Below are positions 1 to 64,000 of a DNA stretch of 64,000 nt, in pieces. The notes below the pieces were generated by a model. The model did not search any database and was not told where the DNA came from. It was given only the letters and a program-made list of their open reading frames with translations. A program made the translations under genes and the position numbers. Source of the stretch: Marsupella aquatica (taxonomy: Eukaryota > Plantae > Marchantiophyta); contig OZ316891.1 in assembly GCA_973895155.1 (NCBI GenBank), forward strand, positions 21,773,068 through 21,837,067, given 5' to 3'. Positions within the stretch are counted from its first letter, which is position 1. The number at the start of each line of letters is the position of its first letter.

Positions 1-4
1 TGTT

Positions 5-1695
5 TTAACCATTCTTTGTAAGAGAGAGGCAGGTGGGTTTCGGGCACCTAGTCGGATTCCTTTGCTTAACCCTCCTATGCAGTTTACGACTGAGCTTGAC
101 CAGGCTCTTCAGTATGTTGATAGGTAGGGTTTGGTTTTTGTGTGTCCTCTTATGCGGGAAACCCTGCCTGCTGTTAACCCTAAACTGATAAATGTTTTGG
201 CCTTTTTTGTGTTCTCCCTTGATTGGGTTTTTGGCCTGTGGAATCTTGTCTCCCAGTTGGGCGCCTTCTGCTTTTGGCAGTTTGATATAAAAAATTAGTG
301 CTATTAGCATATGTTGATATCCAAAGTATTTCAACCTTGCACATTTTCAACTGTTGAAAGAAGCAAAAATTATTGGTGACAAAATGTAAAAGATTAAGGT
401 CCGGATTAAGGTCCAAGACAGTCCATTATTGATCAAAATGTTGTATCAAACTATTCCCAGATGGATAATACATGATTAATATTTTGGATGAAGCTAGGAA
501 CTTGCAAATGACACTGTTCAAGTCTTGTCTTGATCATTTCATTGATGGTCTCTTTTCTACTTGGCGAACCCTTTGTTTTCATGGACCTGGGGGAGAATGT
601 AAAAGTAGATTAAGGGTCCAGGCATTATTGTAAGTGTCCGTTATTGCATTGTAAGTGTCCATTATTGTAAGTAGATAATTTGTGAGTGACTGTGGGAACT
701 AAGCAAAGAGATAGCACTAGTCTAAACCCTAAAGCCCCTGATTCAAACCTTAACCTGGGGTTAGCCTTAGTCAAACCTCATTGTGGGCCCATGTGTGGGC
801 CCTTGGGGCATGTCCATTTCAAAGTTCCGGGCCAATGGTTATGCCAGACCCAAACCTAAACAAATACAACTATGTGTGTTTTTTGTGAAACTACTACAAT
901 TTATAGTTTGTCCCGAGAACTCAGGGTCAAAGAGAATTCAAAACTAACGTGCCAAATAAGAAGGAGGAACTTTAAACCAACCATACTTTAAATTTCTTAG
1001 TTATTCTTTTTGAGTTTTCACTATGTTTATTTGGTTCTACTCGGGTACATTAGTATTCAAAGGCGCATTAAGAGAGTTTTTGGCCATTATTTGTTGTGGG
1101 TCAAAAGCCCGTTTGGGTTGAGAGTTTTTAAGGTGCAAATTGGGGTTGCTCAAGCTTTTGTTGAGATTCAACCATGTACTAATTATTGAAAAATGGTATA
1201 GTTAGCTAGGGGCACTATAAACCAACCATACTTTAAGTTAGTGGGTTCTTCTTATTGAGTTCTAACCATTCTTTGTAGGGGAGATGCAGGTGGGTTTCGA
1301 GCAACTAGTCGGATTCCCTTTCCTCCTAGTATGCAGTTTACTCGTGAGCTTGACCAGGCTCTTCAGTATGCGGATAGGTAGAATTTGGTTTTTGTGTCTC
1401 CTCTTGTGCGGGAAACCCTGCCTGGTGTTAACCCTAAACTGATAAATGTTTTGGCCTTTTTTGTGTTCTCCCTTGATTGGGTTTTTGGCCTGTGGGATCG
1501 TGTCTCCCAGTTGGGCGCCTTCTGCTTTTGGCAGTTTGATGTAAAAATAAATTAGGGTGTGTTCATGGACCTGGGGGACCATGTAAAAGTAGATTAAGGG
1601 TCCATTATTGTAAGTGTCCATTATTGTAAGTAGATACTCTAATAATTTGTGAATGTGGAAAGCAAGGAGATAGCACTAGTCTACACCCTAAACCC
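5..1695. repeat. Imperfect direct duplication: ~5-300 recurs at ~1262-1550 and ~575-735 recurs at ~1560-1695
   Basis: Near-identical nucleotide blocks. The minus-strand ORFs 5..334 and 1262..1621 are near-identical by-products of the duplication. Confidence 0.85.
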
Positions 1696-1881
1696 TTTTG
1701 ATGGCTTTGATTAAAGCTGCTGTTGCATACCGTGAAGCTGGTAGAAAACAATTGAAGTCTTTTTCAAAACAAGTACTGTATAAAAATGGTAATTATGCAA
1801 CAGCAGCTTTCGGCGAAGCAGGTTTAAGCAACACAGTCAAAAGGGTATGCAATAGCAGCTTTAATCAAAGCCATCAAAAGG
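1694..1881. mobile_element. MITE-like element with 38-bp terminal inverted repeats
   Basis: CCTTTTGATGGCTTTGATTAAAGCTGCTGTTGCATACC (1694-1731) is the reverse complement of 1844-1881 with one mismatch. TSD not resolved. Confidence 0.75.
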
Positions 1882-2900
1882 ATAATTATGTAAGAGCAAT
1901 GCCATGCCTAACGGCAAAAAAATGGAGTACAAGAGCAAGTCCCAGAGCAAGTTAGGATGGGTTTACCTCAAACTCCCTAGTAGAATAATCACAACTGAAG
2001 ATACTTAGTTGAATCCGGGGTTGAATCCTGATATGTCTAGTTAATCTGTACTAGAAATTGAGAACTCCAAGTTGTGTTGAATCAAATGGTTATACCTTGG
2101 TTCTTCAGCTGACCATAAACAATACGTTTGAAGACCATCGCATAGGAACCATCTACCACCCCTACAGAACCAAGATACATTAAGTTGTCAGATGAACTAC
2201 TGCATTTTGATAAACCTTAAAAAGAACCTAGCTTTCTTATAATGTGACAAGCATACTACGGCTTAGAGAACAAATTTCTAACCACAACACTTCAAAATCC
2301 AGAATTAGACTCCTGGACCAACATGAAAAGATCTCACTGGACGATCAATCTGTTAGGTAGAGACATAACTATTATCTCCAAGTTTCCCCATAAGTTCCAC
2401 ATAGTGATTAAGTCTTTACTTTGTTACTCTACTATATAGGTTTTGACTCTCTGTTTTGGCTTTTTGTAAGTATGTGGTGTTGTGTTTGCAAATTGTTGTT
2501 GTGTTTGAATTTGGCATTGTGAGATGAAATCATAGTGCTCAGGGTCTCCAGGAGCATTACCAGGACGGAGCTCAAATGCATTGTACGTTCTCAATAATAG
2601 ATTAACACTTGAAAAGTTTGAGGAAAACCCTGGGTAGTTGTGAAAATAAGGGTATTTTGGTAGGAAGCACATCCATGAGGTTATAAATATCTCCTTAGGG
2701 ATAGTTAGCTCAATGAATCTTTGTGTGACCAAAAGCTATTGGGAGACAAGAAATATCCTTCAAGAGGGCCTCTTCTTTTGCTCAAAATTATATAATTTCC
2801 AAAATCTTGATATTATTTTTAAGAAACCAAGGGTCATAGTCAAAGAAGGGGAGTGTCATTTTTCTATTTGTCCACAAATCATTATGCAATTTGATCATGT

Positions 2901-2931
2901 AAACCCTAAACCCTAAACCCTAAACCCTAAA
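2901..2931. repeat. Interstitial plant-type telomeric repeat (AAACCCT)x4
   Basis: aaaccctaaaccctaaaccctaaaccctaaa. Confidence 0.9.
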
Positions 2932-5900
2932 GTCACACATAATAAAAATTGAAATGATTGCCTAAAGTAAATGATTAGTCATGGGGATTAGGGGCAGTCT
3001 AGGGGTGGGGGCCCTGTGCCCGGGCCCTCACTCTATGTATATTAAGTATATCGTTGTTATATGTAAAAAATTAATTTCTGATAACGTTTTACACCCTTAG
3101 GTGCCTTATAAAACTGGTGAAATCTATATTTGAAAACCCATTCAGGAATTATAATTAGGAAAACCCAACATAGGGCTAGCATACCAGATACACAAGTATT
3201 CCAAACAAAAGGATGCATACAGTCACACATACAATTTATATAATTATGTTTGAATGACCAGTTTGGCCAAACTGGTCCCCAAAACTGGTATAGGCTCTAA
3301 GACAAAAGATCTGGACCTTTCAAGACTTTGATCTGTGCACTCCCCACAAAACTCTGAATCTGTCATACCAAAGCCTTTCCCAAACTTACCCCCTCACTAA
3401 ACCCCCAAAACCCTTTTACCCCTGCTTTTACCTTAGGATAGGCGCACCCATTAAAATGGAAATATAAGGATTTGCCACATATTGCAAAGAGACCTTGCCA
3501 CATGGACCACTTATACAATGACGCATGGCACATACATTATAAGACCCCTTCAGTCTGATTAATATGCCACCACTTTGGAAATATCTTTCTGACTTATAAA
3601 CCCAAACTTGTATAAATTTGGAGGTTGGTTTGTTGTAATTTAATTATAAAAATTAGTCGGAATGGGATTAAAAACACCCTTCAAGTGGGCAAGTTATACT
3701 CATTCCCCAAAGTTAGCTCAATGAACAATCTGAGTTGGGTTAAGTTTTATGAAATGAAAGAAGTATCCTCGAACTAAACAACTCTATGGCAAGCAGAAAC
3801 AATTGCCAAACTCTTGAGAGTCTGCGTTATGTATTCCCATCATTCCCTAAGCGACCTGAGAAGTGACCTTGTTGTGACAGTTTCTATGAGGGTTTTATTT
3901 ATGTCTTGTGGGTTAGCAATCACCAAAACCTGGAAAGGCCCAAGTTTGGAAGGTATTAGTCTCCACCCGACTGCCAGCCCGACTCTGCACCCCTAATACT
4001 TCTTGTACTTTGGAGTCAATTGTATTTATAATGACAAATTGAATACTAAATTTTGATAGCATACCTCTTTGCAAATGAAACATAATCTTTATTCTTTCTT
4101 GATTCAGATAGGGTATGTTTGTCCGCATGCAGCAAACACAATATTTGTTTTTACTTGTTCTAGGAGGGAGACAGTGTCGGAGTCTTCTCTTTTATCATAT
4201 GTGCTAAGTCAAGAATTTAACTAAGTTCTTTTATTATTCTTTTCTCTTTTGTCATGTAATGCAGTCATTGCGCTTTCATTCCTTTACTATTCACTTTTTA
4301 AAGATTCTTTCCTCCTTTTCAACTTAAAAAATAGTTTAGTCATTGCCCTCTTATCTGCTTACTGTTCATTCTTTTATAAAATCACATTTTTCTACTTTTC
4401 AAGTAAAAACGTCATGTTTGCGTCTTTTCACTCTAACTCTATTTATTTTTTGCTTTCTTTGGCACATGACACTATTGTATGTAGTGAGGTACCCCCTCTT
4501 GGCCCTCCCTTGCCTTTGCCCATTGAACCACTATGTTCACGGTTAACTAAGAGTTTTTCAGGTAATGAAAAGATATGTTACTCCTGACTCATTGGAGAGT
4601 CATTCATGTGACTGTGGTAAGTAAGTCAAAAGGATTTGATGATAAGTAGCATAAGGACATTACAATTTAGTTCTATACCTAAAGAACTCAATTGTGCCAT
4701 GGCTTAAGTTATTTAATCTCATGGTGTACATTAATTTGCGCCAAATATAATTAATATACCCTTTCCCCAAATGTGACCCATTGTTTATGACCAAATGTTG
4801 GGGATCAGTAAGTTGGACTACTGTTTTGTGTAAGAGGATGCACGGTTATATCAATGGGAACTTCCACGTAACAGTTGGCTCCATTATCTTCGATCAATGT
4901 CTAGTGCCGACCATCTGAACAACTTGTGCCAACTCAAGACTTTGAGGGAGGTTGGCACTAACCAATGCCACACTTTACAATGTCATATTTTTCAGTAGTG
5001 ACACTAACCAATATGGCCTTGAACCATGTAAACCAATAAGGCATCTCAAAGTTTCAAATAATGTGTCTCAAAGTTGCTTACATACAGACATCACAAGTTA
5101 TGGACAGGCGGGTGGACAGTTTATGGGCAGAACAAGTTATGAACTACCGAAGTCATAATTTATCACTTTTTGCCATAACAATTGGATATATGTCTTGATC
5201 ATAAGTGAATGAAGAGGTTACTGAAAAATAAAAAATAAACCTTTTGAATAATTAAGTTTGTGCAAAAGCTATGGCCAGCCATCCTCCGCTTTTCCTTATG
5301 GCCAAGCCAAATTTGATGGCAAGGGTTCCCTCCATTTCCTCTAACTTGAATTAATGTCCCATTTTTCAGTGCATGTCTCCCGCTCATGTTTTGGGTGAAA
5401 AGTTCACATTGAGTGGATTTCTTGTGCGCACTGCTGTGTGAGTGCCTGCAAGGTAGGGCGTGCTAGGTCAAGTAGCAAGTATAGTGGGAGTTCAAAATCT
5501 GGAATTCGATCTTATGAGTAAGGTGAGTTGCGGGAAAGTTTGGAGCGTGAGCTACATCAAGTTAGTTTGCTAGGTCAAGTAGCAAGTATAGTGGGAGCTC
5601 AAAATCTGAAGGTCAATCTTGTGAGTTGCGGGAAAGTTTGGAGCGAGAGCTACATCAAGTTGTGCTTTGGTGGAAGTGCTGAGACCCTGAACTGTGAGTT
5701 GGAGCTGAAGAATGATTTGGACTCAACCGTGAGCTGGAGTTGAGCTAAGTTTTGGCAAGATGGAGCTGGAATACAGGACTGTGAGTCATTGCTGAGTGAG
5801 TGCTAGGACTGTGAGTAATCGCCGAGTGAGTGCTGCGCTGAGGTGACTTGATGTGAAAGTGATGGAGAATAGGTGAGCTAGCCTGTATGTGGAATGTATG

Positions 5901-5947
5901 TCGTCACTTTGCATCTATGTGTATAATTTTGATATCGACCAAAGTGA

Positions 5948-6086
5948 AGCAGAGCCTTGCTGCAGGGGTTTGCTAGCAGTTCCCATCACCTGCACTGTTT
6001 TTCATTCGTTTCTTCCAAGCAGAGCCTTGCCGCAGGGGTTTGCTAGCAGTTCCCATCACCTGCGCTGTTCTTTATTCGTTTCTTCC
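5948..6086. repeat. Two-copy ~70-bp tandem repeat
   Basis: agcagagccttgc...ttcgtttcttcc occurs twice in tandem. Confidence 0.8.
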
Positions 6087-6537
6087 TGGCTCCCGGTTGT
6101 ACTGGAGGATTGATGTTCCTTCAATCTCCTTCTCTGACTTGTCTTCCGATCTCAGTGTTTACTCAACAAGAAGTCTTGCTCATGGGCTTGTTTCAAAAGC
6201 ATTTGAAAATCCTTTCCAACGATGCCTTAATCGCCTGTTTTCATCCAGTATTATTGAAAATCGTGTCACATTGACCCAGTCAACATTTATGCATTTTTCT
6301 GTGTCTAGCTATGTTATTTTTGCATTTTTTCGCCTACTTACGATTCATACTGCGTCTTCCTCTTTCTCTCAAAACCTGAGTGTCTAGGTTTGTTGGATGC
6401 GGCTTGACTTCTTCTTTCCAACGGTATAAAGAATGACACATTTGGTTTCCAGATCTTCCTACTCCGTAACATTTACGTGCTTTCATTGGAGCTCTGCATG
6501 ACAGCTACATTTTTTCTATTCTCCTAACACTATGCCT

Positions 6538-7195
6538 GCTTCCGTTGGACAGGAGCGCTGCATGTCGGCGATGTATTTTATTGTTGCGCCTCTCCCAGAG
6601 AGCTAGTTTCTCCCAACAGGTATAGATCTCGGTTTTATTCTGAAGGTTATGTGATCGTTGGAAGCCAGGTACAGTAGTTCCCTATCTATTTTTAACGTTC
6701 TTAGCAATCTGATTGGAACAAGGATAAGACGAATTGACCATACAGTGTTATTCAAACTTAGAAAGTTTGACAAAGCTTGCAATAGATTAGAATTTAATTC
6801 TCAATGTCGATGTCAGCCTGACAAAAACTAGAATCTAGATCCATGCGTGAGATTATCTAACAAATGCCAAATTTTAAAACAATTCTGTAATCAGAAGGAT
6901 AGCTACACAGCATAAAATTAAAATAGTAGTACATTTGTCTTGTGTGTAGATGGACACATCTTCTTTATTCTTCTGATGTCATTTGTACTTCCATTGGACA
7001 GGAGCGCTGCATGTCAAATATGTAATTTAGTGCTGAGATCCTCCCAGGGATGCTATTCAGAGTTAAACTACTACTTCACCAACAACGTACTTCACCAACA
7101 ACAGAAGGTAGATCTGGTTTTCATTACCAAGGTTATGTGATTGTTAGGAAGGTACTTCCCTGTCTATTTTAATATTCTTACCACTTTGATTGGAA
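6538..7195. repeat. Diverged direct duplication (~6538-6720 and ~6988-7195)
   Basis: Shared blocks cttcc.ttggacaggagcgctgcatgtc, aaggttatgtgat and tgattggaa. Confidence 0.75.
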
Positions 7196-9550
7196 GAGGA
7201 ATATTGCTCTCCTAGTTTTACGTCAGACAACACAAATTATGAAACTATAATGTACTCTACATATTGATTCATCACTTTGCTTCCGACATGTGTTCTAACC
7301 AAGAGCAATGGCATTGATAAATTGTCTTGTAGACGTACATGAATATAATTTGTAAAGTTTTTTATGTGCATCTCATCGTTTTCTGCTGCATGCAATTAAA
7401 TACTGTGGTGGGTTTGCCAAAGTTTCAGTTCATTGTTTTAGCTTGTTGAAAATTATATTCACTATTTATCTTCTTTAGTGGTGGCCTTGTGATACTAAAG
7501 TTTGTTGCCTGGACATGTAGGTCCAAGACAACTTTGACTTCAACACAATAGAGTGAGCAACAGGCGTAGCCGTTGACAGTAAAAGCACAGGTCAGATTTG
7601 GGTATGCACTAAACTATTATTGGGCAACTGCATATAATTAGCCTCTACGTGCCAGAAGTCAGCCCTGTCAATAATGCTAAAGAGTCCATAGATCGAGTCA
7701 CTCAAGGAGAGGTATCTTTGTTGGGACTGTGTATGGATCGAGTATCAATTGCAAGCATTCTTAGCACAAGGCTTGGTTTCTGTGCAAAGACAACTCAGAC
7801 TAGTATATGGACGTACGTAGAGTTTAAGAAATTAATCTAAAAATTTGCTGCTAATTCATAACTAATCAATCGATCATGGCAAGAAGCTGAATATTTAGTC
7901 TGATATATCGAGGGCTTAGTTTGAGGTAAATTAAAAATGACTAGATCAAATATTTTGGGCCAGATTCTGGGCCTTCTAAGATCTAGGAATTGATCTCAGT
8001 CAGTAAGGGTCGATAATGTATATATTGGCATATATGTGATTGAGTAGAGTAGAGTAGAGTAGAGAGGTCGGGGGGACGACTACCTGTGTCACAACATGAA
8101 CTCATTTGTCCAACTTGCACGTCTTGGTCTAATTTAACATTCACACTCTCACAGTCTGCAGTCTACCCGGCTGTCTACTCAGTTCAGTGTACAAGAATCA
8201 AGTGCCTTAGTTTCATTACGATGCTACATGTCGATAATATGCTTGTCAGAGTGTATGCTTGGCTGTGCAAACAGACCCATTCAAACAATTAATGCAGCAA
8301 ACTGTTGTTGCTTACTGTTGGCAGCCATGTGGAAGATAGTAGCTTAGAGCAACACTCAACAATAGAGTTTCCAAGCACGCGGTAGGAAGACTAAATTTTG
8401 GTTGTATGTTTTCATTTGGTTCTACAAATCTCACATGCTTTTGATCAGATTGTCTTTTTTTCCCTTCAGAAGTGGTTGTTCTTTAAATTAGTGTTCCTTT
8501 GTCACCTCCGCCCTTGCTATTTGGGTGGATTGACTCATTTGTTGATCATGCCTCTCAGTATTGAGTCGTGTTCTTGTAACTCTTTGTGATTGGTAAGAGT
8601 TTTAATGCTCAACTTTTGGTTTTGTTCCTTTGTGTGGTGCAGTATGCTGCGTAAAGGCGTGGAAGGCCAGGACTATTCTCACATGCTGTGTGAAGGCCAG
8701 GACTATTCTCAGTGGTAAGTGCTGCTACATGATTATACTGTTGGACATCCTTAAGTCTCTATCGTTGTTTTGGAGCCTTTGTTAATTGGAAACTTCTTGT
8801 TATGGCATATCTGTTTGAATATATACCCTTTGATATTGGCTTTGTGAGCACATGATGAAGTGTGATCTTGGATGTGTTTGGCAGTCTAGGAAGGTGGATC
8901 GCGCTACCCCTTCTCATCTCAATAACTGGCCTAAACGTGGCATATATCCCTTTTTCTAATCCCCATCAGCGCGGAGTTGTTGAGGCTTGAGCTGGTCTGA
9001 GCAGGGTTGCTGAGCTAACTTGAAGTGCACTTGATCATAGGTAACCTGCCCTCAATCTCTGTAGTCCAGAGTGTGCTGAAGATTGCCATAGCAAGATTTG
9101 TCCTATTGTGCTTGACTATTCCTAAAGGTCATTTTATGTTCATTAACAATAACCAAAGTCTAAACTTGGAGGTCACAACTAAAAGTTTATGGAGGATTGT
9201 AATATCCCCTTCTTCCCACAATCCTAACTCAATCCATGAATCCTTCAAGTAAGTTGTTACGGACTATACACCTTATCAAAGAAATCATCCCTGAGGCCAG
9301 CAGCTAAGTCGTTACGGCCAGTGCATTTCCTGAATCCGTTCCATGTTGTGGAGTCCCAATAAAATCACTCCACTCCTAAGTCAGCTATCATTCCAGCAAT
9401 CCCACTTTATGAAATGGATTGCATTTTATCCCTACCAGCTCAAACCATGATGTGCAATTCAACTGTCTCTCACATCGTGTCCCCTTGGCCTCTCTGTGGT
9501 CAACTGAGCTAGCCTTCCTTTGAGGCAATACATTTATCAATTGCTGCATG

Positions 9551-10438
9551 AACCATGGCTTGTGCTGCGAAGCAAGTGACCTCGATTATCCTCCCAGTCG
9601 GCCCTGTCTCTGAAATAGATTTCCATGATTTCATATAGCACAAACCATGGTTTGCACATCTTTATGTTAAGTCTAATTCCACCACTCTGACCTCAACTCA
9701 CCTTCCTTTGAGGCATTACATTTTCCAAACCTGGTGCCTTGTACCTATCGTGGCACAAACCATGGTTCGTGCTGTGAAGGGGTAATATGTGACTCCCACT
9801 ATCACAACTCACATCTGGACTTGGCTGTCCTTCCAGCCAACAATTTTCTAGCAAATGGATTTACATTTGTACTTGCAGCACAAACAAGGATTTGCACATC
9901 ATGCATGTCCACCCAGTCCAATTTCTAATCTTAATGAAGCTCAATTTTGCTTTCAAGGGCATGAACCATGGTTTGCTCTGAAGTTTATCTTCCTAGTCAA
10001 TTTTTCTAGACCTTGTTGCACAAAGGGACCTATTGATATCCGAGCCTTATTACTTCATGTTCATTTTGATTGTTAGTGTTGCCATTCATTTAAGGTGAAA
10101 GTCATATCATTTGCAGTGCAAACCATGGTTTGCACTACTGAGAATAAGTATCACAAGCCCTCATTGCACGAATCTTGGTTTGCAGTGTCCCCATTGATTT
10201 GTCCTGAAGTTCATTCCCTGTAACCATTTGCAGAGCAAACCATGGTTTGCAGTACAAAGAATAAATACCAGTCACAGCTAGCTATCTTGCACGAACCTTG
10301 GTTTGCACTGTCCCAGTAGTCTTTGATTCAATTCATTTAGATTCAAAGCTAAATATTATTCCATGAACCTTTGTTTGCACTATCCCTAGTCATCTTTGAT
10401 TTCATCTAGATTTAGAGCTTGCAGCATGAACCATGGTT
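9551..10438. promoter_or_regulatory. Cluster of palindromic AACCATGGTT motifs upstream of ParB-like gene 1
   Basis: Core at 9643, 9758, 9964, 10121, 10238 and 10429, with variants at 9551, ~9884, ~10171, 10294 and ~10365. A 22-bp perfect palindrome AGTGCAAACCATGGTTTGCACT lies at 10115-10136. The regulatory role is inferred. Confidence 0.6.
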
Positions 10439-10635
10439 TGATGATCTACATTTTGCCAGAATCCAAACTACTCTATGCTGTCCCTGGGAGAAAATTAAGT
10501 CAAACATTTCAAAATATCTGGTTTCTTTGAACATTCAACATGTTCTTTAAAGAATATCCTTGACACATCTTGCCGACAGTATTCTTATGATCAAATTTGT
10601 TTTTGTTGTGAAGCAGAGCGAGAACGCACATAGTC

Positions 10636-13600
10636 ATGGCATCCGAAGGAGAAACTAGCAAGAAGAAGCGGAAGTCTTTGGAAAAAACTGATGGAAGCCC
10701 AAAAAAAAGGAAAGCGAAAGTTAGAAAGGGTGTCACAGGAGTGAATTCCATCACTAATTTTTGTGGGAGGAAGATGACATTGAAATCCACCATCACCGAT
10801 ACTGTTGTCCGAGTTGAACAGAAAGATATGAAGCACTGGGGAGTGGTGCTTGATAAGAATGTTCTTCGGATGTGCGTCGCTTCTGAAGAGGGGACTTTGG
10901 TATTGTCAGACTCTCGAATTCTCAGTTGTGTTTATGAGAAAAATGTCAACCTGAAAGACTGTCAAGAGGCTTTGGTCCTTCTGGTCGAGGAGGATACCGT
11001 CGATGAATCACAAAACAATAGGATTTGCTATTGTTTCTCCATAGAGGTATTTGGGATGTTTGACCAAACATACATTGAGGCAAATTGTAGATTATCTCCG
11101 GAGGCATTCTCAACCATTTTGGATCCCACATTCCCAAAGGTTTCTACACTCATAAATGGCCCAAGCATTGAGAGGTACATGTTATCCATCTTGGCATGGG
11201 CAAAATGCACCTTCCCGGAAACATTTCGTGTTGGAAAGAAGGAGGAACTTGAGAAGCAATCCAAGTTTGAAACAGGAGAACTTCCAAAAGTGATCACTGG
11301 AGAAAACATTGGAGATCTTTGCAAGAGTTTCAATGGTGTTTATAAAAAAGCAAACATCTTTGATAGTAGAGTTTTCAATGTTGAAAATTTGAAATGCCAC
11401 ATTGCACCCAATGTTGTAAAATGTAGAGGACATGACCCTGATTACTCAAGGGACCTTGCCAACTCGATGAAATTTCAGTCGTTGGTAAATTTTGAGAAGC
11501 GGGTTTGTTTCCTCATCCCAGTGCTTTGGGATGAGAGCAGGAGCACTGAAGTTGGCTATTGTGGGACTCCATTGTCACACCCACCGATCCTTGATCAAAT
11601 TGACAATTATCATTTTTGGATAATTGGAGGCCAGCACACAGTAATAGCTTACCGATTACTTTTGAATGATGAATCAGTGGATGCTGCTATTCATCAAAAA
11701 TGCCTTACAATTGATGCCGTGATGTTTTGGGCACCATATGATTTGGCTGGGAACCTGGTAATGATGGGATTATCAAAGACATTGAATCATGTCCATCACA
11801 CAGCGATGGATGAATCCCAATTTTTCTTGATTGCAAGACAGGTCAGAGATATTTGGAAAAGTTATGGATGTCCTCCTTCAGAGACAAACAGCACCAAAGA
11901 TTCAAAATGGAAGGTAAGAGTCATATATTTCATAAGTTTATTTTTATTCTTGTTTAACTTCTGCTAGTGCATCTGAATGCAATAGAATGTGAAAAGTATA
12001 ACAGTGTGAACCATGGTTCGTATCCACCTAATGATTTTAGTTGTGTGTGAACAACACTTCTCAAAAGCAGCAATGATCGTCATCCCTTGGGCTAAAGAGG
12101 AGAATGGAAAATTTAATTTGGGTGAACTTGGACCTTTCATCTTAAATATGATAGATTCCACCTTCAACTTGTGGATGAAAGTTTACGAGATGTCAAGAGA
12201 AGGAAAATTGGTTGCTTTCAATGGGTTCTTACAGAGAGATGTTATTAAGAAAGATTCTGCTCAAGGAGCTTGGGAGGTGGCACGAAGAACATTTCGGGAT
12301 TTTCTTGGTGTTGAAGATGCAGTGTTGATGAAGATTGCAAGGTATCTTCTTACCAATAAGAAGATCTCACTAATGAAGCAACGAAGTAGCGGAATTGCAA
12401 AGAAGATAGATGCAGTTCCTATCGAAGAAGATTTCATTGCTCTTGATGAGTATTGCGTTCAAAAGAAGCAGGATAAGGAGTTTGAGATACTGCTTTTGAA
12501 ATATCTTGCAAAAGATAATATGCCTAAGGGGAAACTACGAGCGTTGCCCATGGAGCAGAGAATCGAGAAGGTGAATGCAATGCGAGCTTTTTTTAAGCTT
12601 ACTCCAGATAAAGTTGAAAAACTTTGAACTACGCTTGGACCTGCAGTAATCCCAAAATCATTAACGAAGAACACTGGAAATGACGAGTTGCAAAATCTTT
12701 TGCCTGGAGTTTTTAAGAGTTTGATATGGTCAATCAGGGCTTCAGTGGATGGAAAAGGTAATCCGGTGGTTGTGAAACTTGACCCAAAACTTAGGTTTTG
12801 TTCAAATGAGGGATTTGGAACTCCTGCATTTTTTTGTCCAATCATCTTGGAATTGAAAGAAATGGCAACATTCATATTCTTGGATGCTACCATGATACCT
12901 GGAATAAGTCCCATGACACGGAAGACATATGAAGCATTCTTTGATGCAGCTTCTATGATTGGGTCCAAACCATCTCATGTCGTGGTAGTGATATCATCTG
13001 CGATCGACTCTTTCTTTGTGATGAGTGCCATTTCAGCACACCCACATTATGTTGCATTCACAACACAATACTGGACACAATCTCGACCGTCATCTTCTAC
13101 ATCGACAATTTATGATGTCAATTGTCTTTTTGTAACTTATGCATTCTTCAAAGTGTCATTCACTGAAGAATGTGAGGCAGATGAGATTTCTGGAAAAATT
13201 TTGTTAAGCTTTAAGAAAGCAGGATGTTTGAAGAATTATGAAGAGACAACAGAAGATGTTGCAGAGCAGACTCAGTTTGGGGAGAAAAGCAAGAGTTTCT
13301 ATGATAACTTGACTTCTCAACTTGTCTCATTTGACAAGTTTTCTGTCTGTTTTGGAGATGGCCGACATCTGATCCACTCCCTTTTGGTATGAGTTTTTAA
13401 ACCCCAAACCTTACAGTTGAAAGTTCATTTAATTATTCAACTATATTGAAATCCCAAGTATTAAAACTCAGTCTCATGGTTTTGCAGAACTTGGGAGCTC
13501 GGGTACGTTCATATTGTGACGAGTCTAATCACGAAGGACTTACGCAGTTCTTTTCTTCCACAAACAAGTTTAATCATGATCAGCCTGAAGAAGCATCATG

Positions 13601-16600
13601 TGAACTTCGAAGTATTTTAGAGAAAAATATTGCCAGATTGATGAAGTATAATTTGGCCAAGAAGAATATGAGAGAGGACATTATTGAGCTTTGCAAAGAT
13701 ACCTTACACCTTGGTGAAAGTAGTATTGCTCGTGTGATCAAGGAATATGGATTGGGCAACATTCCTGAATCAGATGACAAAGTCTACGAAATGCCAACCA
13801 ATGTTCCTACTGATCCACTTGGAGGTTAATATGACTACCATTTGTTATAAACTACCATATTCAATAGCTAATGATGAATTAAGTAGCCAAACTTGTCATA
13901 TGCCAGATATGAATCATGAATTATAAATCGATGTTCTCAAGAGAATGATGTACATGATTTGATATAGAATGATTGATTGATGAAAATATTAGAATGAACC
14001 ATGGTTGGAACAAGTTGGATGTGTGAAGTTAGATAAATTTATCAAGACAATATAGAACCTATTATTTGGTATAGTCCAAACATTTCAAATGGATAATAAT
14101 TCCAACTAGAGTTGAAGCAAATACTAATACGAACTGAACAACCCAATCATAGTTTTAACTTGTCAAATGAATCGCTTAAATTCTATAAATAGATTAACTT
14201 ACTCTGGAATTTTGTGAAAAATTAGATTAGTACTTAACATAATATAGAAAACACTTGTCTAATACATCATGTAGTCATTGAAATTAGGCAAAGCAAACTA
14301 ATAGCGATATTTAATAAATAAAAATAATTAGAAGTTTATTGGTTCACCATATTTATCTATTGTTTGTTGTTTTGGTTGTAGGAGATGAAACCAATTCTAT
14401 TGAGGACGAGAACAAGGATGAGGACGAAGAGGATAACATTGATTCCCCGAATGCTTGGCAGCCACTAAAGTTGGATCACGTGGAATCACCAAATGATTCA
14501 ATGGAAATTCTTGACTCGTTCAGGGCTTTCCAAACCGAACCAGAGCTCAATGTCGAGGAACAAGGAGTTTCAATGACCAAAGGAAGATGCCCTACCTCAA
14601 ATCTAAATGCAAAGAATGTTAAAAATATCCAATCAAATTGTAGCCGTGCTGGGGTGCAAGAATCAAATCAAAGAAACAAAAATGAAGTGGCATTTGATGA
14701 AACCAAAAGTAAAAATGAGCGAAGAATGATTGTCCGCAAATTTGTGTGGGAAAATTATATTCCTGATCAGGAAACCAGTTGCCCAGATCACATTTCTACA
14801 ATAGATTGGGATGAGTTCTTTCGAAGCGAAGCTCAATTTCATGGGTGGAAAGCAAGAGCATATTGGCATGAAGCTTTGACTCATCGCTCCGGTTTGGAAA
14901 CCCCTGAACAAATCACTAATTTACAAGATAATGTCTATTATGCAACAGAAGTATGTGAAATGGTTGGAGATCCTCCTATTGATGTTTTTGCCATTCAAAG
15001 TGAACCTAAAAGCACTATTAACAAATGGACTTGGATGAAGGAGTATCAACTAATCTCCAACCCTATCACTAACTCTATAGATACACCCGTGTCTAATCTT
15101 AATGATGCTACACTAGATACATGTGCAGTTTATCAAAGTGATTATGAACAAGCAATCATCCAAGATTTGGGTGTGAAGAGAGATGATTCTTTCATTCCAA
15201 ACGAGGAAACAATAAGAGACAATGCTTTGGTCGTGAATCCAATGGTGGAGCAGATGGATCCTTTACTGGTTGAAACTAACATTTTGGGCACGTCTCCCAT
15301 ATCGACAGAGCAAGTAAATGTTGATGGTGATCCAGTGGAGAAGAAAATGGATCCTTCAATGGTTGAAACTAACATTTTGGACGTGCCTCCCACATCGACA
15401 GAGTCAAGAAATGCTAACAACAACCTAGCAAGGGAGCAGATGGATCCTCTAGTGGTTGAGACTAACATTTTGGATGTGCGTCCCACATCAACAGAGCCAA
15501 TAAATGCTAACAATAACCTAGCAAGGGAGCAGATGGATCCTCTAGTGGTTGAGGCTAATATTTTGGATGAGCCTTTCACATTGACAAAGCCAAGAAATGT
15601 TGACAGCAACCTAGCAAGGGAGCAAATGGATCCTCTAGAGACAAGAAATGTTGAAATCAATGCACAAGTGGATCCTGTTATGATTTTGGCCGAAAAACCA
15701 AAGGTGTCTCACACATCGATGGACCCTAAAACAAATGAGAGTGATTTGTTGGTAGATAGTGAAGAACATCCTTGGATCCAACAAGCCACTAACCTTGAAG
15801 ATCAAGACATACCGGAGGTGGGAAAAATTGCGCCTTGGGAAGAGGAAGCATCTGCTGCAGCCTACGCTGATGGATTGAATGAATTACCACCTCCTTTTTT
15901 GGGGATCCCATTAGTTTCAACTTCTCATGGAGATTGTTCACAAACGACTCCGGCAACAAGAATGGAGCTTCCTAAGACTGGTTCCAAGGTCATTCCAGGT
16001 CGTGCCACTCGACGGGATTCAAAGAGACCCTCGGTGATAGAAAAAGTTACTATGCTGCCAAAGGTGAAGAAGACACCTCAGCAGATTTTGCGCAACAAGA
16101 AGTAATGATTTTATTTTGACTATACTTAAAATGTATAATGTTTTTCATAGTGCTATAAATTGTTTGATTGTTTAGGTGCAATCTGAGCCCAAACCAGCAA
16201 ATTGGTCATAATGGTTGTGAATAGTGTATAGTATCAAGGAAACTTACCCATTATGGTTGCAAAAGTCATTGCAACAAGATAAGAGGGAACACTTCCAAAT
16301 ATGGATCAATACTCAGTATATTCGTGATCATGGAGATAGAAATCATTCAAGGAGATTCCATGTGTTTAATAATCAGGGTACATTTTGGACTACTTATCAC
16401 ACTTATTTGTAGAATGAACCATGGTGCATAGTTAATTTATGACATATTTTTGGGTACTATTCTAAATCTCATCTGTGTGTGTTGTGTACAGGTGAGAGTT
16501 GAAAAATTATTCAGGAAATTACTTGTCATAAGTATCAACAAGTTCCTCATTTACACAACTGGGGTCTCTCGTCATTTGAAGAAGACATCATCTTTCCGAG

Positions 16601-17034
16601 TTTATAACAAAATGATCTTTCCGAGACCATATGTACAAGAATTTCTTGAATTTTGCACTTCAACTTTTGATGTGGTTCTTTGGGCACTCACTGACACATG
16701 CAAACTGGCTGATCAAATGGATCCAATACTCACAGATAAAGCTTTGAGTTTTTCTGGTCTTAAGTATCTTACATCAACTTTGATGGACATGAAACAGATC
16801 AATGATATTTATCCACAATATCAAAGACAAAATGTTATATTTTTAGAGTGTTATCCATCATTTGATAGTGTAAATCCAATGTATTCAAGGCTGTATCCCA
16901 AGCCGTATTATGGTAATTGTAAAGACAATTTTCTTAGAGGCACACTTATTCCATATTTACATAATCTAGAAGATTCTGGTCAGACAGCGCATAAGTTTAT
17001 TAAATATCACTATCCTACTTGGTCTGAAGTATGA
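10636..17034 (+). pseudogene. Multi-exon ParB/Srx-like + MTase-like + acidic/repeat + FCP1-like gene (locus 1), with at least one nonsense lesion
   Basis: Exons approx 10636-11913, ~12040-13386 (acceptor/phase unresolved), 13488-13824, 14381-~16100 and 16492-17034. ParB-like HFWIIGGQHT. In-frame TGA at 12625-12627, where the paralogue has Arg. FCP1/NIF-like PRPYVQEFLEFC...FDVVLW. Colinear with the 28674-21967 gene and shares intron positions with it. Confidence 0.7.
15240..15645 (+). repeat. Coding tandem repeat of ~87-99 bp (EQMDPLVVETNILD... units)
   Basis: About 4.5 units visible in the ORF 14339..16105 translation. Confidence 0.85.
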
Positions 17035-18287
17035 GACAGTATCAATAGAAATGTAGTAAAAGAAACCACAGCTTGTGTGGTGTAGTGTTTAGAATATATT
17101 CAAATGTATTCTTTTTGGATAATAAAAGTTACATTATTTACGTGAAAAATTGAAATGATTGATTACTGCATTATATATTCATGAATGATTACTTGTAATG
17201 TTCATTTTACTTCATAATGTCGAATGCCAAAATGTCTACTTGTAGAGCAAAAATTCTATTCTTGAACTCAGTTTTGGCAGCACCCGATAATACTTGTAAA
17301 TTCAGTCTTTATATTCATAGTGTCTGATGCGAAAATAGATACACATAGTATAAAACTTGTCATTTTGTAGAGATCTACTAGTGTTAAATGCAAAAAATTT
17401 GGCTTAAGTTTCTTTTAGGCCCTTGGAACTTATTGAGTATTATAGCCAATATTAATTCTCAAATTCAGTAGATACCAATTTAAATGAAAACTTTTTGTTT
17501 ACTCACTATCAGTGTATTGCATTGAATATGCATTTCACCAACAAATTAGAATACGAACCATGGTTTATTGTATGTTTTGACACTTAATTTGGTTTACTTC
17601 TTTTTTTGTTTGGGGAGGGGGGGGGAATAAAACCCGCAAAAACCCATGGGAAGGGGGGCCCAACAGGGCAACAAAGACAGAGGCAGCAAAATGCAAACCT
17701 ATGAGATGGAGAGAGAGCCCCAATGAGCAAGGACAAAAAAAGATGCGGTCCATGCAAGCAAGGAAAGACACAATCCAAAAGAAAAGTGTCCAAGCGTGTG
17801 ACCCACCTAAGATGTTCCTGACTAACTAATTCTTTTACTCTAAGTAATCTAGTATGTTTTCTACCAAGACCCGAGGCTTTGCAGAGGCCATGCAAAGAGT
17901 CTAACATTTATGAAAGGAGTAGATTCAAGTTAAACACTCAATTTGGTTTACTTTGTTTAAATTGTTCCTATCACATGTGACTGAACTTGGATCCATCAGG
18001 TTTTTGTTGATGTCCTGGAGCATACCATACTTTCAAACTAGAGGAAAAGAGTTAATACAATGGGGGAAAATGGAAGTCTTGGACACTTCCCCCTTATATA
18101 TGGCCCGTGGTGGTTTAAATTTATTTATTTATTTATTTAAATGAATTAAATAAATCAGTAATATCTTTGTAAAACTTCATTTAAGCATTTATGGAATTGA
18201 AAATTCCACTTTTATCTAAATAAGGGTTGAGTGTTGTCAACCTACATACGTTGAGTTATTGTTGGGGTACTCATAATGTATTTATCG

Positions 18288-18552
18288 CTCGGGGGTTTCA
18301 CTTCCACAAAAATGGCATATCACGTGCGACGAAGTATAGGGTCATTTTATTGGTTCAAAGGGAAGACTTAAGAATTTTCTGAGAAGAACAATAGAGTTTT
18401 TTAAATCAAATTTTGATACTTATAAGAACATTAGTATCCTTATAATCAAAATTTAACTTTATAGGGGTTGATTTTTTTTTTAAAATTCTTACATTTGAGG
18501 GGGTCCAAGGCCTAAAATGATGAGGAGGCATCCATATAGTGAGACCCCCGAG
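18288..18552. mobile_element. MITE family M, copy 1 (TIR CTCGGGGGTYTCAC, 8-bp TSD)
   Basis: Starts ctcgggggtttcac and ends gtgagacccccgag. Flanks are ATTTATCG / ATTTATCA. Homologous to 39322-39603 and 42626-42922. Confidence 0.9.
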
Positions 18553-18559
18553 ATTTATC

Positions 18560-19250
18560 AGATGTTGTCAAATTGGAGGCATCCAGGTGTAATGCTATGG
18601 CGTCCGTGGATCTATTGGCGGATAATGTGCATCCCCGTGTGCATCGCAACCATCAAATTTCCCCATTTGAGGATGGTATACATCCCACTTGTACGTGACG
18701 GGGTATTGTTGGGCTATTTTGACGTATGTGCTCCAATTGCTTTTGTGCAGGTGTAGGTTGTGGTGTTAGTGGATCTATTGGCAGATGATGTGCATCTCAA
18801 CCATCCAATTTCCCTCCGTGAGGATGGTGAGCATCCTACTTGTGAGGGGGTATTGCTAGAGTATCCTGACGGATGTGCTCCAATTGCTTTTGTGTAGGTG
18901 TAGGTTGTGGCGTCTGTGGATCTATTGGCGGATGATGTGCATCACAGCCATCCAATTTCCCCCGGTGAGGATGGTCTACATCCCACTTGTGAGGGGGTCT
19001 TGCTGGAGTATTCTGACGCTATTTGCCAAATGTGGTCCAATTGGAGGCGTGCAGGTGTATGCTATGGCGTTCGTGGATCTATTGGCGAATGATGTGCATC
19101 AAAGGCATCTGATTTCCCCCCGTGAGGATGGTGTACATCCCACTTGTGAGGGGGTATTGCTGGGGTATTCTGATGGTATTTGCCAGATGTGTGCCAATTG
19201 GAGGCATCCAGGTGTCCACGGTGTGGCATCCGTGGATCTTGTGTGCAGGT
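18560..19250. repeat. Tandem repeat of ~147-163 bp, about 4.5 units
   Basis: gtggatctattggc...gaggatggt..catcccacttgt recurs near 18607, 18769, 18916, 19073 and 19232. Confidence 0.85.
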
Positions 19251-20041
19251 ATTTTTAAGGTATTTTGGAGTTGTAGTGTTATTGGAGGCATACATGGGAG
19301 GTGGATCCATGGAAAAATTCATGGGGTACTTGGGGTTACTTCATTCAAATTGACAGACATAAAGATTTGACAATGTTTGATTATTTAGGAGTCACAAAAC
19401 TAGACATATATAATCCCCAAGCCCCTTCACTAGACAAGCTTCTAGGTATCTAACTACCTCAGTCTTCACCAACATTCTGTACAACATTCTTGGGGAAGAT
19501 CCTTTGCTTGCCTTTGGAACCGGTAGATCTCTAATGATTACTCTGTTCTGCTCTAGAGCCCACCTGACCACCATGTCTAATAACTCAAACGCAATCTTCT
19601 AGAGCGTGTTTGGTGAAAGGGTTGCCCAGGGAAGTCTTCGATCACTTGTTTGTATCTCCAACAAACATGCGCAGCTTGGCGTCCACTTCGCATGTCTTCA
19701 TCAATCCCATGGCTCTCATGCAGACCACTAAATTGGCGTCTTTAGTGAGACAGTGTGTCAAAGTCCTGCAAAAGTTTCAGAAAGATAGGGTGGATGTTTA
19801 AAAGCACAACAACGGCCCTCACATCCGAAAAAAACTTACACAGCATATGATGTTGAACAGGATTTTTATATATGTCACGTAATGCGGCTGATTGAACTAT
19901 GTATTTACTATGTTTGAGTCTTCAGCAACGTGTAATTTGCCACTTAATCTGCTCCTGGTTGGGCACGCATGGAACTTCTACCTGGTTTTCCTGAATATAT
20001 ATAAAATGGCCGGGCAGATCATGAAACCCCAAGACCATTAT

Positions 20042-20110
20042 AACCCCAATTTAAGGAAAACCAAACTTTGGAAATTCCGAAAATAACTAAATATTATTAT
20101 TTTAATAAAA
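20042..20110 (+). repeat. Putative left TIR of the giant Sola-like element, preceded by TTAT (20038-20041)
   Basis: AACCCCAATTTAAGGAA...AATTCC...CTAAATATTAT..TTAAT aligns over ~70 bp with 39957-40028. Confidence 0.7.
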
Positions 20111-20309
20111 AAGGGGCGACATGACGCGTGGCTGCGCGTGAAACCCTGAAAATGACTGCAACGTCACATTTTAACCAATCCAACTTGACGGGACCAAGAG
20201 ACATGCTCACGCGAATAATAGTAATAGAGAAATAAATCTTTGAGATCCTTTATATATGATAATCAGTATATAAGGAGTTTACAAATGGTTTCTAGAACGA
20301 CAATACAAA

Positions 20310-21067
20310 TTAATTTGATCTCATGCCGACTATTATTTTGGAAGCGTCCAAAATTGGGCGTCTGTTAAATTGCTCTACTAGATATCTATCTCCATGCCTC
20401 AAAATCACAGGGTCTTCCCATAGAGTATGATTATAATCATAATCTCTAAAAATATATTTAACTGACCAATTAGGATAATCTCTTCCATTGGCAATGACAA
20501 GCGGCTCACAAGAGTTTGCTAGCTTGCTAAGATACGGAATCAGCAAGTTAATCAGGAAACTGTCGTCGACCGACCCAAAATATTTGGGCGGAAATAATGA
20601 TCCAACAACAGGATCTAAACAAGCATGAAATGCATCGGATTCGATAAGCATTATATTTTGCTACAGATATGCCTTCGTATAAATTCCAACCTTCTCAAAA
20701 CACTTCAAAAATATCCGCTTATTTGATGTCACCCCATCGCATAAGTAACAATGAGACTGATCCCAAATATACTTAAATGAGGCCATTTCCATCGCAGTAA
20801 AAATAGATGCTAAAATTTGATCTAAAAGGTTCTTCCCAAGAGAGGACCAGATCCCTACATCGAAATTCTCAAAACAAAATCTCAAGAATTCATGAAGATG
20901 AGGCCTTGGAAAAACGTATATATTCCCATCTGAATTCCAGTTGAGACCGCCATCAGTCGGGAATGCGGTGCAGTGTAATAGAGTATATGCTCCATGTCTA
21001 AAACTATGAGCCCAGGCATTTTCTTTGCTGCAATGAATCTCCTGTAGAGAAACACAAGAAGATGCAT
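20310..21067 (-). pseudogene. FCP1/NIF-like HAD phosphatase domain, unit 3 (frameshift and stop)
   Basis: LIVLDMEHIL, PRPHLHEFLRFCFENFDVGIWSS, IWDQSHC, DDSFLINLLIPYL; TAG at 20661-20663. Confidence 0.75.
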
Positions 21068-21127
21068 GAGCCCGTATGGATGTAGTCACGCGAATGGTCG
21101 CGTCACATATTACAGAGACAACATCCT

Positions 21128-21835
21128 CTACACTCTGGCCATTGATAAGTGACGTCTGTTGAAGTGCTTGATAAGAACTTGATTCGCATGTCTCTGCACG
21201 TACAGATTCTCCCATATATCCTCGTTCAGATCCCAATCTCGATGTAGATTTCTAATCGACCAGATGGGATAATCAAACTTGTTAGCAAACGCAAGACAAA
21301 GCCCTGAATTTGATAGCTTTTGTAAATATGGAATGAGGTCATCCCTCAAAAAGACATCATCCAACGATCATTGAAACGACTTAGCGAACAATAATCCGCA
21401 TACAGCTGTCTGGCATGTATGGGAAGGATAGGCATCAATTTGGATTATATTCTCTGGTTGATAATCTTGAAACATATCATGTAGTCTCTCGATAGATTTG
21501 AAGACAACAGTCTTATAATTTTTCTTCACATAACCAAGATTCCAACAATGATCCTACGTGAACACATATATCAACTGCGACAGGTCGGTGCTCGACAACA
21601 CTTCTGAAAGTATCTAATAAACCAGTTTATCATTGAGAATAGACCAGACCATCACATCAAAATGATCATAACAGAATTTTATAAGATCATGAAGATGCGG
21701 CTTCGGAACGACACATAGAGATCTGATACGAATTCCGGGTGTTGACTTGAGCTGAGGAGTATATTTTGAAACAGAGCACAGGAAGTTTGCCAGTCCTAAA
21801 ACCAGAAGTTGACGCGACCTGCTCCACTTAGACAC
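21128..21835 (-). pseudogene. FCP1/NIF-like HAD phosphatase domain, unit 2 (degenerate)
   Basis: LLVLGLANFL, PKPHLHDLIKFCYDHFDVMVWS, DDVFLRDDLIPYLQKL; internal stops. Confidence 0.7.
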
Positions 21836-21966
21836 CTATAAATGAACAATTCGATTCTCATATTATGCAATTGCAAACAACCACGCGATCGGGCGCGTCA
21901 CTCCCAAAATATAAAGTTCAATTTCAATCAATTTATAAATAATAATTGATAATAAACAATAAATGT

Positions 21967-22737
21967 TTACTTATTGGACTTATCCCGGGCTTCTATAGCA
22001 TGGTCTTTTTCGGCAGATAAGTATTTCATAAATTTGTCAAACTTTTCTAAATGGTCTTTATTCCCCTGATTACGAATGATCACATTTCTCCTCCAAAGAT
22101 TTGTCTTATCAATATAATCTTTCTCAAGATTTTCTTGAGAGAACGTTGGAATCCCATATCCACTAAGGAGCTCGCGGAATGTCAACTTGTCAATTGACAT
22201 GTCGCATAGATATGTATATAGTTTCTTTCTAAAAAATAGGTCATCATCGAGCCCAGAATATGCATCGGGATACAGCGATGAATAGAAGTCATTAAGGCTC
22301 GTCTTATATGCAGCATCATCGATAAGAATGACATTCTCGATGTTGTAATCTTTAATATTGGCGGCAATGTTGGAGAGACATTTGACAAATAAGGGGATGT
22401 CATTATTATTCTTCCCAATAAGTCGAGTTGATTCTTGTCCCCATATAAATTTAATACGTTTCAAAACTTCGGGTCGAAGTATCAGCCTTACACAAGATAG
22501 AATATTTCGTTTGAACATGCACGACCAGATCGCAATGTCGTATAGATCTACCACCTTCTCAAGAAATTCCATTAAATCAGGCCTTGGATAGATAACCTTG
22601 TGCATCTGTCTCACACCCCTTGACCGAATGGGCATCCCAGGGCTGATCTTCTCTGACCAGATAAGTACCCGATTCAGATCAAAAATTACAAGTCTCTTTT
22701 GAACCGGTGACTTCTTTGCCGATGGATTAGGCGCCAT
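21967..22737 (-). CDS. FCP1/NIF-like HAD phosphatase domain, unit 1 (terminal exon)
   Basis: RLVIFDLNRVL, PRPDLMEFL, DIAIWS, FIWGQE, ENVILIDDAAYK. Confidence 0.85.
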   Translation of the reverse strand: MAPNPSAKKSPVQKRLVIFDLNRVLIWSEKISPGMPIRSRGVRQMHKVIYPRPDLMEFLEKVVDLYDIAIWSCMFKRNILSCVRLILRPEVLKRIKFIWGQESTRLIGKNNNDIPLFVKCLSNIAANIKDYNIENVILIDDAAYKTSLNDFYSSLYPDAYSGLDDDLFFRKKLYTYLCDMSIDKLTFRELLSGYGIPTFSQENLEKDYIDKTNLWRRNVIIRNQGNKDHLEKFDKFMKYLSAEKDHAIEARDKSNK

Positions 22738-22958
22738 CCGTACCTGTGATTTTTGTGCCGCAGGGTTTGGAGAACGTACTAGAACGGTCTATTTGTTTCC
22801 CGCCTCCGGACGATCACCGGACTTCCGGACTGGTGCCTTCGATACTCGATCAGGGGGTTTCGGGATAGGCTTCTGTAAAACATTAAGAAATGAAAATAAG
22901 TTTATAACGTGAACGGTCGCATGACTACAAAGGAAGACACTAAAATGAAGTGTATTAC

Positions 22959-23748
22959 CTGTACAAGACGGTTGTTCAGTGCTGGAATTCCGCCGGAAAT
23001 GTCAATCATAGCAGCACGGATCCCGGTAACTAGGTTACTTGCGGATGTTGGCTTGCGGAAGTCCATGTCAAATAACGACAAGACTATCTCCCTACGAAAT
23101 TTCTCAATTTGATCCAAGGAAAAATTAATTCTGTTTCCTTGACACAAGCACTTGGCGTATCTCAAGATAAACACACCACAACTGTGGCCGTCACTCTGGT
23201 GAGGAATATCATTCCGATATATCCGTTCCCAACCTGAGAGATCCAAGTTGACACCAGTTCTCCAGCCAATTTTGTCGGCGTAGTACTTCCCAACAATATC
23301 TAGCACCCCAGGATTTTGTTGATTATGAACTAGAGAATCTAGGTACCCGAGCCGTTTCTCCTTCGGATACACAACTACCAATGACCAATGTTCTTTCACA
23401 GCATTGTGTACTGAAAAGACCAGTTTGTCGTATTCACTGATTTTTAGCGGAAACTCCTTTGTCCAAGCTGCTCTCTCCTCATCGAAAATGGTAGGATCCA
23501 TGGAGAGAAGCTCAAAATGGTGTGTTTGGAAGAATTTGACAAGGTCTGACTTTCCAACTCTATCGAGAATCAGTTTGAGAAAACTCAAATAAGCGTTAAT
23601 TATATCATCGGTGAGCAACTCGCGCGGTCTTAGACACATCATATGTTTCCTCTTGATCGAGTGTTGTAAGAACTTGGTCAATAGCTCTTCCATATCCTTA
23701 GAAGGATCAAGGCATTGATCTATTCGACTAGCCAAATTTTCAAAAAAC
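22959..23748 (-). CDS. Ulp1/peptidase C48 (SUMO protease) exon
   Basis: LTDDIINAYL, EHWSLVVV (His), YLDSL (Asp), HQSDGHSCGVF (Gln/Cys): the catalytic triad is intact. Confidence 0.9.
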
Positions 23749-24559
23749 TGTAAAAAACAGAGATTTCAGTACGCCTTCAAATAACGTACTGAGGTTGTAG
23801 CCTAAGGGTTCTACCTCAAAAAACAGAAACAATAACAAATCAATAATAAAATAATGACGTCTATAATAGAAACTTTAAGCTTATAGCTTGCGAATGACCT
23901 TTGGATTGGGTGGATCCGGCCTTTTTGCAGCTGATCTCTTGGGTGCCTCAATCGCAACAACATCCTTCAGCCCTCCTCGAGACCGCAGTGATCGCTCCAC
24001 CGGACCAGTTTGCGAAGGTTGGAGCGATGAGGCGGGAAGACCTTCAAATGGTTGTGGCATTTGATTCAAATATTCCACAATCTGGGAATCCGATTCCAAA
24101 ATATCCGGTGCCACAATTTCTGCGCGAGTGACCTGTGCAATATATCAGGGTCAAGACCACGAACCCGGTCGTGTCAAGTCAGCTGTTAGTATCTTAACGA
24201 CTTGAGCCGAGTCTGGTGCCAAAGACGTTCCCAGGTCTTGCACTCGATTCTCAAAAAAGCGGACATTATTGATGATTGTCTCCATTCTGGATGTGCAGTG
24301 GTAGTCTTCTCCTCGGTAATCAAAAGACCCTTCCAATATTGCAAAGCAAGGACTGCCTGGACTCGGAGCTGCTCCGGTGAATATTTATTCCAATCATCCA
24401 ATGAGACCGTACTTAAGGGTGGATCGTTAAATTCAAACTCCGGGCGAAGAAAATAGTCTAATATTTTCTTCTTAACTGCAACTGAGGGTGAAGAAGGCTC
24501 CTTCAAATTTAGCTTTATTTTTGGTAGATGTTGTGCCTCAGGAATAAGCGAAAGATCCT

Positions 24560-25205
24560 TAGCCCTCTCGGCCTCCTTCCTCGCTGCCTCCAGTCTTGCG
24601 GCTTCTTCTCTCTCCAGTCTTGCGGAATTGACCTTTTCCGCCTCCAACTTCTCCGCCTCCACCCTCTTCGGTCTTGCGGTCTCGTCCGCCATCCTCTCGG
24701 CCAGCAGCCTCTCAGCCGCCACACTCTCCGCCTTGGCCCTATTTGCCTCTGTCACTAAAAGGACTCTCGTAGCCTCCGCTTTCTCAGCCTGGGCTTTCTT
24801 CGCCTCCGCTTTCTCAGCCTCGGCTTTCTCAGCCTCGGCTTTCTTTGCCTGGGCTTTCTCAGCCTGGGCTTTCTCAGCCTGGGCTTTCTCAGCCTGGGCT
24901 TTCTCAGCCTCGGCATTCTCAGCCTCGGCTTTCTCCTTCTTCTTTGCGGCAGTTGCTTTTCTAGCTACCGCCTTTTTCTTCTTAGCCTCCTTCTTTTGAA
25001 GCTCCTCTTGTCGGGCCGCCTCTTGTCGGGCCGCCTCTTGTCGGGATGCCTCCTCTTGTCGGGCCGCCTCCTGCCGGGCCTCCTCCTGTCGGGCCGCCTC
25101 CTCCTGCCGGGCCGCCTCTTTTTTTTGAAGCTCCTCTTGCCGGGCCGCCTCCTGCCGGGCCTCCTCCAGCCGGGCCTCCTCCTCCTACCGGGCCGCCTCC
25201 TCTCG
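24560..25205 (-). repeat. Coding low-complexity repeats (AEKAQ/AEKAE 15-mers; EEAARQ units)
   Basis: ttctcagcctgggct and cctcctgccgggccg repeats. Confidence 0.85.
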
Positions 25206-28200
25206 GTCCACCTCATGTCGAGGCTCATGTGTGGCCTCTTCATCAGAGTCTCAGCGTCCTCAGAACCCTCCATCTCCTCGTCCTCTTCATCAGCATCCTC
25301 AGCGTCCTTCATCTCCTCTCCGTCACTCTCTTCATCTCCTCTATTATCGGAATCTCCGACGTCGTTCTGCGTATCGGTCATCCACTCTAGATCTTGGTCA
25401 TTGACATCCCCATCCGCGTCACCTTCCGTGTCACCTTCCCCCTCACCATCCGCATCACCATTGCTCCCTGCATCCTCAACATTGAAGCCGCAGTCGACTT
25501 GATCTTAATAAAATCAGATCATTTGATAAGAATGACTCACGCGCATATTCGCGTGAAAAGAAATGTTAAGAATGTCCACGCGCATGTTCGCATGATGCAA
25601 TAAAAAGTAAGAGGTTTCAAAAGTAACCTATCTTGGATTGGCCCACTAGGGTACTCCGTTGGTCGAATGTACAATCGATCGGAATCTTCAGAGAGTGCAT
25701 ACTCTTGCAATAATTGATTACAAATATTATCAGGGATATGTTGTTCGTGGAGGACATCCAAAACATCAGCCCTGAGAGCAGTTACGGATGGACGGTACTT
25801 CATTAATTTATCTATACATTTTTCTATACTAGCCCGTACTGGGTCAATCAATGACAGCGTTGTATCAATTGTCACCGTGGTGTGTTGCAAGAAACAAGAC
25901 AACTCCCTATGCATTGCCACAAGGCAGTAATATTTTACATTGGATCCAGCATCCTGTAAAAAAAGCCAAAATTAGTTCACAATATTAATTGAGAATATAA
26001 TAATCTAAATAATCTTAAAATCGAAACCCCAAAATATAAATCTCAAAACTTACCATCAAGCACTGGATCAAGTTCGTTCCCTCACCGAAGCATAGAGCCC
26101 ATTCCCCACATTGGACGAATTGACTAACAATACTTTCAAAGAATGGAAGTATCTTTTCTGGGGAAGGTGTCGTGAACTCGCCGCTCTCTTCAAGATTGGC
26201 TATCTTCTCAATCCGATATTTGGAGACCAATTGGAACTCGAGGGCTTGTGGATCGCCCATTGTGTTGAAGGCCAAGCTGTGAAAAGCGTAGGTTACAATA
26301 AGCTTCTTCTCCTTCGGCCGCTTCTAAATATAATGGCTATCGACAGCAACGTAGTGTGTGTACTTCCCTAATTCCCATTTGATTAAGTAAGACTCAATGG
26401 GAGAGGCTACAATAATAACCACATGGTGTGGTTTTGCCCCTATCTCGCTAGTAGCACGAAATAACCCCTCATAGAATGAGCAATTTGGCGCACGCAAATC
26501 TCCCATTGATGAGGGATCAAAATAAATCAAGCTCGCAAGGTTCTTGTCTTCACGTATGATACAATCCGCAAACCCAGCATTTTGTATATCCTACAGGGAT
26601 CGCAATTTCAGCCTCTCACCAACCGGCCGCACTAGTTGGTTTCCTTGACTATCAACTGATTTATGTATTCCTTCCACCAACCTGTAGAATATCGGGTCGA
26701 TCTCTTTCAACAAATTATCATTATTAATATTTACATTTAAGCACTTCTTCAGATAACCACTCAACGCATCTCTCAACTGCTTCAACACCATCTTGTCGAG
26801 CTTAAAGCGATCAATCATTCCTTTGACCCGCAATTTCCGCGCTGAATCTGTCAGACTTTTCAGCTCCGTCCGGGTGGATGTATTCCCGTTGAGTTTACTC
26901 AATAATAAAATCTCAAACTCAACTTTCGTCTTCTTCTTTATACATAATTGCTCCAAACTCATGCTAGTCGTTGACAACATTGGAGCCTCAGAGGACTTCC
27001 TCGCCTTCCCAGATTTCACTTTGATGCTTTGGTTTTTGAGTATAGACAGTCTTCCGCTCAACATATATTCTGTTGCCTTTCGAAGAACCGAGTTTGAGCA
27101 CCCTTGACAAGAATGGAACGTCTTCTTCAGAAAGATGATAAGCACATGGATTATCCGCAATTTTGACGGCGTCCCTCTGTAAAATTCCGTTGTAAATTAC
27201 AAGCTCTCCTGTCCTTGATAGTTTGTAGACCTCCATCCACTTCTTGAATGTTTTGTCCTCCATGTAAAGAGAAACAGAGCCAATTCTCCAAATTTCATCA
27301 TTTCGTTCATCCCCATTTGAGCCCATGGGCAAACAAAACTCTAGCTCTCATAAATACCTGAAAAACAATGGAAACATGACAATTCTAAGATTGACGCGAC
27401 CGTTCGCATGAGAAAAATTCTAAGCTTGACGCGACCGTTCGCGTGACAAAAGTTTAAATGATAATGTGATCGAAGAGGATTATTTATATACCTTCCAATT
27501 TGGATGATGATAATGTGATCCAGGCCGCCCAAATGAGTTCCAGATATTACGACACTGTTGTACAATGGTGAGAAACTGTCCTTCCATTGATGTTTGATGA
27601 CAGTGGTTCAGAGCTTTCGATAATCCCATCAAATGAACATTATTGTCGTTGTTGAGCGTTGCCCAAAACATTACAGCTTCTACAGTACCGCAAGCGTCTC
27701 GTACAACTTGGCTGACTTTGTCGTCCTCTTTCAATCAGCAATTTGTACGCCATTATTGTGTGCTGGCCTCCGAGTATCCAAAAATGACTGGTCATAATGT
27801 CCTCCTCCTTTGGCGCCGAATCGTAGGGCGCCCCATTGTAGTCAAGATCTCTGTCGGCCTCCGACTGAACCCACTTCACAGGGACTAAAAAGCAGCATCG
27901 CTTTTCAAACTTTATAGTCGAATGAGAGAGGAGTGAATTCTTTAGCCTACCTGTGTAATCATGATTCCACTCTCGGCACTTGATATGGTCCGGTGCAAGA
28001 TGACAACGTGATGTCTCAACAAAAAATGACTTGCTGTTAAATATATTCACAGCACTATATTCTTTGAGGAAAGAATCGAATAGAGCCCCGACATTCGCTG
28101 AGGTAATTACTTTCGGAAGATTCTTCGCCGAGTATACTTTAACCTTGGTCACTGGCGGGGCCTTTCCCAAGCGAAATCCCTGGTTGAAAGGAACTCTCTA

Positions 28201-28749
28201 GAACTCAAGTACGTCAATAATGTATTGACAAATCAAATCTCCCGTTGATCCCTCTGGATCGGAAGGATATCCCACACTAGTAACCTTTTCCAAGGCGTGC
28301 CTTGCATCTAGAAGATCATCGATTTTGGACTGATTGAAGGTTACGTATTGCGTTTGATCCAAACAAATGCTTATTTTGTCCTCTTGCTGGTCGTCGCTAA
28401 CTAGCAGAACCAATCCCTCTGTACACTCTTTAACTTTCATGTTCTTCTCAAAGAAACACCCAAGAATTTGTGATCTCTCCAAAACTGTAGCTTTATCATT
28501 TTTTGCCACCACAAGACGGACAACCTCATTGCGAACAACTATTCCAAAATCGGATATCTCAGTCGATTCAAAGAGATGGATACTCTTTGTCTCCGTTGTT
28601 CTCTCTCTGATTGACTTTCCTCGATATGCTTTAGATGAATCTCTTTTCCGCTTTGAAGTTCCGGTAGGATCCATTCTGAAATAGACAAATATTGAAAGTT
28701 AAACGTTTATTATAAAATACTAACACGCGCATGGTCGCGTCGTGCCGAA

Positions 28750-29220
28750 TTACATTTTAGGAACGTTTATCTTGACCCAATCTTCTCGCTCATCTTCATC
28801 TAACCAAAACCAAAGGTTCCTAAATGTGTCAAGTTTAGATCCTTCAAATCCACCCAGAATGTCCAGTGGCGGGAGAGTTCTGATGGATTCTGTAAATCTG
28901 AATGCTACACTCCGTGAAGGCAAATGCCTTTGAAGCGATTCATATCCTGGTCTATCAGTGAAGTCGTAAGCTACCAAGGTGACCGTCGCCCAAGTACTAC
29001 TATAAGTAACTATGTGGCACCACTCCTTACTAACTGTTCGAATGGCGATCAAGTCCATGACCCGATTTTTAATCGCATTATCCGAAGACAGTGGAAAAAC
29101 TCTTTGACTAATGGCCAAATATATTTCTCGACAATATCGTCCGGAAGACCGGGTATCAGGTCTTCAGCTTGACTCCATATCATGTTTTGGTTCATAACCT
29201 TTGCACGTGCAATGCGCTCC
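28750..29220 (-). pseudogene. F-box-like ORF 1 (frameshifted)
   Basis: IPGLPDDIVEKYIWP upstream, then DLIAIRTVSKEWCHIV. Confidence 0.55.
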
Positions 29221-29468
29221 ATCATCATTTGATGATGAGATTTCGATTCATGTCAAAGGACTGCAACATAATATGGAAAATATTAAGAACAAGAACCTAT
29301 CCATTAAGAACTGGGACCACCTAGATTCTGAGAAAATCTACCAAACCTTTTGATTAGAACATCTCGTTCTTCCTCATCTAAATAGTTATATTTGTTCGTA
29401 AACAATAAGATTTTGTCAGAAGTAGTAGTCCCAAGAACAAATATTTCTGGAAGCATAGAAATATCTTG

Positions 29469-29870
29469 TCAAATAACTCGACAGATTGAGTCAAACTCCA
29501 ACTCGTCAGTTTCAGGTATGTAGTAAAGTGCTTCATTTGCGTCATCGACAATCCGGTTTGCTTGTTTGAGGATAGCCCATAACCTTGTATTTGTAACTAA
29601 AAAGTTCCACTTCTTGCTACAAGCTCCAAGCTGAATAAGGTCTCGGACCCTATCGATAACCAAATCGTTATCGGGGTGTCGATATCGACGCAATCCTTCA
29701 ATTGAAATAAAGTGTTTGTAGAGTATTGGCCAAATGTTTGAAATGACCAAAACATCTGGTATTCCTCCAATGAGACTAGAGGAGGTTTCATCCAGCGTAT
29801 CCCATATTGTTTTCTGTTTCCTTTCATGAGATGAAAGGAAATCTCGAGCCTCATTCAAAAGTTGGCTCAT
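29469..29870 (-). CDS. F-box-like ORF 2
   Basis: LIGGIPDVLVISNIWPIL...IQLGACSKKWNFLV. Confidence 0.6.
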   Translation of the reverse strand: MSQLLNEARDFLSSHERKQKTIWDTLDETSSSLIGGIPDVLVISNIWPILYKHFISIEGLRRYRHPDNDLVIDRVRDLIQLGACSKKWNFLVTNTRLWAILKQANRIVDDANEALYYIPETDELEFDSICRVI

Positions 29871-29935
29871 CCTGCTTTTATCATATCACAAAACATTGTT
29901 AGAAGACATATGATGCGCTTGGTCACATAAGTTAA

Positions 29936-30487
29936 CTAGAATTCCTTAAAAGCGTAGATGTCACCCTCAAGGTATCCAACTTTGTGGCATCTGACTATAA
30001 ATTTCCATTTTTCAAGAGGGTGAAGAGCATCGTAAGTCTTCGTGAAGAGTTCCCTAAGATCTCTGGACATTGACCCCATGAATTTAATTCTTGGGTATTT
30101 CTGGAAGAAACTTTGAACTGTCGATGAGAGAGACTCATTTCCGATCGGTTTAGTAGGATTTCCTGGGAAAGCCAAATCTAATAAACTCAACTTGATTACA
30201 CCCAGAAGATAGGTATTCCCAACAAGGTGGCGCCATCTGCGACACACCGAAGATAGTCCTACAAACTCATCCAATTCCTTTATTGAGAAATTTCTTGCAT
30301 TAGCCAAGGAATTAAAAGACTCCTTGATCCGAGGCCATATCAATTCTGCGACAATGAAATTTGGAAGTCTAGGTAGTAGTATTTCAACAAATACAGAATA
30401 TACCGCCAGTAGACCATCTTGGCTTCTGTCCAAAACGTTAAATATTGGGCATAGATATCTGAAGCTCTCCAGACCAGGTTTGCCCAT
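29936..30487 (-). CDS. F-box-like ORF 3
   Basis: LLPRLPNFIVAELIWPRI...LSSVCRRWRHLV. Confidence 0.65.
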   Translation of the reverse strand: MGKPGLESFRYLCPIFNVLDRSQDGLLAVYSVFVEILLPRLPNFIVAELIWPRIKESFNSLANARNFSIKELDEFVGLSSVCRRWRHLVGNTYLLGVIKLSLLDLAFPGNPTKPIGNESLSSTVQSFFQKYPRIKFMGSMSRDLRELFTKTYDALHPLEKWKFIVRCHKVGYLEGDIYAFKEF

Positions 30488-30628
30488 GACTCTTTTCAGC
30501 CAAATGATATATCCCAGAGATTATTTTCACGCGACTGGTCGCGTCTACAAATCAGAATGTATAAACAATTCTTTGAGAGACTGTGATTTTGTCGGGTCAC
30601 AACGTGACAAATCATAAATGTTGCTTCG

Positions 30629-31353
30629 TCCTCTAACAGAACCAGTCAATGAGAGAGCTACCTCAGACGCGATTGGTCGCGTCAACTGATCCTAAATGGA
30701 AGAGTACCTCCTCTAACAAAACCAGTCAATGAGAGATCTACCTCAGACGCGACTGGTCGCGTTAACTGATCCTAAATGAAACCTTACCTCCTCTAACAAA
30801 ACCAGTCAATGAGAGATCTACCTCAAACGTGACTAGTCGCGTCAACTGGTCCTAAAAGGAACCTTACCTTCTCTAACAAAACCAGTCAATGAGAGAGCTA
30901 CCTTAGATGCGACTGGTCGCATCAACTGAACCTAAACAACTATATTCACTGAACCTTCCTTGTGGAGATTTGGATATGGTACGCGCTCAGTAAATCTATC
31001 TAGTTTCCTTCTCACATGCGACTGGTCGCGTCAACTGATCCTAAAAGGAACCTTACCTCCTCTAACAGAACCAGTCAATGAGAGAGCTACCTCAGACGCG
31101 ACTGGTCACGTCAACTGAACCTAAACAACTATATCCACTTAACCTTCCTAGTGGAGATTTGGATATGGTATGCGCTCAGTAAATCTATCCTGTTTCCTTC
31201 TCACACGCGATTGGTCGCGTCAACTGGTCCTAAAAGGAACCTTACCTCCTCTAACAGAACCAGTCAATGAGAGAGCTACCTCAGACGCGACTGGTCACGT
31301 CAACTGATCCTAAATGGAACCTGACAATCTTTTCACGCGACTGGTCGCGTCAA
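30629..31353. repeat. Tandem array (80-bp unit, ~190-bp higher-order unit), each unit carrying ACGCGACTGGTCGCGT
   Basis: Motif at 30667, 30747, 30827, 30907, ~31016, ~31096, ~31205, ~31285 and ~31335. Confidence 0.9.
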
Positions 31354-32514
31354 CAGCTCAAACAACTTTTGGACACTATGATAATACAGTGATACAACTG
31401 TGATTACTGACCCGTATGGACAAGGACATCCGAGTAAGCATGATTTCATTCATTGGTATTCATTCATTGGTATTCATTCATTTATATTCATTCATGAACT
31501 TTACAATAATTCAGATGTTTGAGCTCTGTCATTGTGAAACTATTATATATCAAAAGTTTAGAGAATGATTCAGCAAAGATGATTCAATTTAGCAATCTAC
31601 TGGTTGTATTCGTCAATTAAAGGATTCAGGGTAATGAGATTCACATAACATGAGAGTTTATATGATTAAATTCACAGCGTGCAAGTTTGTGATGACTTAC
31701 TTAAGACGATTCAGGTTGTATTTTAATTAGTGAGTTTGTATGATTCAGACATATTTGAGTTTATAGACAAATCGCATTATGAAAACTCAGCTTAACAATC
31801 AAGAGAAATTTTAGCAAACAACAATCAAGAGAAATTTTAGCAAACAACAATCAACACCAACAGAAAATGTAGAAATTGCACCTGAATTCTGAAAAATTGA
31901 TGTAATCGTCTGAGAGATTGACGTCCAAGCACTTGAAGACCTTGTTGCGGCATTCCAGAAAGTAAATATAAGATTGAAGATATTGATATGCTAAGCAACA
32001 ACAACACAGCTTCTATACTTCTATACATAGAGCTTCGCTGCCACCAATTGAATAACATGTGCTTAATGCTAAGGAACTCATTATGTTGAGTTAAAAGACT
32101 CTTTCAAAAGTACAATCAAAGTTGTCGATAGACAAACTGAGCATGAATAAAAGCGCACTAAACCTGAAGATTGAAAGAGGTGAAACAAACCTGAATGATG
32201 AATGGAAGGAGCTGAAACAAGCTACCAAAAAGTAGTTCGAGCTACTGAAACACGTTGATCGAGCTGATATGAGCTTAAAATTGGCTGACACGAGCTGATA
32301 CGAGCACTCCCAAAAAACTAGTTGCATCAAACCCAATGGGCTCCTAAGAATCCCTTCGAGCAAACTAGAAGTGAATACGAGCTGTAAATGCGAGCTGCAA
32401 CGCGCCAACGAGCTCCTGGTTGAAACGATCGACAACTACTAAGAGCTGCAACACGCCGACAAGCACCTGACCACAATGAACGAGCTGCAACGACAAAAAT
32501 GAAATCCAGGGCAG

Positions 32515-32916
32515 GAGCGAGAGCGAGAGCAACGAGAGCGAGAGCAACGAGAGCGAGAGCAACGAGAGCGAGAGCAACGAGAGCGAGAGCAATGAGAGCG
32601 AGAGCGACGAGAGCAATGAGAGCGAGAGCAACGAGAGCGACGAGAGCGAGAGCAAGAGCAAGAGCGAGAGCGAGAGCAAGAGCAAGAGCAAGAGCGAGAG
32701 CAAGAGCGAGAGCGAGAGCGAGAGCGAGAGCGAGAGCGAGAGCGAGAGCGAGAGCAAGAGCGAGAGTGAGAGCGAGAGCAACGAGAGTGACAAGAGCGAG
32801 AGCGAGAGCGACGAGAGCGACAAGAGTGAGAACGAGAGGGAGTGCAACGAGAGCGAGAGTGATGAGAGCGAGAATGAGAGCGAGAGCGACGAGAGCAAGA
32901 GCGAGAGCGACGAGAG
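32515..32916. repeat. Compound (GCGAGA)n / (GCAACGAGA) microsatellite
   Basis: Long GAGAGC hexamer run producing spurious RA/LA/SL/SR ORFs. Confidence 0.95.
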
Positions 32917-33874
32917 TAGGCACGCAAAAGTCTAGGGAGCGAGAAACAACAACAATGAACAGTGAACTCGAGACCGTGGGCGCCGACACTAAGGAAGGAC
33001 TAATTAGGGTATTGTTTTAGCATAACCCTAATAACAGCCTAGCAACAGGAAGGTTCCAGATGATCTCCGTACACTCCACCATCGACTCAACAAACTATGC
33101 AATCGTGAAAAAAAGATTACCGGATTCCTTTTGATTTGCCGTACTAAAGGAGATTTCTATTTGATCGCCAATTTGAAATTTAAACCGGTAATTATGCAAC
33201 TGTGAAAGATTGTTAGTGGGAACCCCCGGATCCGTATCTTCACTATATCTGCCAATTCAAATCCAAAATGTGAACGAACAACAACTTTCTCACGATCGTT
33301 CCATCACGTAGTGGAGGCAAACTTCAAAATCATTCCATTTTGGTAGTGGAGACCATCGGATCCGGATCCATACTCCACTCTCTATCTTGCCAATTCAAAC
33401 CCAAACTCTAAACAACGTAAAACGATTCTCACGGTCGGGGAGAACCAATATTCAAAATCAATCCTGTACAATGATTTTCACGACTGGAGACTCAAGCAAT
33501 TTTCAAAATCAAAATTGAGTCCAGATGAACACATCCTTCATGGAGTCAATAGACTGATCTCATTGCTCACGGATCATTCTTCATTTTCAGTTTCTCCTGA
33601 CCAGGATACTAGCTGGGCTCTCAGCGGAGGCTGATCCAAGGCACATTTGAGGTGGAGCAGATTGGATCATTCGACTATTCCAGTCGGAGGCGGAGCTCAT
33701 TCAAGCAACGCTGGCGTAGTTCTTGTTGTATCACCTTCAATCTTGGGGAGAGCACATCTGATCAAGCGGGAGAGTTGTGACGAAGCGAGACGACAAAGAT
33801 TTAGAACCTCCATAGTCTGCCTCATTCATCGAAGCATTCTAGCGGACCAACAAAGAGCGGCTATTCTGAAATCA

Positions 33875-36800
33875 AAGACCCTAGCATCTGTGGTCTAGGG
33901 ATCTTCTCCGCATTCACTTGATACACTTCACAGTCCACACTGGCTTGAGAAACAATTGAACCTTCTCCATCTTCATCAACATCAGAAAAAACCTCCATTC
34001 CCAAGGCATGAGGTCCTTCCTTGTAAAATCGTTTTTGTTTCACCTTTGCAAGTAATGCATCTTGAGCCTTGGAGTTCATGCAAGCAAAAAACTCCTCATT
34101 GGTGACTCCGCTCACCTCCGTTTTCCAAAACTTCTCAGCAACTTGATCATACGCAATGTGCTGCTCAACATCTCTTCCAAGGACTCAACCAGGTCCTTTT
34201 TTTTCCACTTTCTCTTTTTTACCACTTCCATCTCCTTTGAGGATGAAGGAGTCAAAGTAGGCTCCTTTGTTGTACTTCCTCTATCTTCAAATCGAACACT
34301 CCTCCTTGTTGGGACTCTTGATGATGACTGCAAAATAGAGGGTCCAGGCTCAACCTTCTGTTTTCCTTTGGCACGTTCTTCCAAAGGTTCTGACGACTTT
34401 CGTTTCTCCTCCACCATAGAATCCCATAGAGATCCCACTTCTGCAGTGAAAGAAGAGATCAACACTGGATCACTCCAACCTGACTTTCTCCTTACAAACT
34501 CTGCTAGTCTCTTCTTGTCTGTCTATGTTGATGAAGAACTCCCAAAGAAGGTGTAAACATCTGCTTCATGCTCATCCTGATCTCCAAAAGCTGCTGCAAT
34601 GGCTGAAGTATGATGTTCAGTCATTCTTCTCTCCACCAACACCTTCATACCGCCCTTGTTTGTATTTACTGGAATAAGCTCTCCTGAATCATGATAAGCA
34701 AGCTTTCTTATGCCATCATGATCAATGAACTTGACTATTCTCTCTCTCAGAGCAATAGAAAGCTCCTCGCATTCACGCCTTGAGTGCTCGTTACTATCAC
34801 ACCAAATACAATTCCAACTCCTTGCTCCGCCAATGGAACTCCCGGCTCCTGGACCACCTCTTGGTGCTGGTCTCGATGCACCTCCTCCCATCTACTCGAA
34901 GGCTTGGGTGGCAAGAATGGTAAGATTTTTCATGAGTTCAGACAACTCATCCATTTTGTCCATGCTTTTCTCACCCATACCAGTTGTTGACTCCATTTGC
35001 TCCATTCTCCTCATAGAAGTCATAGGTGCAACCGCATCTAGAGCACCTTCATGACTCAACTTCTTTCTTCTATGCTTTTGGCTGACCCTAAGCACAGCAA
35101 TTTCAATCTCCTCCCAAGTTGGTGGACTGGCTCCACGATTTGGGTTCATCAATTCTAGAGCAAGCTCCAACTCGTCTTGAAGCTTCTCATCAGTAGCTCG
35201 GATAAGTAAAGTAGCCTTCTATACCTTGATAACTTCATAACCAATCTCAAGAAGCTGATTGAACTTCTTTGTAAACTCCCTTATCAGCTCTTGAGGTCCC
35301 AACTTCTTGTTTTTATTGGCCACCCAATCAAGGAAAGATGCTTGAGTAACCCGATCTGGATCTTCAAGCTGAAATTCTTCTTTCATTTTTAACTCAAAGA
35401 CTTTTCATGCCTTCTCTCCAGTAGCTCCATCTATCAAGGTAGTAACAATTTCCTTGAGTTCAGGTTCTACTAAAGATACAAACTCCTTGATTGCAACTTC
35501 TACATCAATCTTATGAATTGTAGCCTCCGTCCAGTATCCCTTGAGATACTTGGTTACATTCCGCCCATCAAATTCTCCTTGCTTGGTAAGAACCGAGTGT
35601 AGGTACTTTGTGGTCCTACCAAGCAACTCCTTCTTGTTCTCCTCCATCTCCTTCTCCTTCATTCCATGTAAGTAAGTAGCAATCAAAGATGAAAACCTCT
35701 CCATGTTAGTTGGATTCATCTCAGTTTCCATGATTGCAATTCTTCCCTCTTGACTTAGTAATATAAATAATTTAAGGACTCAAAGTTCCAAAAACATATC
35801 TCTTTCCATCTATTAGAACTTAAACATACACAAGCTAACTTCAAAATCCAGCGGTTTCCCAGTATGGTCGCCACTTATGTCCGGGTGACCGTGTTTTCTG
35901 GCAAGAGCATGTTGGCTCTTATGAAGTTAACCTTGTATGCTCATAAGTTCTACACTAAAATCAAAATGATAATTCTAGTAACAAAGGTAGTGGGTATTAA
36001 GAAAGGTTTAGGTGAAACTAAAATATTGTTAAACCATACTTCACCATACTTGCGGACCAACACATCACGAAAATTAGTTTTCTTACGACATATGATCCTA
36101 ATATCTCCAAGAGAAAATGAAATAGGAATATCATCCGGACTCCTATTCAGATCCATGACTTCAATAAAGAACAAAGATGATGCATTCTCACTCCTCTCGG
36201 TACGACATCACTAGGTATATTATTGGCTCGTTAGAAACCATAACAGTAGTTGCAAACTGAGCTCCAAAATGATAGGTTAGATGTTGCCTCATAGATGGTT
36301 TGTCTAAAAGATGAACTCTAATCAAAAACGGATTACGAAGGGGAAGATCAGGGATAACTCTCTCTCCTGGATTCATGATGGCTCTCCTATTCCTTTGCTA
36401 TCCGGGCCAAAGGACGCCCCACCCCTATATTCTCAAAGAAACCTTATTCCCTAAGGTCTCATCTATAAGTCTACCACTCATTCCTTTGCTATCCGGGCCA
36501 AAGGACGCCCCACTACTATGTTCAAGGCACAAAAGAGCTTCACAACCTTGAATGATAAATATTGCGGAATGAGGGGAGAGTGCCCCTCACCACTTGATTT
36601 ATAGTGCACACCAAGAAGGCATGGATCAAGCCCAAGCACTTGGATGAAGGCCAAGTGTCAAACATCTAATACCTAAGAGTGTGCTAGTACTGTTCATAGT
36701 TGGTGAAACTACTTTTAGTAGGTGGAACTACCATGCGTTGGTGGAACTACTATGCGTTGGTGGACCTACTATGCGTTAGTGGACCTACTGTGCGTTGGTA

Positions 36801-37034
36801 AAACTACTATAGTTGATAGAACTACTATGCGCTGGTGGATCTACTGTGCGTTGGTGAATATTATTGTAGTTGGTGGAACTACTCATATGCATTGGTGGAA
36901 CTACTATAGTCCGTTAATATAGCTAAAGAAGTTTAATAAAATCTAAATTTAATAATCTAACTACTAAATTACTTATATAATCTATAGCATATTAAAACAA
37001 ACAATTTTTTATAACTTAAGAGAAAATCACGACA
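33875..37034 (-). mobile_element. Truncated Ty3/Gypsy element B (5' LTR, PBS and gag; lost before the protease)
   Basis: Homologous to 47287-~50431. Zinc knuckle CIWCDSNEHSRREC; multiple stops. Confidence 0.9.
35878..37034 (-). repeat. LTR of Gypsy B (TGTCGTG...CCGGACA)
   Basis: TG...CA ends; followed by PBS TGGCGACCATACTGGG (35873-35858). Confidence 0.9.
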
Positions 37035-38595
37035 ACGTGATGTATGTTTGTTTTGTGTGATGTCCCATGTATATCGATCTACTTGTTTGAATTTTGTATG
37101 TTGTACTACATCCAGTACGGTCCCTTCAACAAAAATAACTTAGCGTACACAGTAATATATTGTTCATGCATGAATGCTACTACATTCCTTCCATCCTTCA
37201 CCCCAAGACATTTTCAATGTGACAAACAAATCTGCTGCACGTTCCATTTTGGCCACTAGTCATGCGGACACCCACATCGCCAACAAGGAAAACTTTAGAA
37301 CGTATTGTGAGGATCTGGTTTTCCACATACAAGACCAACAAGGAGATCTACAAATACCTTAGTGCAGACTTCAAGTCTAACATAAAAATAAAGGAGAAGT
37401 GCAGATTGTATATTAGGAGTAGAATGCATCATGAACTTTGTGCCTCTAAAATTTGTGTGTCCCAAAACATTGCCTAAACATGAGATGTCTTGGCTAGAGA
37501 CCTTTCTCTTTGAAGTGGTGAAGAATAGAGTCTTGATTTATGTTTTGTTTGAGAGTTCATCGCATTAATGTGTGCACAATCCTGATCTCCAATTGCACGT
37601 ACTTCAAATGCAGGTTCCCTAAGTACTACTGCAAAAAGCGGGGCAAAAAGAGGTGATGATGACTTCAAAAAAATGAAGGTACAGGCAGATGAATATGAGG
37701 TTTTGGCCATTAAGTATGGACAGTCATACCCCAAGTATTCGGTGGAACTTTGTGCTTATGCCTTCAAGCCCACTTCTGGCAGAATTGCAAGTGAGAGACA
37801 TAGATAAATTGGTCAAATATAGGGAGCAGTGTAGTGGGGTAGTGGTTGGTCGTGGAATACCAGAGAGCATCCACCTTATTAAGAAGGTAAGGTGGTGGAA
37901 GCTGAAGTTCATGGAGGCCATGTTTGATGGTGATAAGTCAAAGTTTGCATATTTCTGGGTGCCATTGATGACACCAGTAAAGGGTCTCAGATGGTACATA
38001 CAGTTTGGGAACTTAAAGGCAATAAGTATGCACCGACCTTATCTGAAGTACATCTTGAATGTTGAGTACATTGTAATTTGAAAGCTACTTATGGAATACG
38101 TTTGAGGCATGAGTGGGGCATATCTAGGGTACAAATGGGGTACAAATGAGAATAGGAGTGGGATACGAATGGTGCGGGTGGGGTAATAGGGGTACAAGGG
38201 GGTAAAAGGTTATTTGTGGCCTACTTGAAATTTATACTTTCCCAATATCTTATATTGCATTGTGGACCCTAATTATATTGTCATGTATAATTTCCTGCAG
38301 GGCATGTTAAGTTTTGTTCCAAGGGCATATTGTTCCATGAGCGCCAATCTGGCTTGTAAATTGTGCCATGGGTATTCAGGACTTTCTCCCCAGGGTTTTG
38401 CCATCTTAGGGAAGGCTTCCAACAATGTGGCCTCTAACCTCTGTCCTACCGACAAGCAATAGCTGCTTTCAGAAGGGAAGAAACCTTTGAGATCCCCATC
38501 TGCATCAACGGACCCGAAAGATGATGCAAGACAAGGAGGGGAGGTAGAGTTGTTGTCACCACTCTTGCATAGCCACTTGTTTTCACAGCAGGCAC

Positions 38596-38887
38596 CCTGG
38601 GGTCCTCACTTCTTTTCTTCCTACCCATTATGCATGAATAAGTATAGGGTTTTTTATTGGGTTTAGTGAAATACTTTTAAATTTTTGTTGAAGAACATTA
38701 AGGTTATTTTAATCCAATTTTGAGAATTCTAAGAATCATAGGGTTTTTTAAAATCAAAATTGGGAATATTCTTAGAATATTCCATTAAGTTAGGGGTAAA
38801 AAAACTTTATTGACTTAACTTTTAGGTGTTTATTCCCCCAAAACTTTGCGCGTGATATGGGACACCCCTTGGATTGAGGCCCTCGAG
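38596..38887. mobile_element. MITE related to family M (divergent subfamily)
   Basis: Perfect 8-bp TSD GCAGGCAC (38588-38595 / 38888-38895). Ends CCTGGGGTCCTCA / TGAGGCCCTCGAG. Internal aagtatagggt..tttattgg block shared with family M. Confidence 0.8.
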
Positions 38888-39321
38888 GCAGGCACAAGAA
38901 ATTCAAGTAGATGAGGAGGTTGCACATAACAATGGAGATGAGGATAGTCAAAAACAATTGTCGACGTCGACTATCAACTTGCATACATGTTGATTGCTTA
39001 AGTCCGTCCACCCAGATTTACATTCAATCTGATGAGGATGATGAAAGTTTATTTGAGCTCTAATGATAAAACAAAACCACAAGTGGTAAGCAACTACCGT
39101 CATGCTGCACTCTTGTATTATATTTTATAAATGTATTGCACAGTGACAATACTAATTCAATCAATTTATTCAATCAGTTTATGGTATGTACATATTTCGC
39201 AGGTAAGAGGCAAAAACTTGACTGCAATATTGTAGACCAAAACACCCTTTCTTGTACAAGGTACAGATCTGAACGGGTAATATTTCATTCTGTAGGTGGA
39301 TATAATGTGATTAGGTTCCCT

Positions 39322-39603
39322 CTTGGGGGTTTCACTTCCACAAAAATGGCAAGTTACCACATGCGACGAAGTATAGGGTCATTTTATTGGTTCAAAGGGA
39401 AGACTTAAAAATTTTCTAAGAAAAACACAGGGTTTTTTAAATCAAGTTTTGATACTATCAGAACATTAGGGTCCTTATAACCAAGATTTCAAAATATTCT
39501 AACCTTATTGGGGTTGATTTTTTATTTTTTTTACATTTTAGGAAGTCTAAGGCCTAAAACGTCGCAAGTGATGGGGAGGCATCCATATAGTGAGACCCCC
39601 GAG
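39322..39603. mobile_element. MITE family M, copy 2
   Basis: cttgggggtttcac...gtgagacccccgag; degenerate TSD GGTTCCCT / GGTTCCTC. Confidence 0.85.
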
Positions 39604-39956
39604 GGTTCCTCTCGGATATAATGTGAAAAGTTTCTTAGAGCTACTTTTGAGACGATTGATGATTTGCGATGTGGTAGGTAAAGATTGAGAAAGACAAAGA
39701 ACAAGGGGGAGTCCTCGGAAGCATTGGTAACCTCAATTCACCCCTGACAAGAACACGACAAGGCAAGGTTCCAAATCCAGGCAAAGAAAATGTACCTTCA
39801 TTTAGGGTAATTTCAACAAAAGTACATGAAGATGCACGACAACGGTTGTTGACTAGCAAGAACATGGTATGATCACACATTCCATCCATTCAAGATGTTT
39901 TTTGTTTAAAGTAGTAGCAATTCATTTGTGTATAATGAAGTGGAGCTAGAACATAA

Positions 39957-40028
39957 AACCCCAATTTAAGGAATACTGAAGTATTAGATTAATTCCAATT
40001 TTATCTAAATATTATAAGTTAATGAATG
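39957..40028 (+). repeat. Putative right TIR of the Sola-like element (now flipped), preceded by ATAA (reverse complement of TTAT)
   Basis: 17-bp identity plus extended similarity to 20042-20110; lies just downstream of the transposase 3' end. Confidence 0.7.
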
Positions 40029-40173
40029 ATCAACCTCTTTAACATTTGGTGGAATAGTCAAAAACTTCAAATGTTTTGTTGCAAGATCTTTATAACAATG
40101 CATCACTAAATGATATCAAGTACCTCTTGATCCATGCACAAATCCTTAATTAAACTGTCATTCATTGTTTCAA

Positions 40174-40702
40174 TTGTCTATTTAATTACTATAGGGTTGA
40201 ATACAAAAAAGATTGACCACCCTTTACAACAATTAATAGGATTGTTGTATATTACAATGTCTACTGGACATTCATTTGAATGTCAATAATATCATGCCTT
40301 AATATCACCAAACTAACGCCCCACTGTCTAACTAATATTATATCTTAAATAAACTAACCAACTAACTAACTTGTCTATTTAATTACTATAGGGTTGAATA
40401 CAAAAAAAGATTGAAACGCACCAGGGTGCGTGACCTACATTAATCATGGTATCACCCTTTAATTAGTTAGTTTCTATTGCTTTGACTCAATCAGGCATGG
40501 AACCATATAAAATCAGAAATCATTGAAAGTTGAGTTCACTTGAAGGTGTAACTATAATTATTACTTATTAATAGGATTGTTGTATATTACAATGTCTACT
40601 GGAAATTCATTTGAATGTCAATAATATCATGCCTTAATATCACCAAACTAAGGCCCCACTAACTAATATTATATCTTAAATAAACTAACCAACTAACTAA
40701 CT
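40174..40702. repeat. Subterminal direct duplication (~40174-40371 and ~40371-40702, with an insertion)
   Basis: ttgtctatttaattactatagggttgaatac and ttaataggattgttgtatattacaatgtc... each occur twice. Confidence 0.8.
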
Positions 40703-40773
40703 TAGACGATAAGACTTGTCTAAACTTGAGTTCTCTGGCTACTACTATTCTGAGTTGCCTTTTAAACTGTATG

Positions 40774-43700
40774 CTAAACTACATGCTTCATTACTGTCTG
40801 GGATTTGTCACTTGCTATGCATGTCAAGAGATAGTCTCTTGCCTTGATAGCAACATTCTTTGGAATTCCTACCAGCCCTGTCACTGGTCCTTTGCGTGCT
40901 TTGAAACACCACAAGGCAGAGGAAACATCTATTGTCTCAGCTTCCTTGTATATTGGAGTTGGATCACGTTCCCATTTCTTATCCCAAGAATCTGCCCGCC
41001 GCTCTCTTGGCTGCCAGTCTGATTGACCACGTTGCTTCTTTGCCATAAATGGTCTAAACCACTCAACGCCACATACATGAGTAAGAAGGTTTTGTTCATT
41101 CACTGGTCCTTCTACCACATCTGTAACAACTAACCCCATATGGACGGGATAAACATCTAGGTCTGAGTCATCCGGCCGTACCAACACATAACAGCCCTTC
41201 ACAACATCAACCCTAGGGTTAAAACTCTCAGGAGGTTTATCTTTTGCTGGTCCCACATAATCCACTGTTGCCTCCAACTCACATGCCACATTTCGATGTT
41301 CTGGTGGAACGTGCTCTCCCTATATTGATAAAGGCCAAAACCCGTATTCCAAGTTGTGTGCACCTTCAGGTTCATATTGCACCTGCTCACCCTGTAGAGT
41401 ATCTACAATGTCATTCCAATAATTGATGAGAGTTGTCCAACGTCGCTTTGGTTCTTCCTCTTTTGTTCGCTTTAGAATAAACTCAAAGAATGACACATGC
41501 TTCTTCAACCCTGTCAGCACTTCAGGAACCCTAAATCATTGGTAGCCGTTTGGGCACCCCAATTGGGATGTGAGGAATTTTGTCATCTTTCCATGACCAC
41601 ATTTCAATACCTTCCTTGGGTAACCATCCCTGATCAGTTGACTTCATTTTGTATTGGAAGCATGGCATACTATCATGACGAACATAGAACCTAAACAGCC
41701 TGGGTTTTAAATGCCCCACCAATGCCTCAGGGCCCTTCAACATGAATGAAGCTAAGTAGTTTTTGAAATTTGCGACCTCGTGTAGAAAATGTGGGACTGC
41801 ATTGGGTGTCCTTGCTCTCATGAACAAGGACATTAACTCAGGCAATGAGTATGTGGGGTTATGCATCATAGACTCTGAAAATGGCCCGAACATACCGTCA
41901 ACGTCCTCATGAGTATGCCCAACCACCATAAAACCAAGATGAACCTCTTCAAACACCTCCCTTGCCGTCAACAATGACAAATAAGCCATCATATATCTGT
42001 TCTTGTTGTCTGAGGCACAATTATCCAGTTGTAGCTTCAATACTCGTGGAAGGGGCCTGAACTTTGGTGCCTCAGGTGCTGCATCACAATGTAACAATCT
42101 CAGAATGCTTTTAAACAAAACCCTAGTCAGACCCTAAACCCCAATTTAGGGTTTAGGGTTTAAACCCTATTAATGAAACCTTGGCTAGGAGGAGCAACAA
42201 CTACACAACGTAGAGTGTCAATGTGTGTGAGCTTATATTATTAAATAATAATAAATTAAAGGATTGTGAGTAGAGTACCTAGGCTTGAGATGTAGGCAAT
42301 GTCATCCTCAAATGCTCTAAGGACACTTGCCTCCAAGATATCTGCTCTCCAAAAAAGGAGGTCTTTAAAAAGACTTGTCGAGTGTGGCCCCTCCACAAGC
42401 TAGTGATTTGATCATTGGATTTGGGTTTTCCAACATCCTTAGTATTGAATCAATTGACCCAATAGTGATGTTGACATCACCTGGCCACACTCCAACATGA
42501 TATTGGGCTATGGCCTTGGGACCATGACCATGAGTAAGGATACCAGTGACAGTAATTGGGAACTTTTGGGCACCATCCACATGCTTAGGATTGAAGGGCA
42601 TTCTTGGGAGAGCTGTCTTTGAATGCTCGGGGATTTCACTTCCACAAAAATGGCATATCACGTGCAACGAAGTATAGGGTCATTTTATTGGTTTGAAGGG
42701 AAGACTTAAGAATTTCCTGAGAAGAACAATAGGGTCTTTTAAATCCAGTTTTGGGACTTATAAGAACACTAGGGTCTTTATAATCAATTTTTTGGAATTT
42801 TTTGAGAATATTCCAACTTTATAGGGGTCAATAAAATAAGTTTTTTTCTTACATTTTAGGGGGTCCGAGGCCTAAAAACGTCGCAGGTGATGGGGAGGCA
42901 TCCATATAGTGAGACCCCCAAGTTTGAATGATCCATCTTATCATGAATAAGGCATAACACTTCCTTTGGACGATGGATGGACTCATATCTCCAGGTATGA
43001 TAGCACATTCTTTGCTATGTGTGGTCTTGGCGATGTTCCTCCTCGTCACGCCTTAGGCCCTCTAACTCTTCCTTAGCTCCTGTAAGGTTTGCTTTCCGTT
43101 GAAGCAACTCACTACTGAAAAGTTGTTGCCCTTTTTGTGACATGAGAACTCCCTGAAATACATCTGATGTAGATGACTCAAGGTGGGTTGGGAAATTGGA
43201 GGAAGACCAGCCTCCTAGTTGACAACATTAACCCTGTTTCTAATATTCTCCCAAGTAAGATTTGTTGGCAATTCCCTCAAAACCATCCTTGTATTATCTG
43301 CCATGGTTCTCAACTTGGCTGGATGATGATCAGCTGCCTCCTCAATAATCTCTTTCATTGACATGAACACTTGAGATACTTTCTCGGACATACGCCTTTT
43401 TCCAGCATTACCATGGGTACCTATGTTCATTCCAGCCATCACAGTCTTCTTCAAGGCATAAAATTGAGTCTTTCCTCTTGAATGAATGATTCTCCATGCC
43501 TCCAAGCACAATACTTTGCCCTCCACTGCTAGAATCCTTTCTCCAGTACCCAAGTGTATTGTATTTTTAATAGCCTTGATTTCCTCCTCCTTGCGCTCCA
43601 CAAAAGATTTTGACCACCACTTTTGCCTAATTGCCATAGCCAAGTTGCGGTCCAAATATTGACAACAATGTTCACTACAACAGTCCTTAGTGTTTATCAA

Positions 43701-44486
43701 CAACACATCTTGACGTGCCAAAGATGTGTCTCTTCTAGATGTCCGGGAAGATGAACTCTTTCTTTTCCTACTTTTATGGACGTAGGACCGCTTGCCACTT
43801 GTTGGAGATGTGTTCCCTCCCATAGCTTGCCTGATGTTGTGGAAAGACAACAAGTTTCCATCCTTGGCAATGAGTTGGTCCATCGACCAAGCTTTTAAGC
43901 AATCTCTATGCTTCAAATGATCTATGGTAGCTCCCTCGACAAAATCGTTGATCAGAATTCCCACATGTGTATTCCCAAGGGTGACATCCCCAAGCTTCAC
44001 TATAGGATCTAGAACATGTATAGTTGCCATTGCAAAAATCAACTTGTTCTCATCCACCACCTTTACAGGCATGCCCATCCACAAGGCCTTTGGTAAAACT
44101 ACTTCCACACCAGACCGACTCTCATTATGGTTGTTCCCATCATAATTTTGATTGACTGGATCTTGATCATCACCAACAGTGCCAAACACATCCTCCGATT
44201 CCATGGGAGCTCAAAAAAGCTGATTCCTTTCCCATACAAGGTAACCCCCAATCATGTCCTTCAAAAGTTTGCCATCTTCGCATAGAATGGTCTCGTCAAA
44301 AACTTCCTCCAATAGAAGAAGAACTCTGTCCGCCCCAAGAGGAACATAATTGTGACAAACCCTGGAAGGATCAAGACTTATCACGCGACCTTTTCCAACC
44401 TGTTTCTCACGTATGCCTATAATAACTTGTCCGCCTTCCCTGATCCAGACTGTCAATGTCACCATAATAATTATGATCCTGCACAT
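40774..44486 (-). pseudogene. Sola1-like DDD transposase with two N-terminal Tnp1/En-Spm-like domains; disrupted by stops, frameshifts and a MITE
   Basis: DCCSEHCC, VLCLEAWRII, HGNAG, LIHDKMDHSKT (D1), LKLQLDNCASDNKNRY (D2), FMVVGHTHEDVDGMF (D3); intron ~42280-42120. Confidence 0.75.
42626..42922. mobile_element. MITE family M, copy 3, inserted in the transposase
   Basis: Perfect 8-bp TSD TTTGAATG (42618-42625 / 42923-42930). Removing it restores LIHDKMDHSKTALPRMP. Confidence 0.95.
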
Positions 44487-45493
44487 CAGAGAATATCATT
44501 GTAAGCGTACAGTCATGTCACGTCCATCAGCTTCACTACACTATCCTGTCACGTCGATCAATAAGCAGAATGTAGTCAATGCACTGCGCTGCACGCGATT
44601 GGTCGCGTGACCCTAGAGGTACCACACATACCGGCAACAAACTATGCATGGTCCGTCAATCATTTCAAGTGAATGAGAACGACCACAATCGATTAGGATC
44701 AATCATTTCACATCCACTAAGAACAAATGAGTGGACAGTCAGTAACAACTGAGGACAATAATGCTAATAAGCGCCAATAAAACGTTCGTGAACTGCATTG
44801 TCCTGTCACGACCGTCAATAAGTAAGCAGAATGTAGTCAATGCACTGCCCTGCACGCGACTAGTCGCGTGACCTTAGTCAGAGGGTGTAGGGATAACAGG
44901 GTCTACGACGTAGAAGCTAGAAGGCTAGGCCCAAACTCTAGCTCATACTTGGTACTTCATAAGTAAGATATGATTGCGCGTGAGACAAGAAGATACAATT
45001 ACGGATCTGAAGGCATCACACATACCGGTAACAGATTATGCATGGTTCGTCAGTCATTTCAAGTGAATGAGAACGACTACAATCGATTACGAACAATCAT
45101 TTCAACTCCACTCAGAAAAAATGAGTGGACAATACTAGTTTACCAATGAGTGGACACCGGACAGTCAGTAACTACCAACCCTCATAAGAAATCTCAGTAC
45201 TTCACTAGCAATCAGTATTCCCGGGGCGGTCACCAAATATGAAATTAAAGCCATAATTAGAGGACAACTAAACTTCCCGCCAATTCTAATACGCGCCAGT
45301 CAAACGCGCACTCTCTTCTAGAAACCACTATGTACAATGACTAGTGAAGACTAAACAATATAAAGCATTGAGATGATCCCTACTGCTCATTCCCCCACGC
45401 ATTCCACTTTCTGGCTACTGGATAATCTATTCGCACATCAGCTCTCTCATTTCCAATTCTTAGTCTCGGTCCGCATCTCTTGTTTGAAGGGCG

Positions 45494-46036
45494 ATGACTA
45501 CTCTGCTAAGCTCGAAGAATGAGGATGTTCCGACGGATGATTCAGAAGGTTCGACGTATCAAATTTGTGGTACTCCTTACAGAATGTGTCAGCGATATAA
45601 TATAATGTTTACGGTGACTAAATCGGGTCAAATGTTTTGTGAGAGACGACATTATTCACCATATTTGTCGATGGAAGATCAGATGGAGACCAATCCAACA
45701 GAGATGACTACAAAGATGGCACCAGGGGAGAAGTTAAAGGGCAAAGCCCTCGTGGAATCTGTTTCAAGGGGGGAGAAGTTGAAGGCCAAAGCATGTGTTG
45801 AATCCATTTCGGGGGAAGCAGCAGCAGACGCTAAGACAGTCAAGAAGGAGGCCAAGAAAGTGGACGCACCGAAGAAAAGGCAATTAGAGATGAATGAAGA
45901 TTCTGATTTGTATTACAGAAAGAACAAGCCGAGAAAATCTATGGACGTTAGGACTTGGGCAAAGGAAGAATTTCTGGATTCAAGGGAATCCACACCAGAC
46001 ACCGATGAGTGGATGCCTTCATCTTGGAATGATTGA
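45494..46036 (+). CDS. Hypothetical 180-aa protein, divergent from the transposase
   Basis: Open ATG..TGA; Cys/His-containing N-terminal half and charged C-terminal half; no recognised domain. Confidence 0.45.
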   Translation: MTTLLSSKNEDVPTDDSEGSTYQICGTPYRMCQRYNIMFTVTKSGQMFCERRHYSPYLSMEDQMETNPTEMTTKMAPGEKLKGKALVESVSRGEKLKAKACVESISGEAAADAKTVKKEAKKVDAPKKRQLEMNEDSDLYYRKNKPRKSMDVRTWAKEEFLDSRESTPDTDEWMPSSWND

Positions 46037-46281
46037 CTCGATCAAAGTCAACAATATTTTGAGTAGTCGAAGATTAGAACTACAGATTCAAGAGTAGTTC
46101 AAGTTAGAACTTGTTATAGATACTGTGTAGCTTAATTTCATCCCGTGAAAAATAGTGTTCAAAAGACCAGGTCAATTAAATTCCTGGATAGTGCTAGCGG
46201 ATATGGATTCCACATCCGAAGTCCTTCGGGATCGATGTAACCATTTTTGCAATCAAGGAAAAATCATCCACAAGATTCCTC

Positions 46282-47286
46282 TGACCTCTAAGACATTTTC
46301 GCGACCGGGCGCGTGATGAAACGAAGACGTTGGTTTTAAAATATATTTCTGGCCAATTCGCTAGGCTATCGACTACAATAAACAATATCAAAAAGACCTG
46401 AAATAAATTGGTTCACGCAACTGTGTGCGTGATGAACTACATGTGTAACCAAAAAAACAGGTCATCCTACTAACAAGTTGAGATCAGGCAGATCTGAGAA
46501 ATAAAGGGCGATTACGTCTAAGAGTGCAGAGCTTTTGTTAACCTCTAAAACATTAACGCAACCGGGCGCGTGATGAAATGAAGACCTCGGTTTTAAAATA
46601 GATTTCTGGCCAATTCGCTAGGTAGTCGACTACAATAAACAATATCAAAAAGACCTGAGATAAATTGGTTCACGCGACTGAGCGCGTGATGAACTACATG
46701 TGTAACCAAAAAAACAGGTCATCCTACTAACAAGTTGAGATCAGGCAGATCTGAGAAATAAATGGCGATTACGTCTAAGAGTGCAGAGCTTTCGCTGACC
46801 TCTAAAACATTAACGCAACCGGGCGTGTGATGAAACGAAGACCTCAGTTTTAAAATAGATTTCTGGCCAATTTGCTAGGCAGTCGACTACAATAAACAAT
46901 ATCAAAAAGACCTGAGATAAATTGGTTCACGCGACTGTGTGCGTGATGAACTACATGTGTAACAAAAAAACAGGTCATCCTACTAATAAGTTGAGATCAG
47001 GAAGATCTGAGAAATAAAGGGCGATTACGTCTAAGAGTGCAAAACTTTCGCTGACCTCTAAAACATTAACGCGATTGGGCGCGTGATGAAACGCAGACCT
47101 TGGTTTTAAAATAGATTGCTGGCCAATTCGCTAGGCTGTCGACTACAATAAACAATATCAAAAGACACGAGATAAATTGGTTCACGCGACTATGCGCATG
47201 ACGAACTACATGTGTAACCAAAAAAATAGGTCATCCTACTAACAAGTTAAGATCAGAAAGATCTGAGAAATAAAGGGTGATTATGT
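46282..47286. repeat. 257-bp tandem repeat, ~3.9 units, two ACGCG-N6-CGCGT-type motifs per unit; cut by the LTR
   Basis: acctctaa.acatt recurs near 46283, 46541, 46798 and 47054. Confidence 0.9.
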
Positions 47287-48425
47287 TATCGTGATTTTCT
47301 CTTAAGTTAGAAAAAAATTGTTTGTTTTAATATGTTATAGATTATATAAGTAGTTTAGTAGTTAGATTATTAAATTTAGATTTTATTAACTTCTTTAGCT
47401 ATATTAACGGACTACAGTAGTTCCACCAATGCATATGAGTAGTTCTACCAACGCACAGTAGGTCCACTAACGCATAATAGATCCACCAACGCATAGTAGG
47501 ACCGCCAACGCACAGTAGGTCCACCAACGCACAATAGTTCCACCAATGCACAGTAGTTCTACCAATGCATGGTAGTTCCACCTACTAAAAGTAGTTTCAC
47601 CAACTATGAACAGTACTAGCACACTCTTAGGTATTTGATGCTTGCCACTTGGCCTTCATCCAAGTGCTTGGGCTTGATCTATGCCCTCTTGGTGTGCACT
47701 ATAAATCAAGTGGTGAGGGGCACTCTCCTCTCATTCCGTAGTGTTTATCATTCAAGGTTGTGAAGCTCTTTTGTGCCTTGAACATAGTAGTGGGGGGTCC
47801 TTTGGCCCGGATAGCAAAGGAATGAGTGGTAGACTTATAGATGGGACCTTAGGAAATAAGGTTTCTTTGGGAATGTAGGGGTGGGGCGTCCTTTGGCCCG
47901 GATAGCAAAGGAATAGAAGAGCCATCATGAATCCAGGAGAGAGAGTTATCCCTGATCTTTCCCTTCGTAATCCATTTTTGATTAGAGTCCATTTTTTAGA
48001 CAAACCATCTATGAGGCAACATCTAACCTATCATTTTGGAGCTCAGTTTGCAACTACTGTTATGGTTTCTAACGAGCCAATAATATACCCAGTGGTGTCG
48101 TACCGAGAGGAGTGGGAATGCATCATCTTTGTCCTTTATTGAAGTCATGGATCTGAATAGGAGTCCGGATGATATTCCTATTTCATTTTCTCTTGGAGAT
48201 ATTAGGATCATATGTCGTAAGAAAATTAATTTTCGTGATGTGTTGGTCCACAAGTATGGTGAAGTATGGTTTAACAATATTTTAGTTTCACCTGAGCCTT
48301 TCTTAATACCCACTACCCTTGTTACTAGAATTATCATTTTGATTTTAGTGTAGAACTTATGAGCATACAAGGTTAACTTCATAAGAGCCAACATACTCTT
48401 GCCAGAAAACACGGTCACCCGGACA
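47287..48425 (+). repeat. 5' LTR of Gypsy A, containing ~19-bp ccaccaacgcayagtag tandem repeats
   Basis: TATCGTG (TG mutated to TA)...CCGGACA; homologous to the other two LTRs. Confidence 0.9.
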
Positions 48426-48429
48426 TAAG

Positions 48430-48445
48430 TGGCGACCATACTGGG
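48430..48445 (+). other. Primer-binding site, probably for tRNA-Arg
   Basis: TGGCGACCATACTGGG starts 5 nt after the LTR end. It resembles the complement of a plant tRNA-Arg 3' end (recalled, not searched). Confidence 0.65.
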
Positions 48446-48571
48446 AAACCGCTGGATTTTGAAGTTAGCTTGTGTATATTTAAGTTCTAATAGATGGAAA
48501 GAGATATGGTTTTGAAACTTTGAGTCCTTAAATTATTTATATTACTAAGTCAAGAGGGAAGAATTTCAATC

Positions 48572-51138
48572 ATGGAAACTGAGATGAATCCAACTGACAT
48601 GGAGAGGTTTTCATCTTTGATTGCTGCTTACTTACATGGAATGAAAGAGAAGGAGATGGAGGAGAACAAGAAGGAGTTGCTTGGTAGGACCACAAAGTAC
48701 TTACACTCGGTTCTTACCAAGCAAGGAGAATTTGATGGGCAGAATATAACCAAGTATCTCAAGGGATACTGGACAGAGGCTACAATTCATAAGATTGATG
48801 TAGAAGTTGCAATCAAGGAGTTTGTATCTTTAGTAGAACCTGAACTCAAGGAAATTGTTACTACCTTGATAGATGGAGCTACTGGAGAGAAGGCATGGAA
48901 AGTCTTTGAGTTAAAAATGAAATAAGAATTTCAGCTTGAAGATCCAGATTGGGTTACTCAAGCATCTTTCCTTGATTGGGTGGCCGATAGAAACAAGAAA
49001 TTGGGACCTCAAGAGCTGATAAGGGAGTTTACAAAGAAGTTCAATCAGCTTCCTGAGATTGGTTCTAAAGTTATCAAGGTACAAAAGGCTACTTTACTTA
49101 TCCGAGCTGCTGATGAGAAGCTTCAAGACAAGTTGGAGCTTGCTCTAGAATTGATGAACCCAAGTCGTGGAGCCAGTCCACCAACTTGGGAGGAGATTGG
49201 AATTGCTGTGCTTAGGATCAGCCAAAAGCATAGAAGAAAGAAGTTGAGTCATGAAGGTGCTCTAGATGCGGTTGCACCTATGACTTCTATGAGGAGAATG
49301 GAGAAAATAGAGTCAACAACTGGTAGGGGTGAGAAAAGCATGGACAAAATGGATGAGTTGTCTGAACTCATAAAAAATCTTACCATTCTTGCCACCCAAG
49401 CCTTCAAGTAGATGGGAGGAGGTGCATCGAGACCAGCACCAAGAGGTGGTCCAGGAGCCGAGAGTTCTATTGGCGGAGCAAGGAGTTGGAATTGTATTTG
49501 GTGTGATAGTAACGAGCACTCAAGGCGTGAATGCGGGAAGCTTTCTATTGCTCTGAGAGAGAGAATAGTCAAGTTCATTGATCATGATGGCATAAGAAAA
49601 CTTGCTTATCATGATTCAGGAGAGCTTATTCCAGTAAATACAAACAAGGGCGGTATGAAGGTGTTGGTGGAGAGAAGAATGACTGAACATCATACTTCAG
49701 CCATTGCAGCAGCTTTTGGAGATCAGGATGAGCATGAAGCAGATGTTTACACCCTCTTTGGGAGTTCTTCATCAATAGAGACAGACAAGAAGAGACTAAC
49801 AGAGTTTGTAAGGAGAAAATCAGGTTGGAGTGATCCAGTGTTGATCTCTTCTTTCACTGCAGAAGTGGGATCTCTATGGGATTCTATGGTGGAGGAGAAA
49901 CGAAAGTCGTCGGAACCTTTGGAAGAACGTGCCAAAAGAAAACAGAAAGTTGAGCCTGGACCCTCTATTTTGCAGCCATCATCAAGAGTCCCAACAAGGA
50001 GAGGAGTGTTCGATTTGAAGATAGAGGAAATACAACAAAGGAGCCTACTTCGACTCCTTCATCCTCAAAGGAGATGGAAGTGGTAAAAAAAGAGAAAGTG
50101 GAAAAGAAAGGACCTGGTTGGGTCCTTGGAAGAGATGTTGAGCAGCACATTGCGTATGATCAAGTTGTTGAGAAGTTTTGGAAAGCGAAGGTGAACGGAG
50201 TCACCAATGAGGAGTTTTTTGCTTGCATGAACTCCAAGGCTCAAGATGCACTACTTGCAAAGGTGAAACGAAAACGATTTTACAAGGAAGGACCTCATGC
50301 CTTGGGAATGGAGGTTTTTTCTGATATTGATGAAGATGGAGAAGGTTCAATTATTTCTCAAGCCAGTTTGGAGTGTGAAGTGTATCAAGTGAATGCGGAG
50401 AAGGTCCCTAGACCACGGATGCTAGGGTCTTCAACAGAGGAAGTTCCTGAACCAAAGATGTCAGGAGTTGAGGTATTGGAGAGATGGAAACCATTGGCGA
50501 AAGCAACAACAAGATTTGCAGTGACCACCCAGGATATGGCAAAAATTAGTCGTGAAGAGGTGCTCAAAGTCTCACAAAGTGTGTGGGTCATGTGTGCTTC
50601 AGCTATGAAGAATCCTGATTCAGGAGATGACAAGGAGTCCATCTTGGAGCCGTTTTGGGCAAGAACTTGCTCAGTTGTGGAGGTAGAGCTTGTAGGAATG
50701 GAGGGCAAAGCTCGAGCATTGATTGACATAGGATCTGAGGTGAATCTAATGTCAAGAAGCATCTATGATCTTGGGCAATGGATGATTGATTGTGATACTC
50801 AATGGTCTGTCAACTCAATCAATCGTTCAAAGAATATGCTTTGGAGAGGATGCCCTGGAGTATCAGTGAAGGTTGGCCATGTGATAGAACCAACTAACAT
50901 CTTTGTGCATGATAGCTTGCCCTATGATCTCATTCTAGGGCAGCCTTACATTACTCAAGCTCGAATGGAGTACAAGGTCCTACCAGATGGCACTCATATG
51001 GCAAAGGTGAGGAGTCGAGATGAATTGCGGGTTATCCAATTTCCTGTAGTGAAACCTGGACATTGGAGGAATCGGAAGGAGTTGAGAGGACCTGAACCCA
51101 AGGAGAGAAATGAGGATTTCCGGAAGGCGTTTCGTTAA
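48572..51138 (+). pseudogene. gag: Gypsy gag + aspartic protease
   Basis: CX2CX4HX4C knuckle; ALIDIGSEVN; stops at 48923 and 49409; 2-bp insertion near 50000 relative to copy B. Confidence 0.85.
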
Positions 51139-54100
51139 GCAATGCGGGAAGGCAGGACGCCATCGCCAATGACCCGCTGGTGACTTGGAATGTGAATAGT
51201 TTGTTGGCAAGCTCATTTGAAGGTGAAAGCTTGCATTGTCGAATTTCTTATGTGAAAGTGTGTGAAGCTACTAAAAAATTCAAAAAGAAAATTGCAAGGA
51301 TTGAAGATACTATGCAAATACATGGATTGCTAGAGGAAAGTGAAGAGATTGAAGGCCTTCTAGATGAAGAAGAAGTAGAAATGTCTTTGAAAGAAATAAT
51401 TGAAGATCTTTCAGAGGGGAAAGCTCATATGGAAATCAATCATGAGCTGTATGGCGAGTTGTCTCAATTTGTTGAGGTCAACACCAAGTACAAAATAGTG
51501 GAGAAGAAAGTGAGACCAACAGCAATTCCTTTGCCTTTGGATGCTAGGGAGATTTTTGAGAAGGCAGGTAAAGAGACCAATCTTAGAGATCGGACTAAGA
51601 TTGGCCATAAATTCACGAAGAAGACCCTTAATCAACTAAGGATTGGTGATGATGAGTTGCTGATAAAAGAAGAGAGAGAGGAGTTTCGGCAAATGATTGG
51701 TGAGCATGGTAAGGCTTTTGCCTTTTGTCCTAAAGAGATGGGATGTGTGGATCCTAGTGTTGTTACTCCTATGGTAATTTTCACTGTTCCACATGTTCCT
51801 TGGGACTTGAAACCCATTCTAGTGCCCAAGGCTTTGTTACCTAAACTTATTGATCTATTGAAGGAGAAGCTTTCCACTAGGATTTTGGAAAGAGCAGATG
51901 CACCTTATTCTAATCATTGGTTTACCATTCGTAAGAAAAATGGTAAACTTAGATTTATTCAGGACATGCAACCACCTAACAAAGTTACTATTCGCAATAC
52001 TGGAATAGGACCTATAGTAGATGAGTTTGCGGAAGAATTTGCTGGTAGAGTCATCTATTCATGTGGTGACCTCTATTCAGGCTATGATCAGTTTCAGTTG
52101 GCTCAGAGTAGTAGAGATATCACCACTATGAGGACACCTTTGGGGCTACTTCGTATGTGTACCTTGCCTCAAGGGGCAACCAACTCGGTGGCTCACATGC
52201 AAAATGCCATGAATAAGGTATTACACCGTTTCATTCCAGAGAAGACACAACCATTCCTTGATGACATGCCAATCAAGGGATGCTTGGAGACAAAGAAAGA
52301 TGAGACTATACGTGAAGATGGCTTGCGACAATTTGTATGGGAGCACATTCAAGATGTGAAAGCAATCTTGAAGAGGTTGATTGAGGTTGGGCTCACTCTT
52401 TCTGGTGAGAAATCTTCATTTGGGCTTCGTGAAGTCCTTATTATAGGACAAATTTGTGGAGTTGATGGGAGGAAGCCAAATGGAGGAAAGGTAGATGCAA
52501 TCAATCAGATGAAAGATTGTAGGACAACTTTGGAGGTGCGAAGGTTCCTTGGTGCTTGCTTGTTCTATAGGATCTGGATTCCTCACTTTGCACATATTGC
52601 TGATCCTTTGTACGGATTATTGAGAAAGAATGTGCACTTTGTTTGGACAGAGGCACATAAGGAGGCTATGCAAAGGTTAAAGGAGGCCTTACTTAGCCCC
52701 CTTGTTTTACGTCCCTTATGCTATGATGGAAGACCCATCATTGTCACTGTAGATTCAAGTCCTGATGCTGCTGGATGGGCGGTAGGGCAGGATGATGAGG
52801 AGGGGAGGAGATTTGCAGCAAGGTTTGGAGCTAAGATCTTTTCAACAAGACAAAGACACTATCCTCAAATCAAGAAAAAGTTGTGAGGAGCAAGGATAGC
52901 CTTATGTCAAGAAAAAGTCTACTTGATTGGAGCACAAGTCATTCTTGAGACTGATTGTTTACCACTTTTAGGGATGATTGCTAACTGTGATACTCCAGAC
53001 ATTGTTATGCTACGTTGGATAGCTTTCATTAGGATGATCAACCTCGAGCTTCGACACATTGCTGGAAAAGATAATCCAGTAGTAGATATGCTTCAAGAGC
53101 CTGCTATGATCAGAATGAAGTGGAGGCAGTTCAAATGATGAATGGAGAGTTTGAGGTCTTAATATTTCAAGATGAGCTCTATTCTGGAGAGTTGCTCTTG
53201 ATTGGAAGGTACCTTAGTACTCTTCAAAGGCCTATTGAAATGATAGAAGAGAAGTTTCAACAATTACGAAAGAAGGCTTACAAGTTCATGCTAAAGGATG
53301 GTGTTTTATGGAGAAGGTCTTTGAAGAAAGGACATGTTCCTTGTAGAGTTCTTGATACAGATGAAGAGAAGAAGAGAGTCTTATGGGATTCTCATGATGC
53401 TGTTGAAGCAGGACATCGAGGAGTTAGAGCTACCTATGAGCGGGTTCAAAGGTGGTACTGGTGGTCAGGCATGTATGTGGATGTAAAATCCTATGTTGGA
53501 TCTTGTGAGAGTTGTCAGTATTACTCTAAAGTTCGATTTAGAGATGGACTTAATCCCACTAGTCCTCTTTCTTTATATTTTCAGTGGGCAGTAGATGTGG
53601 TGCACATGCCATGGGAAATTAGGGGGGCAAAGTACCTTGTCCTTGCAAGAGAAGATTTATCTTCTTATGTTGAAGGAAGGGCTTTGACCTCTAACACTAC
53701 AGAATCAGTATGCAGGTTCATACTTGAAGACGTTATAGCACGTCATGGTTGTTTTGTGCAAATGAGAGCAGATAGAGGAGAGCTGAATTTTGAAGAGGCT
53801 GCAGAATTTTTCGACCGGTTCAACATCAAGCTCAAACTTACTACTGCCTACAACCCAGAAGGAAATGGAAAGATTGAGCGAGGGCATCCACCGATAGTGA
53901 ATGCCTTGGTGAAATCTTGCCGAGGAAAACCATCGCTTTGGCCCAATCTTCTACCATTTGCTCTTTTGGCAGATCGAATGACATGCACTACCACAACAGG
54001 AATTACGCCTGCCAAATTAGTCTCTGGACATTTGCCTTTGATGCCGATTGAGGAAAATGTTCAGAGTTGGAGAATGATTGAATGGCAAGATAGAATCTCC

Positions 54101-54515
54101 CGAGAAAAGTTGTTGGAGCGAAGAATTGAGCACTTTAGCCAGACCAAGGAGAAGATTGAGGAGGTGTTACTAAGGCTAAAGGAGGCTCGTGAGAAGAAAT
54201 AAGGAATGATTTGACAAGACCCATCGTTTGAGACCAATTCCCATCCAGAATGGAGATTGGGTCTTGATCTATGAGGGAAGGTTGGAATAGCAACATTCTA
54301 CTCTGAAGAAGTTTGCACGTCGTTGGAGAGGACCATTTGTGGTGGAGGAGGTTCGTCCTAATGCAACATATGTGGTAAGAGAACTTGATGGAACAATTCA
54401 TCGCAATCCCTATGCAGGGAAGCGAGTAAAATTGTTTAAACAACGAACTCGATTTGTGACAGAGAAAGAGTTTGAACCCGACGACTATGAGGCTTTAGAT
54501 GAAGAAGACATGTAG
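51120..54515 (+). pseudogene. pol: Gypsy pol (RT, RNase H, integrase)
   Basis: DLYSGYDQ, LPQGATNS, FLDD, IIVTVDSS, GHRG...CESC, WAVD/ADRGE/GKIERGH; stops at 52884, 54200 and 54288; frameshift near 53095. Confidence 0.9.
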
Positions 54516-54568
54516 CGATTCTAGGTGTGGTGCATACCGAAGGATGCACAGGTTTGGTAGGGGTGATG

Positions 54569-55457
54569 TGTCGTGATTTTCTCTTAAGTTATAAAAAATT
54601 ATTTATTTTAATATGCTATAGATTATATAAGTAATTTAGTAGTTAGATTATTAAATTTAGACTTTATTAAACTTCTTTAGCTATATTAACGGACTATAGT
54701 AGTTCCACCAATGCATATGAGTAGTTCCACCAACTACAATAATATTCACCAACGCACAGTAGGTCCACCAGCGCATAGTAGTTCTACCAACTACAGTAGT
54801 TTTACCAACGCACAGTAGGTCCACCAACGCATAGTAGTTCCACCAACGCACAGTAGTTCCACCAACTATGAATAGTACTAGCACACTCTTAGGTATTAGA
54901 TGTTTGACACTTGGCCTTCATCCAAGTGCTTGGGCTTGATCCATGCCCTCTTGGTGTGCACTATAAATAAAGTGGTGAGGGGCAATCTCCCCTCATTCCA
55001 CAGTGTTTATCATTCAAGGTTGTGAAGTTTTTTTGTGCCTTGAACATAGTAGTGGGGCGTCCTTTGGCCTGGATAGCAAAGGAATGAGTGGTAGACTTAT
55101 AGATGTGACCTTAGGGAATAAGGTTTTTTTGAGAATATAGAGGTGGGGCGTCCTTTGGCCCGGATAGCAAAGGAATAGGAGAGCCATCATGAATCCAGGA
55201 GAGAGTTATCCCTGATCTTCCCCTTCGTATCCGTTTTTGATTAGAGTCCATCTTTTAGACAAACCATCTATGAGGCAACATCTAACCTATCATTTTGGAG
55301 CTCAGTTTGCAACTACTGTTATGGTTTCTAACGAGCCAATAATATACCCAGTGGTGTCATACCGAGAGGAGTGGGAGTGCATCATCTTTGTCCTTTATTG
55401 AAGTCATGGATCTGAATAGGAGTCCAGATGATATTCTTATTTCATTTTCTCTTGGAG
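54569..55457 (+). repeat. 3' LTR of Gypsy A (truncated by CACTA insertion)
   Basis: TGTCGTGATTTTCTC...TCTTGGAG followed by CACTAG. Confidence 0.9.
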
Positions 55458-56312
55458 CACTAGAAGAATCCGAGGTGAACTGAGACCGCAATATATGACT
55501 CATTTTGGCTCATGTGACTTCATTGTGACTCAACGTGACTTGACCCACGCTGTGACCCTTGGAGTTGCAAAAGTTGAGACCAAAAAATGGAAGTCACTAT
55601 TGATACTGGGCTTTGCAACTTGCTTGATACCCATTTGTGACTGATCTGTGACTTTATTGTGGAGTCTAGCCTTGTTTCGACGTGACTGCAATATGACTTC
55701 AGCGAGTCACATCGTAAGTCACATACATGACTTACCCGCATTCAACAACGACTAGCGTGTGACTATTTAGTGTCACAGGAGAGACCAATGGAGACCCTGG
55801 CCCGCGTCACACAACAGAACCATTTGGGACTCTATATACTCATGTTTATAACTAATAAGGTTCACATGCAAGTTATAACCATGACTAATGAACACAGAGG
55901 GACAGTTCATAAGAAGAGAGAGCACTCGACATTACAATACATAGAAACCTGATGTTCTAACTTTAGAAATATAACACATTGAATACAAGAAATGAACATA
56001 GCATGAATGACATCCACATGAAACAAAGCATCATATAAGCAGATCCTACATAAAACATTCATAAGAATTAAACACAATCACAATCTTGCTAAAAAATGAA
56101 GATCATTTGAATTCCAATGGAATAGTTTACAATGTGATCAATGTAATTTAGACAAAACAGGAACTCATAATTGATGACTGTAGGATGAGATAACTGAAAG
56201 CACATGCATGATACTATGAATCTCCAAGAGGACATGATTCTTGTACTGTTTCTTGACATCTAAAATCTACATAACATGACTCACACTACAAACAAATAAT
56301 GGCATGACATTG

Positions 56313-59300
56313 TTATGGATCCTCTATGAACTTGCTTGGCCATAATACCAAAGAACCTGCAGCATCTCCAAGTGTCTTTTGAGGAGGATCATCATTTGTG
56401 TTTGGAATGGGAAGGACAGCTTTAGGTTTCACTAGTAATGTGACTAACACTACTGAATAACCTGGGGGAATCCTCTTGCCATGGAACGTTGTGGAACCAA
56501 CCTGCACTCTGGCAAATCCTACTCGTGTTCCACTCTCATCAACAGCTAACAAGCCACTTTGTCCCTCAGCATTAGGTGCTTTCCCCACTTCCACCTTAGA
56601 TCTTTCTGCCAGCACTGTTCTTGGAGGTTTGTATGAAACCTTTGACGTGGCTCTGCTCCCACCAGCAGACTTGCTTCGTGTGCGCATGCTTCCTCTCTTC
56701 ACAGTAGTGAAGCTAGGCTCAGTAGGTTCCTCTGTTAGGACTGTCACAGTAGCAGGTTCATCACCTGGGAGTGTCATACCAACTAACTCTTTGGTTGGAT
56801 TTATCTCAACAAGAGGCACACCTGTCATTGAGAATGATACATTCTGCAAATCATTTATCTCTGCAATGGAGTCAAGATCTACATAGCATGAATCTGGCTC
56901 AATGGTATCATTGTCATGCTTGCTGATATCCTCATTTGCCCCAACATTGATATCATCCACTCCCTTGCCAATGTCATCCTCATCCAAACATGGTTGACTG
57001 CCCTCTGTCAAACAAGTTGCTTGTACAGACTGCAACTTTGTTGCCTCTAAATTACAGCGAGTATTTGCCAGGTTCTCATACTTCTTCTCTGTAGCACCTG
57101 TCTTATTCTCTATGGACACAACAACCACAATATATGTTACTGAAAATAACACATTCAACAAACAATGTCAATTCAAACTATACATTTAATAATCATATCC
57201 CACACAGTTGTAAAGGCCTTACCTTCAAGCCTACATGTCGTTGGCATGCCAGAAGAGTGCATCGACTTTGCCACCTCAAGTGGTGATGGTGGAACTCCTG
57301 CAGAATTGGAATCAATTTTATCTCTCACCGACACAACAGCTTCCATTAATGTCTTGAAGTTCACATGGAACAAGTCAGTCAATGAATTCAAACGTTCATT
57401 GATCTCTGGAAGACATGTTTCGACAGCCTTCAAACGACCACTTATCTCTGTAAGTGAAGATCCACCTCCCTACATGACACAGGGGTATAGGTTCAATCAC
57501 TCCATATGAAATGTTGGGCAATATATGCACAATCAATGTTATATACAGTGTACACCTGAAATTCAACGCAGGTCATTCAATTACCAATCAGAACTCATAT
57601 AACTTACATGCTTGGAGGATTCAGATGCACCCTCTTGAGCCCGGGTGTTCACAATTTCAGCCCTCAACTCTTCTTTTGAAGGGCTTTGCCCCAATTGGGC
57701 TTTCTGCACATGCATGGCAAACACAAGTTATCGATCAATATTCAGGGAACGTACACTAAAAAACAAAGTTTACATGTAGGGACAGTACACTAAAAAATAG
57801 TACATAGTGTAGCATAAATTACATAGCTAGGCCATTCATTCTTACCAAACGTTTAGCTGTCGGTGCAGTGCCGGTCCTTCCTGTCAGATTAGGGTTCTGA
57901 ACACTCAACCTGGCCTCGGTCATCTGTGAACTCTTCTTTTTTGAAGCATCTGTTACAAAATAAGCTACTAACCTTGCCCACACTTTATCATCACAACTGG
58001 CTGGTGGAGGCATATCTGGCTTCTCCCCACCTTCCTTCCAAGCCTTATGCATTCTCCACCTCTCTTGCTTGATAATTTTACCTGCTGTACTCTCTAGGCA
58101 ACCTATGTCCACGCCATCATCACTGCCCACATAATTCCATTTGGCAGCAACATTTTCACATACAGTCTTCCAATCTTTTGGATGCTGTTTTTTAAAATTA
58201 ATAACACTCACATCTAACCAACGCAATACTTCAGCTTTCAAATCAGCATGCCATCGGTTCTTGCGAGGACACTCAGCATCCACCCATTGTCTCTCATTCA
58301 ACTTTACGTTCCCTTTCTTTGTCACCTCCCCTCGTGCACTGCTCTCGGTAGTACTGGGCGTTGTATTGGCCACCCCTTCATTCACCCTACCTGGGGTTCT
58401 GAAGCCACCTGGGAAAATACAATGCCATTCATGCTTGAGAACTACATATAGCAGAATGGATGACGGCAACATTCAATGCTTCACTTCAAGAAAAATTCTT
58501 CAAACATACATACCTGTAGCTCTGCCTGTAGATGCCTGTGCAGGGACTGCACTCTGAAATTGTTGCGACCCTGGACCACCTGTCCAGCCTAGTACAGGGG
58601 CCGGATGATGTCACTTTCTAGGTATGTGTGTGCAAACATATGTACTGAAAACTAAGTACAAACTGTAGGAAAACAACTGAACATTCACCGACATACCTGT
58701 CCCCCTTCCGTGCTGCATCTGCATAGGGGCATTAGTGAATACTTGAGTCGATGGTTCGACTGTCCAACCTGCACACATACATTTTCTATCATTATACATG
58801 TGCAGAGTCCCCCCCACGTGAATGGACTCCACATATAATGAGTTCTTCCATTGCTGACAAGATCAGACATTACCTGCTCCTCTTCCAGCGTTTGTAGGTA
58901 CTGAATTTTGATATCCCTGCCAATTACCTTCACCACCTTCCCAACCTTGTTCATTCCACGACCCACCACCATCCTCCCAACCTGGTTCAACCCATGTCTG
59001 TCCTTGTGGACATTGGAACTGATCATTACTAGCATTTGCCCAATCAGGTTGGGCAGAATCTGCATGCAATGGCAGGTGGACAGAATTTCATGTTGTCTGA
59101 ATCCAATACATCCCAAACAATGTCAAAAATTGATATGCAGTCTGAAATTCAGGAGTGCCATGCCTTCACAAAGAACTGGCATATAGATATATACTCACAT
59201 CCCCACGGTTGAGGTGGACGTCCATACCCACGAGATTGTGGGTTTGGACCTGCTCTGCCTCTACCACGGGCATAACCTAGAGCTTGCCCCCTGCCATAGT

Positions 59301-60030
59301 ATTGGGCACCAGCCTGGGATCTACCACTACTACCACCTCGCCAACCTTGATCAGAGGTCAGCCCCCCCTGCTGGTATGGTGCATGCACAGGCTTCGAAGG
59401 CAAAACAGAACTGGCAGGACGCTGCATCACATCACCAACTACAATGTCAGGAACTAAGCAAGGTACATATGTGTAGTACTGAACATATGAAACCTCTAAA
59501 CAAGAGTTTTTAACTCAAAACCTTGTTGGGAAAACTACTTACATGTTTCTTTTGGGGCTGCTCTGCAATGTATTCATCTTCATAACCCCCATCCTCATCC
59601 ATTTCCTCTGGAAAATACTCATCATCTGCATCTTCTTGTCTAGTGTCTGCACCCACCTGTGCAGCATCAATGTCATCTCCACATTCTGCCATTGTAGGTA
59701 CGACCTTCTTGCTCAACCTGTCACTCCGACGCACAGGCCCAGAGATAGTGCTGGTCACCCTTCTTGCGTACTCCTTTTGTTTCTTTGAAAATGCTGTGGC
59801 TCTGCGACATTCCAATATGAGAATACAGTCACAATTTCAGTGCCACATTGAACTATTCATGTCACACAAACTCAGCGGAGGGGTGTAGTTGAGAATCGTT
59901 CCCTTACAATTCAGCCACATCCTTTTCCAGATCCAGTTCTGCGATTTTGGCTTTCACGTATGCTCGTTGTTCCATAGCTTTCCTTTCATACTCACACATC
60001 TCTGTGTCACTCTGTTCCATCCTACTGGAC
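56313..60030 (-). CDS. CACTA TnpA-like multi-exon gene (Transposase_24-like and C-terminal Tnp1/En-Spm-like domain)
   Basis: CDDKVWARLVAYF...SSQMTEAR...TGRTG; VGFARVQ...FHGKRIPPGYSVVLV...TLGDAAGSLVLWP; many short GT-AG exons, exact model uncertain. Confidence 0.7.
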
Positions 60031-60176
60031 CACAAAAACATGTCATCTATGGTCACCCCGTATAACACAATGCAACCACAATCACCAGGCATCCATCCAT
60101 ACATCTGTGTTGCTTCAGAATTACTTTATTACACATCCTTCCCCTCACTAATGTCTATGCAAACAATTCACATTAC

Positions 60177-63100
60177 TCATGGCACAGGCACACTGTTGGC
60201 ATCTGCATCTCTGAATTCGCCTCCTTCAGCAAATGCATCTACCCTTGTCACAGGAATGAAGTCCCCGCTATCATGAACTACAGGCACTTGGTCTGAACGC
60301 CGACGATCAAAGGCACTATGAGAGTGTAAATGAAACTCAAGGTTTGATCCTTCCATCCGGCGTTGCCTGGCCTGTTTATGACACACTACACGCCAACCTG
60401 GGGAGTCTTCCACATCCAGGAAGAAAGCTTGCTCCACCTGACTAGGAAACACAAATGGCTCAGACCATTCGGGCAATTTCCCTCTGAAATTGGCCAGCAA
60501 GAAACCGTCGTTGTCTCTCTTCATGGTAGCCCTGTTACCAAGCCAATCCTGCCGCACCCATGAACCTTTCATAAGAATCACAGGACTGGACACCGCCCCA
60601 TAGTCCAGAGCCCATATGTCAACTAATTCTCCCACATATCCCATCTCCATCCAGGCCCTGTCGTGATTGTGGCTCTGTTGCTCAAATACAGTGATGAGCC
60701 CGCAGTCATTCGTCACCCTGTAGGCACTGTCACCATCCTTCACTCGGAAGTGATTCCCATATGCTCTCATCCGTTTGTAAGTCTTCACTTTCAGGCTAGG
60801 GGCATTAGACAGTAGGTAAACATCTGCATCCATGTCTGGGTGGGTCTCGTGATGCTCTCTAATTGCCACTCTGATCCACTCCATGAAACCTGGAAAAGTT
60901 GTTCCTGCAGTGGGATGGGCCGCCTTCAATGACTCATACTCCCTGAACGAACAACCACACAGCATTAGCTTGGGTAAACATGAACAGGCTGAAGGAGAAA
61001 ACCACACGAACACAACATTTAAGCTCATGAACTGGATTATAGCACATGTATGCACTCACTGTATCCAGGGTTCCATCACCACAGTGTTGTGCAATACAAA
61101 GTCATGTGCCAAGTCTCTCATAGATATGGTCAGGTTCTTTGTGGTTGCAGCCCCTTCCAGTACTTCACCTACCACCCCTTCCTCCTCATCAGAATTCCAC
61201 ACCCTGGTCTTCACATGCTCATATTGTGCTATGTATTCGGTCAGAAATCCCAGAGTCTCATCCTTGATGTAACCTTTAGCCATGCTTGCTTCAGGTTTGT
61301 AATATGTTCTCACGTGACCTTTGAGTAGCTTCATGTACCGTTCCAAAGGGTACAACCAACGAGCACTCACAGGCCCAAATTGGTGTAGCTCTTCCACAAC
61401 ATGGACAAGTAGGTGGGTCATGACATCAAAAAATGCGGGAGGAAAATAAATCTCCAGGTCACACAGCACCTGAGCGACATCTTCTGTCAGTTGTGGGAAG
61501 TGTGTTTCATCCCAAACCTTCACACAAATACGACGAAACACATCACTGAGTCGCATGATCACAGTACGAACAGGCTTCTGCAACAGGCCCCTCAGGCATA
61601 AAGGCAACACCTGTTGCATCAACATATGGTAGTCATGGCTTTTCATACTACCAAGCTTTCTAGTCATGATATGCTTCTTGAAAGCACTGCCATAGTTTGA
61701 AGGAACCTTCAAAGAACTCAACCTCTGCACAAATAGTTCCCACTCTGTGTCTGTCAGAACATAGGGCGCTTGGTACTTCAAGAGCACATCAGCTCTGTGG
61801 GCATGTGGCCTCAACCAAAGATGGGGTTTCATTCCCCTCTGTTCAAGATCCAATCTCACTGAACCAGTGTCTTTCTCTCCACACAAGAATCTGAGTAGAC
61901 TCTCACAAATATTCTTTTCAATGTGCATAACATCAATGTTATGTTTGCTTGGCTCAAACTCCTGCATCGTTGCAATGCAAAAGCGTCAGGAAATGCCTCA
62001 AGTTTAGTCTCTCTCTTCGAAATGAATGCACATGCTCTGAACCAAAACATGTATCCCAATTAGCATCAACTCCAAGAGGCTTACCCTCCAGTACTTGAGC
62101 TCCAAGTCCAATATGCTCAGTCTTTTTACACCATATCGCTTTATTGGATCACTCACTCCATCTTCCCTGCCCCCTCGTTTGATATAGTCATCCCTCAGTG
62201 CTCCCCACTGCCTGATCTCCTCTTTGGTCACTCGTGCCGGGGGTCCACGTTGCTCAATCTCATTGCCAAAGTGTGCAATCAGTGCCTGTCTTTCTCTGTA
62301 AGGGTGATCTGTCTTCAGAAAACGACGATGGCCCATGTATATCACTTTCTGCAGGGCTCTGGAGTACTCACTGGTGACATTGCGCCCACAGATAGTACAA
62401 GCACAATATCCTTTTGTTGTTTGGCCTGATATCATCCCATGGGCTGGGTAGTCAGCTATAGTCAGAATGACAATGGCTCTAAGGATGAATGGGTTTAACC
62501 TCCCAAGCCTCTGTAGGACATCATATGTGAGAACTCCTTCCTCCCAAAGCTTTCTCAATTCCTCCACTAGGGGAGCCAGAAACACATCTATGTTGGCAGA
62601 TACAGCACTGTCTGGCCCTGGTATCAGTAGGACCATCAGAACAAAAAATCGCTTTGTAGTCATCCAAGGAGGAAGGTTATAATTCAAAATAGTTACAGGC
62701 CAGCATGAAAATTTGTTGTTCTTGTCTCCAAATGGGTTTACCCCATCCAATGACAGCCCAAGTCTGACATTCCTCGGCTCAGCAGCAAATTCGGGATACA
62801 TCTCATCTATGAGTTTCCATTGCCTTGAATCTGCAGCATGTCGTTGTAGCCCATCATCACTTTTCTTGTCAGTTGCCCAAGTCATCATCTCCGAGATGGC
62901 ACGGCTTCTGAACATCCGCTGAAGTCTGGGAATGAGTGGAAAATGACGAAGTACCTTGGCGGGAACCATAGACTTTCCTGAGTTCCGATACCTGTGCTTC
63001 CCACACTTAGGGCATGTCAACGATTCTTTATACTCCTTTCTGAAAAGAACATGCCCATCAGGACAGGCATGGATCGAATCATAGTTCAATCCAAGATTAG

Positions 63101-63908
63101 ATATGCATCTTTTTGCCTCGTACATGTTCTTGGGCAAAATATTACCATCTGGTAGCACAGTTGTTCGCAAGAATGCCAACAACTCAGAAACCAAAACGTT
63201 GGGGACATTGTGGTTGCCGCAAATGTTCAGGAACATGATGACAAATCCCAGTTTAGAACATTTGCTACCGGGGTACAAAGACTTCCTGCCTTCCTGTATT
63301 TGCAGGGGAGAGCCAAACATCCCATCATGCCCAGGGGTTTCCTGCCCTATCTCAAACTCATCAAGAGGCTCTTCGACAGGGGGCACACTTGCATCTGCAG
63401 CCGTATCCTCTTCATTGTCCAGCCCATCATGAAATGCATCCAAGTCTTGGAAGATGTCTCTCACCATCTCTTCCACATGAATTCCTTCGTCACGTGGTGC
63501 TGCCTGAGCACCATCCCGTTGGAGAGCTGACAACCCACAGAGACCAGCTACAACATTTTCAAATGCACCAGGCAGAACCTCACTTGCCCGTCTTGCAGCA
63601 TTGGCAGCATCAAATTCTAACCTCCACTCCTCGTCGGAAGAATCTTCCTCTGCAGGATCATTCCAAACTCGATGTCGTGGATCTCTTCCATGAACCGCGA
63701 TATGCCGCCAAACCTCATTCAGACCCCTGGTACGGGATCCTTGGCAGATTGCACAAGGACATCTCATCCTACTGGCTCCTGAAAGTCTGGTTCGTAACCT
63801 TTCACGCTGCCAAAGCTTATTATCATGGCGTGATATCCTTGTGGGATGATGCAAAGGCAGTGCCTGTGCCCTGGGCTGGGTCTGGGGAGGGTGGTGACCA
63901 GGGTGCAT
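60177..63908 (-). CDS. CACTA TnpD-like transposase (Transposase_21, DUF4218-like and DUF4216-like domains), apparently intact
   Basis: Exons 63908-62085, 61961-61060 and 60942-60177 splice in frame. MRCPCAIC, RNVRLGLSLDGVNPF, SCWPV, ADYPA, IDVMHIEKN, KSHDYH, FFDVMTHL, WLYPLERYM, EPFVFPSQVEQAFF. Confidence 0.9.
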
Positions 63909-64000
63909 TGTAACAGGCTGGGAGCTCTGCAGTCATGGACAGCAGTGAACAAGGATGCCTAATGGTGGTATTTGTGTTCCATATATCCCTGACTGTATCT

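Follow-up and report, generated by a model that had tools for sequence, protein, structure and literature searches.

Gene organization and predicted protein domains

The window, i.e. the whole 64-kb stretch of liverwort DNA that was analysed, contains an intron-bearing ParB-like gene (gene 1) on the forward strand, and a paralogue (gene 2) and a transposase-like gene on the reverse strand. The genes and their parts are as follows.

10636..11913, + strand: gene 1 exon 1, 426 aa (predicted model, mean pLDDT 80.7)
11914-12054, + strand: gene 1 intron 1; the in-frame acceptor is CAA instead of CAG in this copy
12055..13386, + strand: gene 1 exon 2, 444 codons, with a single in-frame TGA at 12625
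13488..13824, + strand: gene 1 exon 3, completing the methylase-like domain (splice sites read in the sequence)
14382..16105, + strand: gene 1 exon 4, a long acidic low-complexity region
16492..17034, + strand: NIF/FCP1-like HAD phosphatase-like exon (Pfam PF03031, E=8.5e-10)
20313..28674, - strand: gene 2, paralogue of gene 1 (30-47% identical, frameshifted)
28753..31350, - strand: three F-box-like ORFs (likeness below the Pfam cut-off) and a tandem array (80/189-bp units) with motif 2, upstream of gene 2
40777..47200, - strand: DUF7869 transposase-like gene region (Pfam PF25273, E=1.3e-36)

Exon 1 of gene 1 encodes a weak PH-like domain (aa 42-198) followed by a ParB/Srx-fold (aa 242-390). 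All of the top 10 Foldseek matches of the exon 1 model were ParB, Noc or PadC (best E 2.3e-3, prob 1.0), and VIA aligned it with PadC over 99 residues (Z 8.8, rmsd 3.0) and with KorB (Z 8.6), against Z 4-4.6 for PH folds. The ParB core of P0035 reached Z 11.1 across 95 residues at rmsd 2.2. These results support a predicted ParB N-terminal (nucleotide-binding) fold in exon 1 of two subfamilies, and the ParB-like identity proposed in the initial annotation is borne out at the level of the predicted fold. The arginine patch GERRxRA mediates CTP and ParB-ParB contacts in ParB (PMC7333895); its place is taken by GGQHTVIA in gene 1 and by GGQHTIMA or DGQHSIQA elsewhere in the alignment. A canonical ParB sliding clamp is therefore doubtful. 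Beyond the ParB core the protein is modelled as helical at pLDDT 40-60, mostly below 50, the full-length P0035 model (mean pLDDT 43.8) is poor outside the ParB core, and 3 of 50 VIA rows reach into the post-ParB region, with rmsd of 8-11. Given this low model confidence, a helix-turn-helix and a methylase fold after the ParB core are candidates only.

According to the model, the start of exon 2 is a helical region and a candidate DNA-binding part; it is followed by what is likely an inactive N4/N6-methylase-like domain. We take the motif order of this domain to resemble that of beta-class methylases, and the motifs look eroded in the sequence. Profile searches in Pfam, PHROGs, NCBIfam and PDB gave no match to the methylase domain PF01555, and no methylase was among the fold-search matches; PF01555 clusters came first in the Atlas feature ranking of this region (score 0.78), a weak lead. 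Exon 2 can be aligned end to end with P0021, P0034, P0035 and exon 2 of the metagenome locus L001, the latter also being 1332 nt long, and the start of exon 3 resembles that of L001 exon 3. Base 12625 is C in the contigs of three of the four sequencing runs, the fourth run having no cover there. Exon 4 includes a 93-bp tandem repeat (15247-15638), and the NIF/FCP1-like exon may be a separate gene rather than spliced to it.

In gene 2, the ParB and methylase-like exons are followed by a Ulp1 protease and three NIF-like segments. The body of the DUF7869 gene (40.8-44.5 kb) is broken by a MITE; we take DUF7869 to correspond to Sola. No ParA-like gene was found in a Pfam scan of 32 window ORFs. 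Within 1-9400, where the ORFs are short and were inspected without a Pfam scan, none has a recognisable product, and tblastx matched this part to nothing else in the window.

Palindromes and protein subfamilies

Motif 1 is the 20-bp palindrome GYRYRAACCATGGTTYRYRC, with the core AACCATGGTT. The exact core occurs nine times in the 64-kb window against 0.12 expected, a number reached in 0 of 100 shuffles, and every match lies within 9643-17565. Six of these start upstream of the ATG (9643, 9758, 9964, 10121, 10238 and 10429) and the others at 12009, 13997 and 17556; copies with one mismatch start at 9551, 10294 and 16417. With up to four mismatches, GYRYRAACCATGGTTYRYRC has 18 matches in the window: 12 upstream of the ATG (9438-10443), three intronic, one downstream, and two outside locus 1 (4771 and 57527, four mismatches each). 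The null mean is 0.075 per 8.2 kb, for a consensus built from those very sites. The figure of about 11 upstream copies given in the initial annotation is thus right when degenerate copies are counted and too high for exact ones; the single copies it placed at 12009, 13997, 16417 and 17556 are all present, the one at 16417 with one mismatch rather than exact. The motif-1 features are:

9438..10443, no strand: upstream array, 12 copies of GYRYRAACCATGGTTYRYRC with irregular spacing (motif search and TRF)
12004..12023, no strand: palindrome in gene 1 intron 1 (motif search)
13992..14011, no strand: palindrome in gene 1 intron 3 (motif search)
16412..16431, no strand: palindrome with one mismatch, in the intron or spacer that precedes the NIF exon
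17551..17570, no strand: palindrome on the downstream side, close to the repeated unit's right end

The upstream array is probably inside a 5'-UTR intron with its acceptor CAG at 10614-10616. None of the 12 one-mismatch sites falls in the coding sequence of the gene 1 model (P=5.5e-6 if uniform), in agreement with the absence from exons noted earlier, and the intragenic sites are all in introns (3/3, P=0.006). Two exonic matches, at 12787 and 15217, appear at a loose three mismatches to a 12-mer and are chance-level, and intron 2 has merely a half-site, at its acceptor. TRF called no tandem array across the upstream copies (9438-10443), and the flanks of the motif-1 copies are mutually unrelated (median identity 32%); motif 1 does not belong to an unrelated tandem repeat.

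Motif 2, ACGCG-N6-CGCGT, has 15 exact copies in the window, all at 20124-47184, and none at up to one mismatch in 1-19700, which confirms its reported absence from locus 1. It is carried by the introns of gene 2, and intron 1 holds the two copies expected from the initial annotation (27394, one mismatch; 27429, exact). That motif 2 is private to the paralogous gene does not hold, since arrays of 257-bp units upstream of the DUF7869 gene (44.6-47.2 kb) contain eight copies at one mismatch. Within the DUF7869 gene, at 40.5-44.5 kb, there is none at up to two mismatches.

A third, unrelated palindrome, motif 3 (GTTTGGGTCG-NN-CGACCCAAAC), belongs to a more distant subfamily from metagenomes, and was foreseen from repeated peptides in the intron read-through of P0034 and P0035 before the DNA was retrieved. 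All five metagenome loci (L001-L005) have the gene layout of gene 1 and carry motif 3 (13, 3, 2, 12 and 4 copies, respectively), only upstream and in introns. In L001 nine sites are upstream, two in intron 1, two in intron 2 and 0 of 13 in exons; intron 1 has 2, 2, 3 and 4 copies in L001, L003, L004 and L005, and the exons of these four loci are roughly 70% alike. DUF7869, Ulp1 and NIF have no match in L001-L005.

Locus 1 has 12 sites of motif 1, none of motif 2 and none of motif 3; locus 2 has no motif 1, 17 sites of motif 2 and a lone four-mismatch match to motif 3. In L001-L005, motif 2 is absent, and motif 1 occurs once, at chance level, in both L001 and L004. Hence the motif tracks the protein subfamily in three cases, the palindromes being 20-22 bp long, upstream or intronic, and without exonic sites. 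Three motif classes only are supported by DNA. The intron read-through of P0010 is compatible with motif 1 (0 background matches in 63,616 residues) and that of P0005 fits motif 1 twice when one base is added at its centre (1 background match), the patterns in both cases being post hoc. One motif is common to proteins that are 55-65% identical. A blind screen for palindrome-compatible peptides was non-discriminating, as shuffled proteins scored equally high; the motif-specific patterns did discriminate.

A protein tree of 19 rows and 188 columns, from which rows without the exon-1 C-terminal part were excluded, has good support for 3 of 15 branches. It resolves the motif-3 clade and two pairs only, leaves the window-type proteins unseparated, and P0010 and gene 1 do not group together in it. 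Scanning metagenomes with a window-type alignment gave 39 pattern matches and no relatives, so that the motifs of window-type homologues are read from peptide read-through alone. Word-index searches returned one match for exon 1, no longer relatives for P0021 and two for alignment A4. The lock-and-key co-evolution suggested in the initial annotation is partly supported: the comparison it proposed turned out in its favour for three motifs in three subfamilies, but the tree leaves the window-type proteins unseparated, and the binder could be a transposase instead of the ParB-like protein.

Element context and known systems

In run X1, read depth is 110-130 at locus 1 and 420-730 at gene 2 and the DUF7869 gene, against 9-24 on low-copy contigs. 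Genes 1 and 2 are multi-copy, several-fold to tens-fold, a rough figure because depth is not a copy count. Gene 2 and the DUF7869 gene have in common motif 2, depth and a 62-bp end-like stretch. In family 1, no transposase was found within at least 14.6 kb, and no element ends were found. CpG at codon junctions is retained in gene 2 (69 observed, 81 expected) and L001 (74/88) and lost in Gypsy (10/49) and CACTA (30/87) elements. It is depleted in gene 1 (33/79, 0.42) and in the DUF7869 gene (0.36), and there is thus no sign of methylation protection at gene 1. Elsewhere in the window, a Gypsy 3' LTR is interrupted by a CACTA element at 55458.

In algal transposons, ParB accessory genes next to arrays of inverted repeats have been described before; the initial annotation noted neither that genes 1 and 2 are likely transposon accessory genes nor that the general arrangement had this precedent. 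The 21.5-kb DNA transposon Sola1-1_Ec32 of Ectocarpus carries a ParB plus N4/N6 methyltransferase accessory gene, on the strand opposite the transposase, whose product has been suggested to act on its own element by binding and modifying it (PMC12477816). The liverwort protein is alike in that its ParB-like domain is fused to a putative amino-methylase-like domain; it differs in coming from a land plant, in methylase motifs that look eroded and in the added NIF, Ulp1 and F-box-like modules. Family-specific palindromes are mapped here, whereas the main text on Sola1-1_Ec32 does not contain 'palindrom' (PMC12477816). PAG3, a ParB-like accessory protein of Plavaka elements in Bostrychia as well as further red algae, is encoded beside tandem inverted-repeat arrays that are proposed to be self-binding sites (10.1101/2025.02.11.637652). 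As described, it shares with the liverwort protein a ParB-like domain on a repeated element and inverted-repeat arrays adjoining the gene, but it has a 2OG oxygenase instead of a methylase-like domain, and family-different words and intronic sites are unreported in the available text on PAG3 (10.1101/2025.02.11.637652). No PAG3 or Sola1-1_Ec32 protein was recognisable among 28 library matches.

In Arabidopsis, paralogous VANC proteins of VANDAL elements read family-specific motifs that cluster in non-coding DNA, introns included (PMC5735166). The motif distribution here suggests a similar family-specific use of non-coding DNA. However, VANC proteins have DUF1985/DUF287 domains, which have no Pfam match in the liverwort locus proteins, and a 9-bp non-palindromic motif arrayed in a single orientation (PMC5735166). 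Hypomethylation was shown for VANC (PMC5735166); here there is a CpG proxy only, high in gene 2 and L001 and low in gene 1 and the DUF7869 gene. Bacterial ParB-parS and Noc-NBS are paralogues with different palindromic sites (PMC7383237), and VirB, which acts at virS, is a ParB paralogue able to counter silencing (PMC10676424). The liverwort protein resembles these in its predicted N-terminal fold, and departs from bacterial ParB in the altered GERRxRA, the lack of ParA in the 32 window ORFs, the PH-like and methylase-like domains and the spliced gene. By features, DUF3723 is among the Atlas clusters nearest to the ParB core (score 0.95); it is conserved cargo of fungal Starship transposons (10.1101/2021.12.13.472469), a different element class, and the likeness is one of features without a sequence-level match.

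Proposed recognition of the palindromes and its possible role

Gene 1, which is multi-copy and intron-bearing, likely serves a large DNA transposon as an accessory gene. The overall reading that we find most plausible, with reasonable but not high confidence, is that the ParB-fold accessory protein binds the palindrome of its own family, each subfamily having its own word. Recognition of the palindrome by the ParB-fold protein itself is probable. The protein would bind as a dimer, using the helical stretch that follows the ParB core, and the site array would load it in many copies along the element. The methylase-like domain would have lost catalysis and serve as a scaffold or DNA reader, while the NIF phosphatase-like, Ulp1 and F-box-like modules, whether attached or nearby, would act on local chromatin to sustain expression of the element, much as VANC does for VANDAL. 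With private words, families that share a genome would be spared working for one another or for the host. The purpose may be anti-silencing, keeping the element active, for which we see slightly less than an even chance.

The presence of motif 2 upstream of a transposase-like gene counts against this reading, as transposases can be sequence-specific activators (10.64898/2026.08.24.746577). The palindromes could then be bound by the element's transposase, or by some other protein that it encodes, in the manner of TnpA- or Mutator-type subterminal sites, with the ParB-like gene as a passenger and co-variation due to linkage, which alone predicts motif-clade congruence; the motif-2 arrays upstream of the DUF7869 gene, at a depth similar to gene 2, agree with this. 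However, sites lie deep in ParB-gene introns in all three subfamilies and none is inside the DUF7869 gene at up to two mismatches, ParB-family dimers are described as reading long palindromes with a 2-bp centre, and family 1 is without a transposase over at least 14.6 kb. We consider this explanation unlikely. Somewhat less likely still is binding for structure or transmission, by bridging or condensing like a parS complex, pairing the ends of a 20-kb element or biasing inheritance. The ParB fold, the distribution of sites from end to end and the missing CpG protection of gene 1 would fit such a role, but no ParA-like gene was detected by Pfam in the 32 window ORFs, the arginine patch is altered, and the Ulp1, NIF and F-box-like cargo suggests chromatin or protein regulation. 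A neutral origin, in which local duplication or a tiny unrelated repeat left the palindromes behind and only selection on the protein kept exons free of them, would accord with the tandem arrays of locus 2 and with the exclusion of any insertion from exons, but is largely refuted and very improbable given the unrelated motif-1 flanks, the lack of motif 1 in the remaining 55 kb of the window and a different word in each of three subfamilies at equivalent gene positions.

Self-element binding by ParB-like transposon proteins was put forward in the algal genome papers as a proposal only. In the literature searched we found neither family-private motifs, with two coexisting in one land plant, nor a relevant land-plant report of ParB-like transposon accessory genes, nor any report on DUF7869. 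Two paralogues in one genome and the intact L001, each with its own defined site, turn the algal proposal into a clean experiment. Should binding by the ParB-fold protein prove specific, transposons of land plants would have, besides VANC, a second way of sequence-specific self-recognition, one of bacterial derivation, and orthogonal binders of long DNA sites could be drawn from it. More tentatively, and with the balance somewhat against it, giant transposons of bryophytes may bear a radiating group of orthogonal ParB-derived self-recognition systems, in which the protein of each family would read no 20-22-bp palindrome but its own, load along the element and recruit de-silencing enzymes; two such pairs would operate together in this genome. 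If true, plants would have a parS/ParB code of their own that does not depend on VANC, together with a natural library in which to study switches of DNA-binding specificity and with which to address chromatin.

Palindromes at the two ParB-like loci

The genes on which the analysis turns are as follows.
About 10.6-17 kb, forward strand: ParB-like gene 1 (locus 1, family 1)
20313..28674, reverse strand: its paralogue, gene 2 (locus 2, family 2)
40.8-44.5 kb: DUF7869 gene, transposase-like

The core word AACCATGGTT (motif 1) has nine exact copies in the window, every one at 9643-17565 (0.12 expected); at one mismatch, there are 12 sites within 9400-17600 and one elsewhere in the window. With its flanks included, this core becomes a palindrome of 20 bp, GYRYRAACCATGGTTYRYRC, of which 12 copies upstream of the ATG, three intronic copies, one downstream copy and two poor matches elsewhere were counted at up to four mismatches (null mean 0.075), the consensus having been taken from the same sites that were then counted. 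The copies do not form a tandem array (median flank identity 32%), and none of the 12 core sites lies in the coding sequence of gene 1 (P=5.5e-6). Meanwhile, all 15 exact copies of motif 2, ACGCG-N6-CGCGT, lie at 20124-47184. The motif 1 feature is real. The initial annotation, which had claimed a private palindrome for each ParB-like paralogue, was right in its motif 1 counts once degenerate copies are included, in seeing none in exons and in finding ACGCG-N6-CGCGT absent from locus 1; its copy at 16417 is present, with one mismatch, and is thus inexact.

The ParB-like protein and motif against clade

Genes 1 and 2 share 30-47% identity over exons 1 and 2, and their protein family is narrow (28 matches among 1.84 billion representatives); of ten matches looked up, a single one carries a species name, that of the liverwort Calypogeia fissa. 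A Pfam scan of exons 1 and 2 of this family gave zero matches. In the model of gene 1 exon 1 (pLDDT 80.7), residues 242-390 match ParB, Noc, PadC and KorB, and residues 42-198 weakly match PH domains. The model of a distant homologue, P0035, which is unreliable past the ParB core, matches Myxococcus ParB (Z 11.1, rmsd 2.2, 95 residues). The position of the ParB arginine patch, GERRxRA (PMC7333895), reads GGQHTVIA or DGQHSIQA in the family alignment. Exon 2 can be aligned across subfamilies, and the Atlas clusters nearest to its terminal region are N4/N6 methylases, with a score of just 0.78. From motif order, we take this region to be a putative dead methylase; profile and fold searches of it did not find a methylase identity.

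Gene 1 ends 3' in one NIF-like exon; gene 2 carries three NIF-like segments as well as Ulp1, and F-box-like ORFs lie upstream of it. Some NIF/FCP1-like copies at 20313-22788 and 16492-17034 seemingly lack the start of the catalytic region of the Pfam profile (LIYTTG, VIFDLN), and the segment is triplicated in gene 2. The F-box-like ORFs, three in tandem with no further domains, lie at 28753-30520, between the motif 2 array and gene 2.

The database homologues P0034 and P0035 are predicted proteins reading through introns, and P0034 contains VWV[GD]RPK four times, exclusively in intron read-through; therefore, a third palindrome was predicted. A metagenome scan yielded five loci (L001-L005) of this more distant subfamily out of 227 candidates. 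L001 has the exon plan of gene 1, with an exon 2 of equal length, and 13 copies of GTTTGGGTCG-NN-CGACCCAAAC (motif 3), nine upstream, two in each of introns 1 and 2 and none exonic. At up to four mismatches, L002, L003, L004 and L005 hold 3, 2, 12 and 4 copies; L003 and L004 are decayed, as are their motif 3 copies. In post hoc comparisons, the intron read-through of the window-type homologue P0010 is compatible with motif 1 (0 background matches in 63,616 residues), that of P0005 is compatible twice with motif 1 plus one extra central base (1 background match in 63,616 residues), and strict motif 2 is matched by none of the 13 window-type proteins with intron read-through, which is mostly short. 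In P0005, the read-through fits AACCA-N-TGGTT twice; a related subfamily may carry a motif whose spacer differs by one base.

Across the three motif classes covered, the table of motif against locus is near-diagonal, the exceptions being loose matches (motif 3 once in locus 2, motif 1 once each in L001 and L004). A single motif spans proteins 55-65% identical, suggesting that the word switches only between deep subfamilies, and the protein tree does not resolve the branching inside the window-type group. The expected tracking of protein clade by motif thus holds for three subfamilies with three words, and at that depth only.

Copies, damage and the family 2 element

The window DNA has GT-AG introns and plant-type CACTA and Gypsy elements, features that, with the Calypogeia fissa match, point to a land plant, most likely a bryophyte. 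In sequencing run X1, depth is 110-130 for long contigs over 3000-13269 (locus 1) and 420-730 for gene 2 and the DUF7869 gene, versus 9-24 for low-copy contigs, and depth ratios are alike in the remaining runs. This suggests that family 1 numbers a handful of copies, with a length of 14.6 kb or more, and family 2 tens, although depth is not copy count. Neither window copy is intact: gene 1 has an in-frame TGA at 12625 (C in other copies) and an intron 1 acceptor reading CAA, and gene 2 has stops and frameshifts. Run X2 contains diverged gene 1 exons (window 10968-16943) at about 4x the depth of the window version and nearly missing in X1; they would belong to a sister family that has multiplied in a single organism. 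A short AAACCCT telomere-type repeat run lies at 2899-2926, near the left limit of the family 1 region examined.

Motif 2 arrays also lie upstream of the DUF7869 gene, and no motif 2 was found inside it. The DUF7869 segment is flanked by two inverted Gypsy copies, 33875-37034 and 47287-55457 (2509-nt arms, 96% alike), and a 62-bp stretch is common to 20039-20097 and 39954-40015. If the segment were inverted, gene 2 and the transposase would form one divergently transcribed element of ~21 kb with the 62-bp stretches as inverted ends, a layout shared with Sola1-1_Ec32; an inversion between the Gypsy copies that split such an element is possible. No transposase for family 1 was found in the window.

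Several repeats were noted. The AT-rich stretch of about 60 bp that 20039-20097 and 39954-40015 have in common recurs in the same orientation at 18170-18222, and two of the three copies could be element ends. A high-copy MITE with ends CT(C/T)GGGG...CCCC(G/A)AG lies at 18288-18552, 39322-39603 and 42626-42922; one copy splits the DUF7869 gene, and the empty site is visible in contigs. A CACTA/En-Spm element (Transposase_21, DUF4218, DUF4216, Transposase_24) at 55458-64000 is inserted in the 3' LTR of a Gypsy copy, and a long GAGAGC microsatellite-like ORF (ESES) at 32480-32932 has family 2 depth.

Known systems and possible role

ParB-type transposon accessory genes, which genes 1 and 2 are likely to be too, are described in algae. 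In red algae, the ParB-like accessory protein PAG3 of Plavaka elements has tandem inverted repeats next to it, and binding to the element that encodes it has been proposed (10.1101/2025.02.11.637652); Ectocarpus Sola1-1_Ec32 is described as bearing a ParB-methylase gene (PMC12477816). ParB-type HTH-methylase fusions are described in chlorophytes and chytrids by Iyer et al. (PMC4738411), a Physcomitrella Sola1 is listed (PMC9033089), and ParB and Noc offer a model for paralogues with differing palindromes (PMC7383237). The general kind has therefore already been proposed in algae, and genes 1 and 2 would be a variant of it. A land-plant case was not found in the literature searched, subscription papers being mostly outside it; nor were family-private words, which the supplements of 10.1101/2025.02.11.637652 may list as family-specific repeats.

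Most likely, the ParB-like protein binds the palindrome of its own family; the upstream array and the intron sites would serve to load it along the element, and in those places they take up no coding information. The chief alternative is that a transposase reads the palindromes (10.64898/2026.08.24.746577) and the ParB gene co-varies through linkage. By a CpG proxy, CpG is retained in gene 2 (0.85) and L001 (0.84) and depleted in gene 1 (0.42), DUF7869 (0.36), CACTA (0.34) and Gypsy (0.20); this mixed picture is what protection of two families, but not of family 1, would give. VANC is described as keeping its element expressed (PMC5735166), and VirB, a ParB paralogue, as countering H-NS (PMC10676424). 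For the ParB-like protein, the favoured purpose would likewise be that the element is kept expressed.

Follow-up and report, generated by a model that had tools for sequence, protein, structure and literature searches.

The 64,000-nucleotide stretch of the Marsupella aquatica genome analysed in this work (the window) contains two homologous, convergent and spliced genes, A and B, which are most likely dead transposon accessory genes and not a pair of host genes; that they belong to the accessory genes of transposons is very likely. Rather than arising by local duplication, they most likely derive from two element families, each with a palindrome of its own, that inserted next to each other. 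As judged from the sequence, these palindromes are probably bound by a ParB-fold protein of the A/B type.

Structure and conservation of the two genes

Table 1. Features of genes A and B and of their surroundings in the window
Feature	Position	Strand	Description
Gene A	10636-17034	+	broken copy
A exon 1	10636..11913	+	basic N-terminus, PH-like domain, predicted ParB/Srx-fold domain; motif HFWIIGGQHT
A PH-like domain	~10759-11229	+	within exon 1
A ParB/Srx-fold domain (predicted)	~11359-11805	+	within exon 1
A exon 2	12055..13386	+	helical region and degenerate beta-class amino-methyltransferase-like domain
A exon 3	13488..13824	+	end of methylase-like domain
A exon 4	14382..16063	+	low-complexity linker
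A exon 5	16492..17034	+	NIF/FCP1-like domain, PF03031, E 8.5e-10
A-type palindrome RAACCATGGTTY	9550..17566	.	12 sites, at most 1 mismatch
Gene B	28674-20310	−	broken copy; 3' limit approximate
B exon 1	27492..28674	−	PH-like and predicted ParB/Srx-fold region
B exons 2-3	25632..27358	−	helical region, methylase-like domain
B low-complexity acidic and coiled-coil exons	23890..25504	−	15-bp repeats; approximate boundaries
B Ulp1/SUMO-protease exon	22959..23750	−	PF02902, E 8.9e-18
B three tandem NIF-domain exons	22743-21967, 21835-21135, 21042-20310	−	Pfam
Three weak F-box-like units	28750..30487	−	upstream of B; score below Pfam cut-off
B-type palindrome SACGCG-N6-CGCGTS	20123..31351	.	18 sites counted
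End-like motif	20039..20097	+	downstream of B; 77% like 39954-40015
Broken DUF7869 transposase gene	40774..44210	−	PF25273, E 1.3e-36

The first exons of A and B are 38% identical in a pairwise alignment, and a tblastn search of the window with A gave E values of 1.7e-69 for exon 1 and 3.6e-48 for exon 2. An earlier note on this DNA had listed colinear protein blocks in the two copies, all of which were recovered. VLRMCVA/VVRLVVA, ILSCVYEKN/ILGCFFEKN and CHIAPNVVKCR/CHLAPDHIKCR, as well as FEKRVCFLIPV/FEKRCCFLVPV and HFWIIGGQHT/HFWILGGQHT in the same order, lie in the exon-1 alignment, and MGLSKTLNH/MGLSKALNH and NGFLQRD/NGILQRD were found by tblastn. The coordinates given there, 10636..28674, mark both start codons correctly, but gene A continues to 17034 and gene B to about 20310. 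That note mentions neither the palindromes nor the domains of methylase-like, Ulp1 and NIF type.

The two shared introns also hold: in each copy WK is followed by a GT donor in phase 0 (A, GTAAGA after 11913; B, GTATAT after 27492), and so is HSLL/QCLM (A, GTATGA after 13386; B, GTAAGT after 26054). The donor position is the same after the ParB exon in 10/10 relatives examined and after the methylase motif in 6/6. All exons of each gene are presumably joined in one transcript. Past purifying selection, proposed from the protein similarity, is borne out for the family by dN/dS values of 0.04-0.23 for the ParB core in seven of eight relative pairs; the eighth, near-identical pair gave 1.75, resting on very few changes. 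For exon 1 of A versus B the ratio is 0.22, with dS near-saturated.

A likely acceptor (CAG ending at 10616) lies immediately 5' of the ATG of A. Exon 2 of A has a TGA at 12625, where runs X1, X3, X4 and X5 have CGA; its intron-1 acceptor is CAA in the window and likewise in X1 and X3. In exon 4 a 93-bp unit is repeated 4.2 times (15247-15638). In B, exon 1 is damaged by an in-frame stop (28195-28197) and by a break of the frame near 27734. Exons 2-3 have two stops and three frame breaks (27341, 27262 and 27131), and these three breaks do not occur in X1, X3 and X4 majority contigs. The stops at 21616, 21555/6 and 20663 in the NIF exons are sense codons in majority contigs. The F-box-like units are possibly spliced to the first exon of B through a 75-nt palindrome-bearing intron.

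Copies and decay

At an identity of at least 96%, the read depth of the B region is several times that of A in X1, X3 and X4, depth not being equal to copy number, and the high depth starts in the bin containing the end-like motif downstream of B. Four frame breaks and three stops of B were examined, and majority contigs have none of them. Changes in the B region in X1 comprise 47 T>C and 45 A>G versus 9 C>T and 6 G>A, the excess to be expected if methylated C was deaminated as the window copy of B decayed. The family of B is young and has many copies; B is a decayed member, and its breaks are missing from the other copies. A is single-copy by depth, with otherwise only diverged relatives of about 82-85% identity, and is a drifting single copy; dispersed near-identical copies were seen for B and not for A.

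The surroundings of both genes in the window are composed of transposons. This neighbourhood argues against A and B being decayed duplicates of host genes or relics of an integrated virus, with palindromes that are ordinary regulatory motifs, and so do the youth and multiple copies of B, the conserved introns of these spliced genes and the difference of palindromes between families of relatives. We consider such an origin highly improbable, even though A is single-copy in depth with the same location in samples under two organism labels, and phage proteins are among the nearest structural neighbours.

The ParB/Srx fold and its altered motif

Exon 1 is predicted to adopt the ParB/Sulfiredoxin nucleotide-binding fold, as had been proposed, on the basis of a confident model (pLDDT 86.6) and three concordant fold searches. 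The best eight rows of VIA-align are all ParB/Srx-family entries (Z 8.3 to 4.8), among them PadC (Z 8.3, rmsd 2.8, 99 aligned) and KorB (Z 8.0, rmsd 2.6, 94 aligned); a Z near 8 is modest, and the rows are mutually consistent. Foldseek placed Noc and ParB at top rank in the PDB and, among viral models, one phage DNA methylase and ParB proteins first (E 4.7e-4).

GxxR is the CTP-binding motif of ParB CTPase clamps. The motif, given in the earlier note as hydrophobic-GxH(R/T), reads GQH[T/S] and differs from GxxR. In the hhalign register GGQHT is aligned to AGERR of ParB, and Thr or Ser takes the place of the Arg in 21/21 motif-holding rows, 10 of them locus rows picked by a pattern requiring Thr/Ser and 10 protein matches not so picked. 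Because the CTP-binding Arg is replaced, a ParB-like sliding clamp is doubtful. The catalytic Cys of sulfiredoxin sits in GGCHR; a Gln occupies this position here, unlike in sulfiredoxin proper.

A conserved helical region lies 3' of the ParB domain. Alignment by hhalign with 10 bacterial ParB rows covered the motif alone, and with these rows and a poor exon-2 model (pLDDT 50.8) no helix-turn-helix was detected after the ParB domain. No ParA family was present among 25 scanned frames of the 144 in the window. The family had been regarded as novel; it does not stand alone, its members belonging with the ParB–methylase transposon accessory genes of algae (PMC12477816; bioRxiv 10.1101/2025.02.11.637652).

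Methylase-like, NIF and Ulp1 domains

The methylase-like domain aligned with beta-class enzymes over ~40 columns at hhalign E values of 0.003-0.006, with a probability of only 6-11%; over ~40 columns the scores were 27-29 versus at most 22.9 in 30 block-shuffled controls. This weak match shows the beta-class motif order and a C-terminal SAM-motif-like stretch. No Pfam match was obtained for the domain in 15 family members, nor a usable Atlas match for the window's own stretch. That of the homologue L001 gave an Atlas score of 0.78, a lead only, and its ten best hits having a family all share family or clan with PF01555. Of the catalytic DPPY/SPPY the Asp alone is retained in 13/13 aligned family rows, intact open frames included (DATM, DPSS, DFRN, DTLA), and FxGxG is degenerate.

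Intact copies might be active 4mC/6mA methyltransferases targeted by ParB to their own element, as put forward for the algal genes (PMC12477816), and the motif order, the SAM-like stretch and the PF01555 matches fit this idea. It is improbable given the reduced catalytic motif and the degenerate FxGxG, and exon 2 is under weaker constraint than the ParB core in 5/5 pairs with both measured.

DxDx[T/V] is the phosphatase motif of FCP1/SCP (NIF) proteins. The NIF domains of A and B pass the Pfam cut-off yet lack it, with SINKF in A and DLNRV, GLANF and DMEHI in B. On our reading the NIF and methylase-like domains, with their catalytic motifs missing, would serve in binding or as a scaffold. The Ulp1 domain, restricted to gene B, scores 65.4 bits against a cut-off of 20.7, and its His-Asp-Cys triad and oxyanion Gln are present (HWSLVV, YLDS and HQSDGHSCG in the frame 22905-23765).

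A private palindrome for each gene

The 12 A-type sites compare with 1.13 expected from shuffling, and there are none elsewhere in the window. Eight lie upstream of the gene (9550-10439), three in introns (12008, 13996 and 16416) and one downstream (17555), and none in coding DNA, although this makes up 65% of the span. B-type sites number 29 in the whole window versus 0.54 expected, and 0/18 of those counted are in coding DNA, though about 81% of the span is coding. Four of eight modelled introns contain the B-type palindrome exactly and two further ones with 3 mismatches; further sites are found in the 5' intron and downstream, and others form a tandem array (30528-31351).

A cross-table of palindromes against 8 relative loci, 3 regions of the window and one transposase contig is nearly diagonal. 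Relatives in moss-like contigs have private palindromes that differ from these and persist even as synonymous sites reach saturation; L005 and L007 have the same intron palindrome despite differing at 74% of synonymous sites. Palindrome type tracks protein clade among relatives, a match that is no proof of co-evolution because kin share labels. Among 23 plant-like loci, no repeated palindrome was found at L002, L012, L016, L017, L020-L022 and L024, and L009 has a direct-repeat motif in its place.

Candidate cognate palindromic sites near the gene, as known for ParB clamps, are present for both A and B, and their binding is predicted. The palindromes could instead be bound by the transposase or by some host factor, or act as RNA hairpins aiding splicing, the ParB-fold protein having an unrelated nucleotide-binding role. 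Many sites do lie near splice junctions, some surround the transposase gene, and no DNA-reading domain was identified. We nevertheless judge this improbable: all sites of one family have a common arm sequence, needless for a hairpin, sites also populate the upstream arrays as well as DNA downstream, the motif differs from one ParB clade to the next, and the pairing of ParB with inverted repeats is described again in red algae with a different transposase superfamily. We infer that the ParB-fold protein, rather than the transposase, reads the palindromes.

Link to a transposase

The DUF7869 gene, 12 kb from B, shares with it the palindrome and the end-like motif, being flanked by the motif at 39954 and by nine B-type palindromes at 44592-47200; it is interrupted by a high-copy element (42625-42925) and seems to have its own end. 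We take DUF7869 to be a Sola-like transposase. In an unrelated assembly, G001, the core CTCGASTCGAG occurs 17 times, 16 of them on three contigs with ParB genes and one on the sole DUF7869 contig, which also bears the end-like motif. The host element would seem to be a DUF7869/Sola-type transposon. Each unit has one end-like motif, for which the window contains no partner in reverse complement; searches for a second terminal repeat and for a target-site duplication found neither. The stretch from the end motif of B to its upstream array has no transposase, nor is there one upstream of A within the window.

ParB-family proteins bridge and compact DNA. The A/B-type protein might bind its palindromes for transposition itself, compacting an element of 10-30 kb and delivering both ends to the transposase while leaving silencing unaffected. 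Giant size is a trait of the algal elements, and sites adjoin the transposase gene and end-like motifs both in the window and in L082. This alternative is nonetheless unlikely, since site density peaks in the introns of the ParB gene and the arrays upstream of it, and not at the end-like motif, the Ulp1, NIF and methylase-like domains suggest chromatin or transcription, and the clamp motif is altered.

Proposed function

In our preferred model, A and B are accessory genes, each from one of two related families of cut-and-paste transposons. A dimer of the encoded protein would bind the palindromes of its own family, so that the element is coated and protected and probably stays transcribed despite host silencing. 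The methylase-like and NIF domains would act as non-catalytic binding or scaffold modules, and the Ulp1 of B might strip SUMO locally, by analogy with VANC/Kaonashi. The expected outcome is anti-silencing; for the whole chain, from accessory gene through palindrome binding to anti-silencing, we put the chances at slightly below even.

More tentatively still, bryophyte and fern transposons may use a prokaryote-derived ParB/parS-like self-recognition code, with one palindrome of 12-22 bp per family in nearly every intron and flank, and a ParB-fold reader that carries a disarmed methylase and phosphatase, optionally with a SUMO protease, and would coat its own copies only, holding off their silencing. 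If so, land plants would have a second anti-silencing system, assembled independently of the first, and with it a library of natural protein-site pairs. Specific binding would place a bacterial-type site-and-reader system inside transposons of land plants outside flowering plants, with a bearing on silencing evasion by giant DNA transposons and as a possible source of new sequence-specific DNA readers. Self-binding of ParB-like transposon proteins is proposed in the algal papers, and the window supplies a directly testable case: two neighbouring, related proteins whose predicted sites exclude each other, to which relatives add about six protein-site pairs. In the annotation of fern and liverwort genomes such genes figure as host proteins, 'unnamed' or 'hypothetical', although they probably belong to transposons.

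Comparison with known systems

Among functional analogues, VANC of the Arabidopsis VANDAL elements, with Kaonashi, is described as transposon-encoded and binds family-specific non-coding motifs, which often form tandem arrays and vary from one related element to another; some VANCs have Ulp1 (PMC5735166; PMC13317346). VANDAL elements are Mutator-like, and VANC is a functional analogue at most, no homology to A or B having been seen; the A/B sites are long palindromes, and the putative reader has a modelled ParB fold. Bacterial ParB, Noc and KorB with their parS-type sites share the predicted N-terminal fold and palindromic sites of 12-22 bp. A and B differ from them in GQH[T/S] for GxxR, in having no helix-turn-helix detected and no ParA in the 25 frames scanned, and in being spliced in a eukaryotic transposon setting. 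The ParB-then-methylase domain order is also reported for phage fusions (PMC4738411).

The algal genes come closest. As described, Sola1-1_Ec32 of Ectocarpus, a large Sola-group DNA transposon, has a gene with a ParB-like and then an N4C/N6A methylase domain, proposed to bind and modify its own element, and the word 'palindrom' is absent from the main text of the paper (PMC12477816). A and B come from a land plant, have lost the methylase catalytic motif and add PH-like, NIF, Ulp1 (B) and possibly F-box-like modules. In the red alga Bostrychia, PAG3 of Plavaka (EnSpm) elements is reported as a ParB-like accessory protein overlooked by domain searches, adjoining tandem inverted-repeat arrays and proposed to bind its own element (bioRxiv 10.1101/2025.02.11.637652). 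By that account PAG3 carries a fused 2OG oxygenase, a gene of its own (PAG2) encodes the methylase, and the transposase superfamily is another; the sites of A and B lie also within introns and are unlike between neighbouring families. A transposon helper protein that binds and protects its own element is a design reported in algae, and our searches did not find it for land plants. The A/B system is a land-plant variant of the algal ParB–methylase accessory genes with inverted-repeat arrays, known in brown and red algae.

Structure of the two genes and their relatives

The DNA of the window is eukaryotic, rich in transposons and contains spliceosomal introns. Two homologous genes, named A and B, face each other in it (see table). 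The earlier note described them as two diverged, convergent ParB/Srx-like copies with conserved introns, and this description was borne out: all the quoted protein blocks were found in both genes in colinear order (38% identity over exon 1; tblastn E values 1.7e-69 and 3.6e-48), and phase-0 GT donors follow WK and HSLL/QCLM in A and B alike. The donor after WK is kept in 10 of 10 relatives examined and that after HSLL/QCLM in 6 of 6. The model of gene A comprises 1723 codons with one internal stop; gene B has about nine exons, extends to approximately position 20310 and is interrupted by several stops and frame breaks. In Pfam searches NIF domains were found at the 3' end of both genes, one in A and three in B (the latter counted by tblastn), together with a Ulp1 protease domain in B and weak F-box-like units upstream of it; the N-terminal half common to A and B had no match. 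Because the splice sites fit and an annotated fern protein (P0034) joins ParB-like, methylase-like and NIF parts, we infer from the sequence that the exons of each gene would form one transcript. The F-box-like units may be the first exons of B, since a possible GT donor at their last codon is in phase with the AG just before the B start codon.

Features of the window
Feature	Position	Strand	Remark
Gene A start ATG	10636	+	Faces gene B
Gene B start ATG	28674	−	Faces gene A
Gene A, five-exon model	10636-11913, 12055-13386, 13488-13824, 14382-16063, 16492-17034	+
DUF7869 transposase gene, broken	40774-44210	−	Nine B-type palindromes upstream
F-box-like units, three, weak	28750-30487		Upstream of B
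Tandem array, 147-157-bp units	18638-19239		Between A and B
Tandem array, 257-bp units	46281-47283		Two B-type palindromes per unit; differs from the 80-/189-bp array units of B itself
Gypsy-like LTR retrotransposon	47280-55457		Truncates the palindrome-bearing array of 257-bp units that lies upstream of the DUF7869 unit
Inverted Gypsy-like copy, truncated	33875-37041		96% alike
CACTA/EnSpm element	56313-63932	−	PF02992, PF13952, PF03004; no repeated palindrome found in it
Element of ~270 bp	18287-18555, 39322-39603, 42625-42925		One copy breaks the DUF7869 gene; extreme depth at 18287-18555 (14,557-44,570, three runs)
182-codon frame of no assigned family	45488-46036	+
CGAGCTG-type half-sites, several, then long GAGCGA repeat	32240-32910		Possibly the remains of another element
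TAAACCC telomere-like short runs	2900-2931, ~42135-42170

A profile built from the two exon-1 sequences retrieved 40 proteins at E ≤0.001 among 1.84 billion. Three of the ten clusters looked up bore species names, one from the liverwort Calypogeia fissa and two from the fern Adiantum nelumboides. Metagenome contigs provided 24 loci, 23 of them plant-like; those of sufficient length repeat the exon layout of A and B, several with NIF exons. The remaining locus (L023, positions 1148-1930) encodes a bacterial DUF6551 protein (PF20188) in which the ParB motif has the same variant form, DGQHT, and which sits on a long branch in the tree; we regard it as a lead pointing to a prokaryotic source. Both matches in prokaryotic genomes lie on intron-containing contigs and are taken as plant contamination. 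The assembly G001 is labelled uncultured cyanobacterium, yet its four loci (L025, L026, L082 and L083) are plant-like with introns, so that contamination of G001 is likely. None of 183 pattern matches in viral contigs was confirmed as a relative. Fused proteins of greater length were sought with a word-based search, in itself weak evidence, and none came up. In a tree of 34 rows, computed without L083, whose motif was not recovered, A and B fall within a group of seven that includes the Calypogeia fragment (support unstarred), so that a bryophyte is the probable host. The dN/dS ratio was 0.04-0.23 for the ParB core in seven of eight pairs, and 0.13-0.40 for exon 2 (five pairs).

Predicted folds of the encoded domains

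The structure model of exon 1 is confident (pLDDT 86.6). Its residues 202-350 resemble PadC (Z 8.3, rmsd 2.8, 99 residues aligned) and KorB (Z 8.0), and its best eight structural matches all belong to the ParB/Srx group. Foldseek was concordant with ParB, with E >0.001 against the PDB and a phage DNA methylase as the top hit among viral models (E 4.7e-4). Similarity to PH domains was seen for the N-terminal part at Z ~4.5 and may reflect no more than a common arrangement. The ParB/Srx fold proposed in the earlier note thus agrees with the predicted model, the structural comparison and Foldseek, whereas the motif departs from that of CTP-binding ParB: GGQHT lines up with AGERR in bacterial ParB (hhalign E 0.054; the score of 20.4 compares with at most 14.7 in 15 controls), and the CTP-binding arginine is therefore replaced. 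Pfam yielded nothing on exon 1 for A or B, nor usefully for 17 of 18 homologues.

Exon 2 is poorly modelled (pLDDT 50.8); fold searches with this low-confidence model were uninformative, no methylase being prominent, and Pfam gave no consistent match. Between its second half and 25 bacterial PF01555 domains there is weak similarity, located at the C-terminal SAM motif (E 0.003-0.006; scores of 27-29 versus at most 22.9 in 30 controls). In the Atlas, PF01555 clusters ranked first for an intact homologue (0.78), which serves as a lead only, and the window's own methylase-like stretch had no usable match there. Sequence searches of the PDB, whether with alignment A5 or with the methylase-like part, returned chance matches only. 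Only the Asp of the DPPY motif is kept, and on sequence grounds the second half of exon 2 is probably methylase-like and inactive. The DxDxT motif is absent from all four NIF domains of A and B; the Ulp1 triad of B is complete.

Private palindromes in non-coding DNA

Each gene is accompanied by a palindrome of its own, a feature that the earlier note overlooked. The A-type palindrome, RAACCATGGTTY, occurs 12 times at ≤1 mismatch, always within 9550-17566, versus 1.13 expected; at 2 mismatches its excess over the whole window is marginal (24 versus 13.4). The B-type palindrome, SACGCG-N6-CGCGTS, occurs 29 times at ≤2 mismatches versus 0.54 expected, in clusters at 19666-31351 and 44592-47200. 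Coding DNA contains none of the 12 A sites and none of the 18 B sites counted, and the same holds inside the genes for the three sites of A (81% coding) and the seven of B (~90% coding); P values for this placement are overstated, the motifs having been picked from the data and array copies being non-independent. In L001, L005, L007, L011 and L009, as in the window (10616 and 28676), the start codon coincides with or closely follows an intron acceptor, so that the upstream palindrome arrays may occupy a 5' UTR intron.

Relatives on other contigs also have their own palindromes, in 13 copies at L001, 10 at L005, 16-17 at L007, 13-17 at L011, 7-8 at L025/L026, 5 at L083 and 5-7 at L018. Cross-tabulated, palindromes and loci match along the diagonal, save for close kin and one stray match. 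L005 and L007 share an identical intronic palindrome and differ at 74% of synonymous sites. At L009 (87-4225) there are 15 same-orientation copies of a non-palindromic direct-repeat motif and no palindrome; eight short or low-GC loci had no repeated palindrome. We conclude that the association of palindromes and genes in A and B is genuine.

The simplest reading of these palindromes beside a gene for a predicted ParB-fold protein is self-recognition. The encoded protein would dimerise on the palindromes of its own family, which would be retained wherever non-coding space allows, and once bound it would act on the chromatin of its own element. The palindromes might instead be read as RNA hairpins; a protein reader is favoured because the arms are identical in sequence.

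Probable host element and state of the copies

A 62-nt motif downstream of the DUF7869 gene (39954) is 77% like a motif downstream of B (20039), where the rise in sequencing depth of B also occurs. Independently, the palindrome core CTCGASTCGAG is found 17 times in G001: three contigs with ParB genes account for 16 of these and the sole DUF7869 contig for one. On the latter there are further degenerate sites and, 3' of the transposase, a comparable end-like motif. Neither an opposite terminal repeat nor a target-site duplication was found in the window for B or the DUF7869 unit, and the two look like separate, related insertions.

In public sequencing runs the depth over gene A is flat and similar to that of its flanks, with diverged relatives at ~82-85% identity. 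The stop at 12625 reads CGA in runs X1, X3, X4 and X5, as would suit an intact A; this possibility was rejected, since the non-canonical intron-1 acceptor CAA is also present in X1 and X3 and all 11 exon differences listed alter the protein. This fits a copy that died recently and is drifting.

The depth counted at ≥96% identity is several-fold higher beyond ~19.9 kb in all three runs (523-1126 in X1 versus 113-175 over A, depth not being equal to copy number). The frame breaks of B at 27341, 27262 and 27131, placed by homology, are missing from the majority contigs of all three runs, and that near 27731 from those of X3. Where B has stops at 21616, 21555/6 and 20663, majority contigs have sense codons, and T>C and A>G prevail among the differences listed. 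The raised depth and the absence of these breaks and stops from majority contigs argue that B is a decayed copy from a family that is young and multi-copy. A recent local duplication linking A and B was rejected, given their near-saturated synonymous sites and unlike palindromes.

Comparison with known systems

Our search of literature listings found no land-plant report, although Iyer et al. 2011 and Bao et al. 2009 may mention plant members and the algal supplements may bear on novelty; the Ectocarpus paper cites Iyer et al. 2011 for green algae (PMC12477816). VANC is reported to bind family-specific, tandemly arrayed non-coding motifs (PMC5735166) and at times to carry Ulp1 (PMC13317346), and by analogy an anti-silencing role would be preferred here to one in transposition. 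In Ectocarpus, the element Sola1-1 carries a 1104-aa gene that combines ParB with an N4C/N6A methylase, and its product is proposed to bind the element and modify it (PMC12477816). Another paper links adenine methylases of eukaryotes with ParB loci of phages (PMC4738411). The red-algal Plavaka PAG3 is ParB-like and adjoins inverted-repeat arrays (bioRxiv 10.1101/2025.02.11.637652). The kind of system is already proposed in algae and its land-plant form would be new; its value lies in clean, family-specific pairs of a protein and its predicted site.

Follow-up and report, generated by a model that had tools for sequence, protein, structure and literature searches.

A highly probable giant Sola-like DNA transposon, 21 kb or longer, likely split by an inversion and carrying an accessory gene opposite its transposase, in Marsupella aquatica

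The locus described here lies in a window of 64,000 bp of Marsupella aquatica DNA (the whole stretch that was analysed; positions are counted from its first letter). A spliced, inactivated gene for a DUF7869 (Sola-like) DDD transposase occupies 40777..44495 on the minus strand. It was matched to DUF7869 in Pfam (E=1e-36), the motifs HDKMD (~42945), QLDNC (~42031) and GHTHEDVD (~41920) all lie on the minus strand, and the motif aspartates are conserved in homologs, the DDD triad being assigned by motif. DUF7869 is taken here to be the Sola transposase. The DDD transposase recognised by the same three motifs in an earlier, sequence-only reading was thus confirmed. Stops and a frameshift interrupt the gene, as does a 297-bp MITE with an 8-bp duplication, located just past the HDKMD motif (42626..42922). 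Upstream of it lie two palindromes (44593..44869), an ORF of 182 aa, divergently oriented to the transposase, that fits no known family (45488..46033, plus strand), and a 257-bp tandem array with 7 palindromes (46281..47283), which is cut by an LTR at 47285.

The cargo arm, also on the minus strand, contains a long accessory gene, the first coding exon of which (27489..28673) is weakly ParB-like, with palindromes upstream (28725) and in the next intron (27394, 27429). The leads for this exon are weak: a ParB-like PHROG match spans 23 residues at E=0.089, Atlas points to DUF3723 (0.92, recognition low), and Pfam, NCBIfam and the PDB gave no match. There follow a helical region and a beta-class DNA amino-methyltransferase-like fold (26039..27349; frameshifted in this copy, 45% identical to P0063), a linker coding region, acidic and with a 15-bp repeat (24189..25504), and a Ulp1/SUMO-protease domain (22905..23765; Pfam Ulp1/Peptidase_C48, E=9e-18) in which the His, Asp and Gln-Cys residues are present. 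Next come three NIF/FCP1-like units. Active FCP1/NIF phosphatases carry DxDx(T/V). The best unit (21970..22788; Pfam NIF, E=3e-10) has DLNRV in place of DxDxT and is likely a pseudophosphatase; the other two (20313..21835; E=1e-9 and 0.08) are broken, lack DxDxT and have one palindrome ahead of each (21088, 21883). Three F-box-like ORFs (28753-29163, 29472-29885 and 29939-30520) and a tandem 80/189-bp array with 10 palindromes (30529..31350) lie on the other side of the first exon. Much of the cargo proposed from sequence was recovered, namely Ulp1 and FCP1 domains in one gene and two further FCP1 units, whereas the ParB-like part of that gene was without Pfam confirmation; the three additional ORFs are present, but the F-box label is weak (E=0.004-0.02, below Pfam cut-offs), as is their mutual likeness.

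The methyltransferase-type fold sits between the ParB-like region and Ulp1. It was predicted on the paralogous domain at 12628-13389, using a 17-row alignment that included the frameshifted copy of the element (pLDDT 78; single-sequence, 35). The best Foldseek match of this model was CcrM (E=1e-6); for VIA, the values were Z=13.3, rmsd 3.6 and 177 aligned. All of the top ten structural matches were beta-class DNA amino-methyltransferases; CcrM, M.MboIIA, M.BceJIV and PvuII were matched by the model. By sequence, the domain had no match in Pfam, PHROGs, NCBIfam or the PDB. Amino-methyltransferases need the catalytic motif IV, (D/N/S)PP(Y/F/W). None of the 15 aligned rows has PP[YFW]. Fourteen of them retain the motif-IV aspartate, and a motif-I-like turn, F-G/S-x-G/S, is present in all 13 rows reaching that region. 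The accessory gene as a whole is conserved, at 23-53% identity, over 11 clusters and two paralogs.

A second cargo gene, paralogous to the accessory gene, is located at 10.6-17 kb; this gene and the methyltransferase-fold domain had both been missed by the sequence-only reading. It has a different palindrome of its own, with 12 sites, all in 9550-17566 (1.1 expected), which match in position those of the accessory gene (upstream, inside the first intron and ahead of NIF). No partner transposase and no second end with a matching duplication were found for it.

The 16-bp palindrome of the two arms has 26 sites (0.05 expected), none of them outside 21088-47199. Seventeen sites are in the cargo arm and nine in the transposase arm, and the palindrome is absent from the flank and LTR between the arms and from the rest of the window, in agreement with the one shared palindrome noted earlier. 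A motif-rich centre had also been proposed; palindromes do lie there, and are found in introns and ahead of each gene unit as well.

The window holds just two copies of AACCCCAATTTAAGGAA, which start at 20042 and 39957 on the plus strand (two copies in 0 of 100 shuffles). TTAT (20038..20041) flanks the left copy and ATAA, or TTAT on the minus strand (39953..39956), flanks the right one, as the earlier reading had observed. The two end segments (20042..20100 and 39957..40015, plus strand) share 17 bp exactly and are alike over ~59 columns at ~73% (counted by eye), the likeness fading by ~70. Turning around 37037-47284 in silico converted them into imperfect terminal inverted repeats of ~60 bp with an exact TTAT duplication and placed cargo and transposase on opposite strands, both of which had been predicted; the 3' repeat lies 1,577 bp beyond the transposase core. 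After the flip the ends enclose 24,323 bp, of which 21,161 bp are left once the LTR remnant is subtracted, and 21 kb is a minimum size because the joint between the arms, where the LTR remnant and a deletion lie, is missing. One mobile unit of 13.8 + 7.3 kb, as first suggested, is supported by several independent lines, with 21,161 bp as its minimum. When the window was scored against the 5' ends of five related loci, position 20042 ranked first; with nhmmer, a 5'-end profile built from relatives placed it at E=0.5 only, and 39957 was not found by the corresponding 3'-end profile. One X4 read contig departs from the window sequence exactly at 39956. A AACCCCAATTT-like string at 42137, considered as an element end, was ruled out; it sits in a telomere-like intron tract.

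Between the two arms lie a truncated Gypsy (33875..37036, minus strand; 5' LTR and gag), inserted in the element and 95.5% identical to 47285-50431, and a palindrome-free stretch of host flank with MITE copies (37037..39952), now inside through the inversion. A neighbouring Gypsy outside the element (47285..55457, plus strand) has its 3' LTR cut by a CACTA element at 55458. Both inner LTRs are swapped relative to this 3' LTR, and the switch point falls in an identical tract of 96 bp. Identity to the 3' LTR is 96.5% for the inverted LTR, compared with 94.1% for the nominal 5' LTR. Over 932 columns, private sites numbered 33 in the LTR at 47289, 13 in the inverted LTR and 17 in the 3' LTR; outside a 19-bp tandem tract the comparison was 18 versus 4 (p=0.004), and past the identical tract the counts were 0, 4 and 4. 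The likely inversion breakpoints are 36214-36309 on the left and 47994-48089 on the right. The flip that yields the TTAT duplication is also predicted, independently, by the LTR swap, which supports the claim that the element is hidden by an inversion. Judged from these sequence patterns, the transposase arm was likely flipped by recombination between the two inverted Gypsy LTRs. The element would first have inserted at TTAT by cut-and-paste, after which two sister Gypsy elements would have landed in opposite orientations, one of them within the 257-bp array and the other 2.9 kb beyond the 3' end of the element. A crossover in the 96-bp identical LTR tract would have inverted ~11.7 kb, and a deletion would then have removed the remainder of the inner Gypsy together with a stretch of the element. 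Such a likely LTR-LTR inversion conceals a 21-kb element from TIR-based annotation.

Related transposases on metagenome contigs have AAC termini that resemble these and are equally far away, as well as 4-bp duplications, and a AACACATATTTAA end lies 0.8-4.2 kb past the transposase core in 23 of 36 non-redundant long loci. In locus L025 (11.3 kb, duplication ATAT), two NIF remnants run opposite to the transposase, and a palindrome of its own is present in 14 copies, all inside its ends; locus L021 measures 14.7 kb (duplication TCAT). A matching 4-bp duplication was lacking at two of four independent two-ended insertion sites of related loci (L015, L044). AWWT, the target preference reported for insect Sola1, is a statistical preference, fitted by one of the three duplications (ATAT) and not by TTAT or TCAT. 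Among the 80 related loci (62 clusters), NIF cargo was present in one cluster only, and ParB-like, methylase-fold, Ulp1 and F-box cargo in none of the 80. The cargo arm is a multi-copy repeat. Its X1 contig depth was ~400-490 versus 8.6 for an identical flank contig, depth not being copy number, and in four runs from two studies it was even across 20-33.9 kb. The frameshifts of the window copy are absent from most read contigs.

We consider it highly probable that the locus holds a giant Sola-like DDD transposon that was split by an inversion, with its cargo opposite the transposase. The element could be real and the inversion an assembly error, caused by a path switch inside the two inverted 3.1-kb Gypsy repeats; the LTR-swap pattern would look the same after a switch in the 96-bp identical tract, and the read contigs compared are short and cannot span the repeats. 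Repeats that diverge to this extent are usually resolved by long accurate reads, however, and the identity of the two Gypsy repeats is only 95.5%, their longest perfect match not exceeding 153 bp, which makes such an error quite improbable. That the arms derive from two separate insertions of the same family, the left half of one bearing cargo and the right half of the other the transposase, with TTAT matching by chance, is most improbable. Insertions are nested in this region, the family numbers tens of copies, no molecule links the two arms and an AT-rich 4-bp match is estimated to arise by chance about once in 100, but each end type occurs once in the window, the LTR swap points independently to the duplication-creating flip, and the rebuilt size and layout fit both the Ectocarpus element Sola1-1_Ec32 and L025. 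On the whole, the locus probably holds an inactivated member of a multi-copy family of DUF7869 (Sola-like) transposons, 21 kb or more in length and with one arm likely flipped, and the accessory protein is a predicted binder of the element's own palindromes.

The role of the accessory protein was weighed in the same way. An active N4-cytosine/N6-adenine methyltransferase that marks its own element is an unlikely reading of it: the predicted beta-class fold is clear, the motif-IV aspartate and motif-I-like turn are largely kept, and self-marking has been proposed for the Ectocarpus gene in the available text of PMC12477816, but PP[YFW] is absent from every row. A methylase fold without PPY and NIF units without DxDxT are therefore likely binding modules. 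It is very improbable that the cargo is host sequence captured passively, as in Pack-MULEs, with no role in the element. The F-box-like ORFs are short and weak, the NIF units are without catalytic motifs and the cargo is absent from most related loci; against this, the conservation of the accessory gene extends over 11 clusters and both paralogs, every lineage has a palindrome of its own in corresponding positions, and most family copies are free of the frameshifts. By analogy, the accessory protein could bind the palindromes of the element and have an anti-silencing role, a proposal that we regard as evenly balanced. A single long spliced protein (ParB-like region, methyltransferase fold, acidic linker, Ulp1 and NIF units) would dock on the private 16-bp palindrome of the family, where an intact Ulp1 would strip SUMO locally, and its likeliest purpose would be sequence-specific self-regulation or anti-silencing, as VANC/KIU for VANDAL. 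The two paralogous accessory genes and L025, with three different palindromes, offer a ready comparison of specificity. More tentatively, in the giant Solas of non-seed land plants the ParB-like/degenerate-methylase protein and its palindrome might co-diversify as matched ParB/parS-like pairs, with cognate copies receiving a SUMO protease together with decoy CTD-phosphatase domains, which would be the second independent sequence-specific anti-silencing system of plants besides VANC.

Sola elements have a DDD transposase and 4-bp duplications, some exceed 15 kb, and they are present in moss (PMC10741241, PMC9033089). Physcomitrella Sola1 and large Sola elements share the DDD transposase and 4-bp duplication with the present element, and the available text of these papers mentions no cargo for them. 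In the literature covered, outside which lay Bao 2009, Iyer 2011, Repbase and preprint supplements, no land-plant Sola with this cargo was found; no moss ParB-methylase-FCP1 family was found either, the available text of PMC4738411 included, and Sola is mentioned in neither PMC7466625 nor PMC6431247.

The Plavaka accessory genes PAG2/PAG3 of red algae also encode ParB-like and adenine-methylase domains, and tandem inverted repeats adjoining the ParB gene were proposed as self-binding sites (bioRxiv 10.1101/2025.02.11.637652). That system differs in its EnSpm/Plavaka transposase and in ParB-2OG oxygenase and methylase-SET fusions, with no Ulp1 or NIF mentioned in the accessible part of that preprint. 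DUF3723, to which the nearest, fungal Atlas clusters of the first exon belong (a weak lead), is conserved cargo of the giant fungal Starships, which use a tyrosine recombinase (bioRxiv 10.1101/2021.12.13.472469). VANC and Kaonashi (KIU) of VANDAL MULEs are accessory proteins with a Ulp1 domain that recognise short, family-specific motifs lying in non-coding stretches of related copies (PMC13317346, available text). The likeness is one of analogy only, given that VANDALs, found in eudicots, belong to Mutator, lack TIRs and have a DNA-binding protein unrelated to this one, whereas DUF7869 and TIRs are found here. Anti-silencing is shown for VANC/KIU and inferred for the present element. In the accessible text of the Bostrychia preprint (bioRxiv 10.1101/2025.02.11.637652), VANDAL is named the sole transposon group known to bind and modify its own sequence; for the algal ParB-methylase accessory genes such activity was proposed, not demonstrated (same preprint and PMC12477816).

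The closest described system is Sola1-1_Ec32 of Ectocarpus, which according to the available text of PMC12477816 is ~21.5 kb long, with AACCG termini, a 4-bp duplication biased to end in A, a 282-bp TIR, nested insertions, a best match to the moss Sola1-1_PPa transposase, and a ParB-like + N4C/N6A methyltransferase accessory gene opposite the transposase. Compared by description, the two share a size above 20 kb, termini starting with AACC, a 4-bp duplication, nested insertions, an opposite-strand accessory gene and the methyltransferase fold, and differ in genome (land-plant type versus brown alga) and TIR (~60 bp versus 282 bp); palindrome arrays, present here, are not mentioned for Sola1-1_Ec32 in that text. 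The statement of the sequence-only reading, which knew of no Sola element with such cargo, is only partly right in view of this element. The ParB-methylase design of algal transposons is thus extended to land plants with Ulp1 and NIF domains. What is new is a land-plant form with Ulp1, three NIF units, three F-box-like ORFs and a methylase with a degenerate motif IV, and three lineages each with a different palindrome.

The 17-mer AACCCCAATTTAAGGAA was found in two copies in the window, at 20042 and 39957, both on the plus strand, a two-fold occurrence matched by none of 100 shuffles. The two end segments are about 73% alike across about 60 bp, and the bases just outside them are TTAT (at 20042) and ATAA (at 39957). 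Flipping 37037-47284 in silico inverted the ends and produced a TTAT duplication, as the sequence-only reading had proposed for these segments. The reconstructed span is 24,323 bp, or 21,161 bp after removal of an LTR remnant, and the giant Sola-like element is real. Telomere-like TAAACCC/TTTAGGG tracts, similar to the TIR over its first 12 bp, are located at 42120-42170 and 2900-2931, the former of the two being inside a transposase intron.

The inversion said to hide the element was examined through the LTRs of the window, which is eukaryotic DNA rich in repeats and contains spliced genes as well as Gypsy and CACTA elements. The segment 33875-37036 is a truncated inverted copy of the Gypsy element at 47285-55457, with 95.5% identity. 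Alignment of three LTRs (932 columns) gave 33 private sites for the LTR at 47289, 13 for the inverted LTR and 17 for the 3' LTR, so that the 3' LTR is closer to the inverted LTR (96.5%) than to the LTR at 47289 (94.1%). All 33 private sites of the LTR at 47289 precede a 96-bp identical tract (47994-48089 = 36309-36214), beyond which the three LTRs have 0, 4 and 4, respectively; when a 19-bp tandem tract was excluded, private sites were 18 vs 4 (p=0.004). Two inverted LTRs that have undergone a crossover carry this signature, and the switch at the 96-bp tract, derived without recourse to the transposon ends, agrees with the inversion; a misassembly at the same tract instead of a true crossover would look the same. 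The TSD of the Gypsy element was not checkable because its 3' LTR is interrupted by a CACTA/EnSpm element at 55458-64000 (Transposase_21, E=2e-70 at 62007-63932). A high-copy MITE of about 300 bp, at 18287-18555, 38640-38826, 39322-39603 and 42626-42922, is bounded by short inverted ends and by a duplication of 8 bp, the length of which suggests that it is hAT-like; one of its copies disrupts the transposase.

The minus-strand gene at 44495-40777 aligns with the homologous proteins P0008 and P0010 across almost the full length, and the 17 matches that emerged from 411 candidates when longer proteins were sought are all DUF7869. The gene carries DUF7869, and the transposase claimed earlier is present, though inactivated: this copy is dead, interrupted by stops, by a frameshift and by a 297-bp MITE flanked by an 8-bp duplication. 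Divergent from it is a 182-aa ORF (45488-46033) with a short Cys/His motif, for which Pfam gave nothing above noise and the related loci no matches.

Of 470 stretches confirmed in a metagenome scan for relatives, the best 80 were taken, forming 62 clusters, 36 of at least 9 kb. Adjoining genes such as PPR, Copia and Gypsy indicate that the related loci are plant DNA. A AACACATATTTAA end lies 0.8-4.2 kb beyond the transposase core in 23 of these 36 loci, 32 of which have at least 2.5 kb of downstream sequence; in the window the corresponding end is 1,577 bp away. When sites were scored with five 5' ends of related loci as reference, 20042 ranked first of 163 first-filter sites, and it was again first with an nhmmer profile of these ends, yet at E=0.5; the nhmmer 3'-end profile did not find 39957. 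TSDs were present at locus L025 (675-11947; ATAT) and L021 (56-14768; TCAT), L031 and L025 share one insertion site with a single mismatch between them, and no matching duplication was found at the two-ended sites of L015 and L044. The 5' arm of L025 contains two NIF remnants on the strand opposite to the transposase. L031 (7782-12423) is without NIF cargo through an internal deletion (4.6 kb vs 11.3 kb in L025). Cargo domains other than NIF were found in none of these 80 loci. The loci are decayed, share 32-56% identity and were truncated to 10 kb, but the negative result still argues against a cargo common to all.

Outwards from the centre, the minus-strand cargo begins with three weak F-box-like ORFs; next come two exons of about 400 and about 440 aa, separated by an intron, and then an acidic repeat linker, Ulp1 and three NIF units. 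The exons probably form one protein. Ulp1 keeps its catalytic residues, and the DxDxT motif is absent from all three NIF units. Both homologs of the cargo protein that carry a name come from the liverwort Calypogeia fissa, which makes a non-seed land plant the likely host. The sequence-only reading had recognised the F-box-like ORFs, Ulp1 and NIF units, but overlooked a paralogous accessory gene on the plus strand (10636-17031), composed of a putatively ParB-like part, a predicted methylase fold, a 93-bp repeat linker and one NIF unit, without Ulp1, and about 30-54% identical to the main cargo gene in aligned blocks. Within the window, neither a partner end nor a transposase was found for the paralog region (9550-18228). 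A TIR-like sequence at 18172-18228 is readable in both orientations.

The paralog's second exon has 11 clusters among 1.84 billion proteins, and its fold was predicted using a 17-row alignment (pLDDT 78). The predicted fold matched beta-class DNA amino-methyltransferases, with CcrM found by Foldseek (E=1e-6) and all ten top VIA rows belonging to this class (Z=13.3, rmsd 3.6, 177 aligned). The motif IV aspartate is retained in 14 of 15 rows and PP[YFW] of motif IV in none of the 15. The putative ParB label of the main cargo gene's first exon draws on a PHROG lead (E=0.089), a DUF3723 lead from Atlas and published precedent.

The shared palindrome noted earlier, ACGCGACYRGTCGCGT, recurs at 26 sites: the cargo arm holds 17 and the transposase arm 9, with none between the arms or elsewhere in the window, which links the arms independently of their ends. 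The paralog has its own palindrome, RAACCATGGTTY, with 12 sites, all within 9550-17566, which lie upstream of the gene, inside its first intron and ahead of NIF, the same layout as in the main element. In L025, a third palindrome, TTTGGTGGCCACCAAA, has 14 sites, all between the ends, and is present in 22 of the 36 related loci; TTTGGTGGCCACCAAA is absent from the window and ACGCGACYRGTCGCGT from the 36 loci. There are therefore three lineages with three private palindromes. A 147/157-bp tandem array (18638-19239), immediately beyond the element's 5' end, contains neither of the window's palindromes.

Contigs of four of the six listed sequencing runs, from two studies, were surveyed for the cargo arm and flanking sequence. 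Contig depth was uniform across 20-33.9 kb; in run X1, cargo contigs had depths of 398-492 vs 8.6 for an identical flank contig, and in X2 one cargo contig had 992 vs 86. This indicates tens of copies of the cargo arm, depth giving no exact number. Indels of this copy at 27131-27731 and 29240 are absent from most contigs, and one X4 contig, matching 39722-39956 and then continuing with 21 unmatched letters, is what would be expected if that flank also exists in an element-free form. Differences between contigs and window are mostly T>C and A>G, an excess that fits C-to-T decay of the window copy through cytosine methylation. A low-complexity Ser/Glu/Arg/Ala hexamer array (32424-33017), with several frames open, belongs to the multi-copy arm.

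The DDD motifs, ends and duplications imply cut-and-paste mobility, as established for Sola (PMC10741241). The most likely binding site of the accessory protein is the palindrome of its own family, judging by the position and exclusivity of the palindrome and by the ParB precedent. As its function we prefer local removal of SUMO by Ulp1 and a shielding of the element from silencing, by analogy with VANC and KIU, the anti-silencing proteins of VANDAL MULEs (PMC13317346). The rival explanation, that the accessory protein is an active 4mC/6mA writer, would accord with the predicted methylase fold; de-SUMOylation and shielding are preferred because the methylase and phosphatase motifs are degenerate and Ulp1 is intact.

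That no Sola element with this cargo had been described held in part. No land-plant Sola with the full domain set was found in the literature searched, a scope outside which Bao 2009 and Repbase lie, but the Ectocarpus element Sola1-1_Ec32 (21,549 bp, AACCG termini, 4-bp TSD) has an opposite-strand gene of 1104 aa with ParB and an N4C/N6A methyltransferase, and its best match is Sola1-1_PPa (PMC12477816). A Bostrychia preprint (bioRxiv 10.1101/2025.02.11.637652) places ParB accessory genes next to tandem inverted repeats, and Ginger and Mutator elements often carry Ulp1 cargo (PMC2836005). The window element is very likely of the Sola1-1_Ec32 type. As far as these sources extend, a giant Sola1 with an opposite-strand ParB-methyltransferase gene was already known, and what is new in comparison with Sola1-1_Ec32 is the host group and the richer accessory cassette.
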